From IMG/VR virus record IMGVR_UViG_3300025759_000061, positions 1 through 64,000 of that record: a stretch of DNA of 64,000 bases, one strand, 5' to 3'. Shown piece after piece: positions 1 through 64,000 of the stretch; position 1 is the stretch's first letter; every line of letters starts with the position of its first letter. The stretch is from an uncultured virus (IMG/VR IMGVR_UViG_3300025759_000061). Its lineage: Duplodnaviria; Heunggongvirae; Uroviricota; Caudoviricetes. Under the pieces are notes generated by a model. It did not search any database and was not told the DNA's origin. It worked only from the letters and a program-made list of their open reading frames with translations. A program made the translations under genes and the position numbers.

Positions 1-34
1 TAACCTTCCGGCCACACTAATATAGGGTATTGAA

Positions 35-1702
35 ATGGGAATCAGAGAGTATATAACCGAAGAATTATTTGGTTTTGAAATCAAGAAAAAGACTGCTGAT
101 AGAGAAGAGAAGAACAGAAGCTTTGTACCACCGACTGAGGAAGATGGTGCAGTTGTTGTTCAATCTAATCTTACCGGCACGTCTATGGGCACCTTCATTG
201 ATTTGGAAGGTACAACCAAGAGTGAAATTGAGCAGATCACCCGATATCGTGAAGCCTCAACACAGCCTGAACTAGAACGAGCTATTGATCATATCATAAA
301 TGAAGCCATTGTAACAGAAGATAATGGCCATTCTGTGAAGGTCGTATGTGACGAACTGAAACAACCCGACAAAATCAAGAAGAAGATCATAGAGGAATTT
401 GAAGAAATTCTCCGGATGATGAACTTTGGCCAGATCGGACATGACATCTTTAGACGATGGTATGTTGATGGACGTTTCTACTATCACGTCATTATCGATG
501 AGAAGAACCCTAAGAACGGTATTCTTGAACTGAGATATGTCGATCCAAGACGTATCCGGAAAATCAGGGAAATCAACCGTGAGAAGGACCCCAAATCTGG
601 CATTGATATCATCAAGACAGTCCGGGAATATTTTCTATACAATGAAAGAGGATTGCTTGGTTCCCAGACAAACTTGGGTGCCAAGATTGCCGTTGATTCC
701 ATATCCGTTGTAACGTCAGGTCTTGTTGATCCACGTTCCGGTATGGTCATTTCATATATCCAGAAAGCACTCAAGTCCCTGAACGATTTGAGAAGGCTTG
801 AAGACTCCGTTGTTATCTATCGTCTGGTCCGTGCACCTGAAAGACGTATCCATTATGTGGATGTGTCGAACATGACAACAATCAAGGGTGAAGAATACAT
901 CAAGAAGCAGATGCAGCTATATCGTAACAAAGTTGTGTATGATTCTGATACCGGCACGATCCGTGATGACCGAAATATCATGGCCATGCAGGAAGACTAT
1001 TGGGTTCCCCGTAAGGACGGTAAGAATGCCGAAATTGACACCCTACAGGGTGGACAAAACCTTGGTGAGGTGGAAGATGTACGATACTTCAAAAAGAGGC
1101 TGTATGAAGCTCTTAACGTGCCTATCTCCCGTCTTGATCCGGAACAGCAGGGTTTCAACTTTGGTGTTGTGACTGAGATAACCCGTGATGAACTCCACTT
1201 CCATAAATTCATCTCCAGAATGAGAAACAAATTCTCAACCCTGTTTGATGAACTGTTGAGAGTCCAGTGTGTCACAAAGGGAATCTGTACCGAAGAAGAG
1301 TGGGAAGAATTCAAAAACTACATCTGGTATGACTGGATCAAAGACAACAACATTGAAGAAATCAAGGAAGCTGAGTTATTCAGAAACCGTCTTGGTCTCT
1401 TGGCCGATGCTGATCAATACGTGGGCCGATACTTCTCAAAGGAACACATCCAGAAGAAGATTCTCATGTTGGATGATGATGAAATCAAAGAGATGGATAA
1501 ACAGATCGAAAAAGAAGCCAAGGAAGGCAAACTGCCTGCTGATGATGGCTTTGGTAATCCGGTCGTGCCTTCAACGGGTGGTGGACAACCACCCCCACCA
1601 CCAATGGAACCTGAAGGGGAACTACCACCGGAAGGTGAAGAAGCACCACAGGATTCACCACCACCTAAAAAACAACCTGAAAAAGATGAAAAGCCTAAAT
1701 AA
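35..1702 (+). CDS. gp20: T4-like portal protein gp20
   Basis: Motifs FRRWYVDGR, YRLVRAPERR, MQEDYWVPR, EITRDE typical of T4 gp20; first gene of head cluster. Confidence 0.97.
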   Translation: MGIREYITEELFGFEIKKKTADREEKNRSFVPPTEEDGAVVVQSNLTGTSMGTFIDLEGTTKSEIEQITRYREASTQPELERAIDHIINEAIVTEDNGHSVKVVCDELKQPDKIKKKIIEEFEEILRMMNFGQIGHDIFRRWYVDGRFYYHVIIDEKNPKNGILELRYVDPRRIRKIREINREKDPKSGIDIIKTVREYFLYNERGLLGSQTNLGAKIAVDSISVVTSGLVDPRSGMVISYIQKALKSLNDLRRLEDSVVIYRLVRAPERRIHYVDVSNMTTIKGEEYIKKQMQLYRNKVVYDSDTGTIRDDRNIMAMQEDYWVPRKDGKNAEIDTLQGGQNLGEVEDVRYFKKRLYEALNVPISRLDPEQQGFNFGVVTEITRDELHFHKFISRMRNKFSTLFDELLRVQCVTKGICTEEEWEEFKNYIWYDWIKDNNIEEIKEAELFRNRLGLLADADQYVGRYFSKEHIQKKILMLDDDEIKEMDKQIEKEAKEGKLPADDGFGNPVVPSTGGGQPPPPPMEPEGELPPEGEEAPQDSPPPKKQPEKDEKPK

Positions 1703-1724
1703 TTCATCATAGGAGAACACAATC

Positions 1725-2525
1725 ATGTCTGTAAAAGAAGCACTTAACAATTTTCTGGAAAAGAACCTGTCTGAAGCCAAGGAAGGCTTTGAGCAGGAAC
1801 TGGGTACTATTGCACTTAGAAAGCTTGATGAAGTGAAATTTGTCGTTGCAAAGGACTGGCTTACCGAAGCTAAAGAGTCTGATGACGATGATGAAGATGA
1901 AGATGATGATGAAGATGAAGATGATGTAGAAGAAGGTTTTACTCAGCACGATTATGAGAAAATGGCAAAACGTGAAGGCAGTGATGTTGCCCATGTTAAA
2001 GGTACTGATTCAAACTCAAAGAGAAAAATCAGAAACATGAAGGCTCGTGATCGTAGAGCTAGTAAGAAAGTTAATGAAGATGAGCAGATCGATGAACATT
2101 CTGTATATAAAGATCATTCTCCAGATAGTGGAAAATCTTTAACTAATAAAGCAACTGTTAAATCTTTCAAAAATGCTGAAAAAAAAGGTGAATTTTTGGG
2201 AAAGCAGACATCTAACCATTGGAAAGATACTGGAAGAACAGATTTGAAGTCTGGTACTCATCGTATCAAGATGGAAAGAGGTAAAGATGGAAAGCCTGTA
2301 AGAAATTATGTAAAAGAAGATGAGCAGATCGATGAACTGGGTGACGAAACTTTGAAGTCTTATAGAGATAAAGCTGATAAAGATATCAAAAGAAGAATTA
2401 ATGATGGAATGAAACAGGGAAATACTCCAGATAAACAAACTAGAGAGTATAATGCTAAATTTAATAAAAAAATTAACAACAGAGTTACTGGAATTAGAAG
2501 AGCATCAAAAGATCATAAAAAATGA
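1725..2525 (+). CDS. Prohead core/internal head protein (gp67-like N-terminus plus repeated EDEQIDE-delimited modules)
   Basis: Position after gp20; acidic tract; repeated I-D-E motifs resembling gp21 cleavage sites; late promoter-like CTAAATA just upstream. Confidence 0.6.
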   Translation: MSVKEALNNFLEKNLSEAKEGFEQELGTIALRKLDEVKFVVAKDWLTEAKESDDDDEDEDDDEDEDDVEEGFTQHDYEKMAKREGSDVAHVKGTDSNSKRKIRNMKARDRRASKKVNEDEQIDEHSVYKDHSPDSGKSLTNKATVKSFKNAEKKGEFLGKQTSNHWKDTGRTDLKSGTHRIKMERGKDGKPVRNYVKEDEQIDELGDETLKSYRDKADKDIKRRINDGMKQGNTPDKQTREYNAKFNKKINNRVTGIRRASKDHKK

Positions 2526-3163
2526 AAAAACTCAAGGACATAAGAGAGCAGGCTCCTGCACAGGAAATCAAGCTACTGGGTGAAGCATCCGGTGCTGATC
2601 TGCCTATTATTCTTGTGGCCAAGAGAAAAGCCCTGAGAATGTTTCCTGATGGGCAGATAGTCGGGTTGTATTACATCAAGGCTATTGACCGGTTCATTAC
2701 CGTACCACACACAGTGTTTGGCATGACCTCAGAGGCCAAGTCAACAAAACAGGGTCGTAGTTCTGAAATCGATAATGTCATATCAAAGTATTTTGATGGT
2801 GAGCTTAACATAGGTCAGGCTCGAAAGAAACTCAAGATGCTTGGTGTTATCAACCCTGATCCAATTCTCAGGGAAGAAGACGAAACCATTGATGAGGGTG
2901 TTGCACAGTCAATCACCAAGCTTGCCGGATCAAAGGGTGGTAAGGCCATTGGCCGTGCAGCTACCGGGTATGCTTTGAGAAAAGTCAGGGACAGGCTAGA
3001 AAAAGATAAAACTGAACATGAAAATCAGAAACAAGCTGATCGACCCGGTGTGAAAACTCCAAAAGACAAAAAAATGGCCGGTAAATTCATACCAAAGGAT
3101 AAAGTCCAAAAAGCTGGACGTAAGCTTGGGTTGATTGCATTCAGACGTAAAGAGAAAGACTAA
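2522..3163 (+). CDS. Hypothetical head-associated/internal protein
   Basis: ORF overlapping previous stop; MKKLKDIRE N-terminus and EEDETIDEG motif like T4-type internal proteins. Confidence 0.5.
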   Translation: MKKLKDIREQAPAQEIKLLGEASGADLPIILVAKRKALRMFPDGQIVGLYYIKAIDRFITVPHTVFGMTSEAKSTKQGRSSEIDNVISKYFDGELNIGQARKKLKMLGVINPDPILREEDETIDEGVAQSITKLAGSKGGKAIGRAATGYALRKVRDRLEKDKTEHENQKQADRPGVKTPKDKKMAGKFIPKDKVQKAGRKLGLIAFRRKEKD

Positions 3164-3168
3164 GACCA

Positions 3169-3444
3169 ATGGCTGATAGATTTTCAAGAGATGAAGTTCT
3201 CATAGATTCACCAGCAGCATCTGGATTTGTCATCACGGCAAATGATACAGTTAATCTGGAACAAACAACCCGTGGTATATACGTTGGTGTTGCTGGAGAT
3301 ATTGGTATTCAGTTTTCTGGATATTTTGGACAGTCAAATGTAAATATTTTGTTTACAAATGTTCCTGTTGGTATTCTTCCAGTTCGTGCTGATCGTGTTC
3401 ATGCAGCTAATACAACAGCAACCGGTCTTATTGGTTTATACTAA
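3169..3444 (+). CDS. Small hypothetical virion protein
   Basis: 91 aa beta-rich ORF in head cluster, coupled to next gene. Confidence 0.55.
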   Translation: MADRFSRDEVLIDSPAASGFVITANDTVNLEQTTRGIYVGVAGDIGIQFSGYFGQSNVNILFTNVPVGILPVRADRVHAANTTATGLIGLY

Positions 3445-4280
3445 TGGCTGATCCTTTTTGGAATAATGTTGTAACCCTTTTAAATTTTGAGGGTGCAAAT
3501 AACAGCAACATCAGTGTTAATTCTGCAAATAATGCCAGTCCACCAGAACATTCTGGTGTAGGGTGTGTTATTACTGACGTAAGAAGCAAATTTGGTAGCA
3601 CATCTGTATACATTCCCAATAATGCATATGTTTCAACAGGTCCAAAAAATACAGGTGCCGGTGAAGATTATGAGTTTGGTTCCAGTGATTGGACTGTTGA
3701 AGGTTGGTTCAACATACCAGCAGAAGCCGGTATTCAACATATGGTATTTGCATATGGTAATGATTCACCAACTCCGGATGATATTCCATGGTCTTTAGCA
3801 TATAACACCATTGAGAATACATTTATAGGTTCAGTGAAAATAGGGGACACTACATCTGCTGCAAATACAATGGTATTTGATCTTGATACAGATGGAGCAG
3901 CAACAGGTCCTGCTGGACATTTCAACGACACATTCAGTCACATCCACCTGACTAGAAATGGTGGTAATATCATAATTGGTATAGACGGATTCAATGTGGT
4001 TTCCACGGGTCTTATACCGGCTGATGCTGCACTATACAGATTCATTGATGATGGTGGTGTTACCCCACCGTCAATTGGTGGCTCCCGTTCCGGTCTTGGT
4101 AATATTGCTGATGACCTACCAATGTATGTTGATGAGTTTAGAATTACTAAGGGTGTGGCCAGATACACTGGTGCAACCTATGATGTTCCAACTGCTGCAT
4201 TTTCCACAAGTGGTGGTGGTGGTGGTGCAAGTATATCAGGAAATTATGGAAATAACCTAAGTATAAGAATCGGTTTGTAG
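3444..4280 (+). CDS. LamG/concanavalin A-like lectin domain virion protein
   Basis: DPFWNNVVTLLNFEG, DWTVEGWF, YVDEFRITKGVARY motifs. Confidence 0.8.
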   Translation: MADPFWNNVVTLLNFEGANNSNISVNSANNASPPEHSGVGCVITDVRSKFGSTSVYIPNNAYVSTGPKNTGAGEDYEFGSSDWTVEGWFNIPAEAGIQHMVFAYGNDSPTPDDIPWSLAYNTIENTFIGSVKIGDTTSAANTMVFDLDTDGAATGPAGHFNDTFSHIHLTRNGGNIIIGIDGFNVVSTGLIPADAALYRFIDDGGVTPPSIGGSRSGLGNIADDLPMYVDEFRITKGVARYTGATYDVPTAAFSTSGGGGGASISGNYGNNLSIRIGL

Positions 4281-4306
4281 AAGAACTTGAAAGCATAAAT
4301 AAGAAC

Positions 4307-4687
4307 ATGAACATTGTCAAACACATAACGTCTAACAATCTGGTAGAGGCTAAACAGGAAATCGATGATCTTCTGTTTGAGATGGCTCAACAGAAACTTG
4401 TTGAAGTTCGTAAAATGATATCTGTGTCTGACTGGGTTATTGAAGAAGGCCGGTTCAAGATTGTTCGTGCCAAGGTCCGGAATGGTAAAATTCTGAGACG
4501 GCACAAAGAAGCTGCCATGGATGGCTTCACCATGAGAGGTGGCAAGGTCACCAAGATGTCTCCGACCGAAAGACGGAAGAGACGGCTCTCCCAGAGAAAG
4601 GGTGCTCGTAAGAGAAAAGCCAAGAGAGTGCAAACCAGAGTAAACACAAAGAAGGCCCTTCGTAAAAGAAGAAGCATGGGGATTTAG
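4307..4687 (+). CDS. gp68: Prohead core protein gp68-like
   Basis: Basic C-terminus (ERRKRRLSQRKGARKRKAK...LRKRRSMGI) immediately before gp21. Confidence 0.75.
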   Translation: MNIVKHITSNNLVEAKQEIDDLLFEMAQQKLVEVRKMISVSDWVIEEGRFKIVRAKVRNGKILRRHKEAAMDGFTMRGGKVTKMSPTERRKRRLSQRKGARKRKAKRVQTRVNTKKALRKRRSMGI

Positions 4688-5350
4688 ATGGCTAAGTTAA
4701 TCAAAGAAGAAATCGACGTGTCCAACATGGACTTCATCGTCGAATCCGTGGGTGGTAAGAAAAACTACTTCATCCGTGGTATCTTTATGCAGTCTGAGCA
4801 GAAGAACCGTAATGGTCGTATCTATCCAAAGTCACTACTCCAGAGAGAAGTGGCCCGATACAACAACAACTATGTGACCGAAAACCGTGCATTCGGTGAA
4901 CTGGGTCATCCAGACTCCCCGACAATCAACCTTCCACTCGTGTCACATGTGATGACCAAGCTTACTGAAGATGGAAACAACTTCATTGGTGAGGCTAAAA
5001 TCCTTGATACACCAAACGGCAAGATTGTCAAGACCCTTATTGATGAGGGTTGTAAAATGGGTGTTTCTTCACGTGGTGTTGGCACACTTAAGGAATCCAA
5101 CGGGTGTAAGCTCGTTCAGGATGATTTCTACCTATCCACAGCAGCCGATATCGTAGCAGACCCATCTGCCCCAGAAGCCTTTGTGCAAGGCATTATGGAA
5201 GGAAAAGATTGGGTTATGTCTCCGAAAGGGTGGACAGAATTCGACTACGACTCTGCCAAGAAAAACCTCAGAGAGGCAAAAATGGCAGATTTCGAAGATC
5301 GGGCAGTAAAAATCTTTGAGAATTTCCTGTCTAAAATACAAAATTCCTAA
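4688..5350 (+). CDS. gp21: Prohead protease gp21
   Basis: NRNGRIYP, GELGHP, GVSSRGVG, DIVADPSAPEA. Confidence 0.96.
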   Translation: MAKLIKEEIDVSNMDFIVESVGGKKNYFIRGIFMQSEQKNRNGRIYPKSLLQREVARYNNNYVTENRAFGELGHPDSPTINLPLVSHVMTKLTEDGNNFIGEAKILDTPNGKIVKTLIDEGCKMGVSSRGVGTLKESNGCKLVQDDFYLSTAADIVADPSAPEAFVQGIMEGKDWVMSPKGWTEFDYDSAKKNLREAKMADFEDRAVKIFENFLSKIQNS

Positions 5351-5379
5351 ATAAAAAGAGAACAATAGGAGATAAACCA

Positions 5380-6513
5380 ATGCCGACTCTTAAAGAAGCA
5401 GCAGCAGACGTTCTTCACGGCAATGTGAAGAAGAAAAAAGGACAGGCCGACAAGGCTGAAAGACTACCGGGTGAGGTTCAAGACCTTGGTAAAGCAGTAG
5501 TGGAACCTGATGAGTCAGAAGGTCCAGATGCTTCCGTTGGTGTTAAAAAAGACTCTTCAAAGTCTTCCACAACCAAAGTAAAGGGTGAAGGCCGTAAGAA
5601 GTCCCAGAGCCTGAAGGGTGATATGCAGGAAGAAGAAGAGCTAGATGAAGACATCCTTGATGAGGATGGAAATCCAATCGATGATGATCCAGAGCTTAAC
5701 GAAGCATATGACGAAGACGATGATGAAGACCTAGAAGAAAACTGGGAAATCGACGTTCCATCTATCGATGATATTGAGCTTGATCTCTCTGAAGACATTG
5801 CAGCCATGTTTGGTGAAGGTGACTTCTCAGATGATTTCATGGAAAGAGTTTCAACAGTATTTGAAGCAGCAGTTCGTGCAAACGTCAAGAGATACGAAAA
5901 TGATCTTAAGGAAGCTTTTGAAGAAGCCCTTGATGACACTGTTGTGAGCATTCAGGAATCACTTGAATCAGATGTTTCAGACTATCTGGAATATGTTGCT
6001 GAGAGTTGGGTTGCAGAAAATGAAGTTGCAATCGAATCTGGTGTACGTAACGAGATTTCGGAAGACTTCATTAACGGTCTGAAGAACCTGTTCACTGAAC
6101 ACTATATCGACATCCCAGATGACAAGGTTGATGTTGTTGAAGAATTGTCTGAAAAGATTGCCGAACTCAAGGAAGAACTTGATGAGCAGATTGAAGTCAA
6201 TGTTGAAATGAACTCTGTGATCAAGGAACATGTAAAAGCTGAAGCATTCTATACGGTTGCAGAAGGTCTTACAGAAACTCAGACAGAAAAACTTCGTACA
6301 CTTGCCGAAGAGATTGATTTCAAAGACTACGAAAGCTTTACAAAGAAGCTTGAGAACGTCAAGGAAAGCTATTTCAGCAAGAAGACTGGTGGATCATCTG
6401 CACGTCAGCTTGATGAAGAAGTAATTCAAAATCCAGAGCTTGGTAAGGTTGAAGATATGTCAGGACGTATGGCAGCATACTCCAGCATGTTGAAAAAGAC
6501 CCGTGCTGAGTAA
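5380..6513 (+). CDS. gp22: Prohead core scaffolding protein gp22
   Basis: Acidic coiled coil, VFEAAV, YLEYVAESW, LFTEHYIDIPD; between gp21 and gp23. Confidence 0.93.
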   Translation: MPTLKEAAADVLHGNVKKKKGQADKAERLPGEVQDLGKAVVEPDESEGPDASVGVKKDSSKSSTTKVKGEGRKKSQSLKGDMQEEEELDEDILDEDGNPIDDDPELNEAYDEDDDEDLEENWEIDVPSIDDIELDLSEDIAAMFGEGDFSDDFMERVSTVFEAAVRANVKRYENDLKEAFEEALDDTVVSIQESLESDVSDYLEYVAESWVAENEVAIESGVRNEISEDFINGLKNLFTEHYIDIPDDKVDVVEELSEKIAELKEELDEQIEVNVEMNSVIKEHVKAEAFYTVAEGLTETQTEKLRTLAEEIDFKDYESFTKKLENVKESYFSKKTGGSSARQLDEEVIQNPELGKVEDMSGRMAAYSSMLKKTRAE

Positions 6514-6591
6514 AGATTCTGAAATCTCTAAATAATTATAACAATAACAGATACAACCGTCGATAAGAACAAAAACAAGGGAGACAAACCA

Positions 6592-7908
6592 ATGTATCTT
6601 ACTGAAGAGCTACAAAACAAATGGGCACCGATTCTAGAGCATGAGTCTGTTAACCCTATTAAAGACCCCTACAGACGGGCTGTTACTGCAATGATTCTTG
6701 AGAATCAGGAAACAGCCATGCTGAAGGAATCTGCACCAACAAACAACTACGGTGATGGTAATATCAATTCATATGACCCTATCCTGATTTCACTTGTTCG
6801 TCGTGCAATGCCTAATCTTATTGCATATGACGTTGCCGGTGTGCAGCCAATGACTGGACCAGTTGGTCTGATCTTTGCAATGAGAAGCAAGTATGTATCA
6901 CAGACTGGTACAGAAGCCCTGTTCAACGAAGCAAACTCACTGTTTGCTGCACAGAACTCTGGTGGTGGACTTACCGGTGTGGGCCTTAACCCTGCTGATG
7001 TTGCTAATACCAACCCAGTATCGGGTGATGCAATCACAACCAACACTGCATTTGGTGTAGGTACAGGGATGTCAACAGCACAGGCTGAAGCTCTTGGTGA
7101 TAGTGCTGGTAACCATTTTGCTGAAATGGCATTTGCAATCGATAAAGTATCGGTTACTGCAAAGAGCCGTGCACTCAAAGCTGAGTACACAATGGAACTT
7201 GCACAGGACCTTAAGGCTATTCATGGTCTTGATGCTGAAACTGAGCTTGCAAACATTCTGTCAACAGAAATCCTTGCAGAAATCAACCGTGAAGTTATCC
7301 GTACAATCTATCACACAGCTACCCGTGGTGCTCAGACGAACACTACAACTGCTGGTACGTTTGACCTCGACACCGACTCAAACGGTCGTTGGTCAGTTGA
7401 AAAATTCAAGGGATTGATTTTCCAGATTGAACGTGAAGCCAATGCTATTGCTCGTGCAACAAGACGTGGTAAGGGTAACGTAATGATCGTTTCCTCTGAC
7501 ATTGCTTCTGCTCTTTCAATGGCTGGTGTTCTGGACTATACCCCAGCACTTAATGCCAACCTGTCAGTTGATGACACAGGCAACACCTTTGCAGGTACAA
7601 TGCACGGTCGTATGAAGGTCTATATTGATCCTTACTTCGGTGGAACAGCAAACGGTGATGAGCTTGTTTGTGTAGGCTACAAGGGTACATCCCCTTACGA
7701 TGCTGGACTGTTCTATTGCCCATACGTTCCTCTCCAGATGGTTCGTGCCGTTGGTGAGAACACCATGCAGCCTAAGATCGGCTTCAAGACACGTTACGGT
7801 ATGGTAGCCAACCCATATGCAACCTCTGCTGGAACTGGTGTGATCGAAGACTTCGTGAACCATGCAAACATCTACTACAGACTTTTCCGGGTGAGGAACT
7901 TGATGTAG
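6592..7908 (+). CDS. gp23: Major capsid protein gp23
   Basis: LIAYDVAGVQPMTGP, LAQDLKAIHGLDAETEL, FYCPYVPL, IGFKTRYG. Confidence 0.98.
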   Translation: MYLTEELQNKWAPILEHESVNPIKDPYRRAVTAMILENQETAMLKESAPTNNYGDGNINSYDPILISLVRRAMPNLIAYDVAGVQPMTGPVGLIFAMRSKYVSQTGTEALFNEANSLFAAQNSGGGLTGVGLNPADVANTNPVSGDAITTNTAFGVGTGMSTAQAEALGDSAGNHFAEMAFAIDKVSVTAKSRALKAEYTMELAQDLKAIHGLDAETELANILSTEILAEINREVIRTIYHTATRGAQTNTTTAGTFDLDTDSNGRWSVEKFKGLIFQIEREANAIARATRRGKGNVMIVSSDIASALSMAGVLDYTPALNANLSVDDTGNTFAGTMHGRMKVYIDPYFGGTANGDELVCVGYKGTSPYDAGLFYCPYVPLQMVRAVGENTMQPKIGFKTRYGMVANPYATSAGTGVIEDFVNHANIYYRLFRVRNLM

Positions 7909-7962
7909 TAAGTTATTGATTTCATTCAATAAAAACAAGAAGTGGGTTAACCACTCAAGATT

Positions 7963-7987
7963 AGAAGGGCTTCGGCCCTTCTTTTTT
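7963..7987 (+). terminator. Rho-independent terminator with cUUCGg tetraloop
   Basis: AGAAGGGC-TTCG-GCCCTTCT followed by T-run after gp23. Confidence 0.9.
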
Positions 7988-8043
7988 ACCCATGACTACA
8001 CTATATTATATACTATATGTAACTTAATGTGGAGAAGGTATCC

Positions 8044-8685
8044 ATGAAAAAGATCAGAACCGGTATCATATACTGCTACCATAACCCAAAGACTGGAAAG
8101 AGATACGTTGGACAAACCATACATCCAAATCAACGTAAGTCTGGACACAAGAGCAAAGCATTGATAGAGGGGTCAGACTACTATTTCCACCGGTCACTGA
8201 GAAAATATGGGATGGAGAATTTTGAGTATATCGTCTTAGAGGATGATGTGCCACATGATCAACTGAATGACCGTGAAAATCATTGGATGGTACACTACAA
8301 TACAATATGGCCCAATGGGTACAATCAGTGTTTTGCCAACTCACTTGATGAAACAGCAATCAACAAAATGTCTGCTACGAAAAAAGCACAATGGAAAGCA
8401 CTACCTGAAGAAGTAAAACTAGAGAGACTTGAAAGACTTCAAAAATCTAGGTTGGGATGTACACAAACAGACTTTCAGAAAAAAGCAGTCCGTAATGCCA
8501 ACCAGATGAAATGGGTTATCACACACCCTGATGGTAAAAAGGAAAATATCACCAACCTTAGAAAATGGTGTATTGATAATGGACTTGGAACGAATGGACA
8601 GTCCAACCTGACCAGAGGAAAATACAAAGGATACTGTGCCTATAAATACACAGAAGAACAGGGAGACGAAAATGTCAATGTATAA
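8044..8685 (+). CDS. GIY-YIG homing endonuclease (Seg-like)
   Basis: GIIY...YVGQT, R..H, LRKYG.ENF, E..W..YNT..PNGYN; free-standing after gp23. Confidence 0.88.
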   Translation: MKKIRTGIIYCYHNPKTGKRYVGQTIHPNQRKSGHKSKALIEGSDYYFHRSLRKYGMENFEYIVLEDDVPHDQLNDRENHWMVHYNTIWPNGYNQCFANSLDETAINKMSATKKAQWKALPEEVKLERLERLQKSRLGCTQTDFQKKAVRNANQMKWVITHPDGKKENITNLRKWCIDNGLGTNGQSNLTRGKYKGYCAYKYTEEQGDENVNV

Positions 8686-8854
8686 TGCCATGAAACACCA
8701 GCCGAAAGAATACCTTGATCTGGATTTCGGTGACGAAAAACCACAGATTGTTGAGACCAAAGAGACCGGTATGCTGAATGAAGCACATCAGGACCTGACA
8801 GTTAAGAAGACTGATGTTTCACAGTATGCCAGATACATGAGTGGTAAACGATAA
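8672..8854 (+). CDS. Small hypothetical late protein
   Basis: TATAAATA late promoter at 8641 and GGAG RBS precede the ATG. Confidence 0.55.
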   Translation: MSMYNAMKHQPKEYLDLDFGDEKPQIVETKETGMLNEAHQDLTVKKTDVSQYARYMSGKR

Positions 8855-9369
8855 TGTCCCAGAAGATTGGTCTGGCAGACAATCCATCTAACCTGTCACT
8901 GCTACAGGACAACAAGTATAAGTTTGTCATTCCAAACCTTCCCTTTGCAATCTATTTTTGCCAGAGTGTCAACCTGCCGGGTGTGACAACCAGTTCTGCT
9001 GAGATGGCAACACCATTCCATATACAGAAAAGGCATGGTGACCGGCTGATGTATGAACCATTGGTAATCACTGCACAGGTGGATGAAGACCTGAGAGTGT
9101 GGGAAGAAACATACAACTGGTTAATGTCTATCACAACACCTCTTGGTTTTGATCAATACAAGACAAATATCAGAACCGGTGAAATCTACAATGATGGTAT
9201 TCTGGAATTTCACAGGAACTCAAATCTCACCAACCTGAGAATAAAATTCAACGAATGTTGTATAACCGGTATGGGTCCACTTCAAATGTCTACACAAAAA
9301 GACAGACCCGATATCTTAGTTGTTGATATTACTTTAGATTATGACACATTTGAGGTTGAAAGACTATAG
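8854..9369 (+). CDS. gp3: Tail tube terminator/tail completion protein gp3-like
   Basis: FCQSVNLPG, GDRLMYEPL, VDEDLRVWEE.YNWL; usual position before uvsY. Confidence 0.85.
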   Translation: MSQKIGLADNPSNLSLLQDNKYKFVIPNLPFAIYFCQSVNLPGVTTSSAEMATPFHIQKRHGDRLMYEPLVITAQVDEDLRVWEETYNWLMSITTPLGFDQYKTNIRTGEIYNDGILEFHRNSNLTNLRIKFNECCITGMGPLQMSTQKDRPDILVVDITLDYDTFEVERL

Positions 9370-9415
9370 CACAATAGCCACATAATATCAGTGTGTTTTA
9401 ACATTGGTAAATATC

Positions 9416-9862
9416 ATGAGAATCAACAAGATAGATGATTTAGTGGATATGTGGATGGAAGACTCCAAGATACCAGAAATGGACTTGGATAAAAGTAGTC
9501 TTGATGCAGCTAAACTCCACGGAAAATATATGTCGATTCTTGTTCATCACAAATTGCTTGTGAAGAAGATAGGGTCTGAATATAAGAAGGTCAAGCTGGT
9601 GAAGTGGAAATATTACCGGGGTGAACTCAACAACCCGGCTGATCTTCAAAAGTACAATCTCCCCCCAATGCAAAACACAATCATGAAGCAAGACATAGAC
9701 ATATGGCTTGATGCAGACGATGAGCTATGTGGAATTCTCCTGAAAAAAGAATACCATGAGGAAATCGTGGATGCATGTAAGGAGATAATCAAACAACTGG
9801 GTAACCGGCAATGGCAGATCAGAAATGCTATTGAGCATAGAAAGTTCATAAGTGGTGGCTAA
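9416..9862 (+). CDS. uvsY: Recombination mediator UvsY
   Basis: LHGKY, WKYYRG, DADDEL, RQWQIRNAIEHRKFISG. Confidence 0.9.
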   Translation: MRINKIDDLVDMWMEDSKIPEMDLDKSSLDAAKLHGKYMSILVHHKLLVKKIGSEYKKVKLVKWKYYRGELNNPADLQKYNLPPMQNTIMKQDIDIWLDADDELCGILLKKEYHEEIVDACKEIIKQLGNRQWQIRNAIEHRKFISGG

Positions 9863-10085
9863 AATTATGTCAGACAGAATAACACAAAAGGCCGTGGTGC
9901 ATCTTTGGATGATAGACGGTGCACATGGGATTTGGACCACACAGTTCGAAACCCATGAATCACATAACAGACAAGAACGGATAAATGACCTGTTGGTTAA
10001 TATAGGCAATTGGATAGAGGTGGACACGGGCTTGTATTTCCAGACTTCAAACATCTCCAGATTGATCATTGAATTCAATGACTGA
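9852..10085 (+). CDS. Hypothetical protein
   Basis: ORF tiling between uvsY and uvsW. Confidence 0.45.
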   Translation: MVAKIMSDRITQKAVVHLWMIDGAHGIWTTQFETHESHNRQERINDLLVNIGNWIEVDTGLYFQTSNISRLIIEFND

Positions 10086-10347
10086 TAAGATGCAATCAAG
10101 GTTACGTAGATGGGCTAGGGCCGATGTATGGGGTGGCAATGGGGATGCAGGACCTTTCCTTGAAGAGGTGGCCACAACCCTTGATAGCTTGGTTGAGGCA
10201 CTACGAGAGTGTGAGTGTGAACTGAACGGGTATTATCATGTGGAATATGGTGGTGATCACCCACACAGCAGAAAAAAGCTGAAACAGGCAATAGCCTTAA
10301 ATCCTGCAACCCTTGCATTAGCCAAGTTGGAGTCTGGTGATGAGTGA
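10078..10347 (+). CDS. Hypothetical protein
   Basis: ORF overlapping neighbours, tiling before uvsW. Confidence 0.5.
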   Translation: MTDKMQSRLRRWARADVWGGNGDAGPFLEEVATTLDSLVEALRECECELNGYYHVEYGGDHPHSRKKLKQAIALNPATLALAKLESGDE

Positions 10348-11830
10348 AACTATCAAGATCAGTAAGATTGATGAGACAAGCCTGAAGGTACATTGCTCAT
10401 TTTCAGTGATGCAGGAGATATCGGAACAATTCACATTCCCGGCAAACAATTCAGCATACAGCCCAGCATTCCAGAGTGGCAAGTGGGACGGTAACATCCG
10501 ATTATTCAACAGACGTGCCCAGACCCTGCCTTTGGGCCTGCTGGACATTCTTGTGGCTTGGGCAGAGCATAATAAAATCAATGTGGAAATAGAAAACGAC
10601 TTCCAGTATGAGAATGAGTTTTCGGCAAAGGAAGCTGTTGAGTTTTTTGACAGTCTGGATATCCCAAAAAAGTACACAAAACGTGACTACCAGATGATGG
10701 GGTTCCTGCACGGGTTCCGGAAGAAGAGATGTATTCTTCTCTCACCCACAAACTCTGGCAAATCCATCATCATGTTCCTGTTGATATGTAAGATACTCAC
10801 ATCCGGTAAAAGTAAGGGTGTGGTGATCGTGCCGACTGTCCAGCTTGTTGAGCAGTTGTATAATGACTTCATGTCATATGGCTTGGATGTAGAAAATCTA
10901 TGCCATCGTGTACATGCAGGCACCGGCATGGGAATCAACACTGATAAGCCCATCACAATAACCACATGGCAGTCCCTTGCCAAACAACCGAAACACTTCC
11001 ATGAGCAGTTTGAATTCCTGATCGGTGATGAGGCACATCATTTCAAAGCCAAAGAGCTTAAGAAGATCATGGACAGTATGCATAATGCTGAGTACCGGAT
11101 AGGTCTGACTGGATCATTAGACGGCTCAGTGGTCCATAAATTAGCCTTGACGGGCATGTTTGGCAAGATCAAGACTCTAGCCAAGTCCCATGAGTTGATC
11201 AAGAGAGGTTTATCATCACAAACCACGGTCAAGGCACTGGTGTTAAAACACCCTAAACAGATATGCACACTGAGAACAACTGAAAAATGGGGTTATCAAC
11301 AGGAGTTGAGCTACCTGTGTCAGTGTGACTATAGGAATAAGTACATTACGAATCTGGCACTGTCTCTGGAAGGAAACAGTCTGATCCTGTTCAACTATGT
11401 TGAGAAGCATGGAAAACTGTTGAAGAAGATGATCGACAAGCACAATAAGGAAGGCAAGCATGTCTTCTACATTTCGGGTGAGACCAAGGTTGAGGAACGG
11501 TTGAAGATCACAGAGTTTGTTAAAAAGAACAACAACTGTATTGTGATTGCCAGCTATGGTACATTCTCTACCGGTATCGATCTACCCACACTTGTCAATT
11601 GCATACTGGCTATTGGGTACAAGAGTCGTATCCGGAACCTACAATCTATTGGCCGTATGTTGAGGAAGTTTGAAGACACCACTGCTACCATATTTGATAT
11701 TGGTGATGATCTGATGTCTTCGACATCAGGTTTCACGAATCATAGTTATTTGCATTTCAGAGAACGTTTGAAGCTTTGGGTTGCAGAGAGGTATAACCTC
11801 AAAACCTACAAAATCAATATTGGAGTCTGA
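10337..11830 (+). CDS. uvsW: SF2 DNA helicase UvsW
   Basis: WDGNIRLF, SPTNSGKS, DEAH, GLTGS, FSTGI, LQSIGR. Confidence 0.95.
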   Translation: MMSETIKISKIDETSLKVHCSFSVMQEISEQFTFPANNSAYSPAFQSGKWDGNIRLFNRRAQTLPLGLLDILVAWAEHNKINVEIENDFQYENEFSAKEAVEFFDSLDIPKKYTKRDYQMMGFLHGFRKKRCILLSPTNSGKSIIMFLLICKILTSGKSKGVVIVPTVQLVEQLYNDFMSYGLDVENLCHRVHAGTGMGINTDKPITITTWQSLAKQPKHFHEQFEFLIGDEAHHFKAKELKKIMDSMHNAEYRIGLTGSLDGSVVHKLALTGMFGKIKTLAKSHELIKRGLSSQTTVKALVLKHPKQICTLRTTEKWGYQQELSYLCQCDYRNKYITNLALSLEGNSLILFNYVEKHGKLLKKMIDKHNKEGKHVFYISGETKVEERLKITEFVKKNNNCIVIASYGTFSTGIDLPTLVNCILAIGYKSRIRNLQSIGRMLRKFEDTTATIFDIGDDLMSSTSGFTNHSYLHFRERLKLWVAERYNLKTYKINIGV

Positions 11831-11996
11831 TGTGATTTTTGGATTCTGGAGATGAGTCAAGCTACTTAGAAAACCATAACGACTCTATAGAATCTTAAAC
11901 GACTCTATGATCCTTAAAACGGGACAGTATACTATATAACACGACTCTGATGCCTGTCAAGAGGCAAATGAAAAAAAACTTAAAGAAAGTGACATA

Positions 11997-12590
11997 ATGA
12001 CAAAAATAATCAATAAAAAGCCAGAAAGAGACTCAATTGAATCCGATTACATAGACAAGCAGGAATTCTATGAGGTGATAGTTGGCTATAAAGAAGCATG
12101 TACGAAGGCTGAACTGGAAAGTGCTGAGAAACCCCCTATCCCAGAATATTGTGGCAAGGCCATCATGGATATTGCTGAACACTATTCATGGAACCGTAAA
12201 TTTATGGGATATTCATATCGGGATGTTATGGTGAGTGATGCCATCATGGACTGTATCAAATACTTTGACAACTTCAATGAGAAGAAATATAAAAACCCGT
12301 TGGCCTACTTCACACGGATATGCCATTTTGCATTCATAAACCGGATCAACCTTGAAGAGGAAGTCAGATACTCTATGTATAAATCGTTCGACATGACTCT
12401 GAACACAGAAGATGCTTTCATGTTGGATGACGAAACCAATCTGATCAACAACCCGGTGTATGAGCAAATCCAAGAATTCATCCAGAAATTCGAAGATAAG
12501 ATGGAACGTCGAAAACAGAAGAAGAAAGAACGGATGAGAAAAAAACGTGAAGAAGACCGGTTGGCAAAGGAAAACGAACAGAATGAGTAA
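11997..12590 (+). CDS. gp55: Late-transcription sigma factor gp55
   Basis: FMGYSYRDVMVSDAIMDCIKY, NPLAYFTRICHFAFINRI. Confidence 0.93.
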   Translation: MTKIINKKPERDSIESDYIDKQEFYEVIVGYKEACTKAELESAEKPPIPEYCGKAIMDIAEHYSWNRKFMGYSYRDVMVSDAIMDCIKYFDNFNEKKYKNPLAYFTRICHFAFINRINLEEEVRYSMYKSFDMTLNTEDAFMLDDETNLINNPVYEQIQEFIQKFEDKMERRKQKKKERMRKKREEDRLAKENEQNE

Positions 12591-13656
12591 GCTTGGACTT
12601 ATCACAGACACCCACTACGGTATCCGGAACGATAACGTCAATTTCTACAATTATATGCAGAAGTCGAATGATTATTTCATGAAGCTGTTCAAAACGGCTG
12701 GTGTGAAGACGGTGGTTCATGGTGGTGATCTGGTGGACAGACGGAAGTATATCAATTATTTCACAGCCCACCGGATGAAGACAGATTTCCTTGATCCGTG
12801 GACTAAGGAATTTGATATGCACATCATCCCCGGCAACCACGATGTTTACTACAAGGACACCAACAAGATAAACTCTCTTGATGTTCTCTTGAACGGTTAC
12901 GATATAAACATTGTACACGAGCCATCTGTGATCAATGTGGCTGGCACTAAAATCCTTCTATTGCCATGGATCAATCCAGAGAATGAAGAGAGAGTGTTAC
13001 ATGCAATATCTGAAAAGAAAGCTGAACGAATTATCGGACACTTGGAAATCCAAGGGTTTCAATTCTACCGTGGAGTTGTTAACCGGGATGGACATATGGC
13101 TGATCTTTTTGCTGAGTACAGTAGTGTTTATTCTGGTCACTTTCATCATGCTTCTTCAGAGGGTAATATAACATATCTGGGTGCTGCCTATGAATTCAAC
13201 TGGTTTGATTGTAACGATCCACGGGGTGTGAGCATACTGGATACAGAAACGGGTAAGCTGGAATTCCACCGTAACCCATACAGCATCTTCCAGATATATG
13301 AATACAATGATGAGGCAAACGAGAAGGTCATCAGGAATGACATAGAGACCGGCAAGCTCGAAAAGATGAGAGACAACTATGTCAAGATCATCGTAGCCAA
13401 GAAAACCAACCCAGCCCTTTTGGATACCCTCAGAGACGTGGTTGAATCCTATGATCCTATCGACATCAAGGTGATAGACTCCGACTTCATAACATCAGAG
13501 GATGATGAAGAGGTTGATATTGAGAATATTGAGGATACTCCAACAATAATAGATAAGCATGTTGAAAGAGTTGAGATTGCAGACGATATGAAGACCATGG
13601 TCAAGGACAAACTTCGTTCTGTGTACAATGAAGCAATAGCTTACAACAGTGTGTGA
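12583..13656 (+). CDS. gp47: Recombination endonuclease subunit gp47 (Mre11/SbcD-like)
   Basis: DTHYG, GGDLVD, GNHD, SGHFH. Confidence 0.94.
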   Translation: MSKLGLITDTHYGIRNDNVNFYNYMQKSNDYFMKLFKTAGVKTVVHGGDLVDRRKYINYFTAHRMKTDFLDPWTKEFDMHIIPGNHDVYYKDTNKINSLDVLLNGYDINIVHEPSVINVAGTKILLLPWINPENEERVLHAISEKKAERIIGHLEIQGFQFYRGVVNRDGHMADLFAEYSSVYSGHFHHASSEGNITYLGAAYEFNWFDCNDPRGVSILDTETGKLEFHRNPYSIFQIYEYNDEANEKVIRNDIETGKLEKMRDNYVKIIVAKKTNPALLDTLRDVVESYDPIDIKVIDSDFITSEDDEEVDIENIEDTPTIIDKHVERVEIADDMKTMVKDKLRSVYNEAIAYNSV

Positions 13657-13659
13657 TAG

Positions 13660-15387
13660 ATGATCAAATTCAAAAAAATAAGATGGAAAAATTTCCTTTC
13701 CACCGGCAACTCATTTAATGAGATACGGTTGGATGAATTACCCACTACGTTGATAGTGGGCAAGAACGGTTCTGGCAAGTCTACCATGCTGGATGCAATA
13801 TGCTTTGCACTGTTCGATACACCATTCCGGAAAATTACGGTTGGCTCTCTGGTTAATTCAATCAACAAGAAGGATTGCATTGCTGAGTGTGAGTTCTCTA
13901 TCAATAAGAAGAATTACATGGTCAGACGTGGCCAGAAGCCAAAGGTTTTTGAGGTGTATATTGATGGTGTGCTGCAAAATCAGGAAGCATCAAACTACCA
14001 GAAGGATTTTGAGCAGAACGTCCTGAGAATGAGCAAGGAGTCATTCACCCAGATTGATATTCTGGGGTCTGCTGTTTTCAAACCATTCATGCAGCTTGAA
14101 GCAGCCAAGAGACGTGATGTTATTGAAGACCTGCTTGATATCCAGATATTCTCACTGATGAATTCAATCATCAAGCAGCAGGCAAAGGATAACAAGGAAG
14201 CCTGCCTGATCAAGAAGGAACGGCTGTCACAGATCAAGTCCAAAATCGATATGATCAAAACAAATTTGGCACGGCTTGAGAAATCCAACAAGTCTGAGGA
14301 TGAAGCACGGCTCAATAAGATTGAAGCATTCAGTAAACAGTACGATGAGATGAAGGCTGAGACTGATTTGATTACTCAGAAGATTGCCCAGCACCGGCCA
14401 GCATATAAGAAAGCCAAAGCTGAAGATGAAAAACACCAGAAGAAGATCACACAGTTTGGTAAGGTTATTCGTGATCTGGAAATAAAGGCAGACTTCTGGC
14501 AGGAACAGTATGAGTTTTTCGAGAAGCATCCGGACTCATGTCCATCATGTAAGCAGCATATGGACCCAACCTTGAGAGAATCCAAGATGTTTGATTTAGC
14601 TGCCAAGCTTGATGAGATAGATAAGGGTTCAGTTAGAGCCAATGATTTGATGGTGGAACACCAGAAGGAATCCACAAAGATACAGAAGGCTCTTGTGAAG
14701 TTTCAGAACATGGAACGAGAAGAGGAAGATAAATTCCGGTTGGCTGAATCTATTCGTAGGCAACTGGAGACCATGAAAAAAGAGAAGCCGGTCACCCAGA
14801 CAGGTGATATCATCAAAGATACCCGTAAGGACCTAAAGAAGGCCATACAGGACGGTAAAGAGGAAGCTGGGCTATATGAGGACCTGATGAAGGAAGCAGA
14901 GGTCCTGAAGCTCTCTCTGGGCATGTTGAAGGATGATGGTATCAAGGCCAAGATCATAAATCAGTATCTCCCGGTGATCAACCAGAGGATCAATCACTAT
15001 CTGTCCCTGATGGAATTCTTTGTGTCGTTTGAGTTGGATGAGAATTTCAAGGAAACCATCAAGAGCCGTCATCTGGATAGTTTGTCATATATGAATTTCT
15101 CACAGGGTGAGAAGATGAGAATTGATATGGCACTGATGTTCACATGGAGAGAGATTGCCCGTGGCCGTAATTCTGTATCAACCAATATCCTGATACTGGA
15201 TGAGGTTATGGATTCCTCACTAGATGATGAAGGGAACGAAGAGTTCTTGAATATCATTGAGACAATAGCCAAGTCTTCTAACATATTCGTGATCAGTCAC
15301 AAGGTCCAGTCTATATCGGACAAGTTTGACCGGGTTATAGAATTTGGTAAGAAGGGTAACTTTTCAGAGATTGTTGAAAATGGGTGA
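13660..15387 (+). CDS. gp46: Recombination ATPase subunit gp46 (Rad50/SbcC-like)
   Basis: GKNGSGKS, CPSC zinc hook, FSQGEK, LILDE, ISH. Confidence 0.96.
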   Translation: MIKFKKIRWKNFLSTGNSFNEIRLDELPTTLIVGKNGSGKSTMLDAICFALFDTPFRKITVGSLVNSINKKDCIAECEFSINKKNYMVRRGQKPKVFEVYIDGVLQNQEASNYQKDFEQNVLRMSKESFTQIDILGSAVFKPFMQLEAAKRRDVIEDLLDIQIFSLMNSIIKQQAKDNKEACLIKKERLSQIKSKIDMIKTNLARLEKSNKSEDEARLNKIEAFSKQYDEMKAETDLITQKIAQHRPAYKKAKAEDEKHQKKITQFGKVIRDLEIKADFWQEQYEFFEKHPDSCPSCKQHMDPTLRESKMFDLAAKLDEIDKGSVRANDLMVEHQKESTKIQKALVKFQNMEREEEDKFRLAESIRRQLETMKKEKPVTQTGDIIKDTRKDLKKAIQDGKEEAGLYEDLMKEAEVLKLSLGMLKDDGIKAKIINQYLPVINQRINHYLSLMEFFVSFELDENFKETIKSRHLDSLSYMNFSQGEKMRIDMALMFTWREIARGRNSVSTNILILDEVMDSSLDDEGNEEFLNIIETIAKSSNIFVISHKVQSISDKFDRVIEFGKKGNFSEIVENG

Positions 15388-15580
15388 GAAGTTTATCCAT
15401 CTCAATTTCACAGTAACTAGAGACGGTGTGGATTTTGAAAAACCTGTTGAAAGAGATTATCTGATGAAGAAAAAATGTGAACACTGTAAGAAACTAACTC
15501 CAGACTGGTGCCGGTATAATGGTGGACCTGTTTTATGCTATGAGTGTGTGAAGTTCTTTAGGGATAGGGATGATGAGTAA
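15380..15580 (+). CDS. Hypothetical Zn-ribbon protein
   Basis: CEHC...CYEC. Confidence 0.5.
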   Translation: MGEKFIHLNFTVTRDGVDFEKPVERDYLMKKKCEHCKKLTPDWCRYNGGPVLCYECVKFFRDRDDE

Positions 15581-15980
15581 GGAAAAAGAACTTCTGTTTA
15601 GCATCACGGAGAGGGATTTCGTATGGTCATATTCCAGAGGGTCTGGTAAGGGTGGACAGAAACGTAACAAGACTGAGAGTGCAGTTCATTGTAAGCATCC
15701 CCCTTCCAATGCCCTTGGGTATTCTGATGAGACCAGATCACAACACAAGAACAAACGGATTGCCTTTGAGAAATGTATTGCCACAAAGGAATTCAAGGCA
15801 TGGCATAAAATAGAGATTGCAAAACACATGGGCACACACCAGATAATGGTGGATAAGGTTGAGGATATGATTCGACCTAAGAATCTAAAAGTGGAGATTT
15901 TCAAAGATGGAAGATGGAACAGTGAAGAGTCCCTATTATCTATATCGGATAGTGAAGAGCAGAACACCGGAAATTTATAA
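15570..15980 (+). CDS. Peptide chain release factor-like (GGQ) peptidyl-tRNA hydrolase domain protein
   Basis: SRGSGKGGQKRNKTESAV...HPPS...ETRSQHKNKRIA matches RF-1 domain 3. Confidence 0.88.
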   Translation: MMSKEKELLFSITERDFVWSYSRGSGKGGQKRNKTESAVHCKHPPSNALGYSDETRSQHKNKRIAFEKCIATKEFKAWHKIEIAKHMGTHQIMVDKVEDMIRPKNLKVEIFKDGRWNSEESLLSISDSEEQNTGNL

Positions 15981-16240
15981 TGTGTATCGTAGGGTGCTTG
16001 AGGCTTCTGATGATAGTTGGGAACTGGTTGGTAAGCCTCTTGGGTATTATGGTGAGCTTGAAGCTGAACACGGTGTTGCAGGATTGATCCAAGAAGATTT
16101 GGCTCTGGAACAGAAACTCAAGAAAACGGATGAGTGGATGGCTGAAGGTGATACATTCAGAGTTGTTCCACCATACCGACACCTTATTCAGGAAAATGCT
16201 TGACTTTGTAAAAAAAGTCCCTAAATACATGTGAAACGAT

Positions 16241-16315
16241 GGGGTGCTAGTGCTAACGGGAACACATTTGGTTTGCAACCAGATATTCGGGGTTCGATTC
16301 CCCGGCACTCCACCA
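16241..16315 (+). tRNA. tRNA-Ala(UGC)
   Basis: Cloverleaf, loop TT-TGC-AA, G3:U70, encoded CCA. Confidence 0.9.
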
Positions 16316-16331
16316 TAAATAAAATAGGAAA

Positions 16332-16445
16332 ATGAAAATGAAAGTTTATGCCCTTCTAGCCCTGCTTGCAGTGGCAGTTACTGGAACTGTTCTAACCGGT
16401 TGTGGACCTGCTGGTCCAGTTGGCACTGAAGACCCAGTAAAATAA
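16332..16445 (+). CDS. Small lipoprotein (37 aa)
   Basis: MKMKVYALLALLAVAVTGTVLTGC: signal peptide with LTGC lipobox; AGGA RBS. Confidence 0.6.
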   Translation: MKMKVYALLALLAVAVTGTVLTGCGPAGPVGTEDPVK

Positions 16446-16454
16446 AAAACCTAT

Positions 16455-16531
16455 CTAGGTATGGGAAAGCATGGTAATCCGTCTGGTTTGGGACCAGAAG
16501 ACCGGGGGTTCGAATCCCTCTACCTAGACCA
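16455..16531 (+). tRNA. tRNA-Pro(UGG)
   Basis: CTAGGTA/TACCTAG acceptor, TCTGG-TTTGGGA-CCAGA, CCA. Confidence 0.9.
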
Positions 16532-16741
16532 ATTATTGACATGAAAGAAACAGAATGATAAATCTTGATCAAATGCCTTCGAAAGAAGAAATGGATGAAT
16601 TTCAGAATATCGAACTTCGTCTGGAATGTCTGAAGATTGTTGGTGGAACAGAAGCTGTTGGTGTGCCACGTGAGGCCATACAGAAGGCTCAAAGACTTTT
16701 CAATTATGTCAGACATGGAACTGTAGAATAAAACGAATAAT

Positions 16742-16815
16742 GCAGGTATAGCATAGTGGCAATGTACTAGCCTTCCAAGCTAAGTAGTGGAGTTCGATTC
16801 TCCATACCTGCTCCA
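16742..16815 (+). tRNA. tRNA-Gly(UCC)
   Basis: GCAGGTA/TACCTGC, loop CT-TCC-AA, U73, CCA. Confidence 0.9.
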
Positions 16816-16963
16816 ATTTTTAAGAGAGACATACAAATGCAACGTAAAATGAAACCAATTATTATAGTTGGATCACCTTGGTTTATCAAAACCGGGACCG
16901 GTGCCTTTGTGTGTGCAGGAATAGACGGGACAGCATTGTAAGCATCCCAACTTCCAGATACAG

Positions 16964-17000
16964 AAGCCCCGGTTGAGAAAATCTCACTGGGGCTTTTTTT
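16964..17000 (+). terminator. Rho-independent terminator after short leader ORF
   Basis: AAGCCCCGGT.TGAGA-AAA-TCTCA.CTGGGGCTT plus T-run. Confidence 0.85.
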
Positions 17001-17004
17001 ATGC

Positions 17005-17050
17005 TTGACACAGTTTCCCAATCTGCTATTATGGGGTCATAGAGAAAGGG
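17005..17050 (+). promoter_or_regulatory. Repeated early sigma70-type promoter
   Basis: TTGACA-N16-TATTAT with TGC before -10, then purine-rich leader; same motif at 51313, 52281, 52590, 53166, 54214, 57896. Confidence 0.8.
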
Positions 17051-17058
17051 AAAAAACG

Positions 17059-17448
17059 ATGTACACATTTGATGAGAACATTTTCAGTGACATGTACAAG
17101 GAAGCTTTTGGAAGCCGTCCACGTAGTCACCGGTTCTATGACCCAGAAACGTCTGCTGATGAAAAGCAGATCATTTGGGATCAGGTTGCAGAAAGTGCAC
17201 AGGATAGCATTAACGAAGAAGAGTGCTTCCACTATGCTCGTGGGATCGACTTCGAAAACCGGATCACCAAGACCATTGCTCTGGGTGCAAAGGATCGTGA
17301 AGATGCCATCCGGTGGATACTTGATGGGGAAGACCTTGATGAGATGGACTTCCGGTATGGTGGTGGTTACATCTGCTTCCACTTCGGTCTGTCGTATGCA
17401 GACTATGAAGCTGAACTGAAGCAGGTTGTTGAGAAGTTTTTCGTCTGA
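17059..17448 (+). CDS. Hypothetical early protein
   Basis: Follows early promoter and RBS; SDMYKEAFGSRPR motif. Confidence 0.65.
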   Translation: MYTFDENIFSDMYKEAFGSRPRSHRFYDPETSADEKQIIWDQVAESAQDSINEEECFHYARGIDFENRITKTIALGAKDREDAIRWILDGEDLDEMDFRYGGGYICFHFGLSYADYEAELKQVVEKFFV

Positions 17449-17901
17449 GAAAGGATTGATGATGGATAATGAATTTGAAGCATACAAAAAGCAGATGCTC
17501 CAAGACCAGTTTGAACGTGGTCAACTGGATCGTCTGACCGGTCTCAATGCACACTACGGGTGTCATTTTGGGATGAGGTCTGAGAAGGAAGAATGTGTGA
17601 AGGAATATATGAGGGGTTATGAAAATCCCCCAGAGGTGGATGATGAAGGTTAAGGATATTGCAAATCGGTATCACTTGGTATCAACACCAGCACCCGGTG
17701 ATGGAACAGTCACCATTGCTGATCTTGCCAAGTACACCAAGATGGAAGGTCACCTTGGACAGCACCATTCAGGTGCATTCCATGCCATCATTGATGAATG
17801 GAAGTATGAACTGGTTGAAGCCCATAACGATTTTTATGATGGTTTCACCATCGATTTCAAGGATGGGTCCAACCTGTCGTATTATGTCTGAGAGGTAGAT
17901 A

Positions 17902-18081
17902 ATGAAGATTAAGCTTGAGTTGTGCCCTGTAGGTCTTGCAGAGGGTCTGATGACCAAAGCCCGTGAGTGGGTTGCACAGTCTCAGATGAAGGATGCAGCC
18001 ATACCTGCTGTGATTGCAGAGTATGAAGCCAACAAACTTGGTTTCACGTTATTTGATTGGAAGGTAGATAATGAAGATTAA
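17902..18081 (+). CDS. Hypothetical protein, paralog 1 (MKIKLEL...AEYEANKLGFT)
   Basis: Manually translated 59 aa ORF; duplicate of next ORF. Confidence 0.6.
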   Translation: MKIKLELCPVGLAEGLMTKAREWVAQSQMKDAAIPAVIAEYEANKLGFTLFDWKVDNED

Positions 18082-18262
18082 GCTTGAGTTAGCACCCAAA
18101 GGTGTTGCAGTGGGTATGATGGAAAAAGGTCTTAAATGGTCTGGTCAATCCAAATGGGGTAATACTGGTGGACATATAAATCTGATTATTGCAGAATATG
18201 AAGCCAACAAACTTGGTTTTACTATGTTTGAGGAAAAGGTTGGTTACGATTATGAAACGTAA
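18071..18262 (+). CDS. Hypothetical protein, paralog 2
   Basis: Shares N-terminus and AEYEANKLGFT with previous ORF. Confidence 0.6.
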   Translation: MKIKLELAPKGVAVGMMEKGLKWSGQSKWGNTGGHINLIIAEYEANKLGFTMFEEKVGYDYET

Positions 18263-18569
18263 GGATTGTATAGTCCAGAGAGAACCGAAAAAAGAACTTG
18301 ACAATCGTTGTATTGCATGTAATGGTTCTGGAAAATACGATCATAATGGGTCACCTAAGTGTGATGCCTGTAATGGAACTGGAAGGAAGATGATCATGAC
18401 GTTGGATGAAGATACTGTTGCAGATGTTGCAGAATTTCTGGAAACACTTCGACGTAGTGGTGAAACTAATATGATGGGAGCAGGTCCATATCTCAAGGAA
18501 GAGTTTGGATTTGACAAATACGAAGCCCGTGATTATCTGTTGAATTGGATGACGAATTACGGGAAGTAA
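18252..18569 (+). CDS. Hypothetical protein with CxxCxGxG zinc motifs
   Basis: CIACNGSG and CDACNGTG; C-terminal LRRSGETNMMGAGPYL. Confidence 0.55.
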   Translation: MKRKDCIVQREPKKELDNRCIACNGSGKYDHNGSPKCDACNGTGRKMIMTLDEDTVADVAEFLETLRRSGETNMMGAGPYLKEEFGFDKYEARDYLLNWMTNYGK

Positions 18570-18574
18570 AATAT

Positions 18575-18649
18575 ACACCGGTAGCTCAGTGGTAGAGCAG
18601 GAGTCTCTTAAACTCAAGGCCGTGGGTTCGACCCCCACCCGGTGTACCA
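18575..18649 (+). tRNA. tRNA-Lys(CUU)
   Basis: ACACCGG/CCGGTGT, loop CT-CTT-AA, CCA. Confidence 0.9.
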
Positions 18650-18659
18650 AAGAATTAAT

Positions 18660-18734
18660 GGGTCGGTAGCTCAGAGGCAGAGCAGGAGTCTTTTAAACTC
18701 TTGGCCGGGATTTCGAAATTCCCTCGACCCACCA
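18660..18734 (+). tRNA. tRNA-Lys(UUU)
   Basis: GGGTCGG/TCGACCC, loop CT-TTT-AA, CCA. Confidence 0.9.
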
Positions 18735-18743
18735 AGTTTATGT

Positions 18744-18817
18744 GAGGGTATAGTGTAGTGGTAACACATCTGCTTCCAAACCAGATGACCGGAGTTCGAT
18801 TCTTCGTACCCTTGCCA
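18744..18817 (+). tRNA. tRNA-Trp(CCA)
   Basis: Loop TT-CCA-AA, G73, C31-C39 mismatch, CCA. Confidence 0.8.
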
Positions 18818-19005
18818 AACTATCAGGATGATAAAAATGCTTGACAATGTAATGATGTTTGTGGTATACAGGAAGGACCCTTTTGTGGTCTACAGCATAC
18901 ATCGTACCTTTGCCGGTGCAAGTGATGTCAAGCAACAGAAGGTATCTGAGGGTGAAGACCCATTGAATGTTGAGACATATGGTCTATATGTAAGAAATTA
19001 AGAAT

Positions 19006-19081
19006 GCTTCTCTGGTGTAGTCGGTCTGCACGTCTGTTTGAAGAGCAGAAAGTCACAGTTCGATTCTGTGGGGAAGCACCA
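19006..19081 (+). tRNA. tRNA-Phe(GAA)
   Basis: GCTTCTC/GGGAAGC, TCTGT-TTGAAGA-GCAGA, CCA. Confidence 0.85.
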
Positions 19082-19098
19082 AAAAAGGTTTTTGTTTT

Positions 19099-19308
19099 AT
19101 GCTGGTTACGGTGACAACAGAAGTGAGACGATGTTATGATTGTCCTCATTTCATTAACCATCCACAAGAAGCCAGTTGTGGATTGGTGCCAAATGGTGGA
19201 TGGGATTATGTGATCAGTCACAGAGTTGCCGAAAAGGAAATTTGGGAAGGTTGTCCCTTGAATAAAGAGGTTGATCATGTCGATGGTAGTTTAAAAATAG
19301 CAAAGTAG
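19099..19308 (+). CDS. Hypothetical Cys-rich protein
   Basis: CYDCPH...C...CPL. Confidence 0.5.
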   Translation: MLVTVTTEVRRCYDCPHFINHPQEASCGLVPNGGWDYVISHRVAEKEIWEGCPLNKEVDHVDGSLKIAK

Positions 19309-19417
19309 CCTGTTGATAATCGAGTGCACGGACAGTAGGGTGAAAGCTTAAGGTAGAACGTCAGATAAGCTCTGGAAATATGGGTTCGATTCCCATCCAA
19401 AGACACAACCAAGGAAG

Positions 19418-19762
19418 TTGATCATGAAGTATAAAGAACGTGAATATCGGATAGTGCCGTCTGAAACCAAAATTAATTGTTATTGGGTTCAGTACAGAGA
19501 CAAATCACGTTTCATTCCAAATTTTTGGAAAACTGATGTTGATTATGAGGGTGACGGTCTGTACATACATTGTGTGAAAATCAACTATCCGGATGGAAAA
19601 TCTGCTGAGAAAAGAATTAGGGAGAAGATGGAAGATCACTCACGTTTCTTCAATAGACAAATTAATGATGAGATAAAAGCTTCTATGTTACGTGCATGGG
19701 CCGGTTCCATTGAGCCACGTAAAGTTCCACCGTTTCTCTTTGATGAAGATGAAAAAGAATAA
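19418..19762 (+). CDS. Hypothetical protein
   Basis: ORF between tRNA genes. Confidence 0.55.
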   Translation: MIMKYKEREYRIVPSETKINCYWVQYRDKSRFIPNFWKTDVDYEGDGLYIHCVKINYPDGKSAEKRIREKMEDHSRFFNRQINDEIKASMLRAWAGSIEPRKVPPFLFDEDEKE

Positions 19763-19763
19763 T

Positions 19764-19837
19764 GGTCCCATCGTCTAAGGGTAAGGCAGTCACCTGATTA
19801 GTGACATATCGGAGTTCGAATCTCTGTGGGACTACCA
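19764..19837 (+). tRNA. tRNA-Ile(GAU), atypical U37
   Basis: GGTCCCA/TGGGACT, GTCAC-CTGATTA-GTGAC, CCA. Confidence 0.75.
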
Positions 19838-19849
19838 AAGACATTTAAT

Positions 19850-19924
19850 GCTCCTGTAGCTCAATGGTAGAGCCGTCTGCTCATAACAGACTGGTTGTTG
19901 GTTCGAATCCAGTCGGGAGCACCA
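19850..19924 (+). tRNA. tRNA-CAU (probably Ile2)
   Basis: GCTCCTG/CGGGAGC, GTCTG-CTCATAA-CAGAC; body resembles Ile2. Confidence 0.8.
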
Positions 19925-19937
19925 TTTTTGAAAGGTT

Positions 19938-20225
19938 ATGATTATGGAAATTATCATGGGTATTGCTGTGTTTGGATTAATTGTTGGAATCGTTGGGTTG
20001 TTATCTAATGAGTTGACATCAAAAGATAGGAAAATAATTATCAAATCGATTTTTCGTAGACCCAATACAGTGGGATACCGTCCCGATGCCTTGGAATTGT
20101 GTGATAAATTCGAAAAGGTCTCTTATGACAAACACTTGTTTTACCGGATGGTTTTCCTTAATCCGATGAAACTCTATGATGATGAAATCATAGAAGCCGT
20201 GAAGGAACACGAAAATGTTGTATGA
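19938..20225 (+). CDS. Hypothetical membrane protein
   Basis: N-terminal hydrophobic helix. Confidence 0.55.
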   Translation: MIMEIIMGIAVFGLIVGIVGLLSNELTSKDRKIIIKSIFRRPNTVGYRPDALELCDKFEKVSYDKHLFYRMVFLNPMKLYDDEIIEAVKEHENVV

Positions 20226-20448
20226 TCTAACAGTGTGGGGGTGGGTTATCTTGGTGGTCACACATCTCTATGCTATCAGTGTTGGTTTTGTCTGGGCCAT
20301 ATTTTCTGCCGTTGGTGGCAATCCGTTCAAAGATTTCATCATAGCAACCTTCTGGCCAGTGTGGTTATTTTTTGATTGGTTGAGTGGATGATGTCTGATT
20401 ATGTATTGAATATGTTGAATGATGACACTAAATAGAATAGAACATGAT

Positions 20449-20524
20449 GCCGGTTGGAAGGTAATGGTGATCTTACATCCCTCATAAGGATGCTAACGTG
20501 GTTCGATTCCACGATCCGGCACCA
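20449..20524 (+). tRNA. tRNA-Met(CAU), elongator-like
   Basis: CATCC-CTCATAA-GGATG, TTCGATT loop, CCA. Confidence 0.8.
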
Positions 20525-20532
20525 AACAGTAT

Positions 20533-20607
20533 TGCAGGGTAGAGCAGAAGCAGCTTGCTTGACTCATAATCAAGAGGTCGGTGGTGCAAGTCCATCCCCT
20601 GCAACCA
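20533..20607 (+). tRNA. tRNA-fMet-like (CAU)
   Basis: TGCAGGGTAGAGCAG...CTCATAA...CCCCTGCAACCA parallels bacterial initiator tRNA. Confidence 0.8.
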
Positions 20608-20658
20608 ATTTTACAGACTGGATAGACCGGTCTTAACACATAACGAAGGGATTCTTCG

Positions 20659-21705
20659 ATGTCTTATGAATATGATTATTTGGTCTTCATTGGCCGATTC
20701 CAACCTTTCCATGATGGTCACAAAGCAGTTGTTGACCGGGCACTGGAACTCTCCGAAAAAGTAATAATTGTCCTTGGCTCACACAACCAGCCAAGATCAT
20801 TCCGTAACCCGTGGACATCACAGGAACGTCGAGAGATGATTCAATCCTGTTATGCTTTTACAGGTGAACATCGTCTGGAGTTTGTGTTCCAAGAAGATTA
20901 CACATATAATCTGGACAAGTGGCTGGCCTCTATTCAGGGTCAGGTAAACCACATCATCCATAAGAAATGGAAAGCTGGTCCAGTCAATATTGGTCTCATT
21001 GGTCACTCCAAGGACTCATCCTCATTCTATCTCAACCTGTTCCCAAGCTGGGGGTCCGTCAATGTCAAGCAAGACATTGTGATGGATGCAACGTATATCC
21101 GTAAGGATATTTTCAATCCCCGTGTCAGAGGTCTGTTCCCATCCCCGAAAATCTCCATGCCAAAATCCATTGTAACGTGGATAGAGTTGTGGATGGATGA
21201 TTGTACTGAGTCGTTTGAGTTCATTCAGGATGAATACCAGCACCTGATCGATTATAACCAGCAGTGGTCCCATTCCCCATATCCACCAACATTCGTCACG
21301 GTTGATGCCATCGTGGTGCAATCTGGTCATATCCTGTTGGTCAAGAGGGGTGCTATGCCCGGTAAAGGTCAGTGGGCATTGCCCGGTGGGTTCGTCAACC
21401 AGTATGAGAAGCTGAAAGATGCTTCCATCAGGGAGTTGAGAGAAGAAACCAAGCTGAAGGTGCCTGTACCGGTCCTGATAGGGTCACTGGTGGACAGAAA
21501 GACCTTTGATGACCCATACAGGTCACAACGTGGTAGAACCATCACAACAGCCTTTTATTTCCATTTGAGAGATGAACCGAAACTGCCAAAGGTTAAGGGG
21601 TCTGATGATGCCGTCCATGCTGAGTGGGTTCCTCTTGGTGAGCTTGATCGTTCTCAAATGTATGAGGATCATTTTGATATGATAGATGACATGGTGAAAC
21701 TATAG
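20659..21705 (+). CDS. nadM: Bifunctional NMN adenylyltransferase/Nudix ADP-ribose hydrolase (NadM-Nudix)
   Basis: GRFQPFHDGH; Nudix box ALPGGFV...IRELREET; DDPYRSQRGRTIT; YEDH. Confidence 0.93.
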   Translation: MSYEYDYLVFIGRFQPFHDGHKAVVDRALELSEKVIIVLGSHNQPRSFRNPWTSQERREMIQSCYAFTGEHRLEFVFQEDYTYNLDKWLASIQGQVNHIIHKKWKAGPVNIGLIGHSKDSSSFYLNLFPSWGSVNVKQDIVMDATYIRKDIFNPRVRGLFPSPKISMPKSIVTWIELWMDDCTESFEFIQDEYQHLIDYNQQWSHSPYPPTFVTVDAIVVQSGHILLVKRGAMPGKGQWALPGGFVNQYEKLKDASIRELREETKLKVPVPVLIGSLVDRKTFDDPYRSQRGRTITTAFYFHLRDEPKLPKVKGSDDAVHAEWVPLGELDRSQMYEDHFDMIDDMVKL

Positions 21706-21746
21706 GGGATAGACCCCGACAACAAACCGTAATAGGAGATATTACA

Positions 21747-23102
21747 ATGCTTATAAACAATCCGGAACACAGAGTTCCATCAAATTTTATCATGGCAGCA
21801 GACAGTTATAAACACAGTCATGGCCAACTGATTGATCCGAAAATCAAGTACATGAATTCATACGTGGAAGGCCGAAAGTCTGATACGTTTGATGACATGG
21901 TTTATTTCGGTCTCCAAGCATATCTGAAGGCATATTTGTCCAAACCAATTACCAAGATTGATGTGGACTATGTAGAGCAAAGATTAAAGATGCATGGTGT
22001 GCCGTTTGACCGGAAGCCGTGGGATGTCATTGTCAATGAATACAAAGGTCATCTCCCACTGATCATTGAAGCAATTGATGAGGGTTCAGTTGTGCCGTTA
22101 GGGACTCCACTGGTACAGGTCCGGAACACTGATAAAAGATTCCCATGGTTGCCAGCCTTTATTGAAACAGCCCTACATCGTGCAATCTGGTATCCATCCA
22201 CGGTTGCCACGGTATCACGTGAGGTCAAGAAGATCATCTATAAGGGACTTCAGGATACATCTGATGATCCGGATGGGCAGATTGCTTTCAAGCTCCATGA
22301 CTTCGGTGGACGTGGTGCATCATCTGGTGAGAGTGCTATGCTGGGTGGTATGGCCCACCTGATCAACTTCATGGGTACAGACACTGTTGAGGCTGTTGAA
22401 GGTGCATATGCATTTTATGAAGAAGAAATGGCCGGGTTCTCAATCCCTGCTTCTGAACACTCAACCGTGACATGCTGGGGTAGGGACCGTGAGTATGAGA
22501 TGTTTGAACATTTCCTTGATACCTATGCCGGTCCCGGAAAGCTTTATGCTTGTGTGTCAGATAGCTATAATATCTGGGATGCTATCAAGGAAGGGTGGGG
22601 TGGCAAGCTGAAAGATAAGGTCAGGTCTGCTGGTGGTACACTGGTGATCCGTCCAGACTCTGGTGATATTGCACAAGGTATGTTGAAAGTATCTGAAGAG
22701 ATTATGGGAGCTTTTGATCAGTACACCGTGAATAGTAAAGGGTACAAAGTGTTTGAGCCGTGTGTTCGTGCCATCTGGGGTGATGGTTGCACACTTGAGA
22801 CCGTTAGATATGCAGTTGCATTCATGAAACTGAACAAGATCAGTCTTGATAACTGGGCTTTTGGTATGGGTGGTGGCCTGCTCCAGAAGGTCAACCGTGA
22901 CGATCTGTCATTTGCAATGAAGACCAATGCAGCATCATATAATGGCAAACAGTGGTTTGATGTTGTGAAAGACCCTGTGACCGATCACTCTAAAGCCTCA
23001 AAGGGTGGTATCCAACCGGGTCCATTCACCACGAGATATGAAAACGGTAAGATGATGAACACCACAACATTTGCAGAAGTAAGGGAAAGAGCCAAATTAT
23101 GA
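21747..23102 (+). CDS. nadV: Nicotinamide phosphoribosyltransferase
   Basis: DSYKHSH, LHDFGGRG, SIPASEHS, VSDSY, IRPDSGD, FGMGGGLLQKVNRD. Confidence 0.95.
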   Translation: MLINNPEHRVPSNFIMAADSYKHSHGQLIDPKIKYMNSYVEGRKSDTFDDMVYFGLQAYLKAYLSKPITKIDVDYVEQRLKMHGVPFDRKPWDVIVNEYKGHLPLIIEAIDEGSVVPLGTPLVQVRNTDKRFPWLPAFIETALHRAIWYPSTVATVSREVKKIIYKGLQDTSDDPDGQIAFKLHDFGGRGASSGESAMLGGMAHLINFMGTDTVEAVEGAYAFYEEEMAGFSIPASEHSTVTCWGRDREYEMFEHFLDTYAGPGKLYACVSDSYNIWDAIKEGWGGKLKDKVRSAGGTLVIRPDSGDIAQGMLKVSEEIMGAFDQYTVNSKGYKVFEPCVRAIWGDGCTLETVRYAVAFMKLNKISLDNWAFGMGGGLLQKVNRDDLSFAMKTNAASYNGKQWFDVVKDPVTDHSKASKGGIQPGPFTTRYENGKMMNTTTFAEVRERAKL

Positions 23103-23974
23103 AGATATTGATAACAGGTGCTGGTGGATACATAGGTAATCAGCTTGCATATTACCTGTCACGTCCGATGAATCATTCTATTGAACTATATGGATATGAT
23201 AAACACCCAGAAAATGTGATACATAGAAATCTATTCAACATGGTATGGAATACTGATTGTAGGTCACATAAATTGATGAAAGCCGTCAGGTACGATTATA
23301 TATTTCATCTTGCAGGGTCTTCATCAGTGCCGGTTTTCAATGTGGACCCACATCTTGCTTATCTCAACACGGTTCAGGTTAATGAATTGGTTGGGGGTTT
23401 GAGTTGTGATCATTTTGTGATGGTATCTTCTGCCAGTGTGGATGTATCAGATAGTCATTATGCAATCAGTAAATTGATGAGTGAGGAATATTTTGACAGA
23501 AAATGGGATGACAGATACACATACACGTATAGATTGCATAATGTTGCTGGTCATATACCATTATGCAATGCTGTTGAGGATCATGAGCCAGAGACACACC
23601 TGATTCCAAATCTGGTTTCAAATAAACCTTTGACAATCAATGGTGATCCTGATATTGTGAGAGATTATGTTCATGTGTATGACGTGTGTAGGGCATTGGC
23701 TGCTGTGATTCACGGTAGATTTCCCAGACTTGGGGAGCCGTGGTATATCGGAACAGGGGTTGGTAGCTCAATCCATGATGTCCTGAAATCATATCACAGG
23801 GTGACCGGAGAGAAGAAGAAGATTTTGATGGGTGATCTTAGGGTGGGTGACCCGTCATTTCAGGTTAATGATGAGGCATCACTGCCATATATGAAGAACC
23901 TTGATGATATCATCATGGACACGATAGAGGGTTATAAGAGAAATCATTGCATATCACCCTTGACAGTGGCATAA
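23099..23974 (+). CDS. NAD-dependent epimerase (GalE-like)
   Basis: ITGAGGYIG, YAISK, EDHEPETHLIP, RDYVHVYD. Confidence 0.88.
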   Translation: MKILITGAGGYIGNQLAYYLSRPMNHSIELYGYDKHPENVIHRNLFNMVWNTDCRSHKLMKAVRYDYIFHLAGSSSVPVFNVDPHLAYLNTVQVNELVGGLSCDHFVMVSSASVDVSDSHYAISKLMSEEYFDRKWDDRYTYTYRLHNVAGHIPLCNAVEDHEPETHLIPNLVSNKPLTINGDPDIVRDYVHVYDVCRALAAVIHGRFPRLGEPWYIGTGVGSSIHDVLKSYHRVTGEKKKILMGDLRVGDPSFQVNDEASLPYMKNLDDIIMDTIEGYKRNHCISPLTVA

Positions 23975-24021
23975 ATCATACTATATCATATTGTGTCCAT
24001 AAATATGGATAGGACAGTAAT

Positions 24022-24097
24022 GCCCGGTTAACTCAGTTGGTAGAGTGCCTGTTTTACATGCAGGATGCCGTTGGTTCGATTCCGACACCGGGCACCA
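24022..24097 (+). tRNA. tRNA-Val(UAC)
   Basis: GCCCGGT/ACCGGGC, CCTGT-TTTACAT-GCAGG, CCA. Confidence 0.9.
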
Positions 24098-24307
24098 TTT
24101 TCATAATATGAGGTTGTTAATGACTAAAGTATTGATAACAGATAACAGAGAACGAGTCTTCCACCCCACGTCGAAAAATCGTGGCAAGGTTTATCTGGCA
24201 GGTTGCAAGTTCTACGGAACTAAGCAGGGTGCCACTTTCAAACCAGATTGTGGTAGGAGATTTCGTGCAGCACTGAGTGCAATGAAGTATTGAATGAAAC
24301 TGACAAT

Positions 24308-24381
24308 GGGGGCATAGTGTAGTGGTAACATGCCTGATTGTCTATCAGACGTTGGGGGTTCGATTCCCCCTGTCCCTGCCA
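24308..24381 (+). tRNA. tRNA-Asp(GUC)
   Basis: Loop TT-GTC-TA, G73 with G1:U72, CCA. Confidence 0.85.
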
Positions 24382-24423
24382 GTTTCCCTAAATACTAATG
24401 AAACCGACTACTAACAAAAAGGA

Positions 24424-24606
24424 ATGAATACAATGGGTGATACACCTAAAGAAGAAGAAGACGTTTCCGGCCCAGCAGTTAACCCATCTACCTCAGAAGG
24501 TGATGATGTCAAAGGTGATGGTGGTCCAACCCCTACACTAGACAAGAAGACCAACATCACTGGTGGTGGTCATGATTGGGATAAAGAGCCAAAGGGTGGC
24601 CGTTAA
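24424..24606 (+). CDS. Small acidic hypothetical late protein
   Basis: CTAAATA promoter near 24388, AAGGA RBS; hairpin terminator near 24657-24690. Confidence 0.55.
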   Translation: MNTMGDTPKEEEDVSGPAVNPSTSEGDDVKGDGGPTPTLDKKTNITGGGHDWDKEPKGGR

Positions 24607-24699
24607 TCCAATCACATAAAGAGCCAAGTTTGGCACTTTAAGTCTTGCAAGTTTAGTTAGGGTGGCATTTTTGTCACCCTAATTTCGTTTACAAACAAT

Positions 24700-24779
24700 G
24701 CATCTGTATACCCTCTGGCTACGAACCAGTCGAAAGGTTAACCGGAAACATGTAGGTTCGAATCCTATCAGGTGCTCCA
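24700..24779 (+). ncRNA. D-armless tRNA-like RNA with ACG anticodon
   Basis: GCATCTG/CAGGTGC acceptor, CTGG-CTACGAA-CCAG, T-arm TAGG-TTCGAAT-CCTA, CCA; only 8 nt where the D-arm should be. Confidence 0.75.
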
Positions 24780-24998
24780 TTTTTTTCTGGAGATGAGTCC
24801 AATGACAAAACTACACCTTAAAGATGCAGTGGGCAACGTCCTTCTGACAATCAATGTAGCCCGTGAGAATCGTATACTAACCGTCTCACCAAGAATTCAT
24901 CTTGACGAAATCAAGAACAGTAATTTCATCCTGCAATGGTCATCAGGACTGTTGGGTGATATTGATTTCAATGACGTTAAGAATATCGATATTGAACG

Positions 24999-25193
24999 TT
25001 AGGATTCGTCGTCTTCTTCTTCAATGACCTGAAGGTGAAGAGTTCCATATCCTTTTTTACCCCAGTACATATTTTTCAGATTGGTTCCGGATATCTCTAA
25101 TACACCGGCAACCGATCTGTCTTCATTGAAGATGCTGATCTTATTGTCTTTGTACGTCACAGTGACTTTTTGATTTTTTTTGTCTATTTGCAT
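24999..25193 (-). CDS. Hypothetical protein on minus strand (MQIDKKNQKV...)
   Basis: Minus-strand CCTAAATA late promoter (~25213-25220) and GGAAAGGTG RBS before the ATG. Confidence 0.6.
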   Translation of the reverse strand: MQIDKKNQKVTVTYKDNKISIFNEDRSVAGVLEISGTNLKNMYWGKKGYGTLHLQVIEEEDDES

Positions 25194-25258
25194 AGTGGCC
25201 CACCTTTCCGTATATTTAGGTATTGACACGGCTCGAAAAGTCTGATAGCTATATTCAC

Positions 25259-27340
25259 ATGCAAAAATTAAAACAACGTCCCGACACCAAACGATCCCAG
25301 ACACAATTACGTTCCAAGGAAGCCCTTGCACGTATGATGTCCTCTGATGGTCGTTTGACCATTGTCCAGTCCAAGACTGCCAAAACAGCATCCATTGATC
25401 TTGCCAGAAGGGTTATCACAATTCCCAGTTGGGATGTGAGTCCTGAGATATTGGATTTGTTTATAAGTCATGAGGTCTCCCATGCCATTAACACAGACCC
25501 AAAGAAATGGGTTGAATATCAGAAAGAGATAGTCAAAAAAACCAAGGTTAGTTCTTTGGTGGTAAACGACTATTTCCAGATATTGGAAGATGTTCGAATC
25601 AACAATTTCATCAAGAGAATGTATCCCGGTACGAAGAAGGATTTCAATATCGGTGGTGCTGAATTGATGAGTTTGGAATTCTTTTCTGCCCGTGTTGGAT
25701 TTTCATACAACACCAAGAAGAAGCTGTTGATTGAACTGATCTTGTTCAAGGATAAGATTGGTGAGAAAAACATCCGTCTTGAGTTTTCAGACGAAGAACT
25801 AGATATCGTTAATCGTGTTTGGAAAATGAGGACCATGGAAGATGTGAGGGATCGTGCTATTGAAATGATCCTTCGTGAGAAGAAGTTGACCAAGAAACGG
25901 AAGAAACAAAATCCTCTTCCATCATTACCATCTGAAAAATTTGATGGTGAGAGCACTGAGCCTGAGAGCACTGAGCCTGATTTTCCATCTGATGGTGCAG
26001 GTCCAAGTGACACTGAAGAAGATGATGAAGAGCCTGAGAGCACTGAGCCTGATAGCACTGAGCCTGATCTTCCATCTATGTCAGAACCATCTGATGGTGC
26101 AGGTCCAAGTGACACTGAAGAAGATGAAGAAGATGATGAAGATGTTGAACTGGACCGACCAGAAGAGATGTCCATCTTTAATGATCAGTTGGAATCAACA
26201 ATCAATCAATCATCGACACAGAATAGAAAATTTTATAGGGTTCCATCCATCAAATCTGATTGGGAAAAATGTATTGTTGATGATGGTTTCATGGAGCATG
26301 TTAATGGTTGCCCGGAATTGTCAAACTCTAAAAGTGCTGTTTTCGAGAAATGGAAGAAAACAGAGACCCATATTGTAAACTACATGGTCAAGGAATTTAC
26401 AGCCAAACAAGCTGCCCGGTCGTGGGTCAATTCCAAAATCTCCCAGAAGGGGACTCTGAACACCAAAAAGTTGCACAACTACAAGCACAGTGATAAGATT
26501 TTCAATACCAAGAGGGTTTTCAAGAAGGGTAAAAATCACGGGTTTGTGATGATCCTAGACTGGTCTTCATCCATGAGTAGTATCCTGAAATCGGTTCTTG
26601 AGAAATCAATATCTCTTGCAATGTTCTGCCGTCAACTCAGGATACCGTTTGAGATTTACACCTTCAATAGTAAAAGAGGTGGTTACCCGTTTTCCGAAAA
26701 AGAAGCTGATGATATGTTCAATATTGATCAAGGTGCCAAATTCCAGTTGTGGAAAATATTGTCGAGTGATATGAAAATTGAGGATTTCAACAAAGCCTGT
26801 GAGGTTGTTTACACCATGGGTGCAAACAGTGCATATAGACACACAAAGTTGTCTTCTACTCCATTGTTGGGTTCTACGTTAATCTCCCAGAATATTATGC
26901 AACGGTTTCAGAATAGGAACAGCACTGAGGTGAATAACCTGATATTCATAACCGATGGTTGTGCAACAGACAGTTTGAGGAATTCAGAGGGTGCCGTGTT
27001 GAAGAATTTTGTTACATATGATCCAGAGACCAATTATATGTTGAATAACAAATCGATCAGAACTGAAAATGATCTGATTTTGCTTCATCTGAAAGAGAGA
27101 CTGAAAAATGTCAATCTTATTCATATCGATTTGGTGAAAGACCTGAACTATCTGCCTATTGAAAAAAAAGCTCTTGCAACTGAGGATTTCATAGTTCTCG
27201 ACTCCGTGGGATATGACATTGAGTTTGTGGTCTCTCCACGTATCCACATCACATCACATAGTGATAAGATTTTTGATAAGCTGAAGAAGGAACGGATTTT
27301 CATCCGACAATATGTTGATTATATCTCCGATTTGATTTGA
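25259..27340 (+). CDS. CobT-like protein: N-terminal HExxH domain, acidic repeat linker, C-terminal vWA
   Basis: SHEVSHA; EDVRIN; MIDAS-like ILDWSSSM...STPL...FITDG; adjacent to AAA gene. Confidence 0.8.
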   Translation: MQKLKQRPDTKRSQTQLRSKEALARMMSSDGRLTIVQSKTAKTASIDLARRVITIPSWDVSPEILDLFISHEVSHAINTDPKKWVEYQKEIVKKTKVSSLVVNDYFQILEDVRINNFIKRMYPGTKKDFNIGGAELMSLEFFSARVGFSYNTKKKLLIELILFKDKIGEKNIRLEFSDEELDIVNRVWKMRTMEDVRDRAIEMILREKKLTKKRKKQNPLPSLPSEKFDGESTEPESTEPDFPSDGAGPSDTEEDDEEPESTEPDSTEPDLPSMSEPSDGAGPSDTEEDEEDDEDVELDRPEEMSIFNDQLESTINQSSTQNRKFYRVPSIKSDWEKCIVDDGFMEHVNGCPELSNSKSAVFEKWKKTETHIVNYMVKEFTAKQAARSWVNSKISQKGTLNTKKLHNYKHSDKIFNTKRVFKKGKNHGFVMILDWSSSMSSILKSVLEKSISLAMFCRQLRIPFEIYTFNSKRGGYPFSEKEADDMFNIDQGAKFQLWKILSSDMKIEDFNKACEVVYTMGANSAYRHTKLSSTPLLGSTLISQNIMQRFQNRNSTEVNNLIFITDGCATDSLRNSEGAVLKNFVTYDPETNYMLNNKSIRTENDLILLHLKERLKNVNLIHIDLVKDLNYLPIEKKALATEDFIVLDSVGYDIEFVVSPRIHITSHSDKIFDKLKKERIFIRQYVDYISDLI
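25948..26143 (+). repeat. Intragenic tandem duplication (ESTEP/SDGAGPSDTEED units)
   Basis: GAGAGCACTGAGCCT repeated; CCATCTGATGGTGCAGGTCCAAGTGACACTGAAGAAGATGA twice. Confidence 0.9.
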
Positions 27341-27361
27341 CAAACATAAGGACAATGTGCT

Positions 27362-28423
27362 ATGACACAAACCATGAGAAAAGAAAACACAGTTGAAAAA
27401 ATGAGTGCCATGATCGTAGATAAACCAGTCGTTACTATTGGTGAATTCGAAAAGGGGTCATTGATCCCAGTCAAGGTGAATGAATATGTGCCGTTTGGTC
27501 ACTTTCGTGATATTCGGACAATTCTGGAAAGTGGACAGTTCTCACCAATTTTCATATCAGGTGATTCCGGTAATGGGAAAACCATGATGTGTGAACAGGT
27601 TTGTGCACAACTGAATCGTGAGTGTATCGTCACATCATTCGATGAGGAAACCGGTGAAGAAGATTTGATCGGTGGGTTCCGGTTGATTGACGGTAGCACG
27701 GTGTGGGAAGATGGTGCTGCTGTTGTAGCCATGAAACGGGGTGCCGTACTGGTCCTTGATGAGGTTGACATGGGTATGATGAAAATCATGTGCCTGCAAC
27801 AGATGCTGGATGGTCGTCCTATCTACATCAAGAAAATCGGTCAGGTTGTCCAACCTGCTGATGGGTTCATGGTGATTGCCACTGCTAATACAAAGGGTCG
27901 TGGTTCCACTGATAACCGGTATGTTGGGAACAACTATATGAATGAAGCTTTCCTTGAACGGTTTGCTTTCTCATTCGAACAGGACTATCCTAAACGGGTT
28001 ATTGAACACCAGATCGTCATGAACATGATGGAGAAGTTGAAGTTTGTTGATGAGGAATTTGCCACAAACCTCACCATGTGGTCTGAGAAAACCAGAAACG
28101 ATTTTAATGATGGTATCGTTAGTGACCTGATATCGACTCGTAGGTTGGTGCATATTGTCAAAGCATTCACTATTTTCCGTAACAGACGGAAAGCCATAAC
28201 AATTGGTATCAACCGGTTTGATGAGATTACTAAAAACTCATTCATTGAACTGTACTCCAAAATGGATGAACGGATTGATATGAATTACAATAAACCATCT
28301 CCAGATGCTAAACCGGGTGTGGTGGAATATGTTAACACGGTTCAGGAAATCGAGCCTGAGACAACAGAAAGTAATTTCATATTGGGTGATCCACAAGATT
28401 TCAAATTTGTTGAATGGAATTAA
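27362..28423 (+). CDS. cobS: CobS/MoxR-like AAA+ ATPase
   Basis: GDSGNGKT, LVLDEVD, ATANTKGRG, NEAFLERF, ISTRRLVHI. Confidence 0.9.
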   Translation: MTQTMRKENTVEKMSAMIVDKPVVTIGEFEKGSLIPVKVNEYVPFGHFRDIRTILESGQFSPIFISGDSGNGKTMMCEQVCAQLNRECIVTSFDEETGEEDLIGGFRLIDGSTVWEDGAAVVAMKRGAVLVLDEVDMGMMKIMCLQQMLDGRPIYIKKIGQVVQPADGFMVIATANTKGRGSTDNRYVGNNYMNEAFLERFAFSFEQDYPKRVIEHQIVMNMMEKLKFVDEEFATNLTMWSEKTRNDFNDGIVSDLISTRRLVHIVKAFTIFRNRRKAITIGINRFDEITKNSFIELYSKMDERIDMNYNKPSPDAKPGVVEYVNTVQEIEPETTESNFILGDPQDFKFVEWN

Positions 28424-28509
28424 TCACCCTCTTCCTGTGATGTGCCCATAAATAGATGAGACAAGCCATGTTGGTCTGTCTCATTTATTTTATTAACTGG
28501 TGGATCATA

Positions 28510-29457
28510 ATGGAAGACAAAAAGACTCAATCCCTAAAACCAAAGATGCCTCTCAAGGCTGAAATCCCAAGCACCACTACCAACCTTAACCTACCACCCC
28601 TAAAGGCTCCCGGTGGCTCTCCCAAGCCCGTACAACAGCCACAAGGATTCAAGTTAGAAGTTCCAATAGAAGAACTTCGTAAACGTAAACTCTTTGTGGC
28701 CACTCCGATGTATGGTGGGATGTGCCATGGCCCTTACATGAAAGCATGTCTGGACCTACAGGGACTCTGTATGGCTAATGGTATTGAAATCAGGTTCAGT
28801 TTCCTTTTTAACGAGAGTCTGATTACACGTGCACGTAATTATGTGGTGGATGAATTTCTCCGGTCTGGTATGACACACATGATATTCATCGACTCTGATG
28901 TCCACTTCGATCCAAAGAATGTGTTAGAGTTGCTGGCTATGGATCGTGAGATTATAGGTGCTCCATATCCAAAGAAGTCGATCAACTGGAATAACGTTGC
29001 TGCTGCATTTGCTGCTGCTGAAAAGAATGGTCATGATGCACCAAACCCAGCAATGTTGGAAACACTCGTTGGTGATTACGTGTTCAACCCGGTCCCCGGC
29101 ACTAAGTCGTTTTCCGTTGTTGAACCATTGGAAGTTCTTGAAATTGGAACTGGTTACATGATGATAAAACGTGAGGTGTTCTTGAAATTCAAGGATGCAT
29201 ACCCACATTTGAGATACAAGCCAGATCATAAGGGACAGGCAAATTTTGATGGCTCACGATATATCCATGCATATTTCGACACAGTTATTGATCCGGTGAG
29301 TCATAGGTATCTCAGTGAAGACTATATGTTCTGTCAATACTGGAGAAATATCGGTGGTGCCATCTGGCTATGTCCTTGGATGAAAACCCAGCATATTGGA
29401 ACATATGCATTCACTGGTGATATGAAATCTATTGCAGCAATGACCGGAAGGTTGTAG
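28510..29457 (+). CDS. GT-A fold glycosyltransferase-like protein
   Basis: VATPMYGG, ESLITRARN, FIDSD (DxD), GTGYMMIKR, LSEDYMFC. Confidence 0.7.
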   Translation: MEDKKTQSLKPKMPLKAEIPSTTTNLNLPPLKAPGGSPKPVQQPQGFKLEVPIEELRKRKLFVATPMYGGMCHGPYMKACLDLQGLCMANGIEIRFSFLFNESLITRARNYVVDEFLRSGMTHMIFIDSDVHFDPKNVLELLAMDREIIGAPYPKKSINWNNVAAAFAAAEKNGHDAPNPAMLETLVGDYVFNPVPGTKSFSVVEPLEVLEIGTGYMMIKREVFLKFKDAYPHLRYKPDHKGQANFDGSRYIHAYFDTVIDPVSHRYLSEDYMFCQYWRNIGGAIWLCPWMKTQHIGTYAFTGDMKSIAAMTGRL

Positions 29458-29486
29458 CAATAAAAAAGAGAGAGAGATGATGAAAA

Positions 29487-30170
29487 ATGATTATTGGTAT
29501 CATAGGATTTATTGGTTCCGGTAAGGGAACTGTGGGTGATATTCTCGTTGAACAGCACGGTTTTGAAAAGATAGCATTTGCAGATACATTGAAAGATGCT
29601 ACTGCTGCTATCTTTGGCTGGCCACGTGAAATGCTGGAAGGGGATACATCCCAATCCAGAGAGTGGAGAGAAGAGGTTGATGAGTTCTGGCAAAAAGAGC
29701 TTGATCTCCCGATTTATAAAGATCATGTGCCGGATTTCACTCCACGGCTTGCCCTACAACTAATGGGTACTGAAGCCGGTCGAAACATTTTCGGCCAGTC
29801 ATTATGGACTTCGGCAACATTGTCACGGATGAAGAGAAATCCAAAACAGAAGGATTTCGTAATTACTGATGTACGATTCCCAAATGAAATAAACTGTATC
29901 AAGGAATGGGGTGGCCAGTGTTATAGGGTGAAACGTGGTGATGATCCAGAATGGTACAGAACTGCTGAAATCCAGAACACATCTACACTGAATAATGTTA
30001 ACGTTAAAGTTGGCAAGACCATGGAAAATCTCTATCCGGATATCCATATATCTGAATGGGCATGGATTGGTCATGAATACACAGGGACCATCTATAATGA
30101 TGGTACTGTTGATGATCTGAAACATGTTGTAGACGGTGTGATTCGTAATTATTGTGAGACAAGTGAATGA
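29487..30170 (+). CDS. Deoxynucleoside monophosphate kinase (T4 gp1-like)
   Basis: GFIGSGKGT, FADTLK, TPRLALQLMGTE, ITDVRFPNE. Confidence 0.9.
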   Translation: MIIGIIGFIGSGKGTVGDILVEQHGFEKIAFADTLKDATAAIFGWPREMLEGDTSQSREWREEVDEFWQKELDLPIYKDHVPDFTPRLALQLMGTEAGRNIFGQSLWTSATLSRMKRNPKQKDFVITDVRFPNEINCIKEWGGQCYRVKRGDDPEWYRTAEIQNTSTLNNVNVKVGKTMENLYPDIHISEWAWIGHEYTGTIYNDGTVDDLKHVVDGVIRNYCETSE

Positions 30171-30841
30171 TATTATCTAAACGAACAATATCCCTACTGA
30201 AAAATTTCCAATCAATTCAACCAAGCATCCTGCTGATGCCGGGTAACTATATAACCACCCAGTCCGTACAGGGTGACACTGGTGATATAATTGCTTGGGC
30301 AGAAGTTGAGGAAAACTTCCCTATAGAGTTTGGGATACATGATCTATCATCGTTCATTTCCACCATCTCATTGTTTGAAGGTGATCCGGAATTGACGTTT
30401 GAAGATAACTATGTGGAAATCTCTAAAGGAAGAATGAAGTTCAAATTCCACCGTACACCATCCAGCCTGATAAGTTCACCTAAAGATAAACGGGTGAGAC
30501 TGGAAGGTGAATATTCGTTCTCCATAACGAATGAGGACCTGAAACAGGCTGTTAGAATTTCGTCAACAAATAGCTTGCCGTTTCTGAAAATATTGGGGAA
30601 GGGTGGTAAGGTCTATATGGAATCAACATCAGAGTTTACCGATAATTCACTGTCCAGTGAATATGGTGAATATACTGGAGATGGTGATTTTACAACAGCA
30701 TTGAGGTGGGAGAACGTTAGAATACTTCCTATGTCTTATGAGGTGGATATCATCCCATCAAAGTTTGTCAGGTTTCAGACACCAGACCAAAAATTGAACT
30801 ACGTGATTTCTGTTGATGATATTGGAGATGATTATGAGTAA
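30167..30841 (+). CDS. gp45: Sliding clamp gp45
   Basis: MILSKRTISLLKNFQSIQPSI, FGIHDLSSF; precedes gp44. Confidence 0.88.
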   Translation: MILSKRTISLLKNFQSIQPSILLMPGNYITTQSVQGDTGDIIAWAEVEENFPIEFGIHDLSSFISTISLFEGDPELTFEDNYVEISKGRMKFKFHRTPSSLISSPKDKRVRLEGEYSFSITNEDLKQAVRISSTNSLPFLKILGKGGKVYMESTSEFTDNSLSSEYGEYTGDGDFTTALRWENVRILPMSYEVDIIPSKFVRFQTPDQKLNYVISVDDIGDDYE

Positions 30842-31775
30842 ATATATCTGGTCTGAAGAGAACCGGCCAACCACCATAGAGGATTGTATCCTACCGGCAA
30901 GATTGAAAAAGTCGTTTGAAGAACACGTAGCATCCGGTAATATCCCAAACATGATCCTGACCGGCTCACCCGGTATTGGTAAGACAACAGTTGCACAAGC
31001 TATGTGCAAGGAATTGAATTTGCCGTTCCTGAAGCTGAATTCGTCAAAGGATCGGGGTATTGATATGACTCGTACCAAGATTCCCCAGTATGCATCCACT
31101 GTTCCATTACAGGGTGGTTACAAGGTCATCATCATGGATGAGGCTGATGGTATAACACCAGAGGCACAAGATTCACTCAGGGGTGTGATGGAAGAGTTTC
31201 CAAATAACTGCCGATTCATTTTCACATGTAATAACCCAAAGAGAATTATTGAGGCTCTTCATTCCAGATGCACACTGGTTGATTTTCGTCTCCAGAACGA
31301 TGAGAAGCCAGAGATGGCCAAGCAGTTTTTCAAGCTGTGTGGGGGGCTGTTGGGTAAAAATGAGATAACGTATGATAAACAGGTTCTGGCTAGGGTCATA
31401 AAGAAATACTTCCCAGACTTCAGAAGGACCCTTAATGAGCTTCAGGCCATCACCAAAGGGGGTTCTTTGGATGTAGAGGCATACAAGCACCTTAAAGAAG
31501 TAAGGGACTTCACCGGGCTTGTAGAAGCCATGAAGAACAAGGATTTTCAGAGTATCAGAAGTTGGGCTGTTGACAATTCAGACATAGAAACCAAAGTTGT
31601 GTATCGAAAGATTTACGATGAATTGTCAAAGAACATGCCAGAGGATTCGATCCCCACTGCTGTTATCATCCTAGCCCGGTATCAGTATCAGGATGCCTTT
31701 GTGGCTGATTCAGAAATGAACCTTGTAGCCTGCTTAACTGAGTTGATGATGGATTGTTCAATTGGGAAAAGTTAA
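30834..31775 (+). CDS. gp44: Clamp loader large subunit gp44
   Basis: RPTTIEDCILP, GSPGIGKT, DEAD, LHSRC, FPDFRRTLNELQ. Confidence 0.95.
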   Translation: MSKYIWSEENRPTTIEDCILPARLKKSFEEHVASGNIPNMILTGSPGIGKTTVAQAMCKELNLPFLKLNSSKDRGIDMTRTKIPQYASTVPLQGGYKVIIMDEADGITPEAQDSLRGVMEEFPNNCRFIFTCNNPKRIIEALHSRCTLVDFRLQNDEKPEMAKQFFKLCGGLLGKNEITYDKQVLARVIKKYFPDFRRTLNELQAITKGGSLDVEAYKHLKEVRDFTGLVEAMKNKDFQSIRSWAVDNSDIETKVVYRKIYDELSKNMPEDSIPTAVIILARYQYQDAFVADSEMNLVACLTELMMDCSIGKS

Positions 31776-32304
31776 GAAGGAATATTTCAAGGCCCAGCAG
31801 TATGCAACCTACAAAGATGATGATTCACGTGTGAATTTCCTGAAGTTTGCCCATAAGCATTCTGACTTCAGGAAATATCTTGCTGATGTTTTTAATCTTC
31901 ATGGGAAGAATATAAGAATTATAGATGGTGTGGAGTTTGATGTGGATATGTATGTCGTGGACCCGGTTAATAATAGTCTGTATGGGTTGATTGAACTTGA
32001 GATGAAACGGCACTGGAAGAAGAGGTGGACGGAACATGAGTCATATATTCACCACCTTCCACGTAAGCTGAAATATCTCAGGGATGATACTCCATATTTG
32101 CAGGTTGTGTCTAACTTGACATATGACAAAGTGTTTACATATACGGGTGATGTAGTTAGAAAATACTGTGATGAGGATATAGGGCCTATTGAGAAGAGGA
32201 ACAGGGATGGTGTTTATGACAGCTACTATGAAATCCCATTGAAAGAGCTTAAGATTTTTGGCAACTGGGATGATTTGGATATCATGTATTTTAGGAGTCT
32301 GTGA
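31762..32304 (+). CDS. Hypothetical protein, possible PD-(D/E)xK nuclease
   Basis: DVD...IELEMKRHW pattern; inserted between gp44 and gp62. Confidence 0.45.
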   Translation: MGKVKKEYFKAQQYATYKDDDSRVNFLKFAHKHSDFRKYLADVFNLHGKNIRIIDGVEFDVDMYVVDPVNNSLYGLIELEMKRHWKKRWTEHESYIHHLPRKLKYLRDDTPYLQVVSNLTYDKVFTYTGDVVRKYCDEDIGPIEKRNRDGVYDSYYEIPLKELKIFGNWDDLDIMYFRSL

Positions 32305-32696
32305 TGGACCTGTTCAAGGACATAATTTATAGCATAACCACAAGTGGTGAAAACCTTCTCACATCAGAGAATGAGAAGGAATATAAATCCTATGTAGTGA
32401 ACATGGCTATGTCTATGCAACCAGACTGCCTTCTCTTCGGTAATGAGATGAATATCAACCATCACATTGATAATAAACTACAATATGATTATCTTCTAAA
32501 TACTATTCGTAAATACAAGAGACCACACTTTTGGGCTAAACGTAAAAAGAATGACACCAAGGATAATATTGATGTCATCATTGAATACTATGAGTGTGGT
32601 AAAGATCAAGCTAAAGACATACTCAACCTATTAACAGATGACCAGCTTGAAGATATAATAAGAACAATACAAAAAGGTGGATTGAATAATGGATAA
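32301..32696 (+). CDS. gp62: Clamp loader small subunit gp62
   Basis: NEMN, LQYDYLLNTIRK.KR..WAK, IIEYYEC. Confidence 0.9.
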   Translation: MMDLFKDIIYSITTSGENLLTSENEKEYKSYVVNMAMSMQPDCLLFGNEMNINHHIDNKLQYDYLLNTIRKYKRPHFWAKRKKNDTKDNIDVIIEYYECGKDQAKDILNLLTDDQLEDIIRTIQKGGLNNG

Positions 32697-33183
32697 TAAC
32701 AATGATCTGGTGAACACTTTCATTGAAGTAAGACTACCGAAACCAGATGATTTTTTGAAGGTTAGAGAGACTCTTACACGTATCGGTATCTCATCACATG
32801 ATGAAAAAACCCTATGGCAATCTTGTCACATCCTGAGTAAATATCAAAGAACGAAATATTACATAGTTCACTTCAAGGAACTTTTCATGTTGGATGGGAA
32901 ACCAACCAATTTCTCTGAAGATGATGTGGCTAGAAGGAACACCATTGCCAACATCTTGGCAGAGTGGGGTCTTGTCGAACTTGTTGATCCGGATAAGTCG
33001 AAAGAACCGGTTGTAACCTTGAAGGACCTGAAAATTATCCCACATAGGGATAAAGCCACTTGGAGTCTCGTTCCAAAGTACAATATAGGAAATGGTAATG
33101 ACCATGGCAAAAAAGTTTCAAGTGCAGAAGATTTCCGTACCTTCACAGACCAAATCCAAGAAGATAAAGACGGGAATAGGTAG
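32689..33183 (+). CDS. regA: Translational repressor RegA
   Basis: DDFLKVRETLTRIGI, LWQSCHIL, YYIVHFKELFMLDG, LVPKYNIG. Confidence 0.95.
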   Translation: MDNNNDLVNTFIEVRLPKPDDFLKVRETLTRIGISSHDEKTLWQSCHILSKYQRTKYYIVHFKELFMLDGKPTNFSEDDVARRNTIANILAEWGLVELVDPDKSKEPVVTLKDLKIIPHRDKATWSLVPKYNIGNGNDHGKKVSSAEDFRTFTDQIQEDKDGNR

Positions 33184-33296
33184 TGAGCTTTCACCGGAAA
33201 CGGTAGAGGCACTGAAAGAAGTTGATAGGATGATTGAAAACGGGTGGAAGCTTCTTCATCCCGGCCAAATTTTATTGAAATAACATTGAGGATATT

Positions 33297-33839
33297 ATGG
33301 AAAAAAATGCAAATCTCCCCAAATTGGGAATATATAAGCTTGACCAGTCTTTTGAAGGACCTAAAAAGTCTACACTGGGGGCTGCATGTTTCGACGTGGC
33401 ATTCCAGACAACAGATGGTGTAATACAGTATTACGATAAGCATAACTCACCCATGGAACGGGAACTTAGGGGTAATACCTTGAGGTTCATGCCCGGTGAT
33501 CGAATTCTAGTGCCCACTGGTCTGATTTTTGATATCCCAGAAGGTTACCATCTCAAAGTACATGTCAGGTCCTCTACGGGGATCAAGAAGGGGTTGTGTC
33601 TAGCACACAGCACGGGGATTATTGACTGGGACTATACCGGCCAACTCTACATGCCACTGATGATGAATAGCTCAGATGATGTATCTGGTGTTGACATTGA
33701 ACGTGGTGAACGGTTGTGTCAGATAGAACTGGTCAAGAGTGAAGATTATAAACTCAAACATTTGAAAGAACCACCGGGTCAGAAGACTGATCGTGTGTTG
33801 GGTGATGCTGGTGGATTAGGATCAACAGGAGATAAATGA
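33297..33839 (+). CDS. dut: Trimeric dUTPase
   Basis: AACFD, RSS, GIIDWDYTG, GERLCQ, GGLGSTG. Confidence 0.92.
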   Translation: MEKNANLPKLGIYKLDQSFEGPKKSTLGAACFDVAFQTTDGVIQYYDKHNSPMERELRGNTLRFMPGDRILVPTGLIFDIPEGYHLKVHVRSSTGIKKGLCLAHSTGIIDWDYTGQLYMPLMMNSSDDVSGVDIERGERLCQIELVKSEDYKLKHLKEPPGQKTDRVLGDAGGLGSTGDK

Positions 33840-34435
33840 TCATGACAACAGGTAAAAAGACATTGATTGCAATTGGAGTTGGTCTGTTAATAGCCATTTG
33901 GAGTGTATACTACTTGGCAACCCTTGGGGGTGGACCAGATACTGAAGTTTCCAGCACAGCTATTCCAGCACCAGTAACAGAGCCGGTTGTACCCGGTCCT
34001 GAAGCCACACCAGAGCCGGTTCCAGTAGAACCTACACCAGCACCAGAGCCGGTTGTTGAAGGTGACTGGAAGGTAGAGAACTATTATGGAACATGTGTGC
34101 TCTTCCACAAGAACAACACAAAGGTGACCATCAAGAATGGTAAGTTTGTTGTTGACATTATGGGTCACCCCGATCTTGACAGTGGTTGGTTGGTATTCCG
34201 GAAGGGTGATAAACAGGTTGTCATCTTTCTTAATTTGCAGGAAGGTCTCAGAAACTTGGTAGCTGATGCTACAGATGAACGTATCAGCCTTTTCAGAAAT
34301 GCCGATGAACTGGAAGTTGAAGCTTGGGAATCCACCATCCCGTTTCTGGGTGCTACTAAACTCATGTGGAAGCTTCGGATGGATGGATCAGCAGATGCAT
34401 GGGACAGATACCAAGTATGTCTGGATAATAAATGA
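33836..34435 (+). CDS. Membrane-anchored hypothetical protein with Pro/Glu-rich linker
   Basis: N-terminal TM helix, PEP repeats. Confidence 0.6.
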   Translation: MIMTTGKKTLIAIGVGLLIAIWSVYYLATLGGGPDTEVSSTAIPAPVTEPVVPGPEATPEPVPVEPTPAPEPVVEGDWKVENYYGTCVLFHKNNTKVTIKNGKFVVDIMGHPDLDSGWLVFRKGDKQVVIFLNLQEGLRNLVADATDERISLFRNADELEVEAWESTIPFLGATKLMWKLRMDGSADAWDRYQVCLDNK

Positions 34436-35154
34436 GTAGCCCGGTATTGGTGATAACCCCTACGGTTGTGGGGGATCACTTTGAGGATTGTAGACGGTCG
34501 GTCAGAGAGCAGTCATATGGTCATGTGCACCATCTGATGGTTGTTGATGGTCAAGAGCATGTTGCCCGGTACAACAAACGAGCACTGGCACAGGGTTTTA
34601 CCAATATGGATCATCTTCTCATGCTTCCATGGAATGTCGGTAAAGATGATGGAAACTGGTATGGTCATAGAGTGTATGCAGCAGTTCCAAAGTTGATACC
34701 CACATCACGATTCAAGTATGTGTTTTTTCTTGATGAGGATAATGAGTATGCACCGGACCATGTAGAAGAATGTGTCAAGGCTCTTGAGGCTGAACCTGAT
34801 GCATGGATGTCACACTCCAAAAGACAGATCATTGATGAAGATGGTGATGAGGTTATTCTGGACTTATGTGAATCCATATATCCAGAACCAATCTATGGTG
34901 ATAAGAAAAACGGTTATCTGATCGATACATCATCATATTGTTTCAGGGTTGATTATATTCGTAGGTTCTCATATCTATGGGATGCTGAATGGGGTGGTGA
35001 TCGGGAATTCTTACGGAACACTCTTGATCATAAGAGGGTTGCAACCAATCTACACACATTAAGATATAGATTAGCTGGCAATCAAAATTCCGTGACAAAG
35101 AAATTCTTTGAAGTTGGAAATAGGATTATGAATCTTGGAGAAAATTTGACATGA
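34432..35154 (+). CDS. Glycosyltransferase family 2-like
   Basis: VITPT, SVREQSY, VVDG, FLDEDN. Confidence 0.8.
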   Translation: MSSPVLVITPTVVGDHFEDCRRSVREQSYGHVHHLMVVDGQEHVARYNKRALAQGFTNMDHLLMLPWNVGKDDGNWYGHRVYAAVPKLIPTSRFKYVFFLDEDNEYAPDHVEECVKALEAEPDAWMSHSKRQIIDEDGDEVILDLCESIYPEPIYGDKKNGYLIDTSSYCFRVDYIRRFSYLWDAEWGGDREFLRNTLDHKRVATNLHTLRYRLAGNQNSVTKKFFEVGNRIMNLGENLT

Positions 35155-36026
35155 AAAATCTAGTAATTGGAGCAATACATGGATACGAGTGGAAGGATGT
35201 CGAGCCTTTTGTCGTATCATTGGAGAATACAGGGTTTGATGGCCACAAGTGCATGATAATCTATACAGCCAAGCAGGCTTTGATTGACAAGCTTGAAGAC
35301 CGGGGGTGGACCCTGTTTGGTCACCAGAAGGCTGAAGATGGTGATGGGGTGACCTATCAGAACGTAGACACCTTTAACATCTGTGTTGACCGTTTCTATC
35401 ACTATTGGGCATTCCTGAAGGATATTCCTGTTGCAAACATTCTGGCATGTGATGTCAAGGATGTTGTATTCCAGTCTGATCCATTTGAACGAGCCAAGGA
35501 AATATATAACGATCCGGATGGTTTGCCGAAAGATACTAAAATCCTATCATCTGGTGAGGGTTTGTTGTATAAGGATGAGCCGTGGGGTTGGAATAATATC
35601 ACACAATCATTTGGTCCACCCATTGCCGATAAATTTTCCAACAAGGAAATTATCAATGCTGGTGTGATCTATGGTGACGGTAGGACAATGTTGGACTTGT
35701 TCCTTCATATCTTCCTAACATCTCGTGGTGCACCATATCATGTGCCGGGTGGGGGTGGCCCAGATCAGGCTGCTTATAACATTGTAGCACCACTGTTCAA
35801 TAACTATATCGTTGCTGATGAGAATGCTTGGGCATGTCAGGCTGGAACAACGGCTGATCCATCCAAGATTGAAGAATTCAGAGATAATCTTGTGTCTACT
35901 GAACCTGTGTGGGATGGTGAGCAGGTCATGAATACACAAGGCAAGCCATATGCAATCGTACACCAATATGATCGGGTGCCGGAATGGAACAAGGTCATGG
36001 ATAAAAAATACAGGGAAACTGAGTAA
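35151..36026 (+). CDS. Glycosyltransferase-like protein
   Basis: CDVKDVVFQSDPF, INAGVIYG, DQAAYN, IVHQYDR. Confidence 0.7.
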   Translation: MKNLVIGAIHGYEWKDVEPFVVSLENTGFDGHKCMIIYTAKQALIDKLEDRGWTLFGHQKAEDGDGVTYQNVDTFNICVDRFYHYWAFLKDIPVANILACDVKDVVFQSDPFERAKEIYNDPDGLPKDTKILSSGEGLLYKDEPWGWNNITQSFGPPIADKFSNKEIINAGVIYGDGRTMLDLFLHIFLTSRGAPYHVPGGGGPDQAAYNIVAPLFNNYIVADENAWACQAGTTADPSKIEEFRDNLVSTEPVWDGEQVMNTQGKPYAIVHQYDRVPEWNKVMDKKYRETE

Positions 36027-36991
36027 TGAAAGAACTGGGTCAGGCATGGGTGTATATCGAAAGACAGAAGAAGCCCGTATTTAAGGTTCATAAGGATATT
36101 CTGAAACCGTATAAGCTGAAGAAGTTGAAGAAGCTTGAGGTCCAGCCTGATGTTGTTGGAGACCCTACAATATTGATCTGGAAGGGTGATCTGATGGATG
36201 AGGATTTCTCTGTTGAGTATGATCTGCTTCAACCGGGTGGGATGGTGTTTCTCTATGATGTAAACCATGAGAAAGTTTTTCAATGGAGAATGGAGAATTC
36301 ACACACACCTCTGGTCCACACACTTGAGGGTGATATCTGGTTCTGGTACAAGCCAACCGATGATATGAATTTCGTTGATGAGGATATTGCCATGCAGATG
36401 GAAGAAGCCCAGAAAAGAACCTATGAAAAAATCCCTGAACCTACTCCAGATTCATGTCATATCACTGTTGGTATGTTGAAAGAATATGGCAGGGGTGATA
36501 TTTTCATTGAGACTGGAACGTATTTCGGCCTTGGGATAAAGGTTGCCGTGGCTTCAGAAATGTTCAAGGAAATATACTCAATAGAACTGGATGATGATCT
36601 GGCTGAACGTGCAGCAATCATGTTCGAAAGAGAGGCTATGGTCTATTGTGGTGACAGTCCAAAGTGGATTAAAGAGATTGCTATATCTATGCCGGAAGAT
36701 AATCCAAAGCCATTAGCCACGTTCTGGCTTGATGCACATGCATCTGGACCCCTGCCCGGTGGTGAGGATGGTGGGACACCTATTCTATCAGAACTTCGTG
36801 CCATTAAAGAGCATTATGATCCAAACAGTACAATAATAATAGATGACAGAAGACTGTTTGGTTCTGCTGAATGGAACGGAGTCACGGAAGAACAGGCTCT
36901 TACCATCCTCAAGGAAATCAATCCGAATTTCACCTATGAGACAGTTGATGGTGAAATAAGTGCTGATATTCTGGTGGCTTATGTTAAGTAA
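36026..36991 (+). CDS. SAM-dependent methyltransferase-like protein
   Basis: FIETGTYFG, YSIELD, GDS, FWLDAH, IIIDD. Confidence 0.65.
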   Translation: MKELGQAWVYIERQKKPVFKVHKDILKPYKLKKLKKLEVQPDVVGDPTILIWKGDLMDEDFSVEYDLLQPGGMVFLYDVNHEKVFQWRMENSHTPLVHTLEGDIWFWYKPTDDMNFVDEDIAMQMEEAQKRTYEKIPEPTPDSCHITVGMLKEYGRGDIFIETGTYFGLGIKVAVASEMFKEIYSIELDDDLAERAAIMFEREAMVYCGDSPKWIKEIAISMPEDNPKPLATFWLDAHASGPLPGGEDGGTPILSELRAIKEHYDPNSTIIIDDRRLFGSAEWNGVTEEQALTILKEINPNFTYETVDGEISADILVAYVK

Positions 36992-37173
36992 TGATCGAAC
37001 ACCAAGGGGTTATATGATAAACCTCTATATTCTATTACTGTACTATTTCGGCTTTATCTATCAAGGATATTACAAGGTAAGTAAGTTTTCCAAGAAAATC
37101 TGGTTGAAATACTTCTACAAACATGATAAACGAGTGCTTGAATATTCAAAACATATGGATAGAAAATGAAACT

Positions 37174-38043
37174 ATGAAAAAACTTAGACTTGGATTTTCG
37201 TCAACATTCGGCACGGCTGAAAAATTCTTCACTGGTGTGTTGGGTGAGAGATATCATGTTGAAGTAGTCAAACCCGAAGAGTGTGACTATCTGATTTTCG
37301 GTGATCCGAATTTTGGTGAAGAACACTACAAGTATCAGAACTGTGTCCGTATCCTGTACACGGGTGAGAATTTCCGTCCAAATTACTGGACCTATGACAG
37401 GGCCATAACGTTTGACCATGAGAACTCACCAAAGCATTACAGACTGCCTCTATACGTACCAGAGATGCATATGTACAAGGCAGAGGGTGTTACGAGTGAT
37501 GTTCTACACCTGAATAGTTTGTTGAGCAAAACTGATGCTGATGTGCCGTCCGGGTTCTGTACGTTTGTCCAGTCCAACCCAAACCAGCCTATCCGGAATC
37601 ATTTTGTTGAGACATTGAGTAAATACAAACAGGTTGATTGTGGTGGACCCTTGTTCAATAATATTGGATATGTCCTGCCACGTGATGACCCACGTCACAA
37701 GATGGATTTCGTAAAGCAACGTAAATTCAATATAGCATTTGAGAATGGTACATATCCCGGTTATGTCACTGAGAAGATTCTGGATGCTCTATATGCAGGG
37801 GTGATTCCAATTTATTTCGGTAGCTCGTTTGTCCACCGTGACTTCAATCCAGACAGATTTATCAATGTCCATGACTACACCAATTTCAATGAGGTTGTTG
37901 AGGTGGTCAAGGAAATTGATTCCGATAGAAGCAAGTGGTTGAAGATGGTAAATCAACCCGTGTGGAAAAATAACGTCCCACCAGCTTGTGTGAATACCGA
38001 TAACTTCCTAGATTGGTGGGAGACGTTTGTGCATTATGGATGA
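37174..38043 (+). CDS. GT10 alpha-1,3-fucosyltransferase-like
   Basis: YTGEN.RP, KFNIAFENGTYPGYVTEKILDA...IPIYFG. Confidence 0.9.
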   Translation: MKKLRLGFSSTFGTAEKFFTGVLGERYHVEVVKPEECDYLIFGDPNFGEEHYKYQNCVRILYTGENFRPNYWTYDRAITFDHENSPKHYRLPLYVPEMHMYKAEGVTSDVLHLNSLLSKTDADVPSGFCTFVQSNPNQPIRNHFVETLSKYKQVDCGGPLFNNIGYVLPRDDPRHKMDFVKQRKFNIAFENGTYPGYVTEKILDALYAGVIPIYFGSSFVHRDFNPDRFINVHDYTNFNEVVEVVKEIDSDRSKWLKMVNQPVWKNNVPPACVNTDNFLDWWETFVHYG

Positions 38044-38321
38044 GGATATGAAAATGGTTACCAAAGCAGAATTCGTTGATATGTGGCTTGATGATCTTCT
38101 AGTAGAGAAGGTCATATCCGTGTCACGGTTTATGACAGATGATGGTCGGGAGAAAATCCGTGAGGTTTACCTGATTAGAGGTCTGTTCTATGTTATGGAA
38201 TGGACCAGTAGTGGTGTGCCGTCTGTGATGTCTGATCTTGTGAATCAGGGTGAGTTTACCTTTGCCCGTGTTGTTCCATACACAAAAACAACAACAGATT
38301 ACAGGATGGTGGAGATTATCA

Positions 38322-38717
38322 ATGACTGAATTTCAGCTTGATCTTGTGGATTACATAAAAGCACTGCCTGATGAGGATAATGATTGTCCAAATCCATCTG
38401 AGAAATCCACTGTTCTCTTCCGGGTTCTTCATGAGGATCATAGGGATAGACCAACTGTCGATATCTATGCATATGAAGGTGGTGGTGCTGATTATGAAGA
38501 TAATTATGGGCCGGGGCTTGACTATACAGTCGAAGGTGTGTTAGAAGACGGAATCAAGGAAGGCTTCTATGTGATAGAAGGTCTTTATATGGTCTACTCA
38601 ACCGATTATTGTGGTGATGTGGATGCCGACACAGAATTTGACAATATGAGACCGGCTGAACAGAAAGACTGGTATCATTTTGGTGTAAAACCAGAGGATG
38701 GTGGATATGAGCTATAG
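38322..38717 (+). CDS. Acidic hypothetical protein
   Basis: GGAG RBS, tiling ORF. Confidence 0.5.
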   Translation: MTEFQLDLVDYIKALPDEDNDCPNPSEKSTVLFRVLHEDHRDRPTVDIYAYEGGGADYEDNYGPGLDYTVEGVLEDGIKEGFYVIEGLYMVYSTDYCGDVDADTEFDNMRPAEQKDWYHFGVKPEDGGYEL

Positions 38718-38964
38718 AGAAACTGTTTCAGAAGCCCGTGAATTTTGGGGTGATGAGTTTGATAGCATGTTTATGACTATTGAAGATTTCACAGATGCAT
38801 GTGAAGAAGGTGCTTTCGTTGATTATGATGGACATGGACAGTGGGTAATTGGTGATCAATTGGTAGGTATGTCTGATGTCATCCATGGTGCTGCCATGCC
38901 GTCGAAGGTCCTGACTGGACAGATTCCAGAGGGTACAACCCATGTGATGTGGTACAATAAATGA
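38707..38964 (+). CDS. Hypothetical protein
   Basis: FVDYDGHG...THVMWYNK. Confidence 0.55.
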   Translation: MSYRETVSEAREFWGDEFDSMFMTIEDFTDACEEGAFVDYDGHGQWVIGDQLVGMSDVIHGAAMPSKVLTGQIPEGTTHVMWYNK

Positions 38965-39998
38965 ACACTCCAAAAAATATCCTGTTTGTAGTCCACCGGT
39001 ATGCTCCATTTCCGGGTGGTTCTGAATATTACACACAACAAATGGCTGAAGAAGCTCTGGCACGTGGCCACACGGTTACAGTGCTCACAGGAGAGCATAG
39101 GGCCGTTCAGGGTAAGCATAATGGTGTGTGGGTGGTGGATAACCCTACTGAGACGTTAAACCGTCAGTGGGACCTTATTGTGGTCCATGGTGGTGATGTC
39201 CATATGCAGAACATTGTCCACCAACACTCATTCAACATCCGGTCACCAATCCTGTACATGATCATCAAGCCGTCAAACTCTGATATATGTATGCATGGGA
39301 TGAGGTTTTCAGATTTCCTTGGATACTCCACCGTGGCTGATCTGAATCATATTGCCAATGCCGGGTATCTCGACAAGGCAAGAAGAGTCAGACATGGTAT
39401 CAAAATGGGTGATGCTATATCAGCACCTGAAGCTTATATGAATCGTGATTTTGTGAAAGAGGATGTGCCATACTTCGTTTCGGCTGGTGGTTTTTATCCA
39501 CACAAGGCTATGACGGAATTAGCTGATGCTTGGAACTTTTCTCCTATTGATGCTAAACTGGTACTCTATGGATATGGTATGCCTGAGAATGCACCACAAC
39601 AAACTGATCAAGTACGGGTGATCACGGATGCAGAATTTGATGAAGTTCAGTGGGCCATCCACAAATCCAATGGTTATATACTAAATTCCTATGAAGAAGG
39701 GTTTGGGTTGGTTCTGCTTGAGGCTATGTATCATAGTGTGCCATGGTTTGCTCGTAAAACACCGGGTGCTCTCAAACTTCAGAAGCATGGATTCGTGTAT
39801 GACTCAGAACCTGAGTTGATGGAATTTATTGAGTATGTATATCAGGATGATGACAGAGACTGGTGGAACTGTGTGGGTATGGATAATTATTTCAACGAAT
39901 ATGAAGGTTATCGGTATGTGGTTCAGAACCATTCGATAGGTTGCACGGTTGATGATATCGAAGATGTCCTGATCGAACTTGACAAGAGGAAGTGGTGA
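38961..39998 (+). CDS. GT4 (GT-B) glycosyltransferase
   Basis: HRYAPFPGGSE, SYEEGFGLVLLEAM. Confidence 0.85.
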   Translation: MNTPKNILFVVHRYAPFPGGSEYYTQQMAEEALARGHTVTVLTGEHRAVQGKHNGVWVVDNPTETLNRQWDLIVVHGGDVHMQNIVHQHSFNIRSPILYMIIKPSNSDICMHGMRFSDFLGYSTVADLNHIANAGYLDKARRVRHGIKMGDAISAPEAYMNRDFVKEDVPYFVSAGGFYPHKAMTELADAWNFSPIDAKLVLYGYGMPENAPQQTDQVRVITDAEFDEVQWAIHKSNGYILNSYEEGFGLVLLEAMYHSVPWFARKTPGALKLQKHGFVYDSEPELMEFIEYVYQDDDRDWWNCVGMDNYFNEYEGYRYVVQNHSIGCTVDDIEDVLIELDKRKW

Positions 39999-39999
39999 T

Positions 40000-40800
40000 A
40001 TGTTTATTGGAATTTGTGCAGGTCCGACAACGGACATAGAGACACTTGATAAATGTATCGGGTCGGCTATTAGTCAATTTGATATGCCTCATGGTATGGT
40101 GGCTGTGATTGGTTATAGGGAACTGATCGATCAATCGAAGCATATGGGTTCGTTCTATCCATATTATTATGATGAACCACGAAAGGGTTGGATCACACAG
40201 AAGAAGAATCTTCTGGTCAACGTGGCCCATGAGTATGGATTTGACAAAGTGTGTCTGGTCCATGACTATTATGAATTTCAACCGGATTGGGTTGATAAGA
40301 TATTAAAATGGTGGGATGATAACGATCACATCCAAGTCGTGGTCAATCCAATATACACCATGGAAGGTGAGAGACATTCAGACTGGTTGTTGGATCAGAG
40401 ATTCGTTACGGCTATGTTGGAACGTCAACCACAACTGAGAAACCTTTTCATGCAGGTTGCACCCAATGAAAATGATCCAAAGTATGTCTGTGGTGTGCCG
40501 TATGAAGTTCAAGACATGACAAACATGCAATACATCTCCGGTGGGATGATCACTGCAAACATAGAAGTTCTTCAAGCAATTCCATTGGATGAATCCAGAT
40601 GTTGGGGTGATGAAGAGGATATCGAGTGGTCCCAGAGACTTCGTGGTGCCCGGATCAAGATAGGGTTGTGTATGGACACATACACGAAGTTGTTGAAACC
40701 CAATAAGTGGCACTTGTATGAAATGCCACAAGAAGGGTTGAATGCAATGAGGGATATGTTTATATGCATACCAGTTCCAGAAGGTAAAAAATACTCATGA
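40000..40800 (+). CDS. Glycosyltransferase-like (GT-A)
   Basis: WITQKKN, LVHDY, PLDE...WGDEEDIEWS. Confidence 0.65.
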   Translation: MFIGICAGPTTDIETLDKCIGSAISQFDMPHGMVAVIGYRELIDQSKHMGSFYPYYYDEPRKGWITQKKNLLVNVAHEYGFDKVCLVHDYYEFQPDWVDKILKWWDDNDHIQVVVNPIYTMEGERHSDWLLDQRFVTAMLERQPQLRNLFMQVAPNENDPKYVCGVPYEVQDMTNMQYISGGMITANIEVLQAIPLDESRCWGDEEDIEWSQRLRGARIKIGLCMDTYTKLLKPNKWHLYEMPQEGLNAMRDMFICIPVPEGKKYS

Positions 40801-41498
40801 AAATATTTGCTATAGGTGACATACACGGAATGTTTAACGTGTATATGAAAGCACGTGAATGGATAGAGACACAGATGGAGCCTGAAGACCATGTGGTGTT
40901 TCTGGGTGATCTGATTGATCGTGGTCCGGAATCTGCATTGGTTGTAAAGTCGGTACGTGAGTGGGAGCCGGTGGGAACCAAGCATGTCGTGATGGGTAAT
41001 CATGAAATGTTCATGTGGGATAGTGGGTTGGAAGACTCATGGATGATGAATGGGGGTAGGGAAACTCTATTCTCATATCAGCAATTGTATACAGATTCTA
41101 AAGCTGAGAGGGAAGCTTTCCTATCGGATGTTGTATGGATGAAAAACCTTCCATACTATGTCACGTTTGGTGACAACCATGAAGTGATCTGTGTTCATTC
41201 CAATTTCCTGCCAGTGTATCTTGAGGGTGAAAATACACCAGAACAGAAGGATACAATGCTGTGGTCCAGAAACTACATGAATGTGCCGGTTCCGGGTGCT
41301 GTTGTTGTCCATGGTCACACACCGATCAGCAAGGAGCCGTATCATCGTGTGATTATACAAACGTTTTTATCAAAGGATGGTGAGTTGAGGGTTGATGAGG
41401 GTCGTCTTAATATTGATGGGGGTGCTGTGTTTGGTGGTAAGCTTTGTGTTGCAGTTTTTGATGATCTGAGATGTGTAGAGGTGAAAACATTTGATTAA
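40797..41498 (+). CDS. Ser/Thr protein phosphatase-type metallophosphoesterase
   Basis: GDIHG, GDLIDRG, GNHE, VHGHTP, IDGGAVFGGKL. Confidence 0.9.
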   Translation: MKIFAIGDIHGMFNVYMKAREWIETQMEPEDHVVFLGDLIDRGPESALVVKSVREWEPVGTKHVVMGNHEMFMWDSGLEDSWMMNGGRETLFSYQQLYTDSKAEREAFLSDVVWMKNLPYYVTFGDNHEVICVHSNFLPVYLEGENTPEQKDTMLWSRNYMNVPVPGAVVVHGHTPISKEPYHRVIIQTFLSKDGELRVDEGRLNIDGGAVFGGKLCVAVFDDLRCVEVKTFD

Positions 41499-42876
41499 CA
41501 CATACAACAAGCTTATCATATTCGATCTTGATGGGGTGTTGATAGACTCACGTGAAATCCACTACGAAACCCTGAACATGGCTCTAGCTGAGATAGCTGA
41601 TGACTTTGTTATTACTCGTGAAGAGCATCTATCACGTTATGACGGTTTATCCACATCCAGAAAACTGAAGATGTTGACAGATGAGAAGAATCTGCCAGAA
41701 CATTATCATGGTCATATATGGAGAAGTAAACAACATTACACCAAGGAATTTCTACTGAACAAGACCAAGAAGAACCTGTATCTGATCGGGTTGTGTAGCT
41801 GGATAAAGCTGAACGGCTACAAACTGGCATGTGCTTCAAATGCAATCCGTGAAACGGTTGAAACTTCCCTGAAGTCTCTTGGAATTCTGGAATACTTTGA
41901 CTATATGGTATCTAATCAGGATGTGGAAAGATCGAAGCCATATCCTGACATGTACTGGAAGTGTATGATAGAATGTAATGCAATTCCAGCATCTACAATT
42001 ATCGTTGAGGATTCTCATATCGGTCGTGAAGGTGCAGTGGCTTCCGGTGCACATCTTCTGGAAGTTGAGGACCCACGTGATTTGACACGTGAGAAAATCA
42101 TGAGTCAGATGGAATGGCTCGACATGAAGCAGAGTGGACAGATCAAAATGAAATGGAATGACAATAAGCTGAACGTGTTGATCCCCATGGCCGGAGCCGG
42201 TTCCAGATTTGCTGATGCCGGTTACACGTTTCCAAAGCCATTGATTGAGGTCAAAGGTAAACCAATGATCCAGTTGGTTGTGGAGAACCTTAACATTGAG
42301 GCCAATTTTATCTACATTGTCCAGAAGGAACACTACAAGAAATACAATCTCAAATACATGTTGGAATTGATCACACCGGGTTGTGAGATAATTCAGGTTG
42401 ATGGGGTGACTGAGGGTGCTGCCTGCACGACTCTGTTGGCCAAGAACCTGATCAACAACTCAAATCCACTATTGATCTGTAACTCAGACCAGTATATAGA
42501 GTGGGATTCCAATGAATGTATGTATGCATTCAAGGCTGATGGGATTGATGCCGGGATACTGACATTCAAATCAACACATCCAAAATGGTCATATGCCAAG
42601 GTGGGTGATGATGGATTCGTATCAGAGGTGGCTGAGAAGCAACCAATATCTGACAATGCAACAGTTGGTTTGTATTATTGGTCACATGGTAAGGACTATG
42701 TGAAGTTTGCTGAACAGATGATTGAGAAGGATATCCGGACCAATGGTGAGTTCTATGTGTGCCCTGTCTTTAATCAAGCCATAGAAGCCGGTAAGAAGGT
42801 CCGTGTCAAGCAGATAGACCGTATGTGGGGGATTGGTACTCCGGAAGACCTAAACACGTTCTTGAGGGATAATTAG
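41491..42876 (+). CDS. HAD phosphatase fused to sugar nucleotidyltransferase
   Basis: FDLDGVL...KPYP...EDS; IPMAGAGSRF...PKPLI. Confidence 0.9.
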   Translation: MINTYNKLIIFDLDGVLIDSREIHYETLNMALAEIADDFVITREEHLSRYDGLSTSRKLKMLTDEKNLPEHYHGHIWRSKQHYTKEFLLNKTKKNLYLIGLCSWIKLNGYKLACASNAIRETVETSLKSLGILEYFDYMVSNQDVERSKPYPDMYWKCMIECNAIPASTIIVEDSHIGREGAVASGAHLLEVEDPRDLTREKIMSQMEWLDMKQSGQIKMKWNDNKLNVLIPMAGAGSRFADAGYTFPKPLIEVKGKPMIQLVVENLNIEANFIYIVQKEHYKKYNLKYMLELITPGCEIIQVDGVTEGAACTTLLAKNLINNSNPLLICNSDQYIEWDSNECMYAFKADGIDAGILTFKSTHPKWSYAKVGDDGFVSEVAEKQPISDNATVGLYYWSHGKDYVKFAEQMIEKDIRTNGEFYVCPVFNQAIEAGKKVRVKQIDRMWGIGTPEDLNTFLRDN

Positions 42877-42925
42877 ATGATGAAGCTATGATTGACGAAA
42901 ACCCGGCCCACCTTTATGTATAGGA

Positions 42926-43264
42926 TTGAACATGACTGAAAAATTTGTAACACCAGAACCACTACCAACACCATATGAACGTGAGCTTCTAACCATCCTT
43001 ATTGAAGAAGCTGCTGAAGTGCAGCAACGTGCTACCAAGATGTTGAGATTTGGTATACACGAAGTTCAACCCGGCCAACCACATACGAACCGGGAACGTC
43101 TGTCTATTGAATTGGGTGATTTGATGGCTGTTATCACAATGTCTCTGGAACCGGATGTGGATTTGATAAATGCAGCAATAGTAGAAAATCAGATTGAAAA
43201 GAAAATTATAAAGCTTGAGAAGTTTATGCAATCAAGTAAGCCAGAGGATGTCGTGGATGACTAA
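42926..43264 (+). CDS. MazG-like nucleotide pyrophosphohydrolase
   Basis: EEAAEV...ELGDL. Confidence 0.65.
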   Translation: MNMTEKFVTPEPLPTPYERELLTILIEEAAEVQQRATKMLRFGIHEVQPGQPHTNRERLSIELGDLMAVITMSLEPDVDLINAAIVENQIEKKIIKLEKFMQSSKPEDVVDD

Positions 43265-43859
43265 AAACATATTCGAGATTGGTGTTAACACCGGCTCAGA
43301 CACACAGCCGTTACTGGACAAATACCCGACACACACATATTACGGATTTGAACCCACACGGGAATTGGTATCCCAAGCATTGTGGCCCAAATTCAATGAC
43401 CCACGAGTCAATATCATCCCAATGGCTGTTGATATTGAGGATGGTTTCAAGACGTTCAATATTGCCGGTCAGGGTGACTGGGGCTGTTCTAGTCTTTATG
43501 AGTTTGATGAGAAAATCCACGAGAAGTGGGAAAACCGGTCAGACTTCAAGATGACTCATTCCTATCCTGTACCGTGTATGAGATTGGAGACGTTCATTGA
43601 AGTGTTCAAAATAGAGGGTGATATTGACTACATGTGGATTGATGCACAAGGTAATGATTACAATGTGCTGCTATCTATGGGCCATTACATAAACGATCTA
43701 AAAGCCGGTCGGCTGGAATGTGCTTACACGGTTGAACTGTATCAGGGTACGGGCAACAATCTGTCTAATGTTACGAAATACTTGGACTTCTGTGGGTTCA
43801 AGTATGATGTAAAACCGGATGACGTGGGTAAGGAATGTAATGTGGAGTTTTATAGATGA
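43257..43859 (+). CDS. FkbM-family methyltransferase
   Basis: FEIGVNTG, GFEP, IDAQGND. Confidence 0.8.
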   Translation: MTKNIFEIGVNTGSDTQPLLDKYPTHTYYGFEPTRELVSQALWPKFNDPRVNIIPMAVDIEDGFKTFNIAGQGDWGCSSLYEFDEKIHEKWENRSDFKMTHSYPVPCMRLETFIEVFKIEGDIDYMWIDAQGNDYNVLLSMGHYINDLKAGRLECAYTVELYQGTGNNLSNVTKYLDFCGFKYDVKPDDVGKECNVEFYR

Positions 43860-44329
43860 AGATATACAGCCATCGTGGAAATCTGGATGGGTCAAACAGA
43901 CAATGGGAAAATCATCCAAGCCAAATCAACAAAGCAATATCTGCTCAATTTAATGTAGAGATTGATTTTTGGTATGTAGAGGGTGAATGTTGGCTTGGCC
44001 ATGACTTTCCGGAACATAAGGTTTCTTGGGATTTCCTTGCCCAGATCAAGTATCAGGTGATTCTACATGCCAAGAATGTTGAAGCATTGGGTTTCCTCTC
44101 AAACAAAGATGCCCACTATTTTTGGCATGATACTGATGATTACACCCTAACATCATGGGGTTGGGTATGGATGCATCCACTTGCCCATTCTACGGGGAAG
44201 GGTTACACAAATATGACGATATTAGCACTGCCTGAAAACTCAGCTTCTGACTTTGATCAGGATTTTTACACAAATATTGGTGGTGTGTGCACAGATTACC
44301 CTGAACGTTGGAGAGAAAAAAGATTATGA
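43856..44329 (+). CDS. GDPD/PLC-like phosphodiesterase-fold protein
   Basis: SHRGN, EN.P, VEID, LGHD, HAKN, GVCTDY. Confidence 0.7.
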   Translation: MKIYSHRGNLDGSNRQWENHPSQINKAISAQFNVEIDFWYVEGECWLGHDFPEHKVSWDFLAQIKYQVILHAKNVEALGFLSNKDAHYFWHDTDDYTLTSWGWVWMHPLAHSTGKGYTNMTILALPENSASDFDQDFYTNIGGVCTDYPERWREKRL

Positions 44330-45579
44330 TTGTATCTATAATTGGGGCTGGTGGTCATGTGGGGATTCCGTTCTCACTGGTGTGCTCACGTCCAGATAAC
44401 ATTGTGTATGGAATAGACCTGTCTCAGGAACGGGTCAGTCAGTTGAACCGGGGTGAGATGCCTTTCATTGAAGAAGGTGGTCAGGAACAGCTTAAAAAGT
44501 ATGTTGGAAGCAACCTGTTCTTCACAACCGAATACGACTCTCTCAAAAAGTCTGATATTATTGCTATCATGATCGGTACACCGGTTGATGATGAAGGTAA
44601 CCCACGTATTGATGACATCATGGAGTTGGCCGACACAATTGGAACAGCCATTGCCGAAAACATCAAGTCTGGTGGGACCAAGGCCATAATACTAAGATCG
44701 ACAGTTGCACCCGGCACTACACGTCTTTTCAAAAAACGGCTGTTCAATAAGATCAACTACTATGGTGGTGTGCCAATGTTACAGATCAAAAACCGGGTAG
44801 ACGTTTACTTCATCCCAGAACGTGTTGCACAGGGTAAGGGGTTGGTGGAGACTACCAAACACCATTGGATGATTGGGGTCGATCCTGATGAAGAGGGTGT
44901 GGGTGTTCATGCCAAACTTTGGGAGTTCATCAAAACTCTTGGGGTTGTGTATAAATTCATGCCATATGAAGCTGCTGAAATCGGCAAGCTGATGACCAAT
45001 ATGTACCGTTATGTGAATTTTGCATTTGCCAACGAAATGTACATGGTGTGTAAGCAATATGACGTTGATGCATTTGAGATGATTGAGGACTTCAATGAGG
45101 GGTATGAAAGACTTGATGTTCCCAAGCCGGGACCAAACGTGGGTGGGCCGTGCCTATTCAAGGATGGTAAATTCCTTACTACAAAATTTGCTTTCCCTGA
45201 ACTGATAAGCACAGCTTTCCATATCAATGAGAGTATGCCGGAATTTGTTTATGATCAGATGATGATCAAGGCTGCACGTGTTGGAAAAACTATTGACCGG
45301 GTTTTGATTCTTGGTGCTGCTTTCAAGGCTGAGTCTGATGATATTCGAAACTCACTATCATACAAATTCAAGAAGATTTGTAAGAGGCACGGCTTGAAAG
45401 TGACCATGTATGACCCATATGTTGAAGGAATGATCCAAGCTCGTACACATCTTCTGGTGAGTGGTGTGGATGCTGTTGTGGTTATGACACCACACAAGGT
45501 ATTCGATAAAGAATGGTTCCAGTGGCACTTGCCGATGATGTCACCCGGTGTGATTACATACAATCCATGGAAAGAATAG
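44326..45579 (+). CDS. UDP-glucose/GDP-mannose dehydrogenase family
   Basis: GAGGHVG, IGTP, RSTVAPGTT, PER, GGPCLFKD, FKAESDDIRNS. Confidence 0.92.
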   Translation: MIVSIIGAGGHVGIPFSLVCSRPDNIVYGIDLSQERVSQLNRGEMPFIEEGGQEQLKKYVGSNLFFTTEYDSLKKSDIIAIMIGTPVDDEGNPRIDDIMELADTIGTAIAENIKSGGTKAIILRSTVAPGTTRLFKKRLFNKINYYGGVPMLQIKNRVDVYFIPERVAQGKGLVETTKHHWMIGVDPDEEGVGVHAKLWEFIKTLGVVYKFMPYEAAEIGKLMTNMYRYVNFAFANEMYMVCKQYDVDAFEMIEDFNEGYERLDVPKPGPNVGGPCLFKDGKFLTTKFAFPELISTAFHINESMPEFVYDQMMIKAARVGKTIDRVLILGAAFKAESDDIRNSLSYKFKKICKRHGLKVTMYDPYVEGMIQARTHLLVSGVDAVVVMTPHKVFDKEWFQWHLPMMSPGVITYNPWKE

Positions 45580-45581
45580 AC

Positions 45582-46652
45582 ATGAAAAAAATTATAGTGT
45601 GTGGCTCTGATGGCAGTTTGATGAGTCACATCATCAAAACCCTTGGATGGTTCAAGACAGACTACCATATCATGGGGATCGACAATCTGTCCCGGCACGG
45701 TAGACGTAATCAGAACCTGACAGATGATGACTGTTTGTTCATGGAAGCAGACCTGACAAATCGTAGAGTCGTTATGGACCTGTTCACAGCATACCAGCCG
45801 GATGTTATCATTCAGGGTGCTGCAACCATTTACGGTGTTGGGGGCTTCAATAGATTTGCTGCTGATATTTTGGGTCGTGACACAGCTATCAATGCAAACT
45901 GTTTGGAAGCTGCTGCCACATGCACAGATGTTGAGAACTTCGTTTTCATCTCATCGTCTATGGTTTATGAGAGTGTATCTATTGGACTCATTCCTTCACA
46001 TGAATCCCACATGTATGATTACAAGGGCAGTAACATACATCCACCCATTCCAAAGACTGATTATGGTTTGAGTAAGGTGGTGAACGAAAGAATGGTCAGG
46101 GCATACAATAAGCAATATGCTTTACCGTATTCTATCTGGAGACCATTCAATATCATAACACCATATGAAACTGCTGGGGAATCATTGGGTGATTCCCACG
46201 TGTTTGCTGATTTCTTTAACACGATCTTGATGAATAGAGAGCACCGTCTTGACATTATAGGTGATGGAAATCAAGTCCGGTGCTTCACATGGATTGATGA
46301 TGTGATTGAACCAATTATCGATACTCTGGAGCATCCTACAAACACGGCCATGAATATTGGTAACCAAGAGCCAATCACCATGAGAGAATTGGCTATGATT
46401 ATTCGTGAGGTTGGAATGGAGAAGGGTTATCTACCACCTAGTTTTCCACCACTAGAATTCAATACTTCAAAGTCCTATCCGGATGATGTTAAATACAGAG
46501 TACCGGCTGTTGAGAATATCAAACATAAGCTTGGTTGGAAAGCCAAGGTGAAGGTTCGGGAATCTATAAGTAGATGTGCCGACTATTTGATAAGTACATT
46601 ACCCTTATATGAAGATAACTCACTGGGTATAGGAATAAGAGAAGTGGAATAA
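45582..46652 (+). CDS. NAD-dependent nucleotide-sugar epimerase/dehydratase
   Basis: ISSSMVYE, YGLSK, RPFN, GDGNQVRCFTWIDD. Confidence 0.88.
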   Translation: MKKIIVCGSDGSLMSHIIKTLGWFKTDYHIMGIDNLSRHGRRNQNLTDDDCLFMEADLTNRRVVMDLFTAYQPDVIIQGAATIYGVGGFNRFAADILGRDTAINANCLEAAATCTDVENFVFISSSMVYESVSIGLIPSHESHMYDYKGSNIHPPIPKTDYGLSKVVNERMVRAYNKQYALPYSIWRPFNIITPYETAGESLGDSHVFADFFNTILMNREHRLDIIGDGNQVRCFTWIDDVIEPIIDTLEHPTNTAMNIGNQEPITMRELAMIIREVGMEKGYLPPSFPPLEFNTSKSYPDDVKYRVPAVENIKHKLGWKAKVKVRESISRCADYLISTLPLYEDNSLGIGIREVE

Positions 46653-46657
46653 TAAAG

Positions 46658-47122
46658 ATGACAAAATCTACAATATTCTTTGTATTGTTCAGTATTTCCA
46701 ATCTTCTAGCAATCTTCTGGTTAGGTTATTTTGACATATACTCATGGATAGCTTCCAAAGACATCACTTATATTTCATTCCTTATCGGGGTTGTCTATAT
46801 GGCAACCCTTCTATCTTTCTTTTTTGAGATTAGATCAGGGAAAAATAGTGATGATGTCTTTGAGTTGCAGATGTTCATTGCAAACCATCTACCAGCACTT
46901 GGGTTGTTGGGGACGGTGATTGGGTTGATGATATCAGTGGAGTCCATATCCACAATCAAGATCGATCCAAATGAGCAGACAGAGATTATTGAGATGATGC
47001 AGAATATCTTCCTAGCACTATCAACGGCTCTTCTGACAACTATTGTTGGGTTGATAACCAGTCTGTTACTCAAGGGGCAATTGGTAGTAATGAACATGGT
47101 GCATTCCCATGAAGTTGAGTAA
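46658..47122 (+). CDS. MotA/TolQ/ExbB-like membrane protein
   Basis: LPALGLLGTVIGL...ALSTALLTTIVGL channel helices. Confidence 0.75.
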   Translation: MTKSTIFFVLFSISNLLAIFWLGYFDIYSWIASKDITYISFLIGVVYMATLLSFFFEIRSGKNSDDVFELQMFIANHLPALGLLGTVIGLMISVESISTIKIDPNEQTEIIEMMQNIFLALSTALLTTIVGLITSLLLKGQLVVMNMVHSHEVE

Positions 47123-47756
47123 AGAGACTGGGGCCAGCAACATATTTTCAGACATGTTGTTCACTGTCCTGTTCATGGTCATTGTATCGTTCGTTCTGGC
47201 TATTCTGTTGATCAATCCAATATCCAAAGATGAGGGCAACATCATCAAACGTGCTGAGTATTTCATTGAGATGGAATGGCCGGATGATATCGATTGTGAT
47301 GTTGACTTATGGGTGCAGGGTCCCGACAAAGGGAAGCCGATCCATTTCCTGTACCTCAACAACAAATACATGCATCTGGAACGGGATGATCAGGGAATCA
47401 GAACTGATACGTTTAGTCCATCTGGAAGTAAAAGAAAAATTCAAGGTGAAGAAAATCGTGAGGTGTGGACACTGAGAGGGATGGTCCCCGGTGAATACAT
47501 TGTTAATGGACATCTGTATAAATGTAACGGATCAAATGCCTATCAAACTGGTGTACCGATTACCGTGCCGGTTAAACTGAGAGTGGTTAAAATAAACCGG
47601 TATAGGATTGTCCATATGGTTAAAAAGGTTTTCGAGATGACATGGCAGGAAAAAACCTTTGTCAGGTTCAGGTTGGATAATGACGGATTCTTTGTCAATC
47701 AGGGTGATGATTTCATACCAATAGTGAAGCTTGGAGCCGGGGAGACATTACGATGA
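47109..47756 (+). CDS. Single-TM partner protein (FSDMLF helix; W...DVDLWV.GP domain)
   Basis: MotB/ExbD-like TM Asp; overlaps MotA-like gene. Confidence 0.55.
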   Translation: MKLSKETGASNIFSDMLFTVLFMVIVSFVLAILLINPISKDEGNIIKRAEYFIEMEWPDDIDCDVDLWVQGPDKGKPIHFLYLNNKYMHLERDDQGIRTDTFSPSGSKRKIQGEENREVWTLRGMVPGEYIVNGHLYKCNGSNAYQTGVPITVPVKLRVVKINRYRIVHMVKKVFEMTWQEKTFVRFRLDNDGFFVNQGDDFIPIVKLGAGETLR

Positions 47757-48253
47757 TCGATTTTTTGATGGTGATATTCTTCTCGTTCATAGCCTTGTTC
47801 ATTCTTTGGATGATCATGGTGGGTAGGATGTCAACCCATGTTATCATGCTGGGTGTGCTGCTTATTGTGGCTGCTACGGGGAATTACTGGTCACTGATGA
47901 CATACAGGGGTTTCCCCACAACAGCCGTGATGGGTAAAGACAATTCAATGATATGGGCTTCTATCAAGGACCCTACACCCAAAAACCCGGATGGGTTGAT
48001 TTATGTGTGGGTCTATGATCCAGATCGTGAAACCACACGTGTAGAAGAACTGTTGCACCTGAATTTCAACAGTAAGCCACGGGCTTATGAAATCCCATAT
48101 ACGAAAGAAAGTGCCAAGGAACTTAGGGAAGCCATGAAGAAGAAGATGAAGGGTTTTGGTGTCCTGTTGGGTTTGGAACTGGATGGGACGGGTGATAAAA
48201 TACCGAAGCTGAAGATACAGACTATCGATCCCTATGAAATTTTGCCTAAATAG
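47753..48253 (+). CDS. Hypothetical membrane protein
   Basis: Two N-terminal TM helices, PRAYEIPY. Confidence 0.6.
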   Translation: MIDFLMVIFFSFIALFILWMIMVGRMSTHVIMLGVLLIVAATGNYWSLMTYRGFPTTAVMGKDNSMIWASIKDPTPKNPDGLIYVWVYDPDRETTRVEELLHLNFNSKPRAYEIPYTKESAKELREAMKKKMKGFGVLLGLELDGTGDKIPKLKIQTIDPYEILPK

Positions 48254-48298
48254 TTCTTGACAAACATGTTGTGTCTCTATATATAGATGAATAACAAT

Positions 48299-48374
48299 GC
48301 TCGTGTAGCCCAATGGCAGAGGCACTGGTTTTAGGAACCAGTCAGTGTGAGTTCGACTCTCTCCACGAGCACCA
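48299..48374 (+). tRNA. tRNA-Leu(UAG), short variable loop
   Basis: GCTCGTG/CACGAGC, CTGGT-TTTAGGA-ACCAG, CCA. Confidence 0.88.
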
Positions 48375-48466
48375 ATTATTTGGTTTGCATCTAGTTAACC
48401 GGTATTACTGAAAGATATCCCTAGAGGGTTGATCTGTTTTAACTGAGTTGGTGTTGACCAAATTAT

Positions 48467-48544
48467 GCTACTGTCGTCTAACTGGAATAGGATACTTGCC
48501 TTTCAAGCAGGGGAATGCCGGTTCGAATCCGGTCGGTAGTACCA
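48467..48544 (+). tRNA. tRNA-Glu(UUC)
   Basis: CTTGC-CTTTCAA-GCAGG, TTCGAAT, CCA. Confidence 0.88.
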
Positions 48545-48758
48545 ATTTATAGGATATATTATGAAAACAGAATATGAAAAAAAATTAGCTATCATAGAAG
48601 ATAGTTTTACTTCTGGATTTCATGGCACAGTGCCTTATGCTTCTGAGCTTCAAGCTTTATGGAAAGAATTTCCAGAAGAAGCCAAGAAAGGTCTTGCTCA
48701 AGTCACTGGAAAGGTAAAGTTCCCTAAATAACTGTATAACAGACAGTTAGGGTTAAAT

Positions 48759-49157
48759 ATGTTTGAAAGTAGTGTAAACACAAAAAAACAAGGTGATGTT
48801 GGTCTGGGTTATGCAATATCATATTTCAGTAGACTTGGTTGGGCTGTTTCCATACCATTAACAGATAGTCAAGATTATGACTTGGTTGTAGATGATCCTG
48901 ATAGGGGGTTGAGAAGAGTGTCTATAAAAACAACAAGTCAGAGAAAATCAACCGGTGGTTATGAAGTTGGTTTAAGAGTTTTAGGTGGAAATAGTAAAAA
49001 AAACTATGTACATAAAACTGCTGATCTTGTACAATATGATGATTTATTCGTTTTAACTGAAGAAGGAACGATGTATTTCTTACCAAAACCAAATGTTAAA
49101 AGCAGTATTGTTGTTGGTAAGAAATATGAAAAATACAACATTGGGAACTGCAAGTAA
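48759..49157 (+). CDS. PD-(D/E)xK endonuclease (group I intron-associated family), free-standing
   Basis: KQGDVG...VSIPLTDSQDYDLVVD...RVSIKT; AT-rich; inside tRNA cluster. Confidence 0.8.
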   Translation: MFESSVNTKKQGDVGLGYAISYFSRLGWAVSIPLTDSQDYDLVVDDPDRGLRRVSIKTTSQRKSTGGYEVGLRVLGGNSKKNYVHKTADLVQYDDLFVLTEEGTMYFLPKPNVKSSIVVGKKYEKYNIGNCK

Positions 49158-49231
49158 GAGTGGATGGTCCACTGACCGGCTGTAAACCGGTTCCTTAAGG
49201 CAAGAGGTTCGATTCCGTCCAGTTCCCACCA
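49143..49231 (+). tRNA. Atypical tRNA-Tyr(GUA)
   Basis: ACCGG-CTGTAAA-CCGGT, variable arm, 8-bp GGGAACTG/CAGTTCCC acceptor, CCA. Confidence 0.75.
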
Positions 49232-49237
49232 AATTCT

Positions 49238-49312
49238 GTCCCCATCGTCTAGTGGTCAGGATGTCGGCTTCTCAAGCCGGTGACAGGGGTTCAAATCCCC
49301 TTGGGGATACCA
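49238..49312 (+). tRNA. tRNA-Glu(CUC)
   Basis: GTCCCCA/TGGGGAT, TCGGC-TTCTCAA-GCCGG, CCA. Confidence 0.88.
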
Positions 49313-49426
49313 AGTTTAGATGGGTCTTGAGGGGCTAGTTGCATGGCAAATTCGAACAAAGTGCAACCCTCTGTGTAATAGTGATCATACAGGAAAGACA
49401 GAGAGAGGCCCGTCTAATTTAATTAG

Positions 49427-49500
49427 GCCGATATAGCTCAATGGTAGAGTGCTGCTGTGGTATTGCAGAAATCTGGGTTCAATTCCCTGTGTCGGCACCA
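49427..49500 (+). tRNA. tRNA-Thr(GGU)
   Basis: GCCGATA/TGTCGGC, loop GT-GGT-AT, CCA. Confidence 0.8.
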
Positions 49501-49839
49501 TGAAAAAAGGAAAAATGGTAATGGATAACGAAGTGCTTATAGAACAGTTGGATGATATTATTGAACAGACTCTCGTGGATTTGTTCTCCAGTATGGTTGT
49601 GAAACAGATGATGGAGAGGTGTGATGACAAGGACGTGGCCTTGCAGCAAATTGCTGAGTGGAAATCCAATACTGATATTGATGATACTGAACTGAATAAA
49701 CGGGTTAATGCATTGAAACAGGAAGTTGTGGACCTGTTGGAGAAGAATTCAAGACTGATTTCGGATATGTTTCGGGATAATTTGCAGTGATTTAGTGCTT
49801 GACACTCACTCACATTAAACCTATATACGGGATTACAAG

Positions 49840-50067
49840 ATGCTTAACATATTCGTTCTATCGGCAATCGTGCTGGTATCAAATTCAGGTTGGGTAAGGG
49901 GTGAGAAAATTCACCCAAAGCTTACACCAGTGGTTTTTAACTCGTATCAGGAGTGTAGACTCGAAAGACGTAAAGCCCGTGCCTTGTATCGTGAGCACAA
50001 AGAATATCTGAAAGAGAATTACGGGGTTATCAGAATCTCGTTGAAGTGTACAAAAAAGACTAAATAG
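49840..50067 (+). CDS. Small hypothetical exported protein
   Basis: Hydrophobic N-terminus; TTGACA promoter upstream. Confidence 0.5.
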   Translation: MLNIFVLSAIVLVSNSGWVRGEKIHPKLTPVVFNSYQECRLERRKARALYREHKEYLKENYGVIRISLKCTKKTK

Positions 50068-50082
50068 ATGTAGAAGAATTAT

Positions 50083-50157
50083 TGGACTGTACTCAACTGG
50101 TAAGAGAGCAAGCTGTTAACTTGTTATATGTAGGTTCGAATCCTATCAGTCCAGCCA
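50083..50157 (+). tRNA. tRNA-Asn(GUU)
   Basis: TGGACTG/CAGTCCA, GCAAG-CTGTTAA-CTTGT, G73, CCA. Confidence 0.85.
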
Positions 50158-50163
50158 ATTCAT

Positions 50164-50238
50164 GCAAGCATAGTGTAGTGGGTAACACATCAGTTTGTGG
50201 AACTGATATCACAGGTTCAAACCCTGTTGCTTGTACCA
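50164..50238 (+). tRNA. tRNA-His(GUG), alphaproteobacterial type
   Basis: TCAGT-TTGTGGA-ACTGA; G1:U72, A73, no encoded G-1. Confidence 0.85.
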
Positions 50239-50725
50239 ATTTATTATGAACATGTGAGATATTCAAATGCCCGTCAGTTACTGGGACATCAAAGAAAATA
50301 TCATAAAACGTATACATGATAGAATTCGTCGGTTGACTTATGTTCCAAATCCAGATATTATGGGTCGTGCAACCTATCTCAAGAAGATAGCTCTTGAAAA
50401 CTTCAATCTTCAATCTGATGTCAAAAATCTTATTGAAGCTGAAAACGTGTATTATGAAAAGGTGAAAGATTATGGACAAGAAGTGGTTGAAGAAATCCCT
50501 CAAAATCATTCCTGAATTGAACTTGCCGGTGGAATTCACTGGTGAGGACCTACGGTTTTTGATCAAAGCCCTTGTTGGTGATGCAGATCACCCAAACAAC
50601 TGGGGTACGATGATCAGCCTAGCCAAGAATGATGGTCTGATCCAACCTCTGAACGAGTGGGTTCCAATGAAATCCTACCGGTCACATAACCGGAAAACCC
50701 CAAAATATATCCGTCTTGTTGAGAG

Positions 50726-51316
50726 ATGATTGATCCACCATGCAGACTCATTGTGGTTGTTGGGATGCCGTCCGGTGGTACTAGCTGTGTTGCCGGGACT
50801 CTCACACACAATGGGTTCTATAACAGGGATACGGGTCCACGGGGGTCCTATCAGTCACCACTGCCATTATCATACTGTCAGGGTCTTTGGGGTCTCCCAT
50901 CAAAAGCTCTGGATGAGGATGATATGGTAGTGGTTGGCCAATGGGCATTGGATCACAAACTAGAGGCTCTTGAACGTGGGTTTGATAAAGCCGTCCAAAA
51001 AATGCCGGGTCCACCAATATGGATGCCTGAGATGTTTGGTCCGAATCCTCTTGGCATTAAGATTGAACCCCTGCTGGTATTCAGGGAGCCACGAGAGAAT
51101 GCCGAATCCATAAAGAATGCTCCACATTTCCATTATGTGAGGGATGCTGAAAAACATGCAGCCCGTGGTCAGATCGAAATTCTGAAATTGCACGAAAAAT
51201 ACAACTGGCCTATTTGGAAATTCGGTAAGGATTCTGATATCATAGAATTGGAACGGTTGTTGAATGTACCCTTACCAAACAAGATTTTTAATCCAGACAG
51301 AATAAAAACTGGTTGA
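50726..51316 (+). CDS. Sulfotransferase-like P-loop protein
   Basis: VVVGMPSGGTSCVAGTL; VFREPRENAES. Confidence 0.55.
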   Translation: MIDPPCRLIVVVGMPSGGTSCVAGTLTHNGFYNRDTGPRGSYQSPLPLSYCQGLWGLPSKALDEDDMVVVGQWALDHKLEALERGFDKAVQKMPGPPIWMPEMFGPNPLGIKIEPLLVFREPRENAESIKNAPHFHYVRDAEKHAARGQIEILKLHEKYNWPIWKFGKDSDIIELERLLNVPLPNKIFNPDRIKTG

Positions 51317-51362
51317 CACAGATTCTCTCTATGCTATTATGTAGACATAGAGAGAAAGGAAA
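51313..51362 (+). promoter_or_regulatory. Repeated early promoter
   Basis: TTGACA...TGCTATTATGTAGACATAGAGAGAAAGGA. Confidence 0.8.
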
Positions 51363-51365
51363 GTC

Positions 51366-52271
51366 ATGCAAAACGACAAGAAATTCAAGAAAGCATTGTC
51401 AATCTTCTGTAATGAACAGATTGACAATATGCTGCAATTCATGAATGACAAGATGGGTGCTGGTGGTTTTCTGCCGGTCTATCGTAGTGATGATGGTGAG
51501 AAGATCACCTACCACCTTGTTGAGTCCTATCCCAAGGGATATAGCCGGTCACCTTCACGTGCCGGTGTCCACTTTTCCAAAACCAAGGGAAAGCATCTCT
51601 GGATTCGGATGAACCTGAACCAGTTCTTGAGGAACATGAAGAAAGAGTTTGATACCGGTGAGTATGTGGAAACCTTTTTCACGGAATATGAGCACATCAG
51701 AACTGATCCGGTAATCGGTCACTTCAATGGTCACTGGACCAAGGACCTGATGGGAACCCTAGCACATGAGGTTGCCCACATGGTTGAGCACGGGATCGTG
51801 CCATGGGGTGAGTGGTACAAAAAGGGTGTTTCCGAAAACTCATTCACTGAGAATTTCAACTGGGTCCCCGAAGAGCATATCAAAAACCATAATCCGAAGG
51901 TTGGTAAGAAAACCATTAAGGGTCATGGAATTGCCTTCCAGACGATCTATGCAATTCTCCGTGAAGAGTTCGTCAACGGACACGAATCATTCCAGATGCC
52001 TGCCCTTGAAGAGGTGAAGGTCCGGAAGTCAAAGTGGACAGTCAACAGACGTGGTGCTCTTGCCCGGTATTACCTGAATATGAAAGATGGTTCAGTGATC
52101 CATGCCGGTCATATCCGGACACACAGGACCGGTTACAGTGTATACTCACGGGATGGTGAATTCATTGAAAATCAGGATACCATCAGTGGTGCACGGTTGA
52201 TCCTTGAAGAGGATATCCGGTACAAGCTCTCCATCCGGAAAGAGCAGACTTACGAAACTAAGATTTTCTAA
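51366..52271 (+). CDS. SprT-like HExxH metallopeptidase domain early protein
   Basis: LAHEVAHMVEH...GHGIAFQ. Confidence 0.6.
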   Translation: MQNDKKFKKALSIFCNEQIDNMLQFMNDKMGAGGFLPVYRSDDGEKITYHLVESYPKGYSRSPSRAGVHFSKTKGKHLWIRMNLNQFLRNMKKEFDTGEYVETFFTEYEHIRTDPVIGHFNGHWTKDLMGTLAHEVAHMVEHGIVPWGEWYKKGVSENSFTENFNWVPEEHIKNHNPKVGKKTIKGHGIAFQTIYAILREEFVNGHESFQMPALEEVKVRKSKWTVNRRGALARYYLNMKDGSVIHAGHIRTHRTGYSVYSRDGEFIENQDTISGARLILEEDIRYKLSIRKEQTYETKIF

Positions 52272-52280
52272 AATTAGGGG

Positions 52281-52340
52281 TTGACTTCGGTCAGCCCTTT
52301 TTGCATTATGTGGATATAGAGAAAAGCAGAAAAGGAACGA
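52281..52340 (+). promoter_or_regulatory. Repeated early promoter (variant shared with 54214)
   Basis: GGGGTTGACTTCGGTCAGCCCTT identical at both sites, then CATTAT. Confidence 0.75.
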
Positions 52341-52589
52341 GAAATGAATGACTATGGTGTAAAGACTTTCATGAATAAACTTTGGAGTAAAGCTGCTGGT
52401 AAAAAGATTACCGGACAGACTATTGGGGGTGAGTGGTTTACCGGTACAGTTACAAATGTCCGGACCATGTACGGTATTGATCTTCAGATTCAGGTTGAGA
52501 AGGATGATGGTGATATTGAACTGGTCTCTGGTCTGGATGCTGCCAAGGGTGAACGGTTCCTGACAATTGAGGGGTTGTAAAAATACCTG

Positions 52590-52640
52590 TTGACTCTCAC
52601 CCATGATCTGCTATTATGTAGATATAGAGAGAAGGAAAAA
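52590..52640 (+). promoter_or_regulatory. Repeated early promoter
   Basis: TTGACTCTCACCCATGATCTGCTATTATGTAGA identical to 53166. Confidence 0.85.
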
Positions 52641-52879
52641 AACATGAACATCACAACACTGATCAACATTGCCGTAGCAACCCACACAACCCGGTTTGCT
52701 GCACAGAAGGGTATTTTCATTGATAATATGGAACAGCTTGTTACCATGTTGACGGATGCCGGTCACAAGCTCCAGCAGAATTACGGTGACAGGGTTCTTG
52801 TGGACCACTCAGCATGGGTGACGAAACATGGGGTCATCTACCCGGTTTCCGGATGTAACCTCTAAGAGAGAAAGGATTT

Positions 52880-53155
52880 TTGATGCCACGTAAGACTTAT
52901 GAAGTTGAGAAGCTGGTTAGTTATGTCAATGGGTTCTGTGCTGCCAAAGGTGGATCACAGGATGCTCGTCAAGCCCTGATGGGGATGTTGGAAGATGTTC
53001 TTCGGTCCACTGGTAATTATGGTGGGTTCCGGTATCTGGTTCAGGAAGAACTGAGTGAGATTGACCTACCGGGTATTCACTGGGATGGTAACAATCCAGA
53101 TTTCGTGAACACAGATGGGACACGGGTCCGGTATCTGGGTTTTGCCCAAAATTGA
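52880..53155 (+). CDS. Hypothetical early protein
   Basis: LEDVLRSTGNYGGFRYL. Confidence 0.6.
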   Translation: MMPRKTYEVEKLVSYVNGFCAAKGGSQDARQALMGMLEDVLRSTGNYGGFRYLVQEELSEIDLPGIHWDGNNPDFVNTDGTRVRYLGFAQN

Positions 53156-53165
53156 AAATAAGGAG

Positions 53166-53216
53166 TTGACTCTCACCCATGATCTGCTATTATGTAGACA
53201 TAGAGAGAGAGGAAAG
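53166..53216 (+). promoter_or_regulatory. Repeated early promoter
   Basis: Identical 33-nt core to 52590. Confidence 0.85.
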
Positions 53217-53454
53217 ACATGAAGTTCGAAGTTGGAGAAAAAATTCGGGTGACCGTGTATGAGAATGGTTACTACAAAAGGTCTGGTTATGGTATTGTAA
53301 CCAAGATCAACGAAGAGACTCGTAGGGTTTCTGTTGACTCCAAGGAATTTGGGGGACGTATCCGGTCGTTCTATGAGTGGTCACTCAGTTTGAACAAGGT
53401 TACAAGAAAGCCTCTGCCACACTATTAAATCAACCCTTTGAGAAAGGAATTGCT

Positions 53455-53838
53455 ATGAAAGAGTTTGAAAACATTTTTGAAGCTGCTGATACAGCCGGTC
53501 GGGAAGCCGTGAGCAAACTGGATGTCCGTCCGATGGTGGTTGGTCATGCTGGGGTCTTCGACTCCAAGATCGATCAGACCAAGCCGGTCTACTATGTTGC
53601 TGATGGGGTGTGTGGGTTTGCATGGGTGAACATCAAGCCCGGTAACTCCAAGTTTGCCAACTGGTTGAAGAAGAAGGGTCTTGCCCGTTCAGACAGTTAC
53701 TACGGTGGTGTCACGATCTGGGTGAGTGAGTTCAATCAGTCCATGCAGAAGAAGGAAGCTTATGCATATGCCTTTGCCAAGGTTGTTGACGAAGCCGGGG
53801 TTGTGAAGCAAGCATATGCATCCAGCCGGATGGACTAA
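53455..53838 (+). CDS. Hypothetical early protein
   Basis: GVCGFAWV...QSMQKKEAYAYAFA...SRMD; AAGGA RBS. Confidence 0.65.
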   Translation: MKEFENIFEAADTAGREAVSKLDVRPMVVGHAGVFDSKIDQTKPVYYVADGVCGFAWVNIKPGNSKFANWLKKKGLARSDSYYGGVTIWVSEFNQSMQKKEAYAYAFAKVVDEAGVVKQAYASSRMD

Positions 53839-54279
53839 CAAGTGTGGGGACTCCGGTCCCCATGGCCATAGAAAGGAATTTGAATATGAGCAAAGTTGAT
53901 CAAATAGCCCAAGACATTTATGTTGCTGCCATTTCACTGGGAACTGGACTTGCAGACGTTTCTGATGATGAGCTTCAAGAGCTTTTGAATGCTTGTGCTG
54001 AAATGTGCTACAAGTCTGCTGAAGCTTTCGTGAAATATCAAGATAAGAGAAGGTATAGTGATGCAGAAGATTCTTGAAATTGCCGTGAAGGAACGTCTCA
54101 AAACCCTGATCACTGAACAGTCTATGGGTGAGTGGGATGATAAAACCATTGAAAAGGATGTGGAGTTCTTTTTTGAAGGTCTGAAAGATTTCTTTCCAAC
54201 ATGAAATAAGGGGTTGACTTCGGTCAGCCCTTCTGGCATTATAAGGACATAAAGAGAAAACAGAGAAAGGAAACGAGTT

Positions 54280-54780
54280 ATGGGAATGTATATGTACAAA
54301 GTGACTGGTAAGAAAGTCCTGCTCTCCGATGGTCGTTATGCCCATGTTGCCAAAGCTGCTTACAAACCATTCTTCTACAGCTACAGTGATGATTCTGAAA
54401 AGAAGAACACGAAAATGTACTACAAGACCGGGTGCTACTATGCCGATAAACGTGCCAAGGAAGGTCACATGACCGGTTTGGTCACAGTTGGTACGGATGC
54501 CGGTGATGCAGTGTTTGAGTGGTCTGAGGGGTCCTTCCACGAAGGTATGCTCAACAATGAAGACCGGATGGTCAAGGGTGTGACAGTTGCCGGGAAAAAG
54601 AGGGAATTTACTTGGTTCGACGTTAAGGTCGAGCACGAAGGTAAAACTTTCTACGAACAGATGCTGGGTCGGAATGCTGATGAAGCCTGCTCTGAAGTCA
54701 AGAAGTACCTCTCACGTGAGTTGATGGATGGTGTTGATTGGACCGGGGTTGAGTTCACTGCCCAGCCGATGGGAGCCTGA
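54280..54780 (+). CDS. Hypothetical early protein
   Basis: Behind early promoter at 54214. Confidence 0.6.
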   Translation: MGMYMYKVTGKKVLLSDGRYAHVAKAAYKPFFYSYSDDSEKKNTKMYYKTGCYYADKRAKEGHMTGLVTVGTDAGDAVFEWSEGSFHEGMLNNEDRMVKGVTVAGKKREFTWFDVKVEHEGKTFYEQMLGRNADEACSEVKKYLSRELMDGVDWTGVEFTAQPMGA

Positions 54781-55595
54781 TGAAAAACACAGCCAAGGAA
54801 TTGTTAAGGTATGCCATCTGGGTGATCAGAAATCCAGATGGACACACCAAAGACGAAGTAACCGATGCTGCATGTTCATATCTGGATGATATGTATGAGA
54901 CATACGGTATCCTGAATTATCCGGGAGATGACTGATGAGGATCAAGTATGGGATTGAAACCAATGTGGGTAATCACCATCTGATGTTGACTAACAGAGGT
55001 TGGAGTCGAAAAACCGATGGGTTGTTTTTGACAAGGTTCAAATGGATTGCCGAAAACATCCACAAGAACATGTCCAAAAAGGTTTCATGTGAATTGAAGA
55101 TCATGGAGATTATTGAAAATGAATGAAGCTAAATTCGACACCTATCATATGCTGGAACTGAGAGAGAAATTTGCCGGGAAGGTCTGGTGCTTTGTTCCGG
55201 TAATCAGTTCAAAATATGCAATATGTCATCTTGGAATTGCCATTGCAAATGAGCCGGGATATTCCCCGGTTCCGATAAGTTGGTGTAACTCAGAGGATTA
55301 TGTAGAGGTCTCTGAGATTGCTGATGACCTGAACAAGGTCCAGCTTCGTTTGGGTGAGGATGAAGCCATGAGGATTGAAGTTTCAACCCATGTAGCTCAA
55401 CGGGAAAAGAATGAAGCTGCTTAAGACAGATTGGATGTATTATCCAGCAAAGAGTTTCAGGGGTGGAAAATACAAAATCCACCTCTTGGAAAAGCAACCG
55501 GGTGTTTGGAAGCAACGGTTTGAATATGGCTCCGGTCATGTGACAGAGTGGTGTGCTTCCGGTAAGCCCAATGAAAATAGAATGGAGTTCATATA

Positions 55596-56192
55596 ATGGT
55601 TAAATCACGATTTCTGAAAAGCTTTGCCATTGGTCTGGGTTTGTTGATGACCACTTTTGCCAGTGTCGGTGCAGAAGGTGTGCCAACATTTCACAACGAG
55701 AGCCATGGTGCTTTTGATGTTGTTGGTTACTGGGGTACTACAACCAAACAGCCAACATGCCAGATCAATACACACTATGCTGATAAGAGCTATGTGAGTT
55801 TCGTCAAGAACGTTATTGATGCTGAGTTCTGGATTGAAATCAATAACAAGGAATGGGATTTCACTGGTGGTGGTATTGGGTTTGAGTTTACAACCGATGT
55901 TGAATTCTACAACTATGACAAGACGTTGGTTCACACAATCCAGAGTGCTCCGTCTATCATAGCCACAAAAGATACTGTGCAACTCCGGAAGATGAATGAT
56001 TGGAACGAAAAAGCACAGGACACTTTCGTAAACTTGTTCCAGTCATCATTTTACCTGAATTTCCGGGATGGTGAGAATGTCTTTATGAAGGGTATGAACT
56101 TGAAAGGTTCTCGAAAAGCTGCATCCAGCTTGTGGGATTGTTTGAAAAAATCAACAGATATTATTTTCCCATACCAGACTGGGAATATGTAA
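55596..56192 (+). CDS. Hypothetical secreted protein
   Basis: Signal peptide ending in ASVGA. Confidence 0.6.
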   Translation: MVKSRFLKSFAIGLGLLMTTFASVGAEGVPTFHNESHGAFDVVGYWGTTTKQPTCQINTHYADKSYVSFVKNVIDAEFWIEINNKEWDFTGGGIGFEFTTDVEFYNYDKTLVHTIQSAPSIIATKDTVQLRKMNDWNEKAQDTFVNLFQSSFYLNFRDGENVFMKGMNLKGSRKAASSLWDCLKKSTDIIFPYQTGNM

Positions 56193-56211
56193 AGTCACTA
56201 AATATAGACAT

Positions 56212-56301
56212 GGAAGATTAATCCGGACGGCTCCGGGCACTGCCTTGAAAACAGATGGCACCTTTGTAGGGTGTGGGGTTCGACACCTCAGTCTTCCACC
56301 A
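56212..56301 (+). tRNA. tRNA-Ser(UGA)
   Basis: GGAAGAT/GTCTTCC, loop CT-TGA-AA, long variable arm, A73. Confidence 0.85.
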
Positions 56302-56307
56302 AGTTTT

Positions 56308-56394
56308 GGAGAGTAAACTACCAAGGTTGGTAGGCTGACCTGCTAAGTCAAGTGCACCGAAAGGTGTGGGCTTCGATTGCTCTGCTCTCCACCA
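56308..56394 (+). tRNA. tRNA-Ser(GCU)
   Basis: GGAGAGT/GCTCTCC, TGAC-CTGCTAA-GTCA, long variable arm, A73. Confidence 0.85.
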
Positions 56395-56918
56395 TTATCA
56401 TGAGGATTAGATTATGATAGCAAAACACTACACAGTTGAACACATGGTATGGGAACATTGGTGGGAAGAAACAGTGGTTACTGGACTCTGCCATATTGAA
56501 GTTTTTTATCACGGTGGTGGAAGTTTGAAGCATATTGCTGAAGGTACTTTCACATTTTCTGATGATGGTAGAAATAAATTTCATACAGTGTTTGGTGAGA
56601 TATCATGTGATACATCAGGTGTGAGTGGTATTCATTTGCTTCGTGTTGGGAGTTTTGCTAATGACCAAGAAGCTTAAGACATTTGGGTGGGGTGATGGTC
56701 GGAAAGAGTGGATAGTTGCAGCCACTACAAAGAAGAGTGCTGCCGAATCCTTCGGGATAACGATGCATGAGTTTCGGAACTATGCCAGTGAAACTGGTAA
56801 TGATGCTGAAATTGAGTTAGCCACGTCTGAGCCGGGTAAGGTTTTCAGATCACCAATTTGCCTATTCAAAGGTAAAGAATACAACTCACGATTCGATAAA
56901 GAATAAGGTCAAGGAAAA

Positions 56919-57791
56919 ATGCTCCCTTTCAAAAAATGGAATTCTCTACAAGAGGCCCGTGCCTCTGATGATGTTCTATATCATGCTACCAGTGAGTATG
57001 TTGTAATCCAGATACTAAAATCGAATTCGTTCAAGCTAGTTCCAGACATTGCAGTTGGTGCAGATGCTGGGCTTGGTAATAGCTCCAAACGTAAAATCTG
57101 GTATCTAAGCACAACACGTCATAAGCTTGGGGGTTACCACAAAGATAATACATGGGGGGTCATGCTGAATCTTGATGGCAACAGAATATCACATAACAAC
57201 AAGATTGTGGCTGTTGATTATTGGGGGGCCAGTTTTGCAGCCGTGGACAGGTCAAAAATGGAAGCAGAAGATAGAGTGCTTTCAGCCAAACCAGAATTAA
57301 AACCGGCAACAAAATTCATCAGGTCTATACATGTCTTGCCTAAATCGAACTGGGTTTCTGATGATCATGAGAAGCAGAGACTCCGTGACATTATGATGTT
57401 AGCAAAGAAAAAAGGTATTCCTCTTTTTCATTATGACGACAGAGAAAATTGGTTGGTACAAAAAAATCCAATTAAGTTGGATATGAACGATTTGAAAAAG
57501 CAAGATAAATCGATTAATACCTCTACTAGACTTGGAAGAAAAGATAAGGGTATTGGTGGCTTGATGGAATTGTTAGTTGCACCTAAGACCACTAAGAACT
57601 TTTCTGACTATGCTAAAAAATGGTTGGATAGAATGAAATATTATGCACATGATTACGAGACTCAGATGTCTGCCGATTTTCATAATGCAAAAACGTCTGA
57701 TGAACTGAAAAGACTCATTCAGGTAATGCACAAAAAGAAGCTGTATTCCCAAAAAGACCTACAAGATTATCTGAAAAAAAAGTGGACGTAA
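56919..57791 (+). CDS. Putative internal virion protein with ADP-ribosyltransferase-like motifs
   Basis: MLPFKKWNSLQE N-terminus; LYHAT...YLSTTR...EAEDR. Confidence 0.5.
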   Translation: MLPFKKWNSLQEARASDDVLYHATSEYVVIQILKSNSFKLVPDIAVGADAGLGNSSKRKIWYLSTTRHKLGGYHKDNTWGVMLNLDGNRISHNNKIVAVDYWGASFAAVDRSKMEAEDRVLSAKPELKPATKFIRSIHVLPKSNWVSDDHEKQRLRDIMMLAKKKGIPLFHYDDRENWLVQKNPIKLDMNDLKKQDKSINTSTRLGRKDKGIGGLMELLVAPKTTKNFSDYAKKWLDRMKYYAHDYETQMSADFHNAKTSDELKRLIQVMHKKKLYSQKDLQDYLKKKWT

Positions 57792-57796
57792 AATAA

Positions 57797-57885
57797 GGAA
57801 GGTAAACCAGCCGGGGTGCTGGCACTGCTTGGAAAGCAGTTGGTACGGGTAACCGTATGTGGATCGGGACCACTGCCTTCCACCA
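57797..57885 (+). tRNA. tRNA-Ser(GGA)
   Basis: GGAAGGT/GCCTTCC, ACTGC-TTGGAAA-GCAGT, long variable arm, A73. Confidence 0.85.
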
Positions 57886-57960
57886 AAAATAATGCTTGAC
57901 TCCATCCCCTAATCTGCTATTATCTGTATATAGAGAGAAAACAGAGAAAGGAAATCAGTC

Positions 57961-58425
57961 ATGAAAGCCACAGTTTATTTCATCCAGTTGTCGGATGCAC
58001 AGGTTGCCAAGATCAACGGTCCAGTTGGTTGTGGTGGTGGTTGGGGTGGTGCAGTTGGTCGGACATATTGGAAAGCCCAGAACAAGGGTGAGTATAAGAA
58101 TGCAGCCCTTCTGGGGATGATCCAGCCAGCAGCCAAGCTGGAAGCATACGATGCAGAAAATGTGTTTCACATGATCCAGAACCATCAAACTCCATGGACT
58201 GCTTCAGAGCACGTTGAAGTTCTCACAGACAAGCCACGGTCGATGATGGTTGGTGACGTGATCGTCTGGGAAGACGGAACTACTGAGGTTGTTGCCAGAT
58301 TCGGGTTTGAGAAGTACGAAGGTGACTTCAAAAAGATGCTGAAGGAACAGTCGGAACTGGGTGCTTACTTCTTCCAGACAACTCTGGATAAAGCCCTTGA
58401 ATATGTTGAGAAGGAAACTGCTTAA
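57961..58425 (+). CDS. Hypothetical early protein
   Basis: Behind early promoter at 57896; RSMMVGDVI motif. Confidence 0.6.
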   Translation: MKATVYFIQLSDAQVAKINGPVGCGGGWGGAVGRTYWKAQNKGEYKNAALLGMIQPAAKLEAYDAENVFHMIQNHQTPWTASEHVEVLTDKPRSMMVGDVIVWEDGTTEVVARFGFEKYEGDFKKMLKEQSELGAYFFQTTLDKALEYVEKETA

Positions 58426-58672
58426 CCCTTGACTCTCCCCATGAATGTGATAATATGTTCATGGGGGTTGGCAAAGGAGAGAAAAAATGATGAACAATAT
58501 TCTGCATGGATTTCTGTTGAGTGGTATGCCCATCAGCCAGTATTTCCCAGAGACGATGATGTACTGGGGTGTGACCTTTATTGTCATGATGATGGGAACC
58601 ATGATCTACAATGCCCTGCCAGAGCCTGCACCTGAGTTTATCCGGATAGAGCCGTATATGGAGTTTTAAAAG

Positions 58673-58803
58673 TTTGGGTTCGTCTAATGAATTCTGGGAA
58701 TGATCACCTAGAATAGGATACCGGTAGTTTTCCGGAGATGGTAGTACCGATTAGAATTTCTAGATAATTCGAAAGGTTAGCCTTGTGCAGCCACCCAAAA
58801 CCA
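58673..58803 (+). ncRNA. Expanded tRNA-like RNA (131 nt) ending in CCA
   Basis: TTTGGGT/ACCCAAA-A-CCA acceptor; CCGG-TAGTTTT-CCGG arm; hairpin inserts in D and T regions. Confidence 0.6.
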
Positions 58804-58987
58804 ATTATGGAGTTTTGATCGTGAGAAAAATAACAGCAAAGTGTATGGGAGACTTGTTAGCAAAAGTCTATGAAAAAAACGGCTGGGTTCGTACCGTGGG
58901 TGAGAGTCGTACAAAACGAGTTCTGGAATATTACGATCTTGCCATGGATCAGAAGAAGAATGTATTTACTGCTATTGAGAAGGGAAG

Positions 58988-59443
58988 TTGATTATGACAC
59001 ACCTTTACCTTGAACTGGATTCATACACTGAGGTAACACGGGAACGTGATTACTCTGATGATTATTCCGGTGAAGATACATACACAGATTGGACAATTCA
59101 GGGTATCTACTTGGGTAAACCACTGGGTACATCTGGAAGACAGATACCATATGATTTTGATGTCAGTGTGGGTGACACGGTTTACCTGCTATATTCAATC
59201 AATTCCGAAGGTGATAGCTTCTCCCGGAACGATGGAGAGCATTTTGAAGACATTCTGGTGTTCAAGACCCTTGAAAAAGCCCAAGCTGCCAAGAAGGTTC
59301 TTGAGGGGTTTGATAAATCCGGTAATGATCAGATGATAAATCTGACCACCGAATCGGGTGAGACATACAAGTTTTATCCACCATGGTGGGGGTATTTTGA
59401 ACGACTCGATACTCTTGATATTGAAACCATGAGTGTGAAATAG
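58988..59443 (+). CDS. Hypothetical protein
   Basis: GDSF...PWWGYFERL. Confidence 0.6.
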   Translation: MIMTHLYLELDSYTEVTRERDYSDDYSGEDTYTDWTIQGIYLGKPLGTSGRQIPYDFDVSVGDTVYLLYSINSEGDSFSRNDGEHFEDILVFKTLEKAQAAKKVLEGFDKSGNDQMINLTTESGETYKFYPPWWGYFERLDTLDIETMSVK

Positions 59444-59486
59444 TATATAACCTATCAACAATGAAAAAGTGAACAGGAATTAAAAA

Positions 59487-59978
59487 ATGAAGAAAATTTT
59501 GCTATGCTCCGTTATTGCTACATCTGTATCAATTTTTTCAATGACTGCTATTGCTGGTAATTTCAGTGATGGTGTTGATTGCAATCTCAGCCAATCTGTA
59601 GAAGATCGTTATTGTAATCCAAGAACAGGAGCCAATTACGATCTTGGTGGTGGTAATTCCGGTGGGAATGGTAATTCCGGTGGGAATGGTAATTCCGGTG
59701 GGAATGGTAATTCCGGTGGGAATGGTAACGGAAACGGTAACGGAAACGGTAACGGAAACGGTAATTCCGGTGGGAATGGTAATTCCGGTAATTCCGGTGG
59801 TTCAGGTCCCGGTAACGGAAACGGTAATGCCGGAAATTCTGGAAACGGTGGTGGAAATAACGGTGGTTCAGGTCCCGGTACTGGAAACGGTGGTGGAAAC
59901 AATGGACAGGGTGCCGGAGCCGGAAACGGTAACGGTGGTTCTGGAAACGGTGGTGGAAACGGTAACGGTCGTAAGTAA
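59487..59978 (+). CDS. Secreted Gly/Asn-rich repeat protein
   Basis: Signal peptide, two Cys, then GNSGGN/GNGN repeats (18-nt unit GGTAATTCCGGTGGGAAT). Confidence 0.7.
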   Translation: MKKILLCSVIATSVSIFSMTAIAGNFSDGVDCNLSQSVEDRYCNPRTGANYDLGGGNSGGNGNSGGNGNSGGNGNSGGNGNGNGNGNGNGNGNSGGNGNSGNSGGSGPGNGNGNAGNSGNGGGNNGGSGPGTGNGGGNNGQGAGAGNGNGGSGNGGGNGNGRK

Positions 59979-59990
59979 ATAAACAACAAA

Positions 59991-60066
59991 GTCCCTATAG
60001 CCCAATGGCAGAGGCCACAGCTTTAAACCCTGTTCAGTGTCGGTTCGAATCCGACTAGGGACACCA
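59991..60066 (+). tRNA. tRNA-Leu(UAA), short variable loop
   Basis: GTCCCTA/TAGGGAC, loop TT-TAA-AC, C31-C39 mismatch, CCA. Confidence 0.82.
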
Positions 60067-60277
60067 CAAACATGAGAGTATGAGTTATGAGCAAATTTCG
60101 AATTAAGTCTGAATGGGATTTTGGTTGGGAAGATATGATCTTTGATAGCAAGGAAGCTGCCTTGGAACATATGAAACAGGATGAAAATCTCAAGGAATTG
60201 TGTGATGATTATCAGATGTCTGTTGATGAAATTATGGCCAAAAATCTGATCAGCTTTGTTGAATTGAAAGAGATGTA

Positions 60278-60934
60278 ATGAAGATAGCTATCATAGCAGA
60301 CCTTCACTGTGAATTCAGTGAGTGGGTCTGGCCAGATGAAACTGAGTGTGATGTGATCATTAATGCCGGTGATACCCATCCATGGCCACTCCAGAGAGAC
60401 CTGAAACGGAAGTCTTTTCCAGACAAACCTTACATTGAGGTTTTGGGAAACCATGACTATTATGGGCAACAGGAACTGGCCTATTGTTCTTCTGCATACC
60501 GGGTTGATGATACCAAGTTTTTCGGAACAACCCTCTGGACAGATTTGGACCTTGCCCAGTTTGAACTGGTTAAAAATTCTCTGGCAGATAGCAGACAGAT
60601 TGTGAACTACACATATGAGAAGATGGGTGAACTATTCACCAGAGGGTTGGATGACATATTGAAATCCAATGCTGATGTTATTGTCACTCACCACGGCCCT
60701 TCATTCAAATCATGTAGCATAAAATATCAGGGATCACCTTTGAATTGTGGATTTTATTCCTCTCTGGATGATTTTATTCTTGACATGGAGAAACCACCCG
60801 TGTTATGGGTCCACGGACATACACATGATTCTTCTGATTACATGATTGGTAAGACAAGAGTCGTGTGTCACCCAAGGGGATATCCCCATGAGGTCAATCA
60901 CAGAAACTACAAACCGAAAGTGATAGAGATATGA
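60278..60934 (+). CDS. Metallophosphoesterase
   Basis: ADLH, AGD, GNHD, THH, WVHGHTH. Confidence 0.88.
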   Translation: MKIAIIADLHCEFSEWVWPDETECDVIINAGDTHPWPLQRDLKRKSFPDKPYIEVLGNHDYYGQQELAYCSSAYRVDDTKFFGTTLWTDLDLAQFELVKNSLADSRQIVNYTYEKMGELFTRGLDDILKSNADVIVTHHGPSFKSCSIKYQGSPLNCGFYSSLDDFILDMEKPPVLWVHGHTHDSSDYMIGKTRVVCHPRGYPHEVNHRNYKPKVIEI

Positions 60935-61163
60935 AAACATTTATGTTGGTTGGGTTGCTTACTGTATCCTTGATACTATATCTTGGTTTGAAGTGGTTAT
61001 GGGATAATATCGAAGTGAAGGGTGATGACCCCAAACCACCAATTGGAAAGGAAGATCGTGATAGCTGATTTCACATATCTTCAATGGATATTTGTTACCG
61101 TGGGTATTTACGGTGCATATATAGCAATTCGGCAAATAATTTGGAAACTGGAAAAGAAGGAAT

Positions 61164-62075
61164 ATGATAATGAATCCGATTAAAACAGCACTAGGTGGTA
61201 TTGTGGGGATGTTTGCATTCCTTGCCGTCATTACCGTGGTCTTTGGATCGTGGTATACGATTGATGAAACTGAACGGGGAGTCGTTCTCCGAAATGGAGC
61301 ATTCCAGACAATTGCAGAACCGGGTCTAGGTTTCAAGACTCCGTGGATTGAGGATGTGAACGTTATTTCACTCCAGACACTTTCACGAGAGTGGGAGAAG
61401 ATGCAAGCATACAGCCGGGATCAACAGCCTGCTGATCTTGTTGTATCCGTCACATACAGGGTTCCACCCGGTGATGTCGAAGAGTTGTATCGTCAGTTCA
61501 TCAGCATTGATGGGATGACATCACGTTTGCTGGATCGTAAGATACCGGAAGTTGTGAAGACCGTGTTTGGTCAGTACACAGCAGTATCAGCCGTCCAGAA
61601 CCGTGAAGCCATGGGTGCCCGTATTACGGAGCAAGCAAATGCACGTATTAAGGGTCCGATTGAAATTGTGTCAATCCAGATTGAGAATATTGATTTCTCT
61701 GATGCATACGAAGAATCCATCGAGTCACGTATGAAGGAAGAGGTTGAGGTTGAACGGGTTCGTCAAACAGCAGAACGTCAGAAGATTGAAGCCGAAATCA
61801 CGGTGATCAAAGCTGATGCTGAAGCCAAAGCTGTTATTGCCCGTGCCACTGCTGAAGCCGATGCTATCAGACTCCGTGGTGTTGCCGAAGCATCTGCCAT
61901 TGATGCAAAAGGTAAAGCTATCCAACAGAACCCACAAATCGTGGAACTGACAAAAGCTGAAAAGTGGAATGGTGTTACACCAACAACAGTCCTTCCGAAT
62001 GGTACAATCCCATTCTTGGATGTTGCCAAGCCACGTGCTGATGTTATGACACTGGACCGTTTGCTGAAGCAGTAA
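61164..62075 (+). CDS. SPFH/prohibitin (band 7) membrane protein
   Basis: TM helix, GSWYTIDETERGVV, PGLGFKTPWI, AEA coiled coil, EKWNG. Confidence 0.9.
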   Translation: MIMNPIKTALGGIVGMFAFLAVITVVFGSWYTIDETERGVVLRNGAFQTIAEPGLGFKTPWIEDVNVISLQTLSREWEKMQAYSRDQQPADLVVSVTYRVPPGDVEELYRQFISIDGMTSRLLDRKIPEVVKTVFGQYTAVSAVQNREAMGARITEQANARIKGPIEIVSIQIENIDFSDAYEESIESRMKEEVEVERVRQTAERQKIEAEITVIKADAEAKAVIARATAEADAIRLRGVAEASAIDAKGKAIQQNPQIVELTKAEKWNGVTPTTVLPNGTIPFLDVAKPRADVMTLDRLLKQ

Positions 62076-62092
62076 AATATCTACATGTCAAC

Positions 62093-62123
62093 AAAGGGTG
62101 GGATTTCGGTCCCACCTTTTTTT
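62093..62123 (+). terminator. Rho-independent terminator
   Basis: GGTGGGAT-TTCG-GTCCCACC plus T-run. Confidence 0.88.
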
Positions 62124-62155
62124 ATTGCCTATAAATACAGGAAGGGAGTGGTTAG

Positions 62156-62584
62156 ATGTCGGACATAGAGGGTTTTAAGGGGTACTGGGACGTGTTTGAG
62201 GCTTCTGAGACACTGGGAGACCCATATCCCCAGTTAACGGCTGCACAGTGGGCCTTAGAGAGTTCTTGGGGTAAGAGAATGTCAGGGAATAACAACCCGT
62301 TTGGCCAGAAGGGCCGGGTTGGTGAGGATGATGTCACGTTCAGGATGACATGGGAGATTATCGACGGTGAACGGGTTGAACGGGAAGAGCCGTTCATGAA
62401 CTACCCATCTTTGTATGATGCCATGCTTGACCGGTACAATAGGTGGATAGTTTTATATAGCCGTGCAGAAAGTGTTGAAGAAGCTATTGACATACTTCTG
62501 GAAAACTGGTATGCAACAGATACAGATTACAAAGAGAAGATTCTTGCAGTGATTGAGACTGCCAAGAAAAACACAGGACCATGA
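62156..62584 (+). CDS. Glucosaminidase/FlgJ-type peptidoglycan hydrolase (candidate endolysin)
   Basis: AAQWALESSWG, NNPFGQK, YATDTDY; TATAAATA late promoter upstream. Confidence 0.85.
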   Translation: MSDIEGFKGYWDVFEASETLGDPYPQLTAAQWALESSWGKRMSGNNNPFGQKGRVGEDDVTFRMTWEIIDGERVEREEPFMNYPSLYDAMLDRYNRWIVLYSRAESVEEAIDILLENWYATDTDYKEKILAVIETAKKNTGP

Positions 62585-62650
62585 ACCAATGAATCATTAC
62601 CACGAGCTTGACAACCTGTAAGTACAATTCCGTACTTATAGGAGACAGAA

Positions 62651-62938
62651 ATGTCTAAAACATATCGTCGAATGGGTAACTGTGACAGGTGGTATAACCG
62701 TCCGTTTACTTATGGTGGTCTTGTCAGAGAAGACCCGGAATTTGATGAAAAGCAGAAACGGGAATTCCATAACGACAAGTTGACTCATTCCAGTGGGAAC
62801 AAGACTTACAAAGCTCTTTGCAAAAAGACTCGTCGTAGCCGGTGGAGATATGATGCAGCCATGATCATGAAAGATGTGGACCATGACTGGATCGAAACAA
62901 AGAAGCTTGAGAAGAAACATATCTGGTCTGTCTGGTGA
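62651..62938 (+). CDS. Basic hypothetical protein
   Basis: AGGAG RBS; MSKTYRR. Confidence 0.55.
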   Translation: MSKTYRRMGNCDRWYNRPFTYGGLVREDPEFDEKQKREFHNDKLTHSSGNKTYKALCKKTRRSRWRYDAAMIMKDVDHDWIETKKLEKKHIWSVW

Positions 62939-62945
62939 GTGAGGA

Positions 62946-63545
62946 ATGAATGTGAACCCTTTTGATTTGAAAACATTGGTGTTGAATGCAAACTACCAGC
63001 CGGTAGACTTGTTTCCACTGATGGTGATACCAGTACAGGATGCCGTGGGTAGATGCTACTCCGGTGAGCCGACATGCCGGGTTGAGGTTGAGTATCCAAT
63101 AGAGATTGCCAACCGGAATGCACGGTGGAGCCTTAAGTGGCCGTCCATCATTGTCCGATTTAATACCAACATCTATCATAAAGATCACGTTCATATGAAC
63201 CACACGACTCTGTTCTACAGGGACATGGGGTTATGTGCATATTGTTCAAACCATGTTCCCATCCGGAAGGGTACGATTGATCACGTTCAGCCTATCTCAA
63301 AGGGTGGTAAGAACGTCTGGACAAACGTTGTCTGGTCGTGTGGGACTTGTAATGCCAAGAAAGATAACCATCTTCCAAAGGGTGAGTGGACACCACGAAA
63401 CAGGTTGTGGGTGCCCACATACTGGGACTTGGTGAGACATTGTAAGAAGTTTCCACTAACGGTTTATGACATTAGGTGGATGGATTATCTTCCGGATTGG
63501 GAAGGTGAAATTAGATTATGGGAGAATTATGATGTCAGAGGTTGA
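62946..63545 (+). CDS. HNH endonuclease
   Basis: LVLNANYQP, RD..CAYC, TIDHVQPISKGG..WTNVV..C..CN..K. Confidence 0.9.
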   Translation: MNVNPFDLKTLVLNANYQPVDLFPLMVIPVQDAVGRCYSGEPTCRVEVEYPIEIANRNARWSLKWPSIIVRFNTNIYHKDHVHMNHTTLFYRDMGLCAYCSNHVPIRKGTIDHVQPISKGGKNVWTNVVWSCGTCNAKKDNHLPKGEWTPRNRLWVPTYWDLVRHCKKFPLTVYDIRWMDYLPDWEGEIRLWENYDVRG

Positions 63546-64000
63546 TCGTAGAGGTTTCCTTGGTTTGCTGAGTGCTGTTGGTCTTGCACCGGAAGCCCTG
63601 AAAAATATTGTTGCAGAGAATAGTGTCAAGACCTTTGGCAACACAGTTGCTGGTGGTGCTTCTGGTCTTATTCGATCTATGAGTAGCCAAGAAAAAAACA
63701 GATTCAATCTCCGGAATCTCATCAGAAACAGCAAGGAACAGAATAGTGGGTATGAATTTGATGATAGTTACATACATGATCAAGCAGAGAAGATAGTGAT
63801 TGCACAAAACCCCGGATTATATGAGAAAACATTTGACAAGTACAAAGATAGTGATATGGACTCTATGAAATCATTCTCATCTTCTGTGAAAGACCATTAC
63901 AATAGACAAAAAATATTGGAATCCTCAGAGAAGTTTGAAAGAATGAAGATCACGAAGATGATTGAAATTCTGACTAAAAATGTTAAAAATATCCCATTTC
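63529..64000 (+). CDS. Partial ORF with twin-arginine-like signal, runs off window
   Basis: Manual translation MMSEVDRRGFLGLLSAVGLA; no stop seen before window end. Confidence 0.55.
   Translation, partial: MMSEVDRRGFLGLLSAVGLAPEALKNIVAENSVKTFGNTVAGGASGLIRSMSSQEKNRFNLRNLIRNSKEQNSGYEFDDSYIHDQAEKIVIAQNPGLYEKTFDKYKDSDMDSMKSFSSSVKDHYNRQKILESSEKFERMKITKMIEILTKNVKNIPF

Follow-up and report, generated by a model that had tools for sequence, protein, structure and literature searches.

We consider it likely that selection acting on double-stranded DNA has purged GCG/CGC, together with some 30 other motifs, from the phage genome analysed here, and that the tRNA genes complied through changes in the RNA sequence, recognition positions included. 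The source is an uncultured freshwater T4-like myophage with a genome of ~161.7 kb (42% GC), which encodes portal, Gp23 capsid, clamp, clamp loader, UvsW, and UvsY proteins of T4 type. In the window, i.e., the whole 64,000-nt stretch of DNA that was analysed, GCG and CGC both occur zero times, against 464 expected for each (first-order Markov model, both strands counted). Both are also absent from the 118,833-bp record (G000) and from a complete 161,858-bp IMG/VR contig of the same phage (G001; 99.99% identical, with a 123-bp terminal repeat), where 1,188 were expected over 161,735 bp; the purge described in an earlier note on this DNA was therefore borne out at all three scales. The full stretch is present in runs from two separate studies, both flagged as possible source samples, and identical pieces occur in a run from a third study (X7), which excludes an assembly artefact. 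Such a ban was found in none of 179 related loci. One of these relatives, G002, has 38 of 177 ORFs in common with the phage, at a median identity of 44%; because every comparator is only remotely related, they can stand for an "ancestral state" only loosely.

The earlier note had proposed that selection acts on the DNA sequence rather than on codon usage, and this was upheld by the distribution of the ban, which is independent of frame and strand and covers ORFs, intergenic stretches, and tRNA genes. In G002, 363 of the 499 within-ORF occurrences of GCG/CGC straddle codon borders, and the Ala and Arg content of the phage proteins is unchanged despite the ban. Proteins would evade the ban via synonymous codons; tRNA genes have no such escape, so that the RNA sequence itself has to change. 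Mutational bias, for example GCG methylation followed by deamination, would predict the slight excess of GTG/CAC and TG/CA that is seen relative to G002 (zero-order observed/expected of 1.32 vs. 0.90 for GTG; odds ratio of 1.35 vs. 1.14 for TG). Nevertheless, we regard this explanation as very improbable: exactly zero of ~1,190 sites is unreachable by bias, paired compensating changes in tRNA stems are not expected from it, and a Pfam scan of the 215 ORFs found no DNA methyltransferase.

The ban is not restricted to GCG/CGC, since about 30 further motifs stand at zero, mostly classic Type II restriction sites. CCWGG is absent against 283 expected, and GGAGG/CCTCC against 141. Among 617 REBASE sites, 69 have zero copies with at least eight expected (31 of these contain GCG/CGC), and 29 of the 64 six-base palindromes are missing, the remaining ones occurring at normal or raised counts. 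In the REBASE list, CCWGG, RGATCY, GRGCYC, CYCGRG, and many 6-mers correspond to known restriction specificities; GCG, GGAGG, CCGAG, and CGAGG have no matching enzyme there, and Biopython's REBASE copy holds no enzyme, natural nuclease or methylase, with GCG as its recognition site. Known 4-bp sites were considered as the cause of the GCG loss and rejected as insufficient; an agent with 3-bp specificity is thus implied. In G002, 348 of the 727 GCG copies fall outside GCGC, CGCG, and CCGC. We infer that this agent is a nuclease (host restriction or similar) of effective 3-bp specificity, and the loss of an entire trinucleotide points to an activity absent from the enzyme catalogues checked. Furthermore, no hydroxymethylase or other base-modification pathway was recognisable in the phage genome; without these or a methyltransferase, the absence of target sites is probably the main protection against DNA-cutting defences.

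The 29 tRNA genes (2,224 nt, 52% GC; Table 1) contain no GCG/CGC, although their dinucleotide composition predicts 34.9 copies (Poisson p ~1e-15). By comparison, 80 comparator tRNAs carry 156 such motifs (51 in 28 tRNAs of G002 and 105 in 52 tRNAs from four other related contigs), with at least one motif in 62 of them. Dozens of copies of the remaining banned motifs occur in the comparators, and none in the phage tRNAs. Stems would have been rebuilt by compensating changes that leave pairing and GC content normal, and indeed stem pairs are 58.8% GC, 30.7% AU, and 10.5% GU in the phage, against 56.9%, 32.0%, and 11.1% in G002. In tRNA-Leu(UAA), for instance, the acceptor stem reads GTCCCTA, and that of the G002 counterpart GCGCGCA. 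CCA is encoded in 29/29 phage genes, so that C72-G73 followed by C74 would spell CGC; this combination occurs in none of the 29, vs. 9 of 80 comparators, a difference that is weakly significant alone (about 0.03). The G1:U72 pair (6/29 vs. 11/80) is common in the phage group with or without the ban.

Table 1. Coordinates of the window and of the tRNA genes discussed in the text
Feature	Position	Strand	Description	Basis
Window, T4-like myophage	1..64000	.	Zero GCG/CGC, CCWGG, RGATCY, GGAGG/CCTCC, and many 6-bp sites	Motif counts, T4-type proteins
tRNA-Ala(UGC) and tRNA-Pro(UGG)	16241..16531	+	Motif-free, CCA encoded	ARAGORN, tRNA comparison
tRNA-Gly(UCC)	16742..16815	+	G1:C72 and C2:G71 kept; 3:70 is A:U, not G:C; U73	
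tRNA-Lys(CUU) and tRNA-Lys(UUU)	18575..18734	+		
tRNA-Trp(CCA)	18744..18817	+	G1:U72, G73	
tRNA-Phe, tRNA-Ile(GAU), and two CAU tRNAs	19006..20524	+	CAU tRNAs at 19850-19924 and 20449-20524	
Initiator-like tRNA(CAU)	20533..20607	+	Third CAU tRNA; U1:A72, G2:C71, C3:G70, A4:U69, A73	
tRNA-Val(UAC)	24022..24097	+		
tRNA-Asp(GUC)	24308..24381	+	G73 kept, C72 to U (G1:U72)	
tRNA-Leu(UAG)	48299..48374	+	76 nt, short variable loop, class I shape	
tRNA-Glu(UUC)	48467..48544	+	G1:U72, A73	
tRNA-Glu(CUC)	49238..49312	+	G1:U72, A73	
tRNA-Thr(GGU) and tRNA-Asn(GUU)	49427..50157	+		
tRNA-His(GUG)	50164..50238	+	No templated G-1 (base -1 is T), G1:U72, A73, 9-nt D loop	
Putative tRNA-Ser(UGA)	56212..56301	+	Non-canonical class II; C72-A73-CCA, D stem of 5-6 bp with 4-nt loop, weak anticodon stem	
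Putative tRNA-Ser(GCU)	56308..56394	+	Non-canonical class II; C72-A73-CCA, long D stem	
Putative tRNA-Ser(GGA)	57797..57885	+	Non-canonical class II; C72-A73-CCA, long D stem, T loop AUCGGGA	
tRNA-Leu(UAA)	59991..60066	+	76 nt, short variable loop	

The acceptor ends singled out by the earlier note (GCAGG in tRNA-Gly, TGCAGGG/CCCTGCA in the initiator-like tRNA, U72 with G73 in tRNA-Asp, TCC-A-CCA in three tRNA-Ser, and T-A-CCA in both tRNA-Glu) are all present in the sequence as described. Its claim that the ban has altered acceptor stems and discriminator bases stood for Gly, the initiator-like tRNA, and Asp, and probably for Ser, where relatives with normal GCG content mostly keep GCG/CGC at the changed positions, and failed for Glu, whose variant those relatives share. 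We propose that the standard bacterial recognition elements happen to spell GCG or CGC in four cases, and that the cheapest position would have been changed in each. In tRNA-Gly (acceptor GCAGGTA / TACCTGC-U), C70-G71-C72 is found in 4/4 comparators and a GCG start in 3/4; of the bacterial identity set given in passages of PMC9976931 (U73, G1-C72, C2-G71, G3-C70, C35, and C36), only G3-C70 is absent, and pair 3:70 would thus have been given up for A:U with the other acceptor elements retained. In tRNA-Asp (GGGGGCA / TGTCCCT-G-CCA), for which the same passages list G73, G10, G34 U35 C36, and C38, the key G73 would have been retained at the expense of C72, the sole change, 3/4 comparators having C72-G73.

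Bacterial initiator tRNAs are marked by A11:U24 and by three G:C pairs within the anticodon stem. The initiator-like tRNA (TGCAGGG / CCCTGCA-A) has A11:U24, lacks the three G:C pairs, and carries G55 within a T loop UGCAAGU, which makes an initiator role uncertain. Its G002 counterpart has C1xA72 (CGCGCTG / TGGCGCA-A). Among the formylase determinants named in passages of PMC9976931, the major one, an unpaired C1xA72, is replaced by U1:A72; of the minor ones, A73, G2-C71, and C3-G70 are present, and G4-C69 is A:U. The path here would be C1 to U and G4:C69 to A:U, with G2:C71 and C3:G70 retained. Judged from the sequences, no smaller edits would eliminate GCG/CGC than A3:U70 in Gly, U1 with A4:U69 in the initiator-like tRNA, and U72 with G73 in Asp.

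The three putative Ser tRNAs were detected neither by ARAGORN with default settings nor by Rfam at its gathering threshold, E<=1, or E<=10, and were recovered solely at ARAGORN -ps80, among 91 candidates; they score under every tRNA detector threshold, Rfam giving no score at all. Their D arms fold into a stem of 5-6 bp capped by a 4-nt loop, where standard class II tRNAs have a 3-4 bp stem and a loop of 8-11 nt, and the anticodon stem of tRNA-Ser(UGA) has just three Watson-Crick pairs. Hence, these genes, and perhaps the initiator-like one with its unusual T loop, could be decaying or non-functional relics, in which case A73 and U1 would be cost-free and uninformative on the strength of selection. 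We consider this unlikely, since the Ser paralogs keep a common cloverleaf with a long variable arm, supported by two-sided changes in 18 of 30 pairs, all end in CCA with G1:C72, G2:C71, and R4:Y69 kept, jointly serve the six Ser codons, and sit intergenically within the tRNA region. The bacterial tRNA-Ser identity set, as given in passages of PMC9976931, comprises G73 (moderate), C72, G2-C71, R4-Y69, and a large variable region; all are found in 3/3 phage Ser tRNAs except G73, which is A73 in 3/3. Comparator tRNA-Ser have C72-G73 in 5/8, U73 in 2/8, and A73 in none. The A73 is probably a ban-driven edit, by which the weaker G73 would have been given up and the paired determinants retained.

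The odd acceptor ends might instead reflect host-lineage recognition rules or a habit of the phage group, present regardless of the ban. Part of the data follows this pattern: U72-A73 occurs in both comparator tRNA-Glu (G002 and L102), at normal GCG content, and U72 in 3/3 comparator tRNA-Trp; G002 has U73 in tRNA-Gln and G73 with U72 in tRNA-His; and U73 in some comparator Ser and the spread of G1:U72 among comparators fit as well. The phage tRNA-His (GCAAGCA / TGCTTGT-A-CCA; D loop AGUGGGUAA) matches in every respect the alphaproteobacterial type defined in passages of PMC3064791 by A73, G1-U72, a 9-nt D loop, and the lack of a templated G-1 (for the missing G-1, see also passages of PMC3937112), so host rules do shape phage tRNAs. 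This type narrows the host to alphaproteobacteria with a HisRS that does not need G-1. On these comparisons, the U72/A73 ends of tRNA-Glu and the U72 of tRNA-Trp and tRNA-His belong to the lineage or the host and are not ban effects. As an account of the remaining cases, however, the lineage explanation is unlikely, given that the comparators carry GCG/CGC at the changed positions (Gly 4/4, initiator-like 1/1, in G002, Asp 3/4, and Ser 5/8), that A73 is seen in no comparator Ser, and that the changes are the smallest motif-removing ones. The earlier suggestion that the purge overrides conserved positions thus applies to a few weak or moderate determinants and not across the board, because G1:U72 is common in the group and the Ser discriminator is not fixed.

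Under selection on the DNA sequence, the ban amounts to a natural mutagenesis experiment on tRNAs: among the recognition positions, pair 3:70 of Gly, base 73 of Ser, and pairs 1:72 and 4:69 of the initiator could be sacrificed, and G73 of Asp and pairs 1:72 and 2:71 of both Gly and Ser were retained. The altered tRNAs are presumably still correctly charged. The G73 of tRNA-Ser normally blocks LeuRS and TyrRS; the remodelled Ser D arm may prevent mischarging, in a set that has no tRNA-Tyr and in which the Leu tRNAs have lost their long arm. Our more far-reaching and tentative reading is that the genome bears the imprint of a natural system that targets DNA at a site of just 3 bp (GCG), either a host defence nuclease or a phage shredder of host DNA, strong enough for not even one site to be tolerated in 162 kb, and with tRNA recognition rewired to the point of losing Ser G73.

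A rival proposal is that a nuclease of the phage itself shreds GCG-rich host DNA and spares the GCG-free phage genome, self and non-self being told apart by site absence, a distinction for which T4 uses modified cytosine. The tRNA-His points to an alphaproteobacterial host, and the abundance of U34 tRNAs is consistent with a host of higher GC than the 42% of the phage; such a host would carry GCG/CGC in great number and pay a high price for protecting it by methylation. The phage encodes small GIY-YIG, HNH, and PD-(D/E)XK nucleases, and no hydroxymethylase or methyltransferase. We still hold this proposal to be improbable: none of these nucleases is linked to GCG, nothing in the PDB, T4 endonuclease II included, matches the GIY-YIG protein, and the ~30 other banned motifs resemble a multi-enzyme restriction footprint for which one phage nuclease is insufficient.

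Site avoidance is a textbook anti-restriction strategy, usually partial and visible via codon choice, with T7 and Bacillus phages among the known cases. As in other phage genomes with such avoidance, for example phiX174, which is devoid of GATC (PMC5014478), short words are missing from the present phage on both strands independently of frame; many of the words missing here are known Type II sites. What differs here is the depth and breadth, a 3-bp word at 0 of ~1,190 plus ~30 motifs in a 162-kb genome, and the visible reshaping of tRNA genes; our literature search found no paper on such deep and broad word loss or on tRNA genes reshaped by a word ban. The usual explanation for the large tRNA repertoires of big phages, T4-like ones included, is that they offset a mismatch with host codon usage. 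The present set is similar, in that the 42% GC genome encodes 29 tRNAs, which serve 19 amino acids and mostly carry U34 in the anticodon; it differs in that its genes are under a DNA-word ban, the Ser D arm is remodelled, and Leu tRNAs have no long variable arm. Likewise, the tRNA-His shares its four traits with the alphaproteobacterial type (passages of PMC3064791 and PMC3937112) and differs in being phage-encoded. Finally, in passages of PMC2790894, a five-residue loop deletion converts the specificity of M.HhaI from GCGC to GCG; a protein can therefore read the bare GCG trinucleotide that is missing here, although that enzyme is engineered and methylates only.

The ban on GCG and CGC extends fully into the tRNA genes of this phage. 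No copy of either word was detected in its 29 tRNA genes (2,224 nt, 52.3% GC), vs. 34.9 predicted from their own dinucleotide content, and the other banned words are likewise missing. Of the related contigs that carry tRNAs, the best one, G002 (115.7 kb, 31.6% GC, 326 GCG and 401 CGC), is distant, as are all comparators; it has 38/177 ORFs in common with this phage (median identity 44%) and contains 51 motif copies in 28 tRNAs, with at least one copy in 19 of them. In four other related contigs, 105 copies are spread over 52 tRNAs, 43 of them with one copy or more. The motif lies mostly in acceptor stems (41/156); D, anticodon, and T stems contain copies too, as does the discriminator (nine). 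Moreover, the comparator tRNAs contain 17 CCWGG, 22 GGAGG/CCTCC, and 15 CCGAG/CTCGG.

Despite the ban, stem quality did not suffer, with 58.8% G:C, 30.7% A:U, and 10.5% G:U pairs in this phage vs. 56.9, 32.0, and 11.1%, respectively, in G002. Stem changes were compensated, as in tRNA-Leu(UAA), where the acceptor stem reads GTCCCTA/TAGGGAC vs. GCGCGCA/TGCGCGC in G002. Mutational bias alone cannot be behind the loss of GCG, since an exact zero with compensated stems is beyond its reach; nevertheless, GTG/CAC is mildly in excess, which suggests C-to-T as a common route by which the word was lost.

The tRNA complement serves 19 amino acids, without Tyr, and CCA is encoded in 29/29 genes. Within the window, ARAGORN with default settings recovered 20 tRNAs, and Rfam the same 20; over all of G000, the 118,833-bp virus record whose first 64 kb form the window, ARAGORN recovered 26. 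The three tRNA-Ser described in the earlier note were found only at a relaxed ARAGORN threshold, and Rfam gave no tRNA match at their loci even at E ≤ 10; they are real, although non-canonical, each folding as a cloverleaf in which the variable arm is long and the D arm unusual (5–6 bp stem, 4-nt GG-containing loop). We treated them as probably functional, because 18/30 pairs are maintained among the three paralogs by changes on both sides and the anticodons (UGA, GCU, and GGA) span all Ser codons. The remodeled D arm is specific to this phage, since that of tRNA-Ser in G002 is of the ordinary kind. The three tRNA-Leu (UAG, UAA, and CAA) are of class I shape (76–77 nt, 4–5 nt variable loop), without the long arm normal in bacterial tRNA-Leu, and short-arm Leu tRNAs were also present in G002 and several other related contigs (L087, L088, L096, and L102). 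Two further tRNA-like elements are listed with the remaining features in the table.

Coordinates and main characteristics of the features discussed
Feature	Sequence	Position	Characteristics
tRNA-Ser, three genes	Window	56212-56301; 56308-56394; 57797-57885	Cloverleaf fold and covariation
tRNA-Leu, three genes	Window; G000	48299-48374, 59991-60066 (window); 70462-70538 (G000)	Short variable loop
tRNA-His	Window	50164-50238	9-nt D loop
tRNA-like element	G000 (L083, a stretch within it)	113620-113710 (L083 9620-9710)	Acceptor stem, standard T arm, without CCA; 10-bp "anticodon" stem, 14-nt loop; Rfam 34.6 bits; folding z = -3.2
Weak tRNA-like element	Window	24698-24778	Rfam 26.7 bits (below cut-off); acceptor stem, T arm identical to tRNA-Asn, U73, CCA; no clear D/anticodon arm
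Small RF-1 domain protein	Window	15570-15980	136 aa; peptidyl-tRNA hydrolase or release-factor-like; just upstream of first tRNA cluster
Sugar-nucleotide/glycosyltransferase cluster	Window	34432-47122	GT10 fucosyltransferase, GT1, HAD and nucleotidyl transferase, FkbM methyltransferase, UDP-glucose dehydrogenase, epimerases
Family B DNA polymerase	L081 (a stretch within G000)	12473-14994 (G000 ~76473-78994)	Two adjacent ORFs, 474 and 366 aa

Individual positions were compared with 80 tRNAs from GCG-normal phages and with the bacterial identity sets given in excerpts of PMC9976931. In these excerpts, the Gly set comprises U73, G1-C72, C2-G71, and G3-C70, and thus itself reads as GCG and CGC; in this phage, 3:70 is A:U while 1:72, 2:71, and U73 are kept, and the comparators have CGC at 70–72 in 4/4 and a GCG start in 3/4. 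For the formylase, the same source gives C1xA72 as the major determinant and A73, G2-C71, C3-G70, and G4-C69 as minor ones. The G002 initiator-like tRNA (CGCGCTG/TGGCGCA-A) has the C1xA72 mismatch, whereas its counterpart here has U1 and A:U at 4:69, exactly the two edits that remove CGC(1–3), GCG(2–4), and CGC(69–71), with 2:71, 3:70, and A73 kept. The initiator role itself is uncertain, because the three anticodon-stem G:C pairs are missing (also in the G002 copy) and T-loop position 55 is G. In tRNA-Asp, G73, the acceptor-end determinant in the excerpted set, is kept and C72 has become U, where 3/4 comparators have C72-G73.

With an encoded CCA, C72-G73-C74 of tRNA-Ser would read CGC. All three genes have A73, with C72, G2:C71, and R4:Y69 kept, and A73 occurs in 0/8 Ser comparators (C72-G73 in five, U72-G73, C72-U73, and U72-U73 in one each). 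Since the PMC9976931 excerpts rate G73 as moderately important for E. coli SerRS and as an antideterminant against LeuRS and TyrRS, Ser A73 is a real concession, which raises the question of what keeps these tRNAs from being mischarged. The earlier proposal that the purge overrides conserved tRNA positions holds for Gly, the initiator-like tRNA, Asp, and probably Ser, which fit the ban when compared with GCG-normal relatives, but not for the Glu ends: U72-A73 is already present in 2/2 comparators with normal GCG, the outcome named in the earlier note as refuting it, so this variant is shared with relatives and is no product of the ban. G1:U72 occurs in 6/29 tRNAs here vs. 11/80 in comparators, and Trp has U72 in 3/3 comparators.

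Neither GCG nor CGC occurs anywhere in the window, in G000, or in G001, a 161,858-bp IMG/VR contig of the same phage, vs. 1,188 copies expected for the full genome (first-order). Furthermore, the full genome has 0 CCWGG vs. 283 expected and 0 GGAGG/CCTCC vs. 141 expected, CCGAG (one copy) and CGAGG (two copies) are almost missing, and 29 minimal six-base words are also at zero with at least eight copies expected for each, including RGATCY, CAGCTS, GRGCYC, GGTACC, CTGCAG, GCATGC, CCCGGG, GACGTC, AGTACT, and AGGCCT. Of the 617 different REBASE sites counted, 69 are missing although eight or more copies were expected, and GCG/CGC lies within 31 of these. Six-base palindromes fall into two groups, 29/64 being absent and the remainder normal or raised (e.g., TGATCA, 109; TCCGGA, 75; ACCGGT, 62). 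The loss of GCG is thus no isolated oddity, since the ban joins many words at once. CCGG, TCCGGA, ACCGGT, and AAGCTT are 3–5x over-represented genome-wide. AAGGAG is rare (10 vs. 59); given this and the absence of GGAGG/CCTCC, the full Shine-Dalgarno core is closed to ribosome-binding sites.

That selection acts on DNA rather than on codon usage, as suggested from the tRNAs, was borne out by G002, where 363/499 in-ORF motif copies cross codon borders. Codons GCG (Ala) and CGC (Arg) are unused in this phage, but its Ala (5.8%) and Arg (4.5%) contents are still normal, and a codon-level cause was rejected on both grounds. An RNA-level cause, such as a ribonuclease acting at GCG, was rejected as less parsimonious, since the ban would have to cover both GCG and CGC at the RNA level, and the palindromes lost alongside them indicate DNA instead.

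The window encodes a T4-type portal, scaffold, Gp23 capsid protein, UvsW, UvsY, SbcCD, sliding clamp, and clamp loader; the capsid protein shares ~63–67% identity with its counterparts in myophages of Methylophilales, Pelagibacter, Stenotrophomonas, and Synechococcus, and no nucleotide-level relative was found in the phage collection. The polymerase in two ORFs may represent a split gene, an intein/intron, or a frameshift. Since G001 is rated complete, with a 123-bp terminal repeat, and is 99.99% identical to G000, the latter covers ~73% of the genome, which is circularly permuted and ~161.7 kb long. The full stretch is present in runs of two separate freshwater studies, both flagged as possible source samples, and identical pieces occur in run X7, from a third study; small-share runs were left out as evidence of habitat. 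An assembly or synthetic artefact was rejected in view of the complete contig and the occurrence in runs of separate studies. Pfam scans of 215 ORFs, on which the gene-content search for modification enzymes was based, detected no DNA methyltransferase or cytosine-modification pathway. The virion, the host surface, or DNA are candidate targets of the glycosyltransferase cluster.

None of the related loci examined shares the ban. Major-capsid searches returned 80 loci in viral contigs (≤76% identity, GCG observed/expected 0.57–1.39) and 80 in metagenome contigs (≤77% identity, 0.52–1.95), and no tRNAs were obtained among the latter. A NAMPT search recovered the same phage (L084) and 19 other loci, all with GCG, and a search with the gene adjoining the Ser tRNAs recovered the same phage only. 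When contigs of four other runs were compared over 16000–25900, a relative ~88–95% identical was found in X10 (a run labeled marine), in which 0 of 33 substitutions listed create GCG/CGC vs. only 1.38 expected, few differences being visible. No trinucleotide-free phage genome, and no site avoidance shaping tRNA genes, was found in the open-access literature searched.

The best reading of these data is anti-restriction through absence of sites, at its extreme, extending into tRNA genes. Restriction sites would have been removed from the DNA, so that absence of targets protects the phage, and in tRNA genes the cost would be borne each time at the cheapest recognition position. The simplest agent for GCG would be a host nuclease with an effective 3-bp specificity. 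The three known 4-bp sites containing the word (GCGC, CGCG, and CCGC) cannot explain its complete loss, because 348/727 GCG copies in G002 fall outside all of them, and the REBASE copy checked holds no enzyme for a bare GCG site. However, as described in excerpts of PMC2790894, a five-residue deletion switches M.HhaI specificity from GCGC to GCG, making protein reading of 3 bp biochemically plausible. An attractive alternative would be that a nuclease of the phage's own may shred GCG-rich host DNA and spare the GCG-free phage DNA; against it, the other banned words resemble a multi-enzyme restriction footprint, and a small GIY-YIG protein (136 aa), for which a link to T4 endonuclease II was sought, gave no PDB match, and that link was rejected.

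Host rules, too, shape these tRNAs. In tRNA-His, base -1 is T, without a templated G-1, followed by G1:U72 and A73. BLAST with this tRNA returned two phage records only, one being an Ochrobactrum phage tRNA-His (82%), a weak lead to the host; a 32-base tRNA-Thr word in common with G002 had no exact match in genome contigs. Taken together, the tRNA-His type and the Ochrobactrum phage match point to a putative alphaproteobacterial host, and this tRNA-His type cautions against applying E. coli rules to every position. According to excerpts of PMC3064791 and PMC3937112, HisRS in an alphaproteobacterial group reads the anticodon, U72, and A73, and not G-1; the phage tRNA-His has the same signature as the alphaproteobacterial tRNA-His without G-1.
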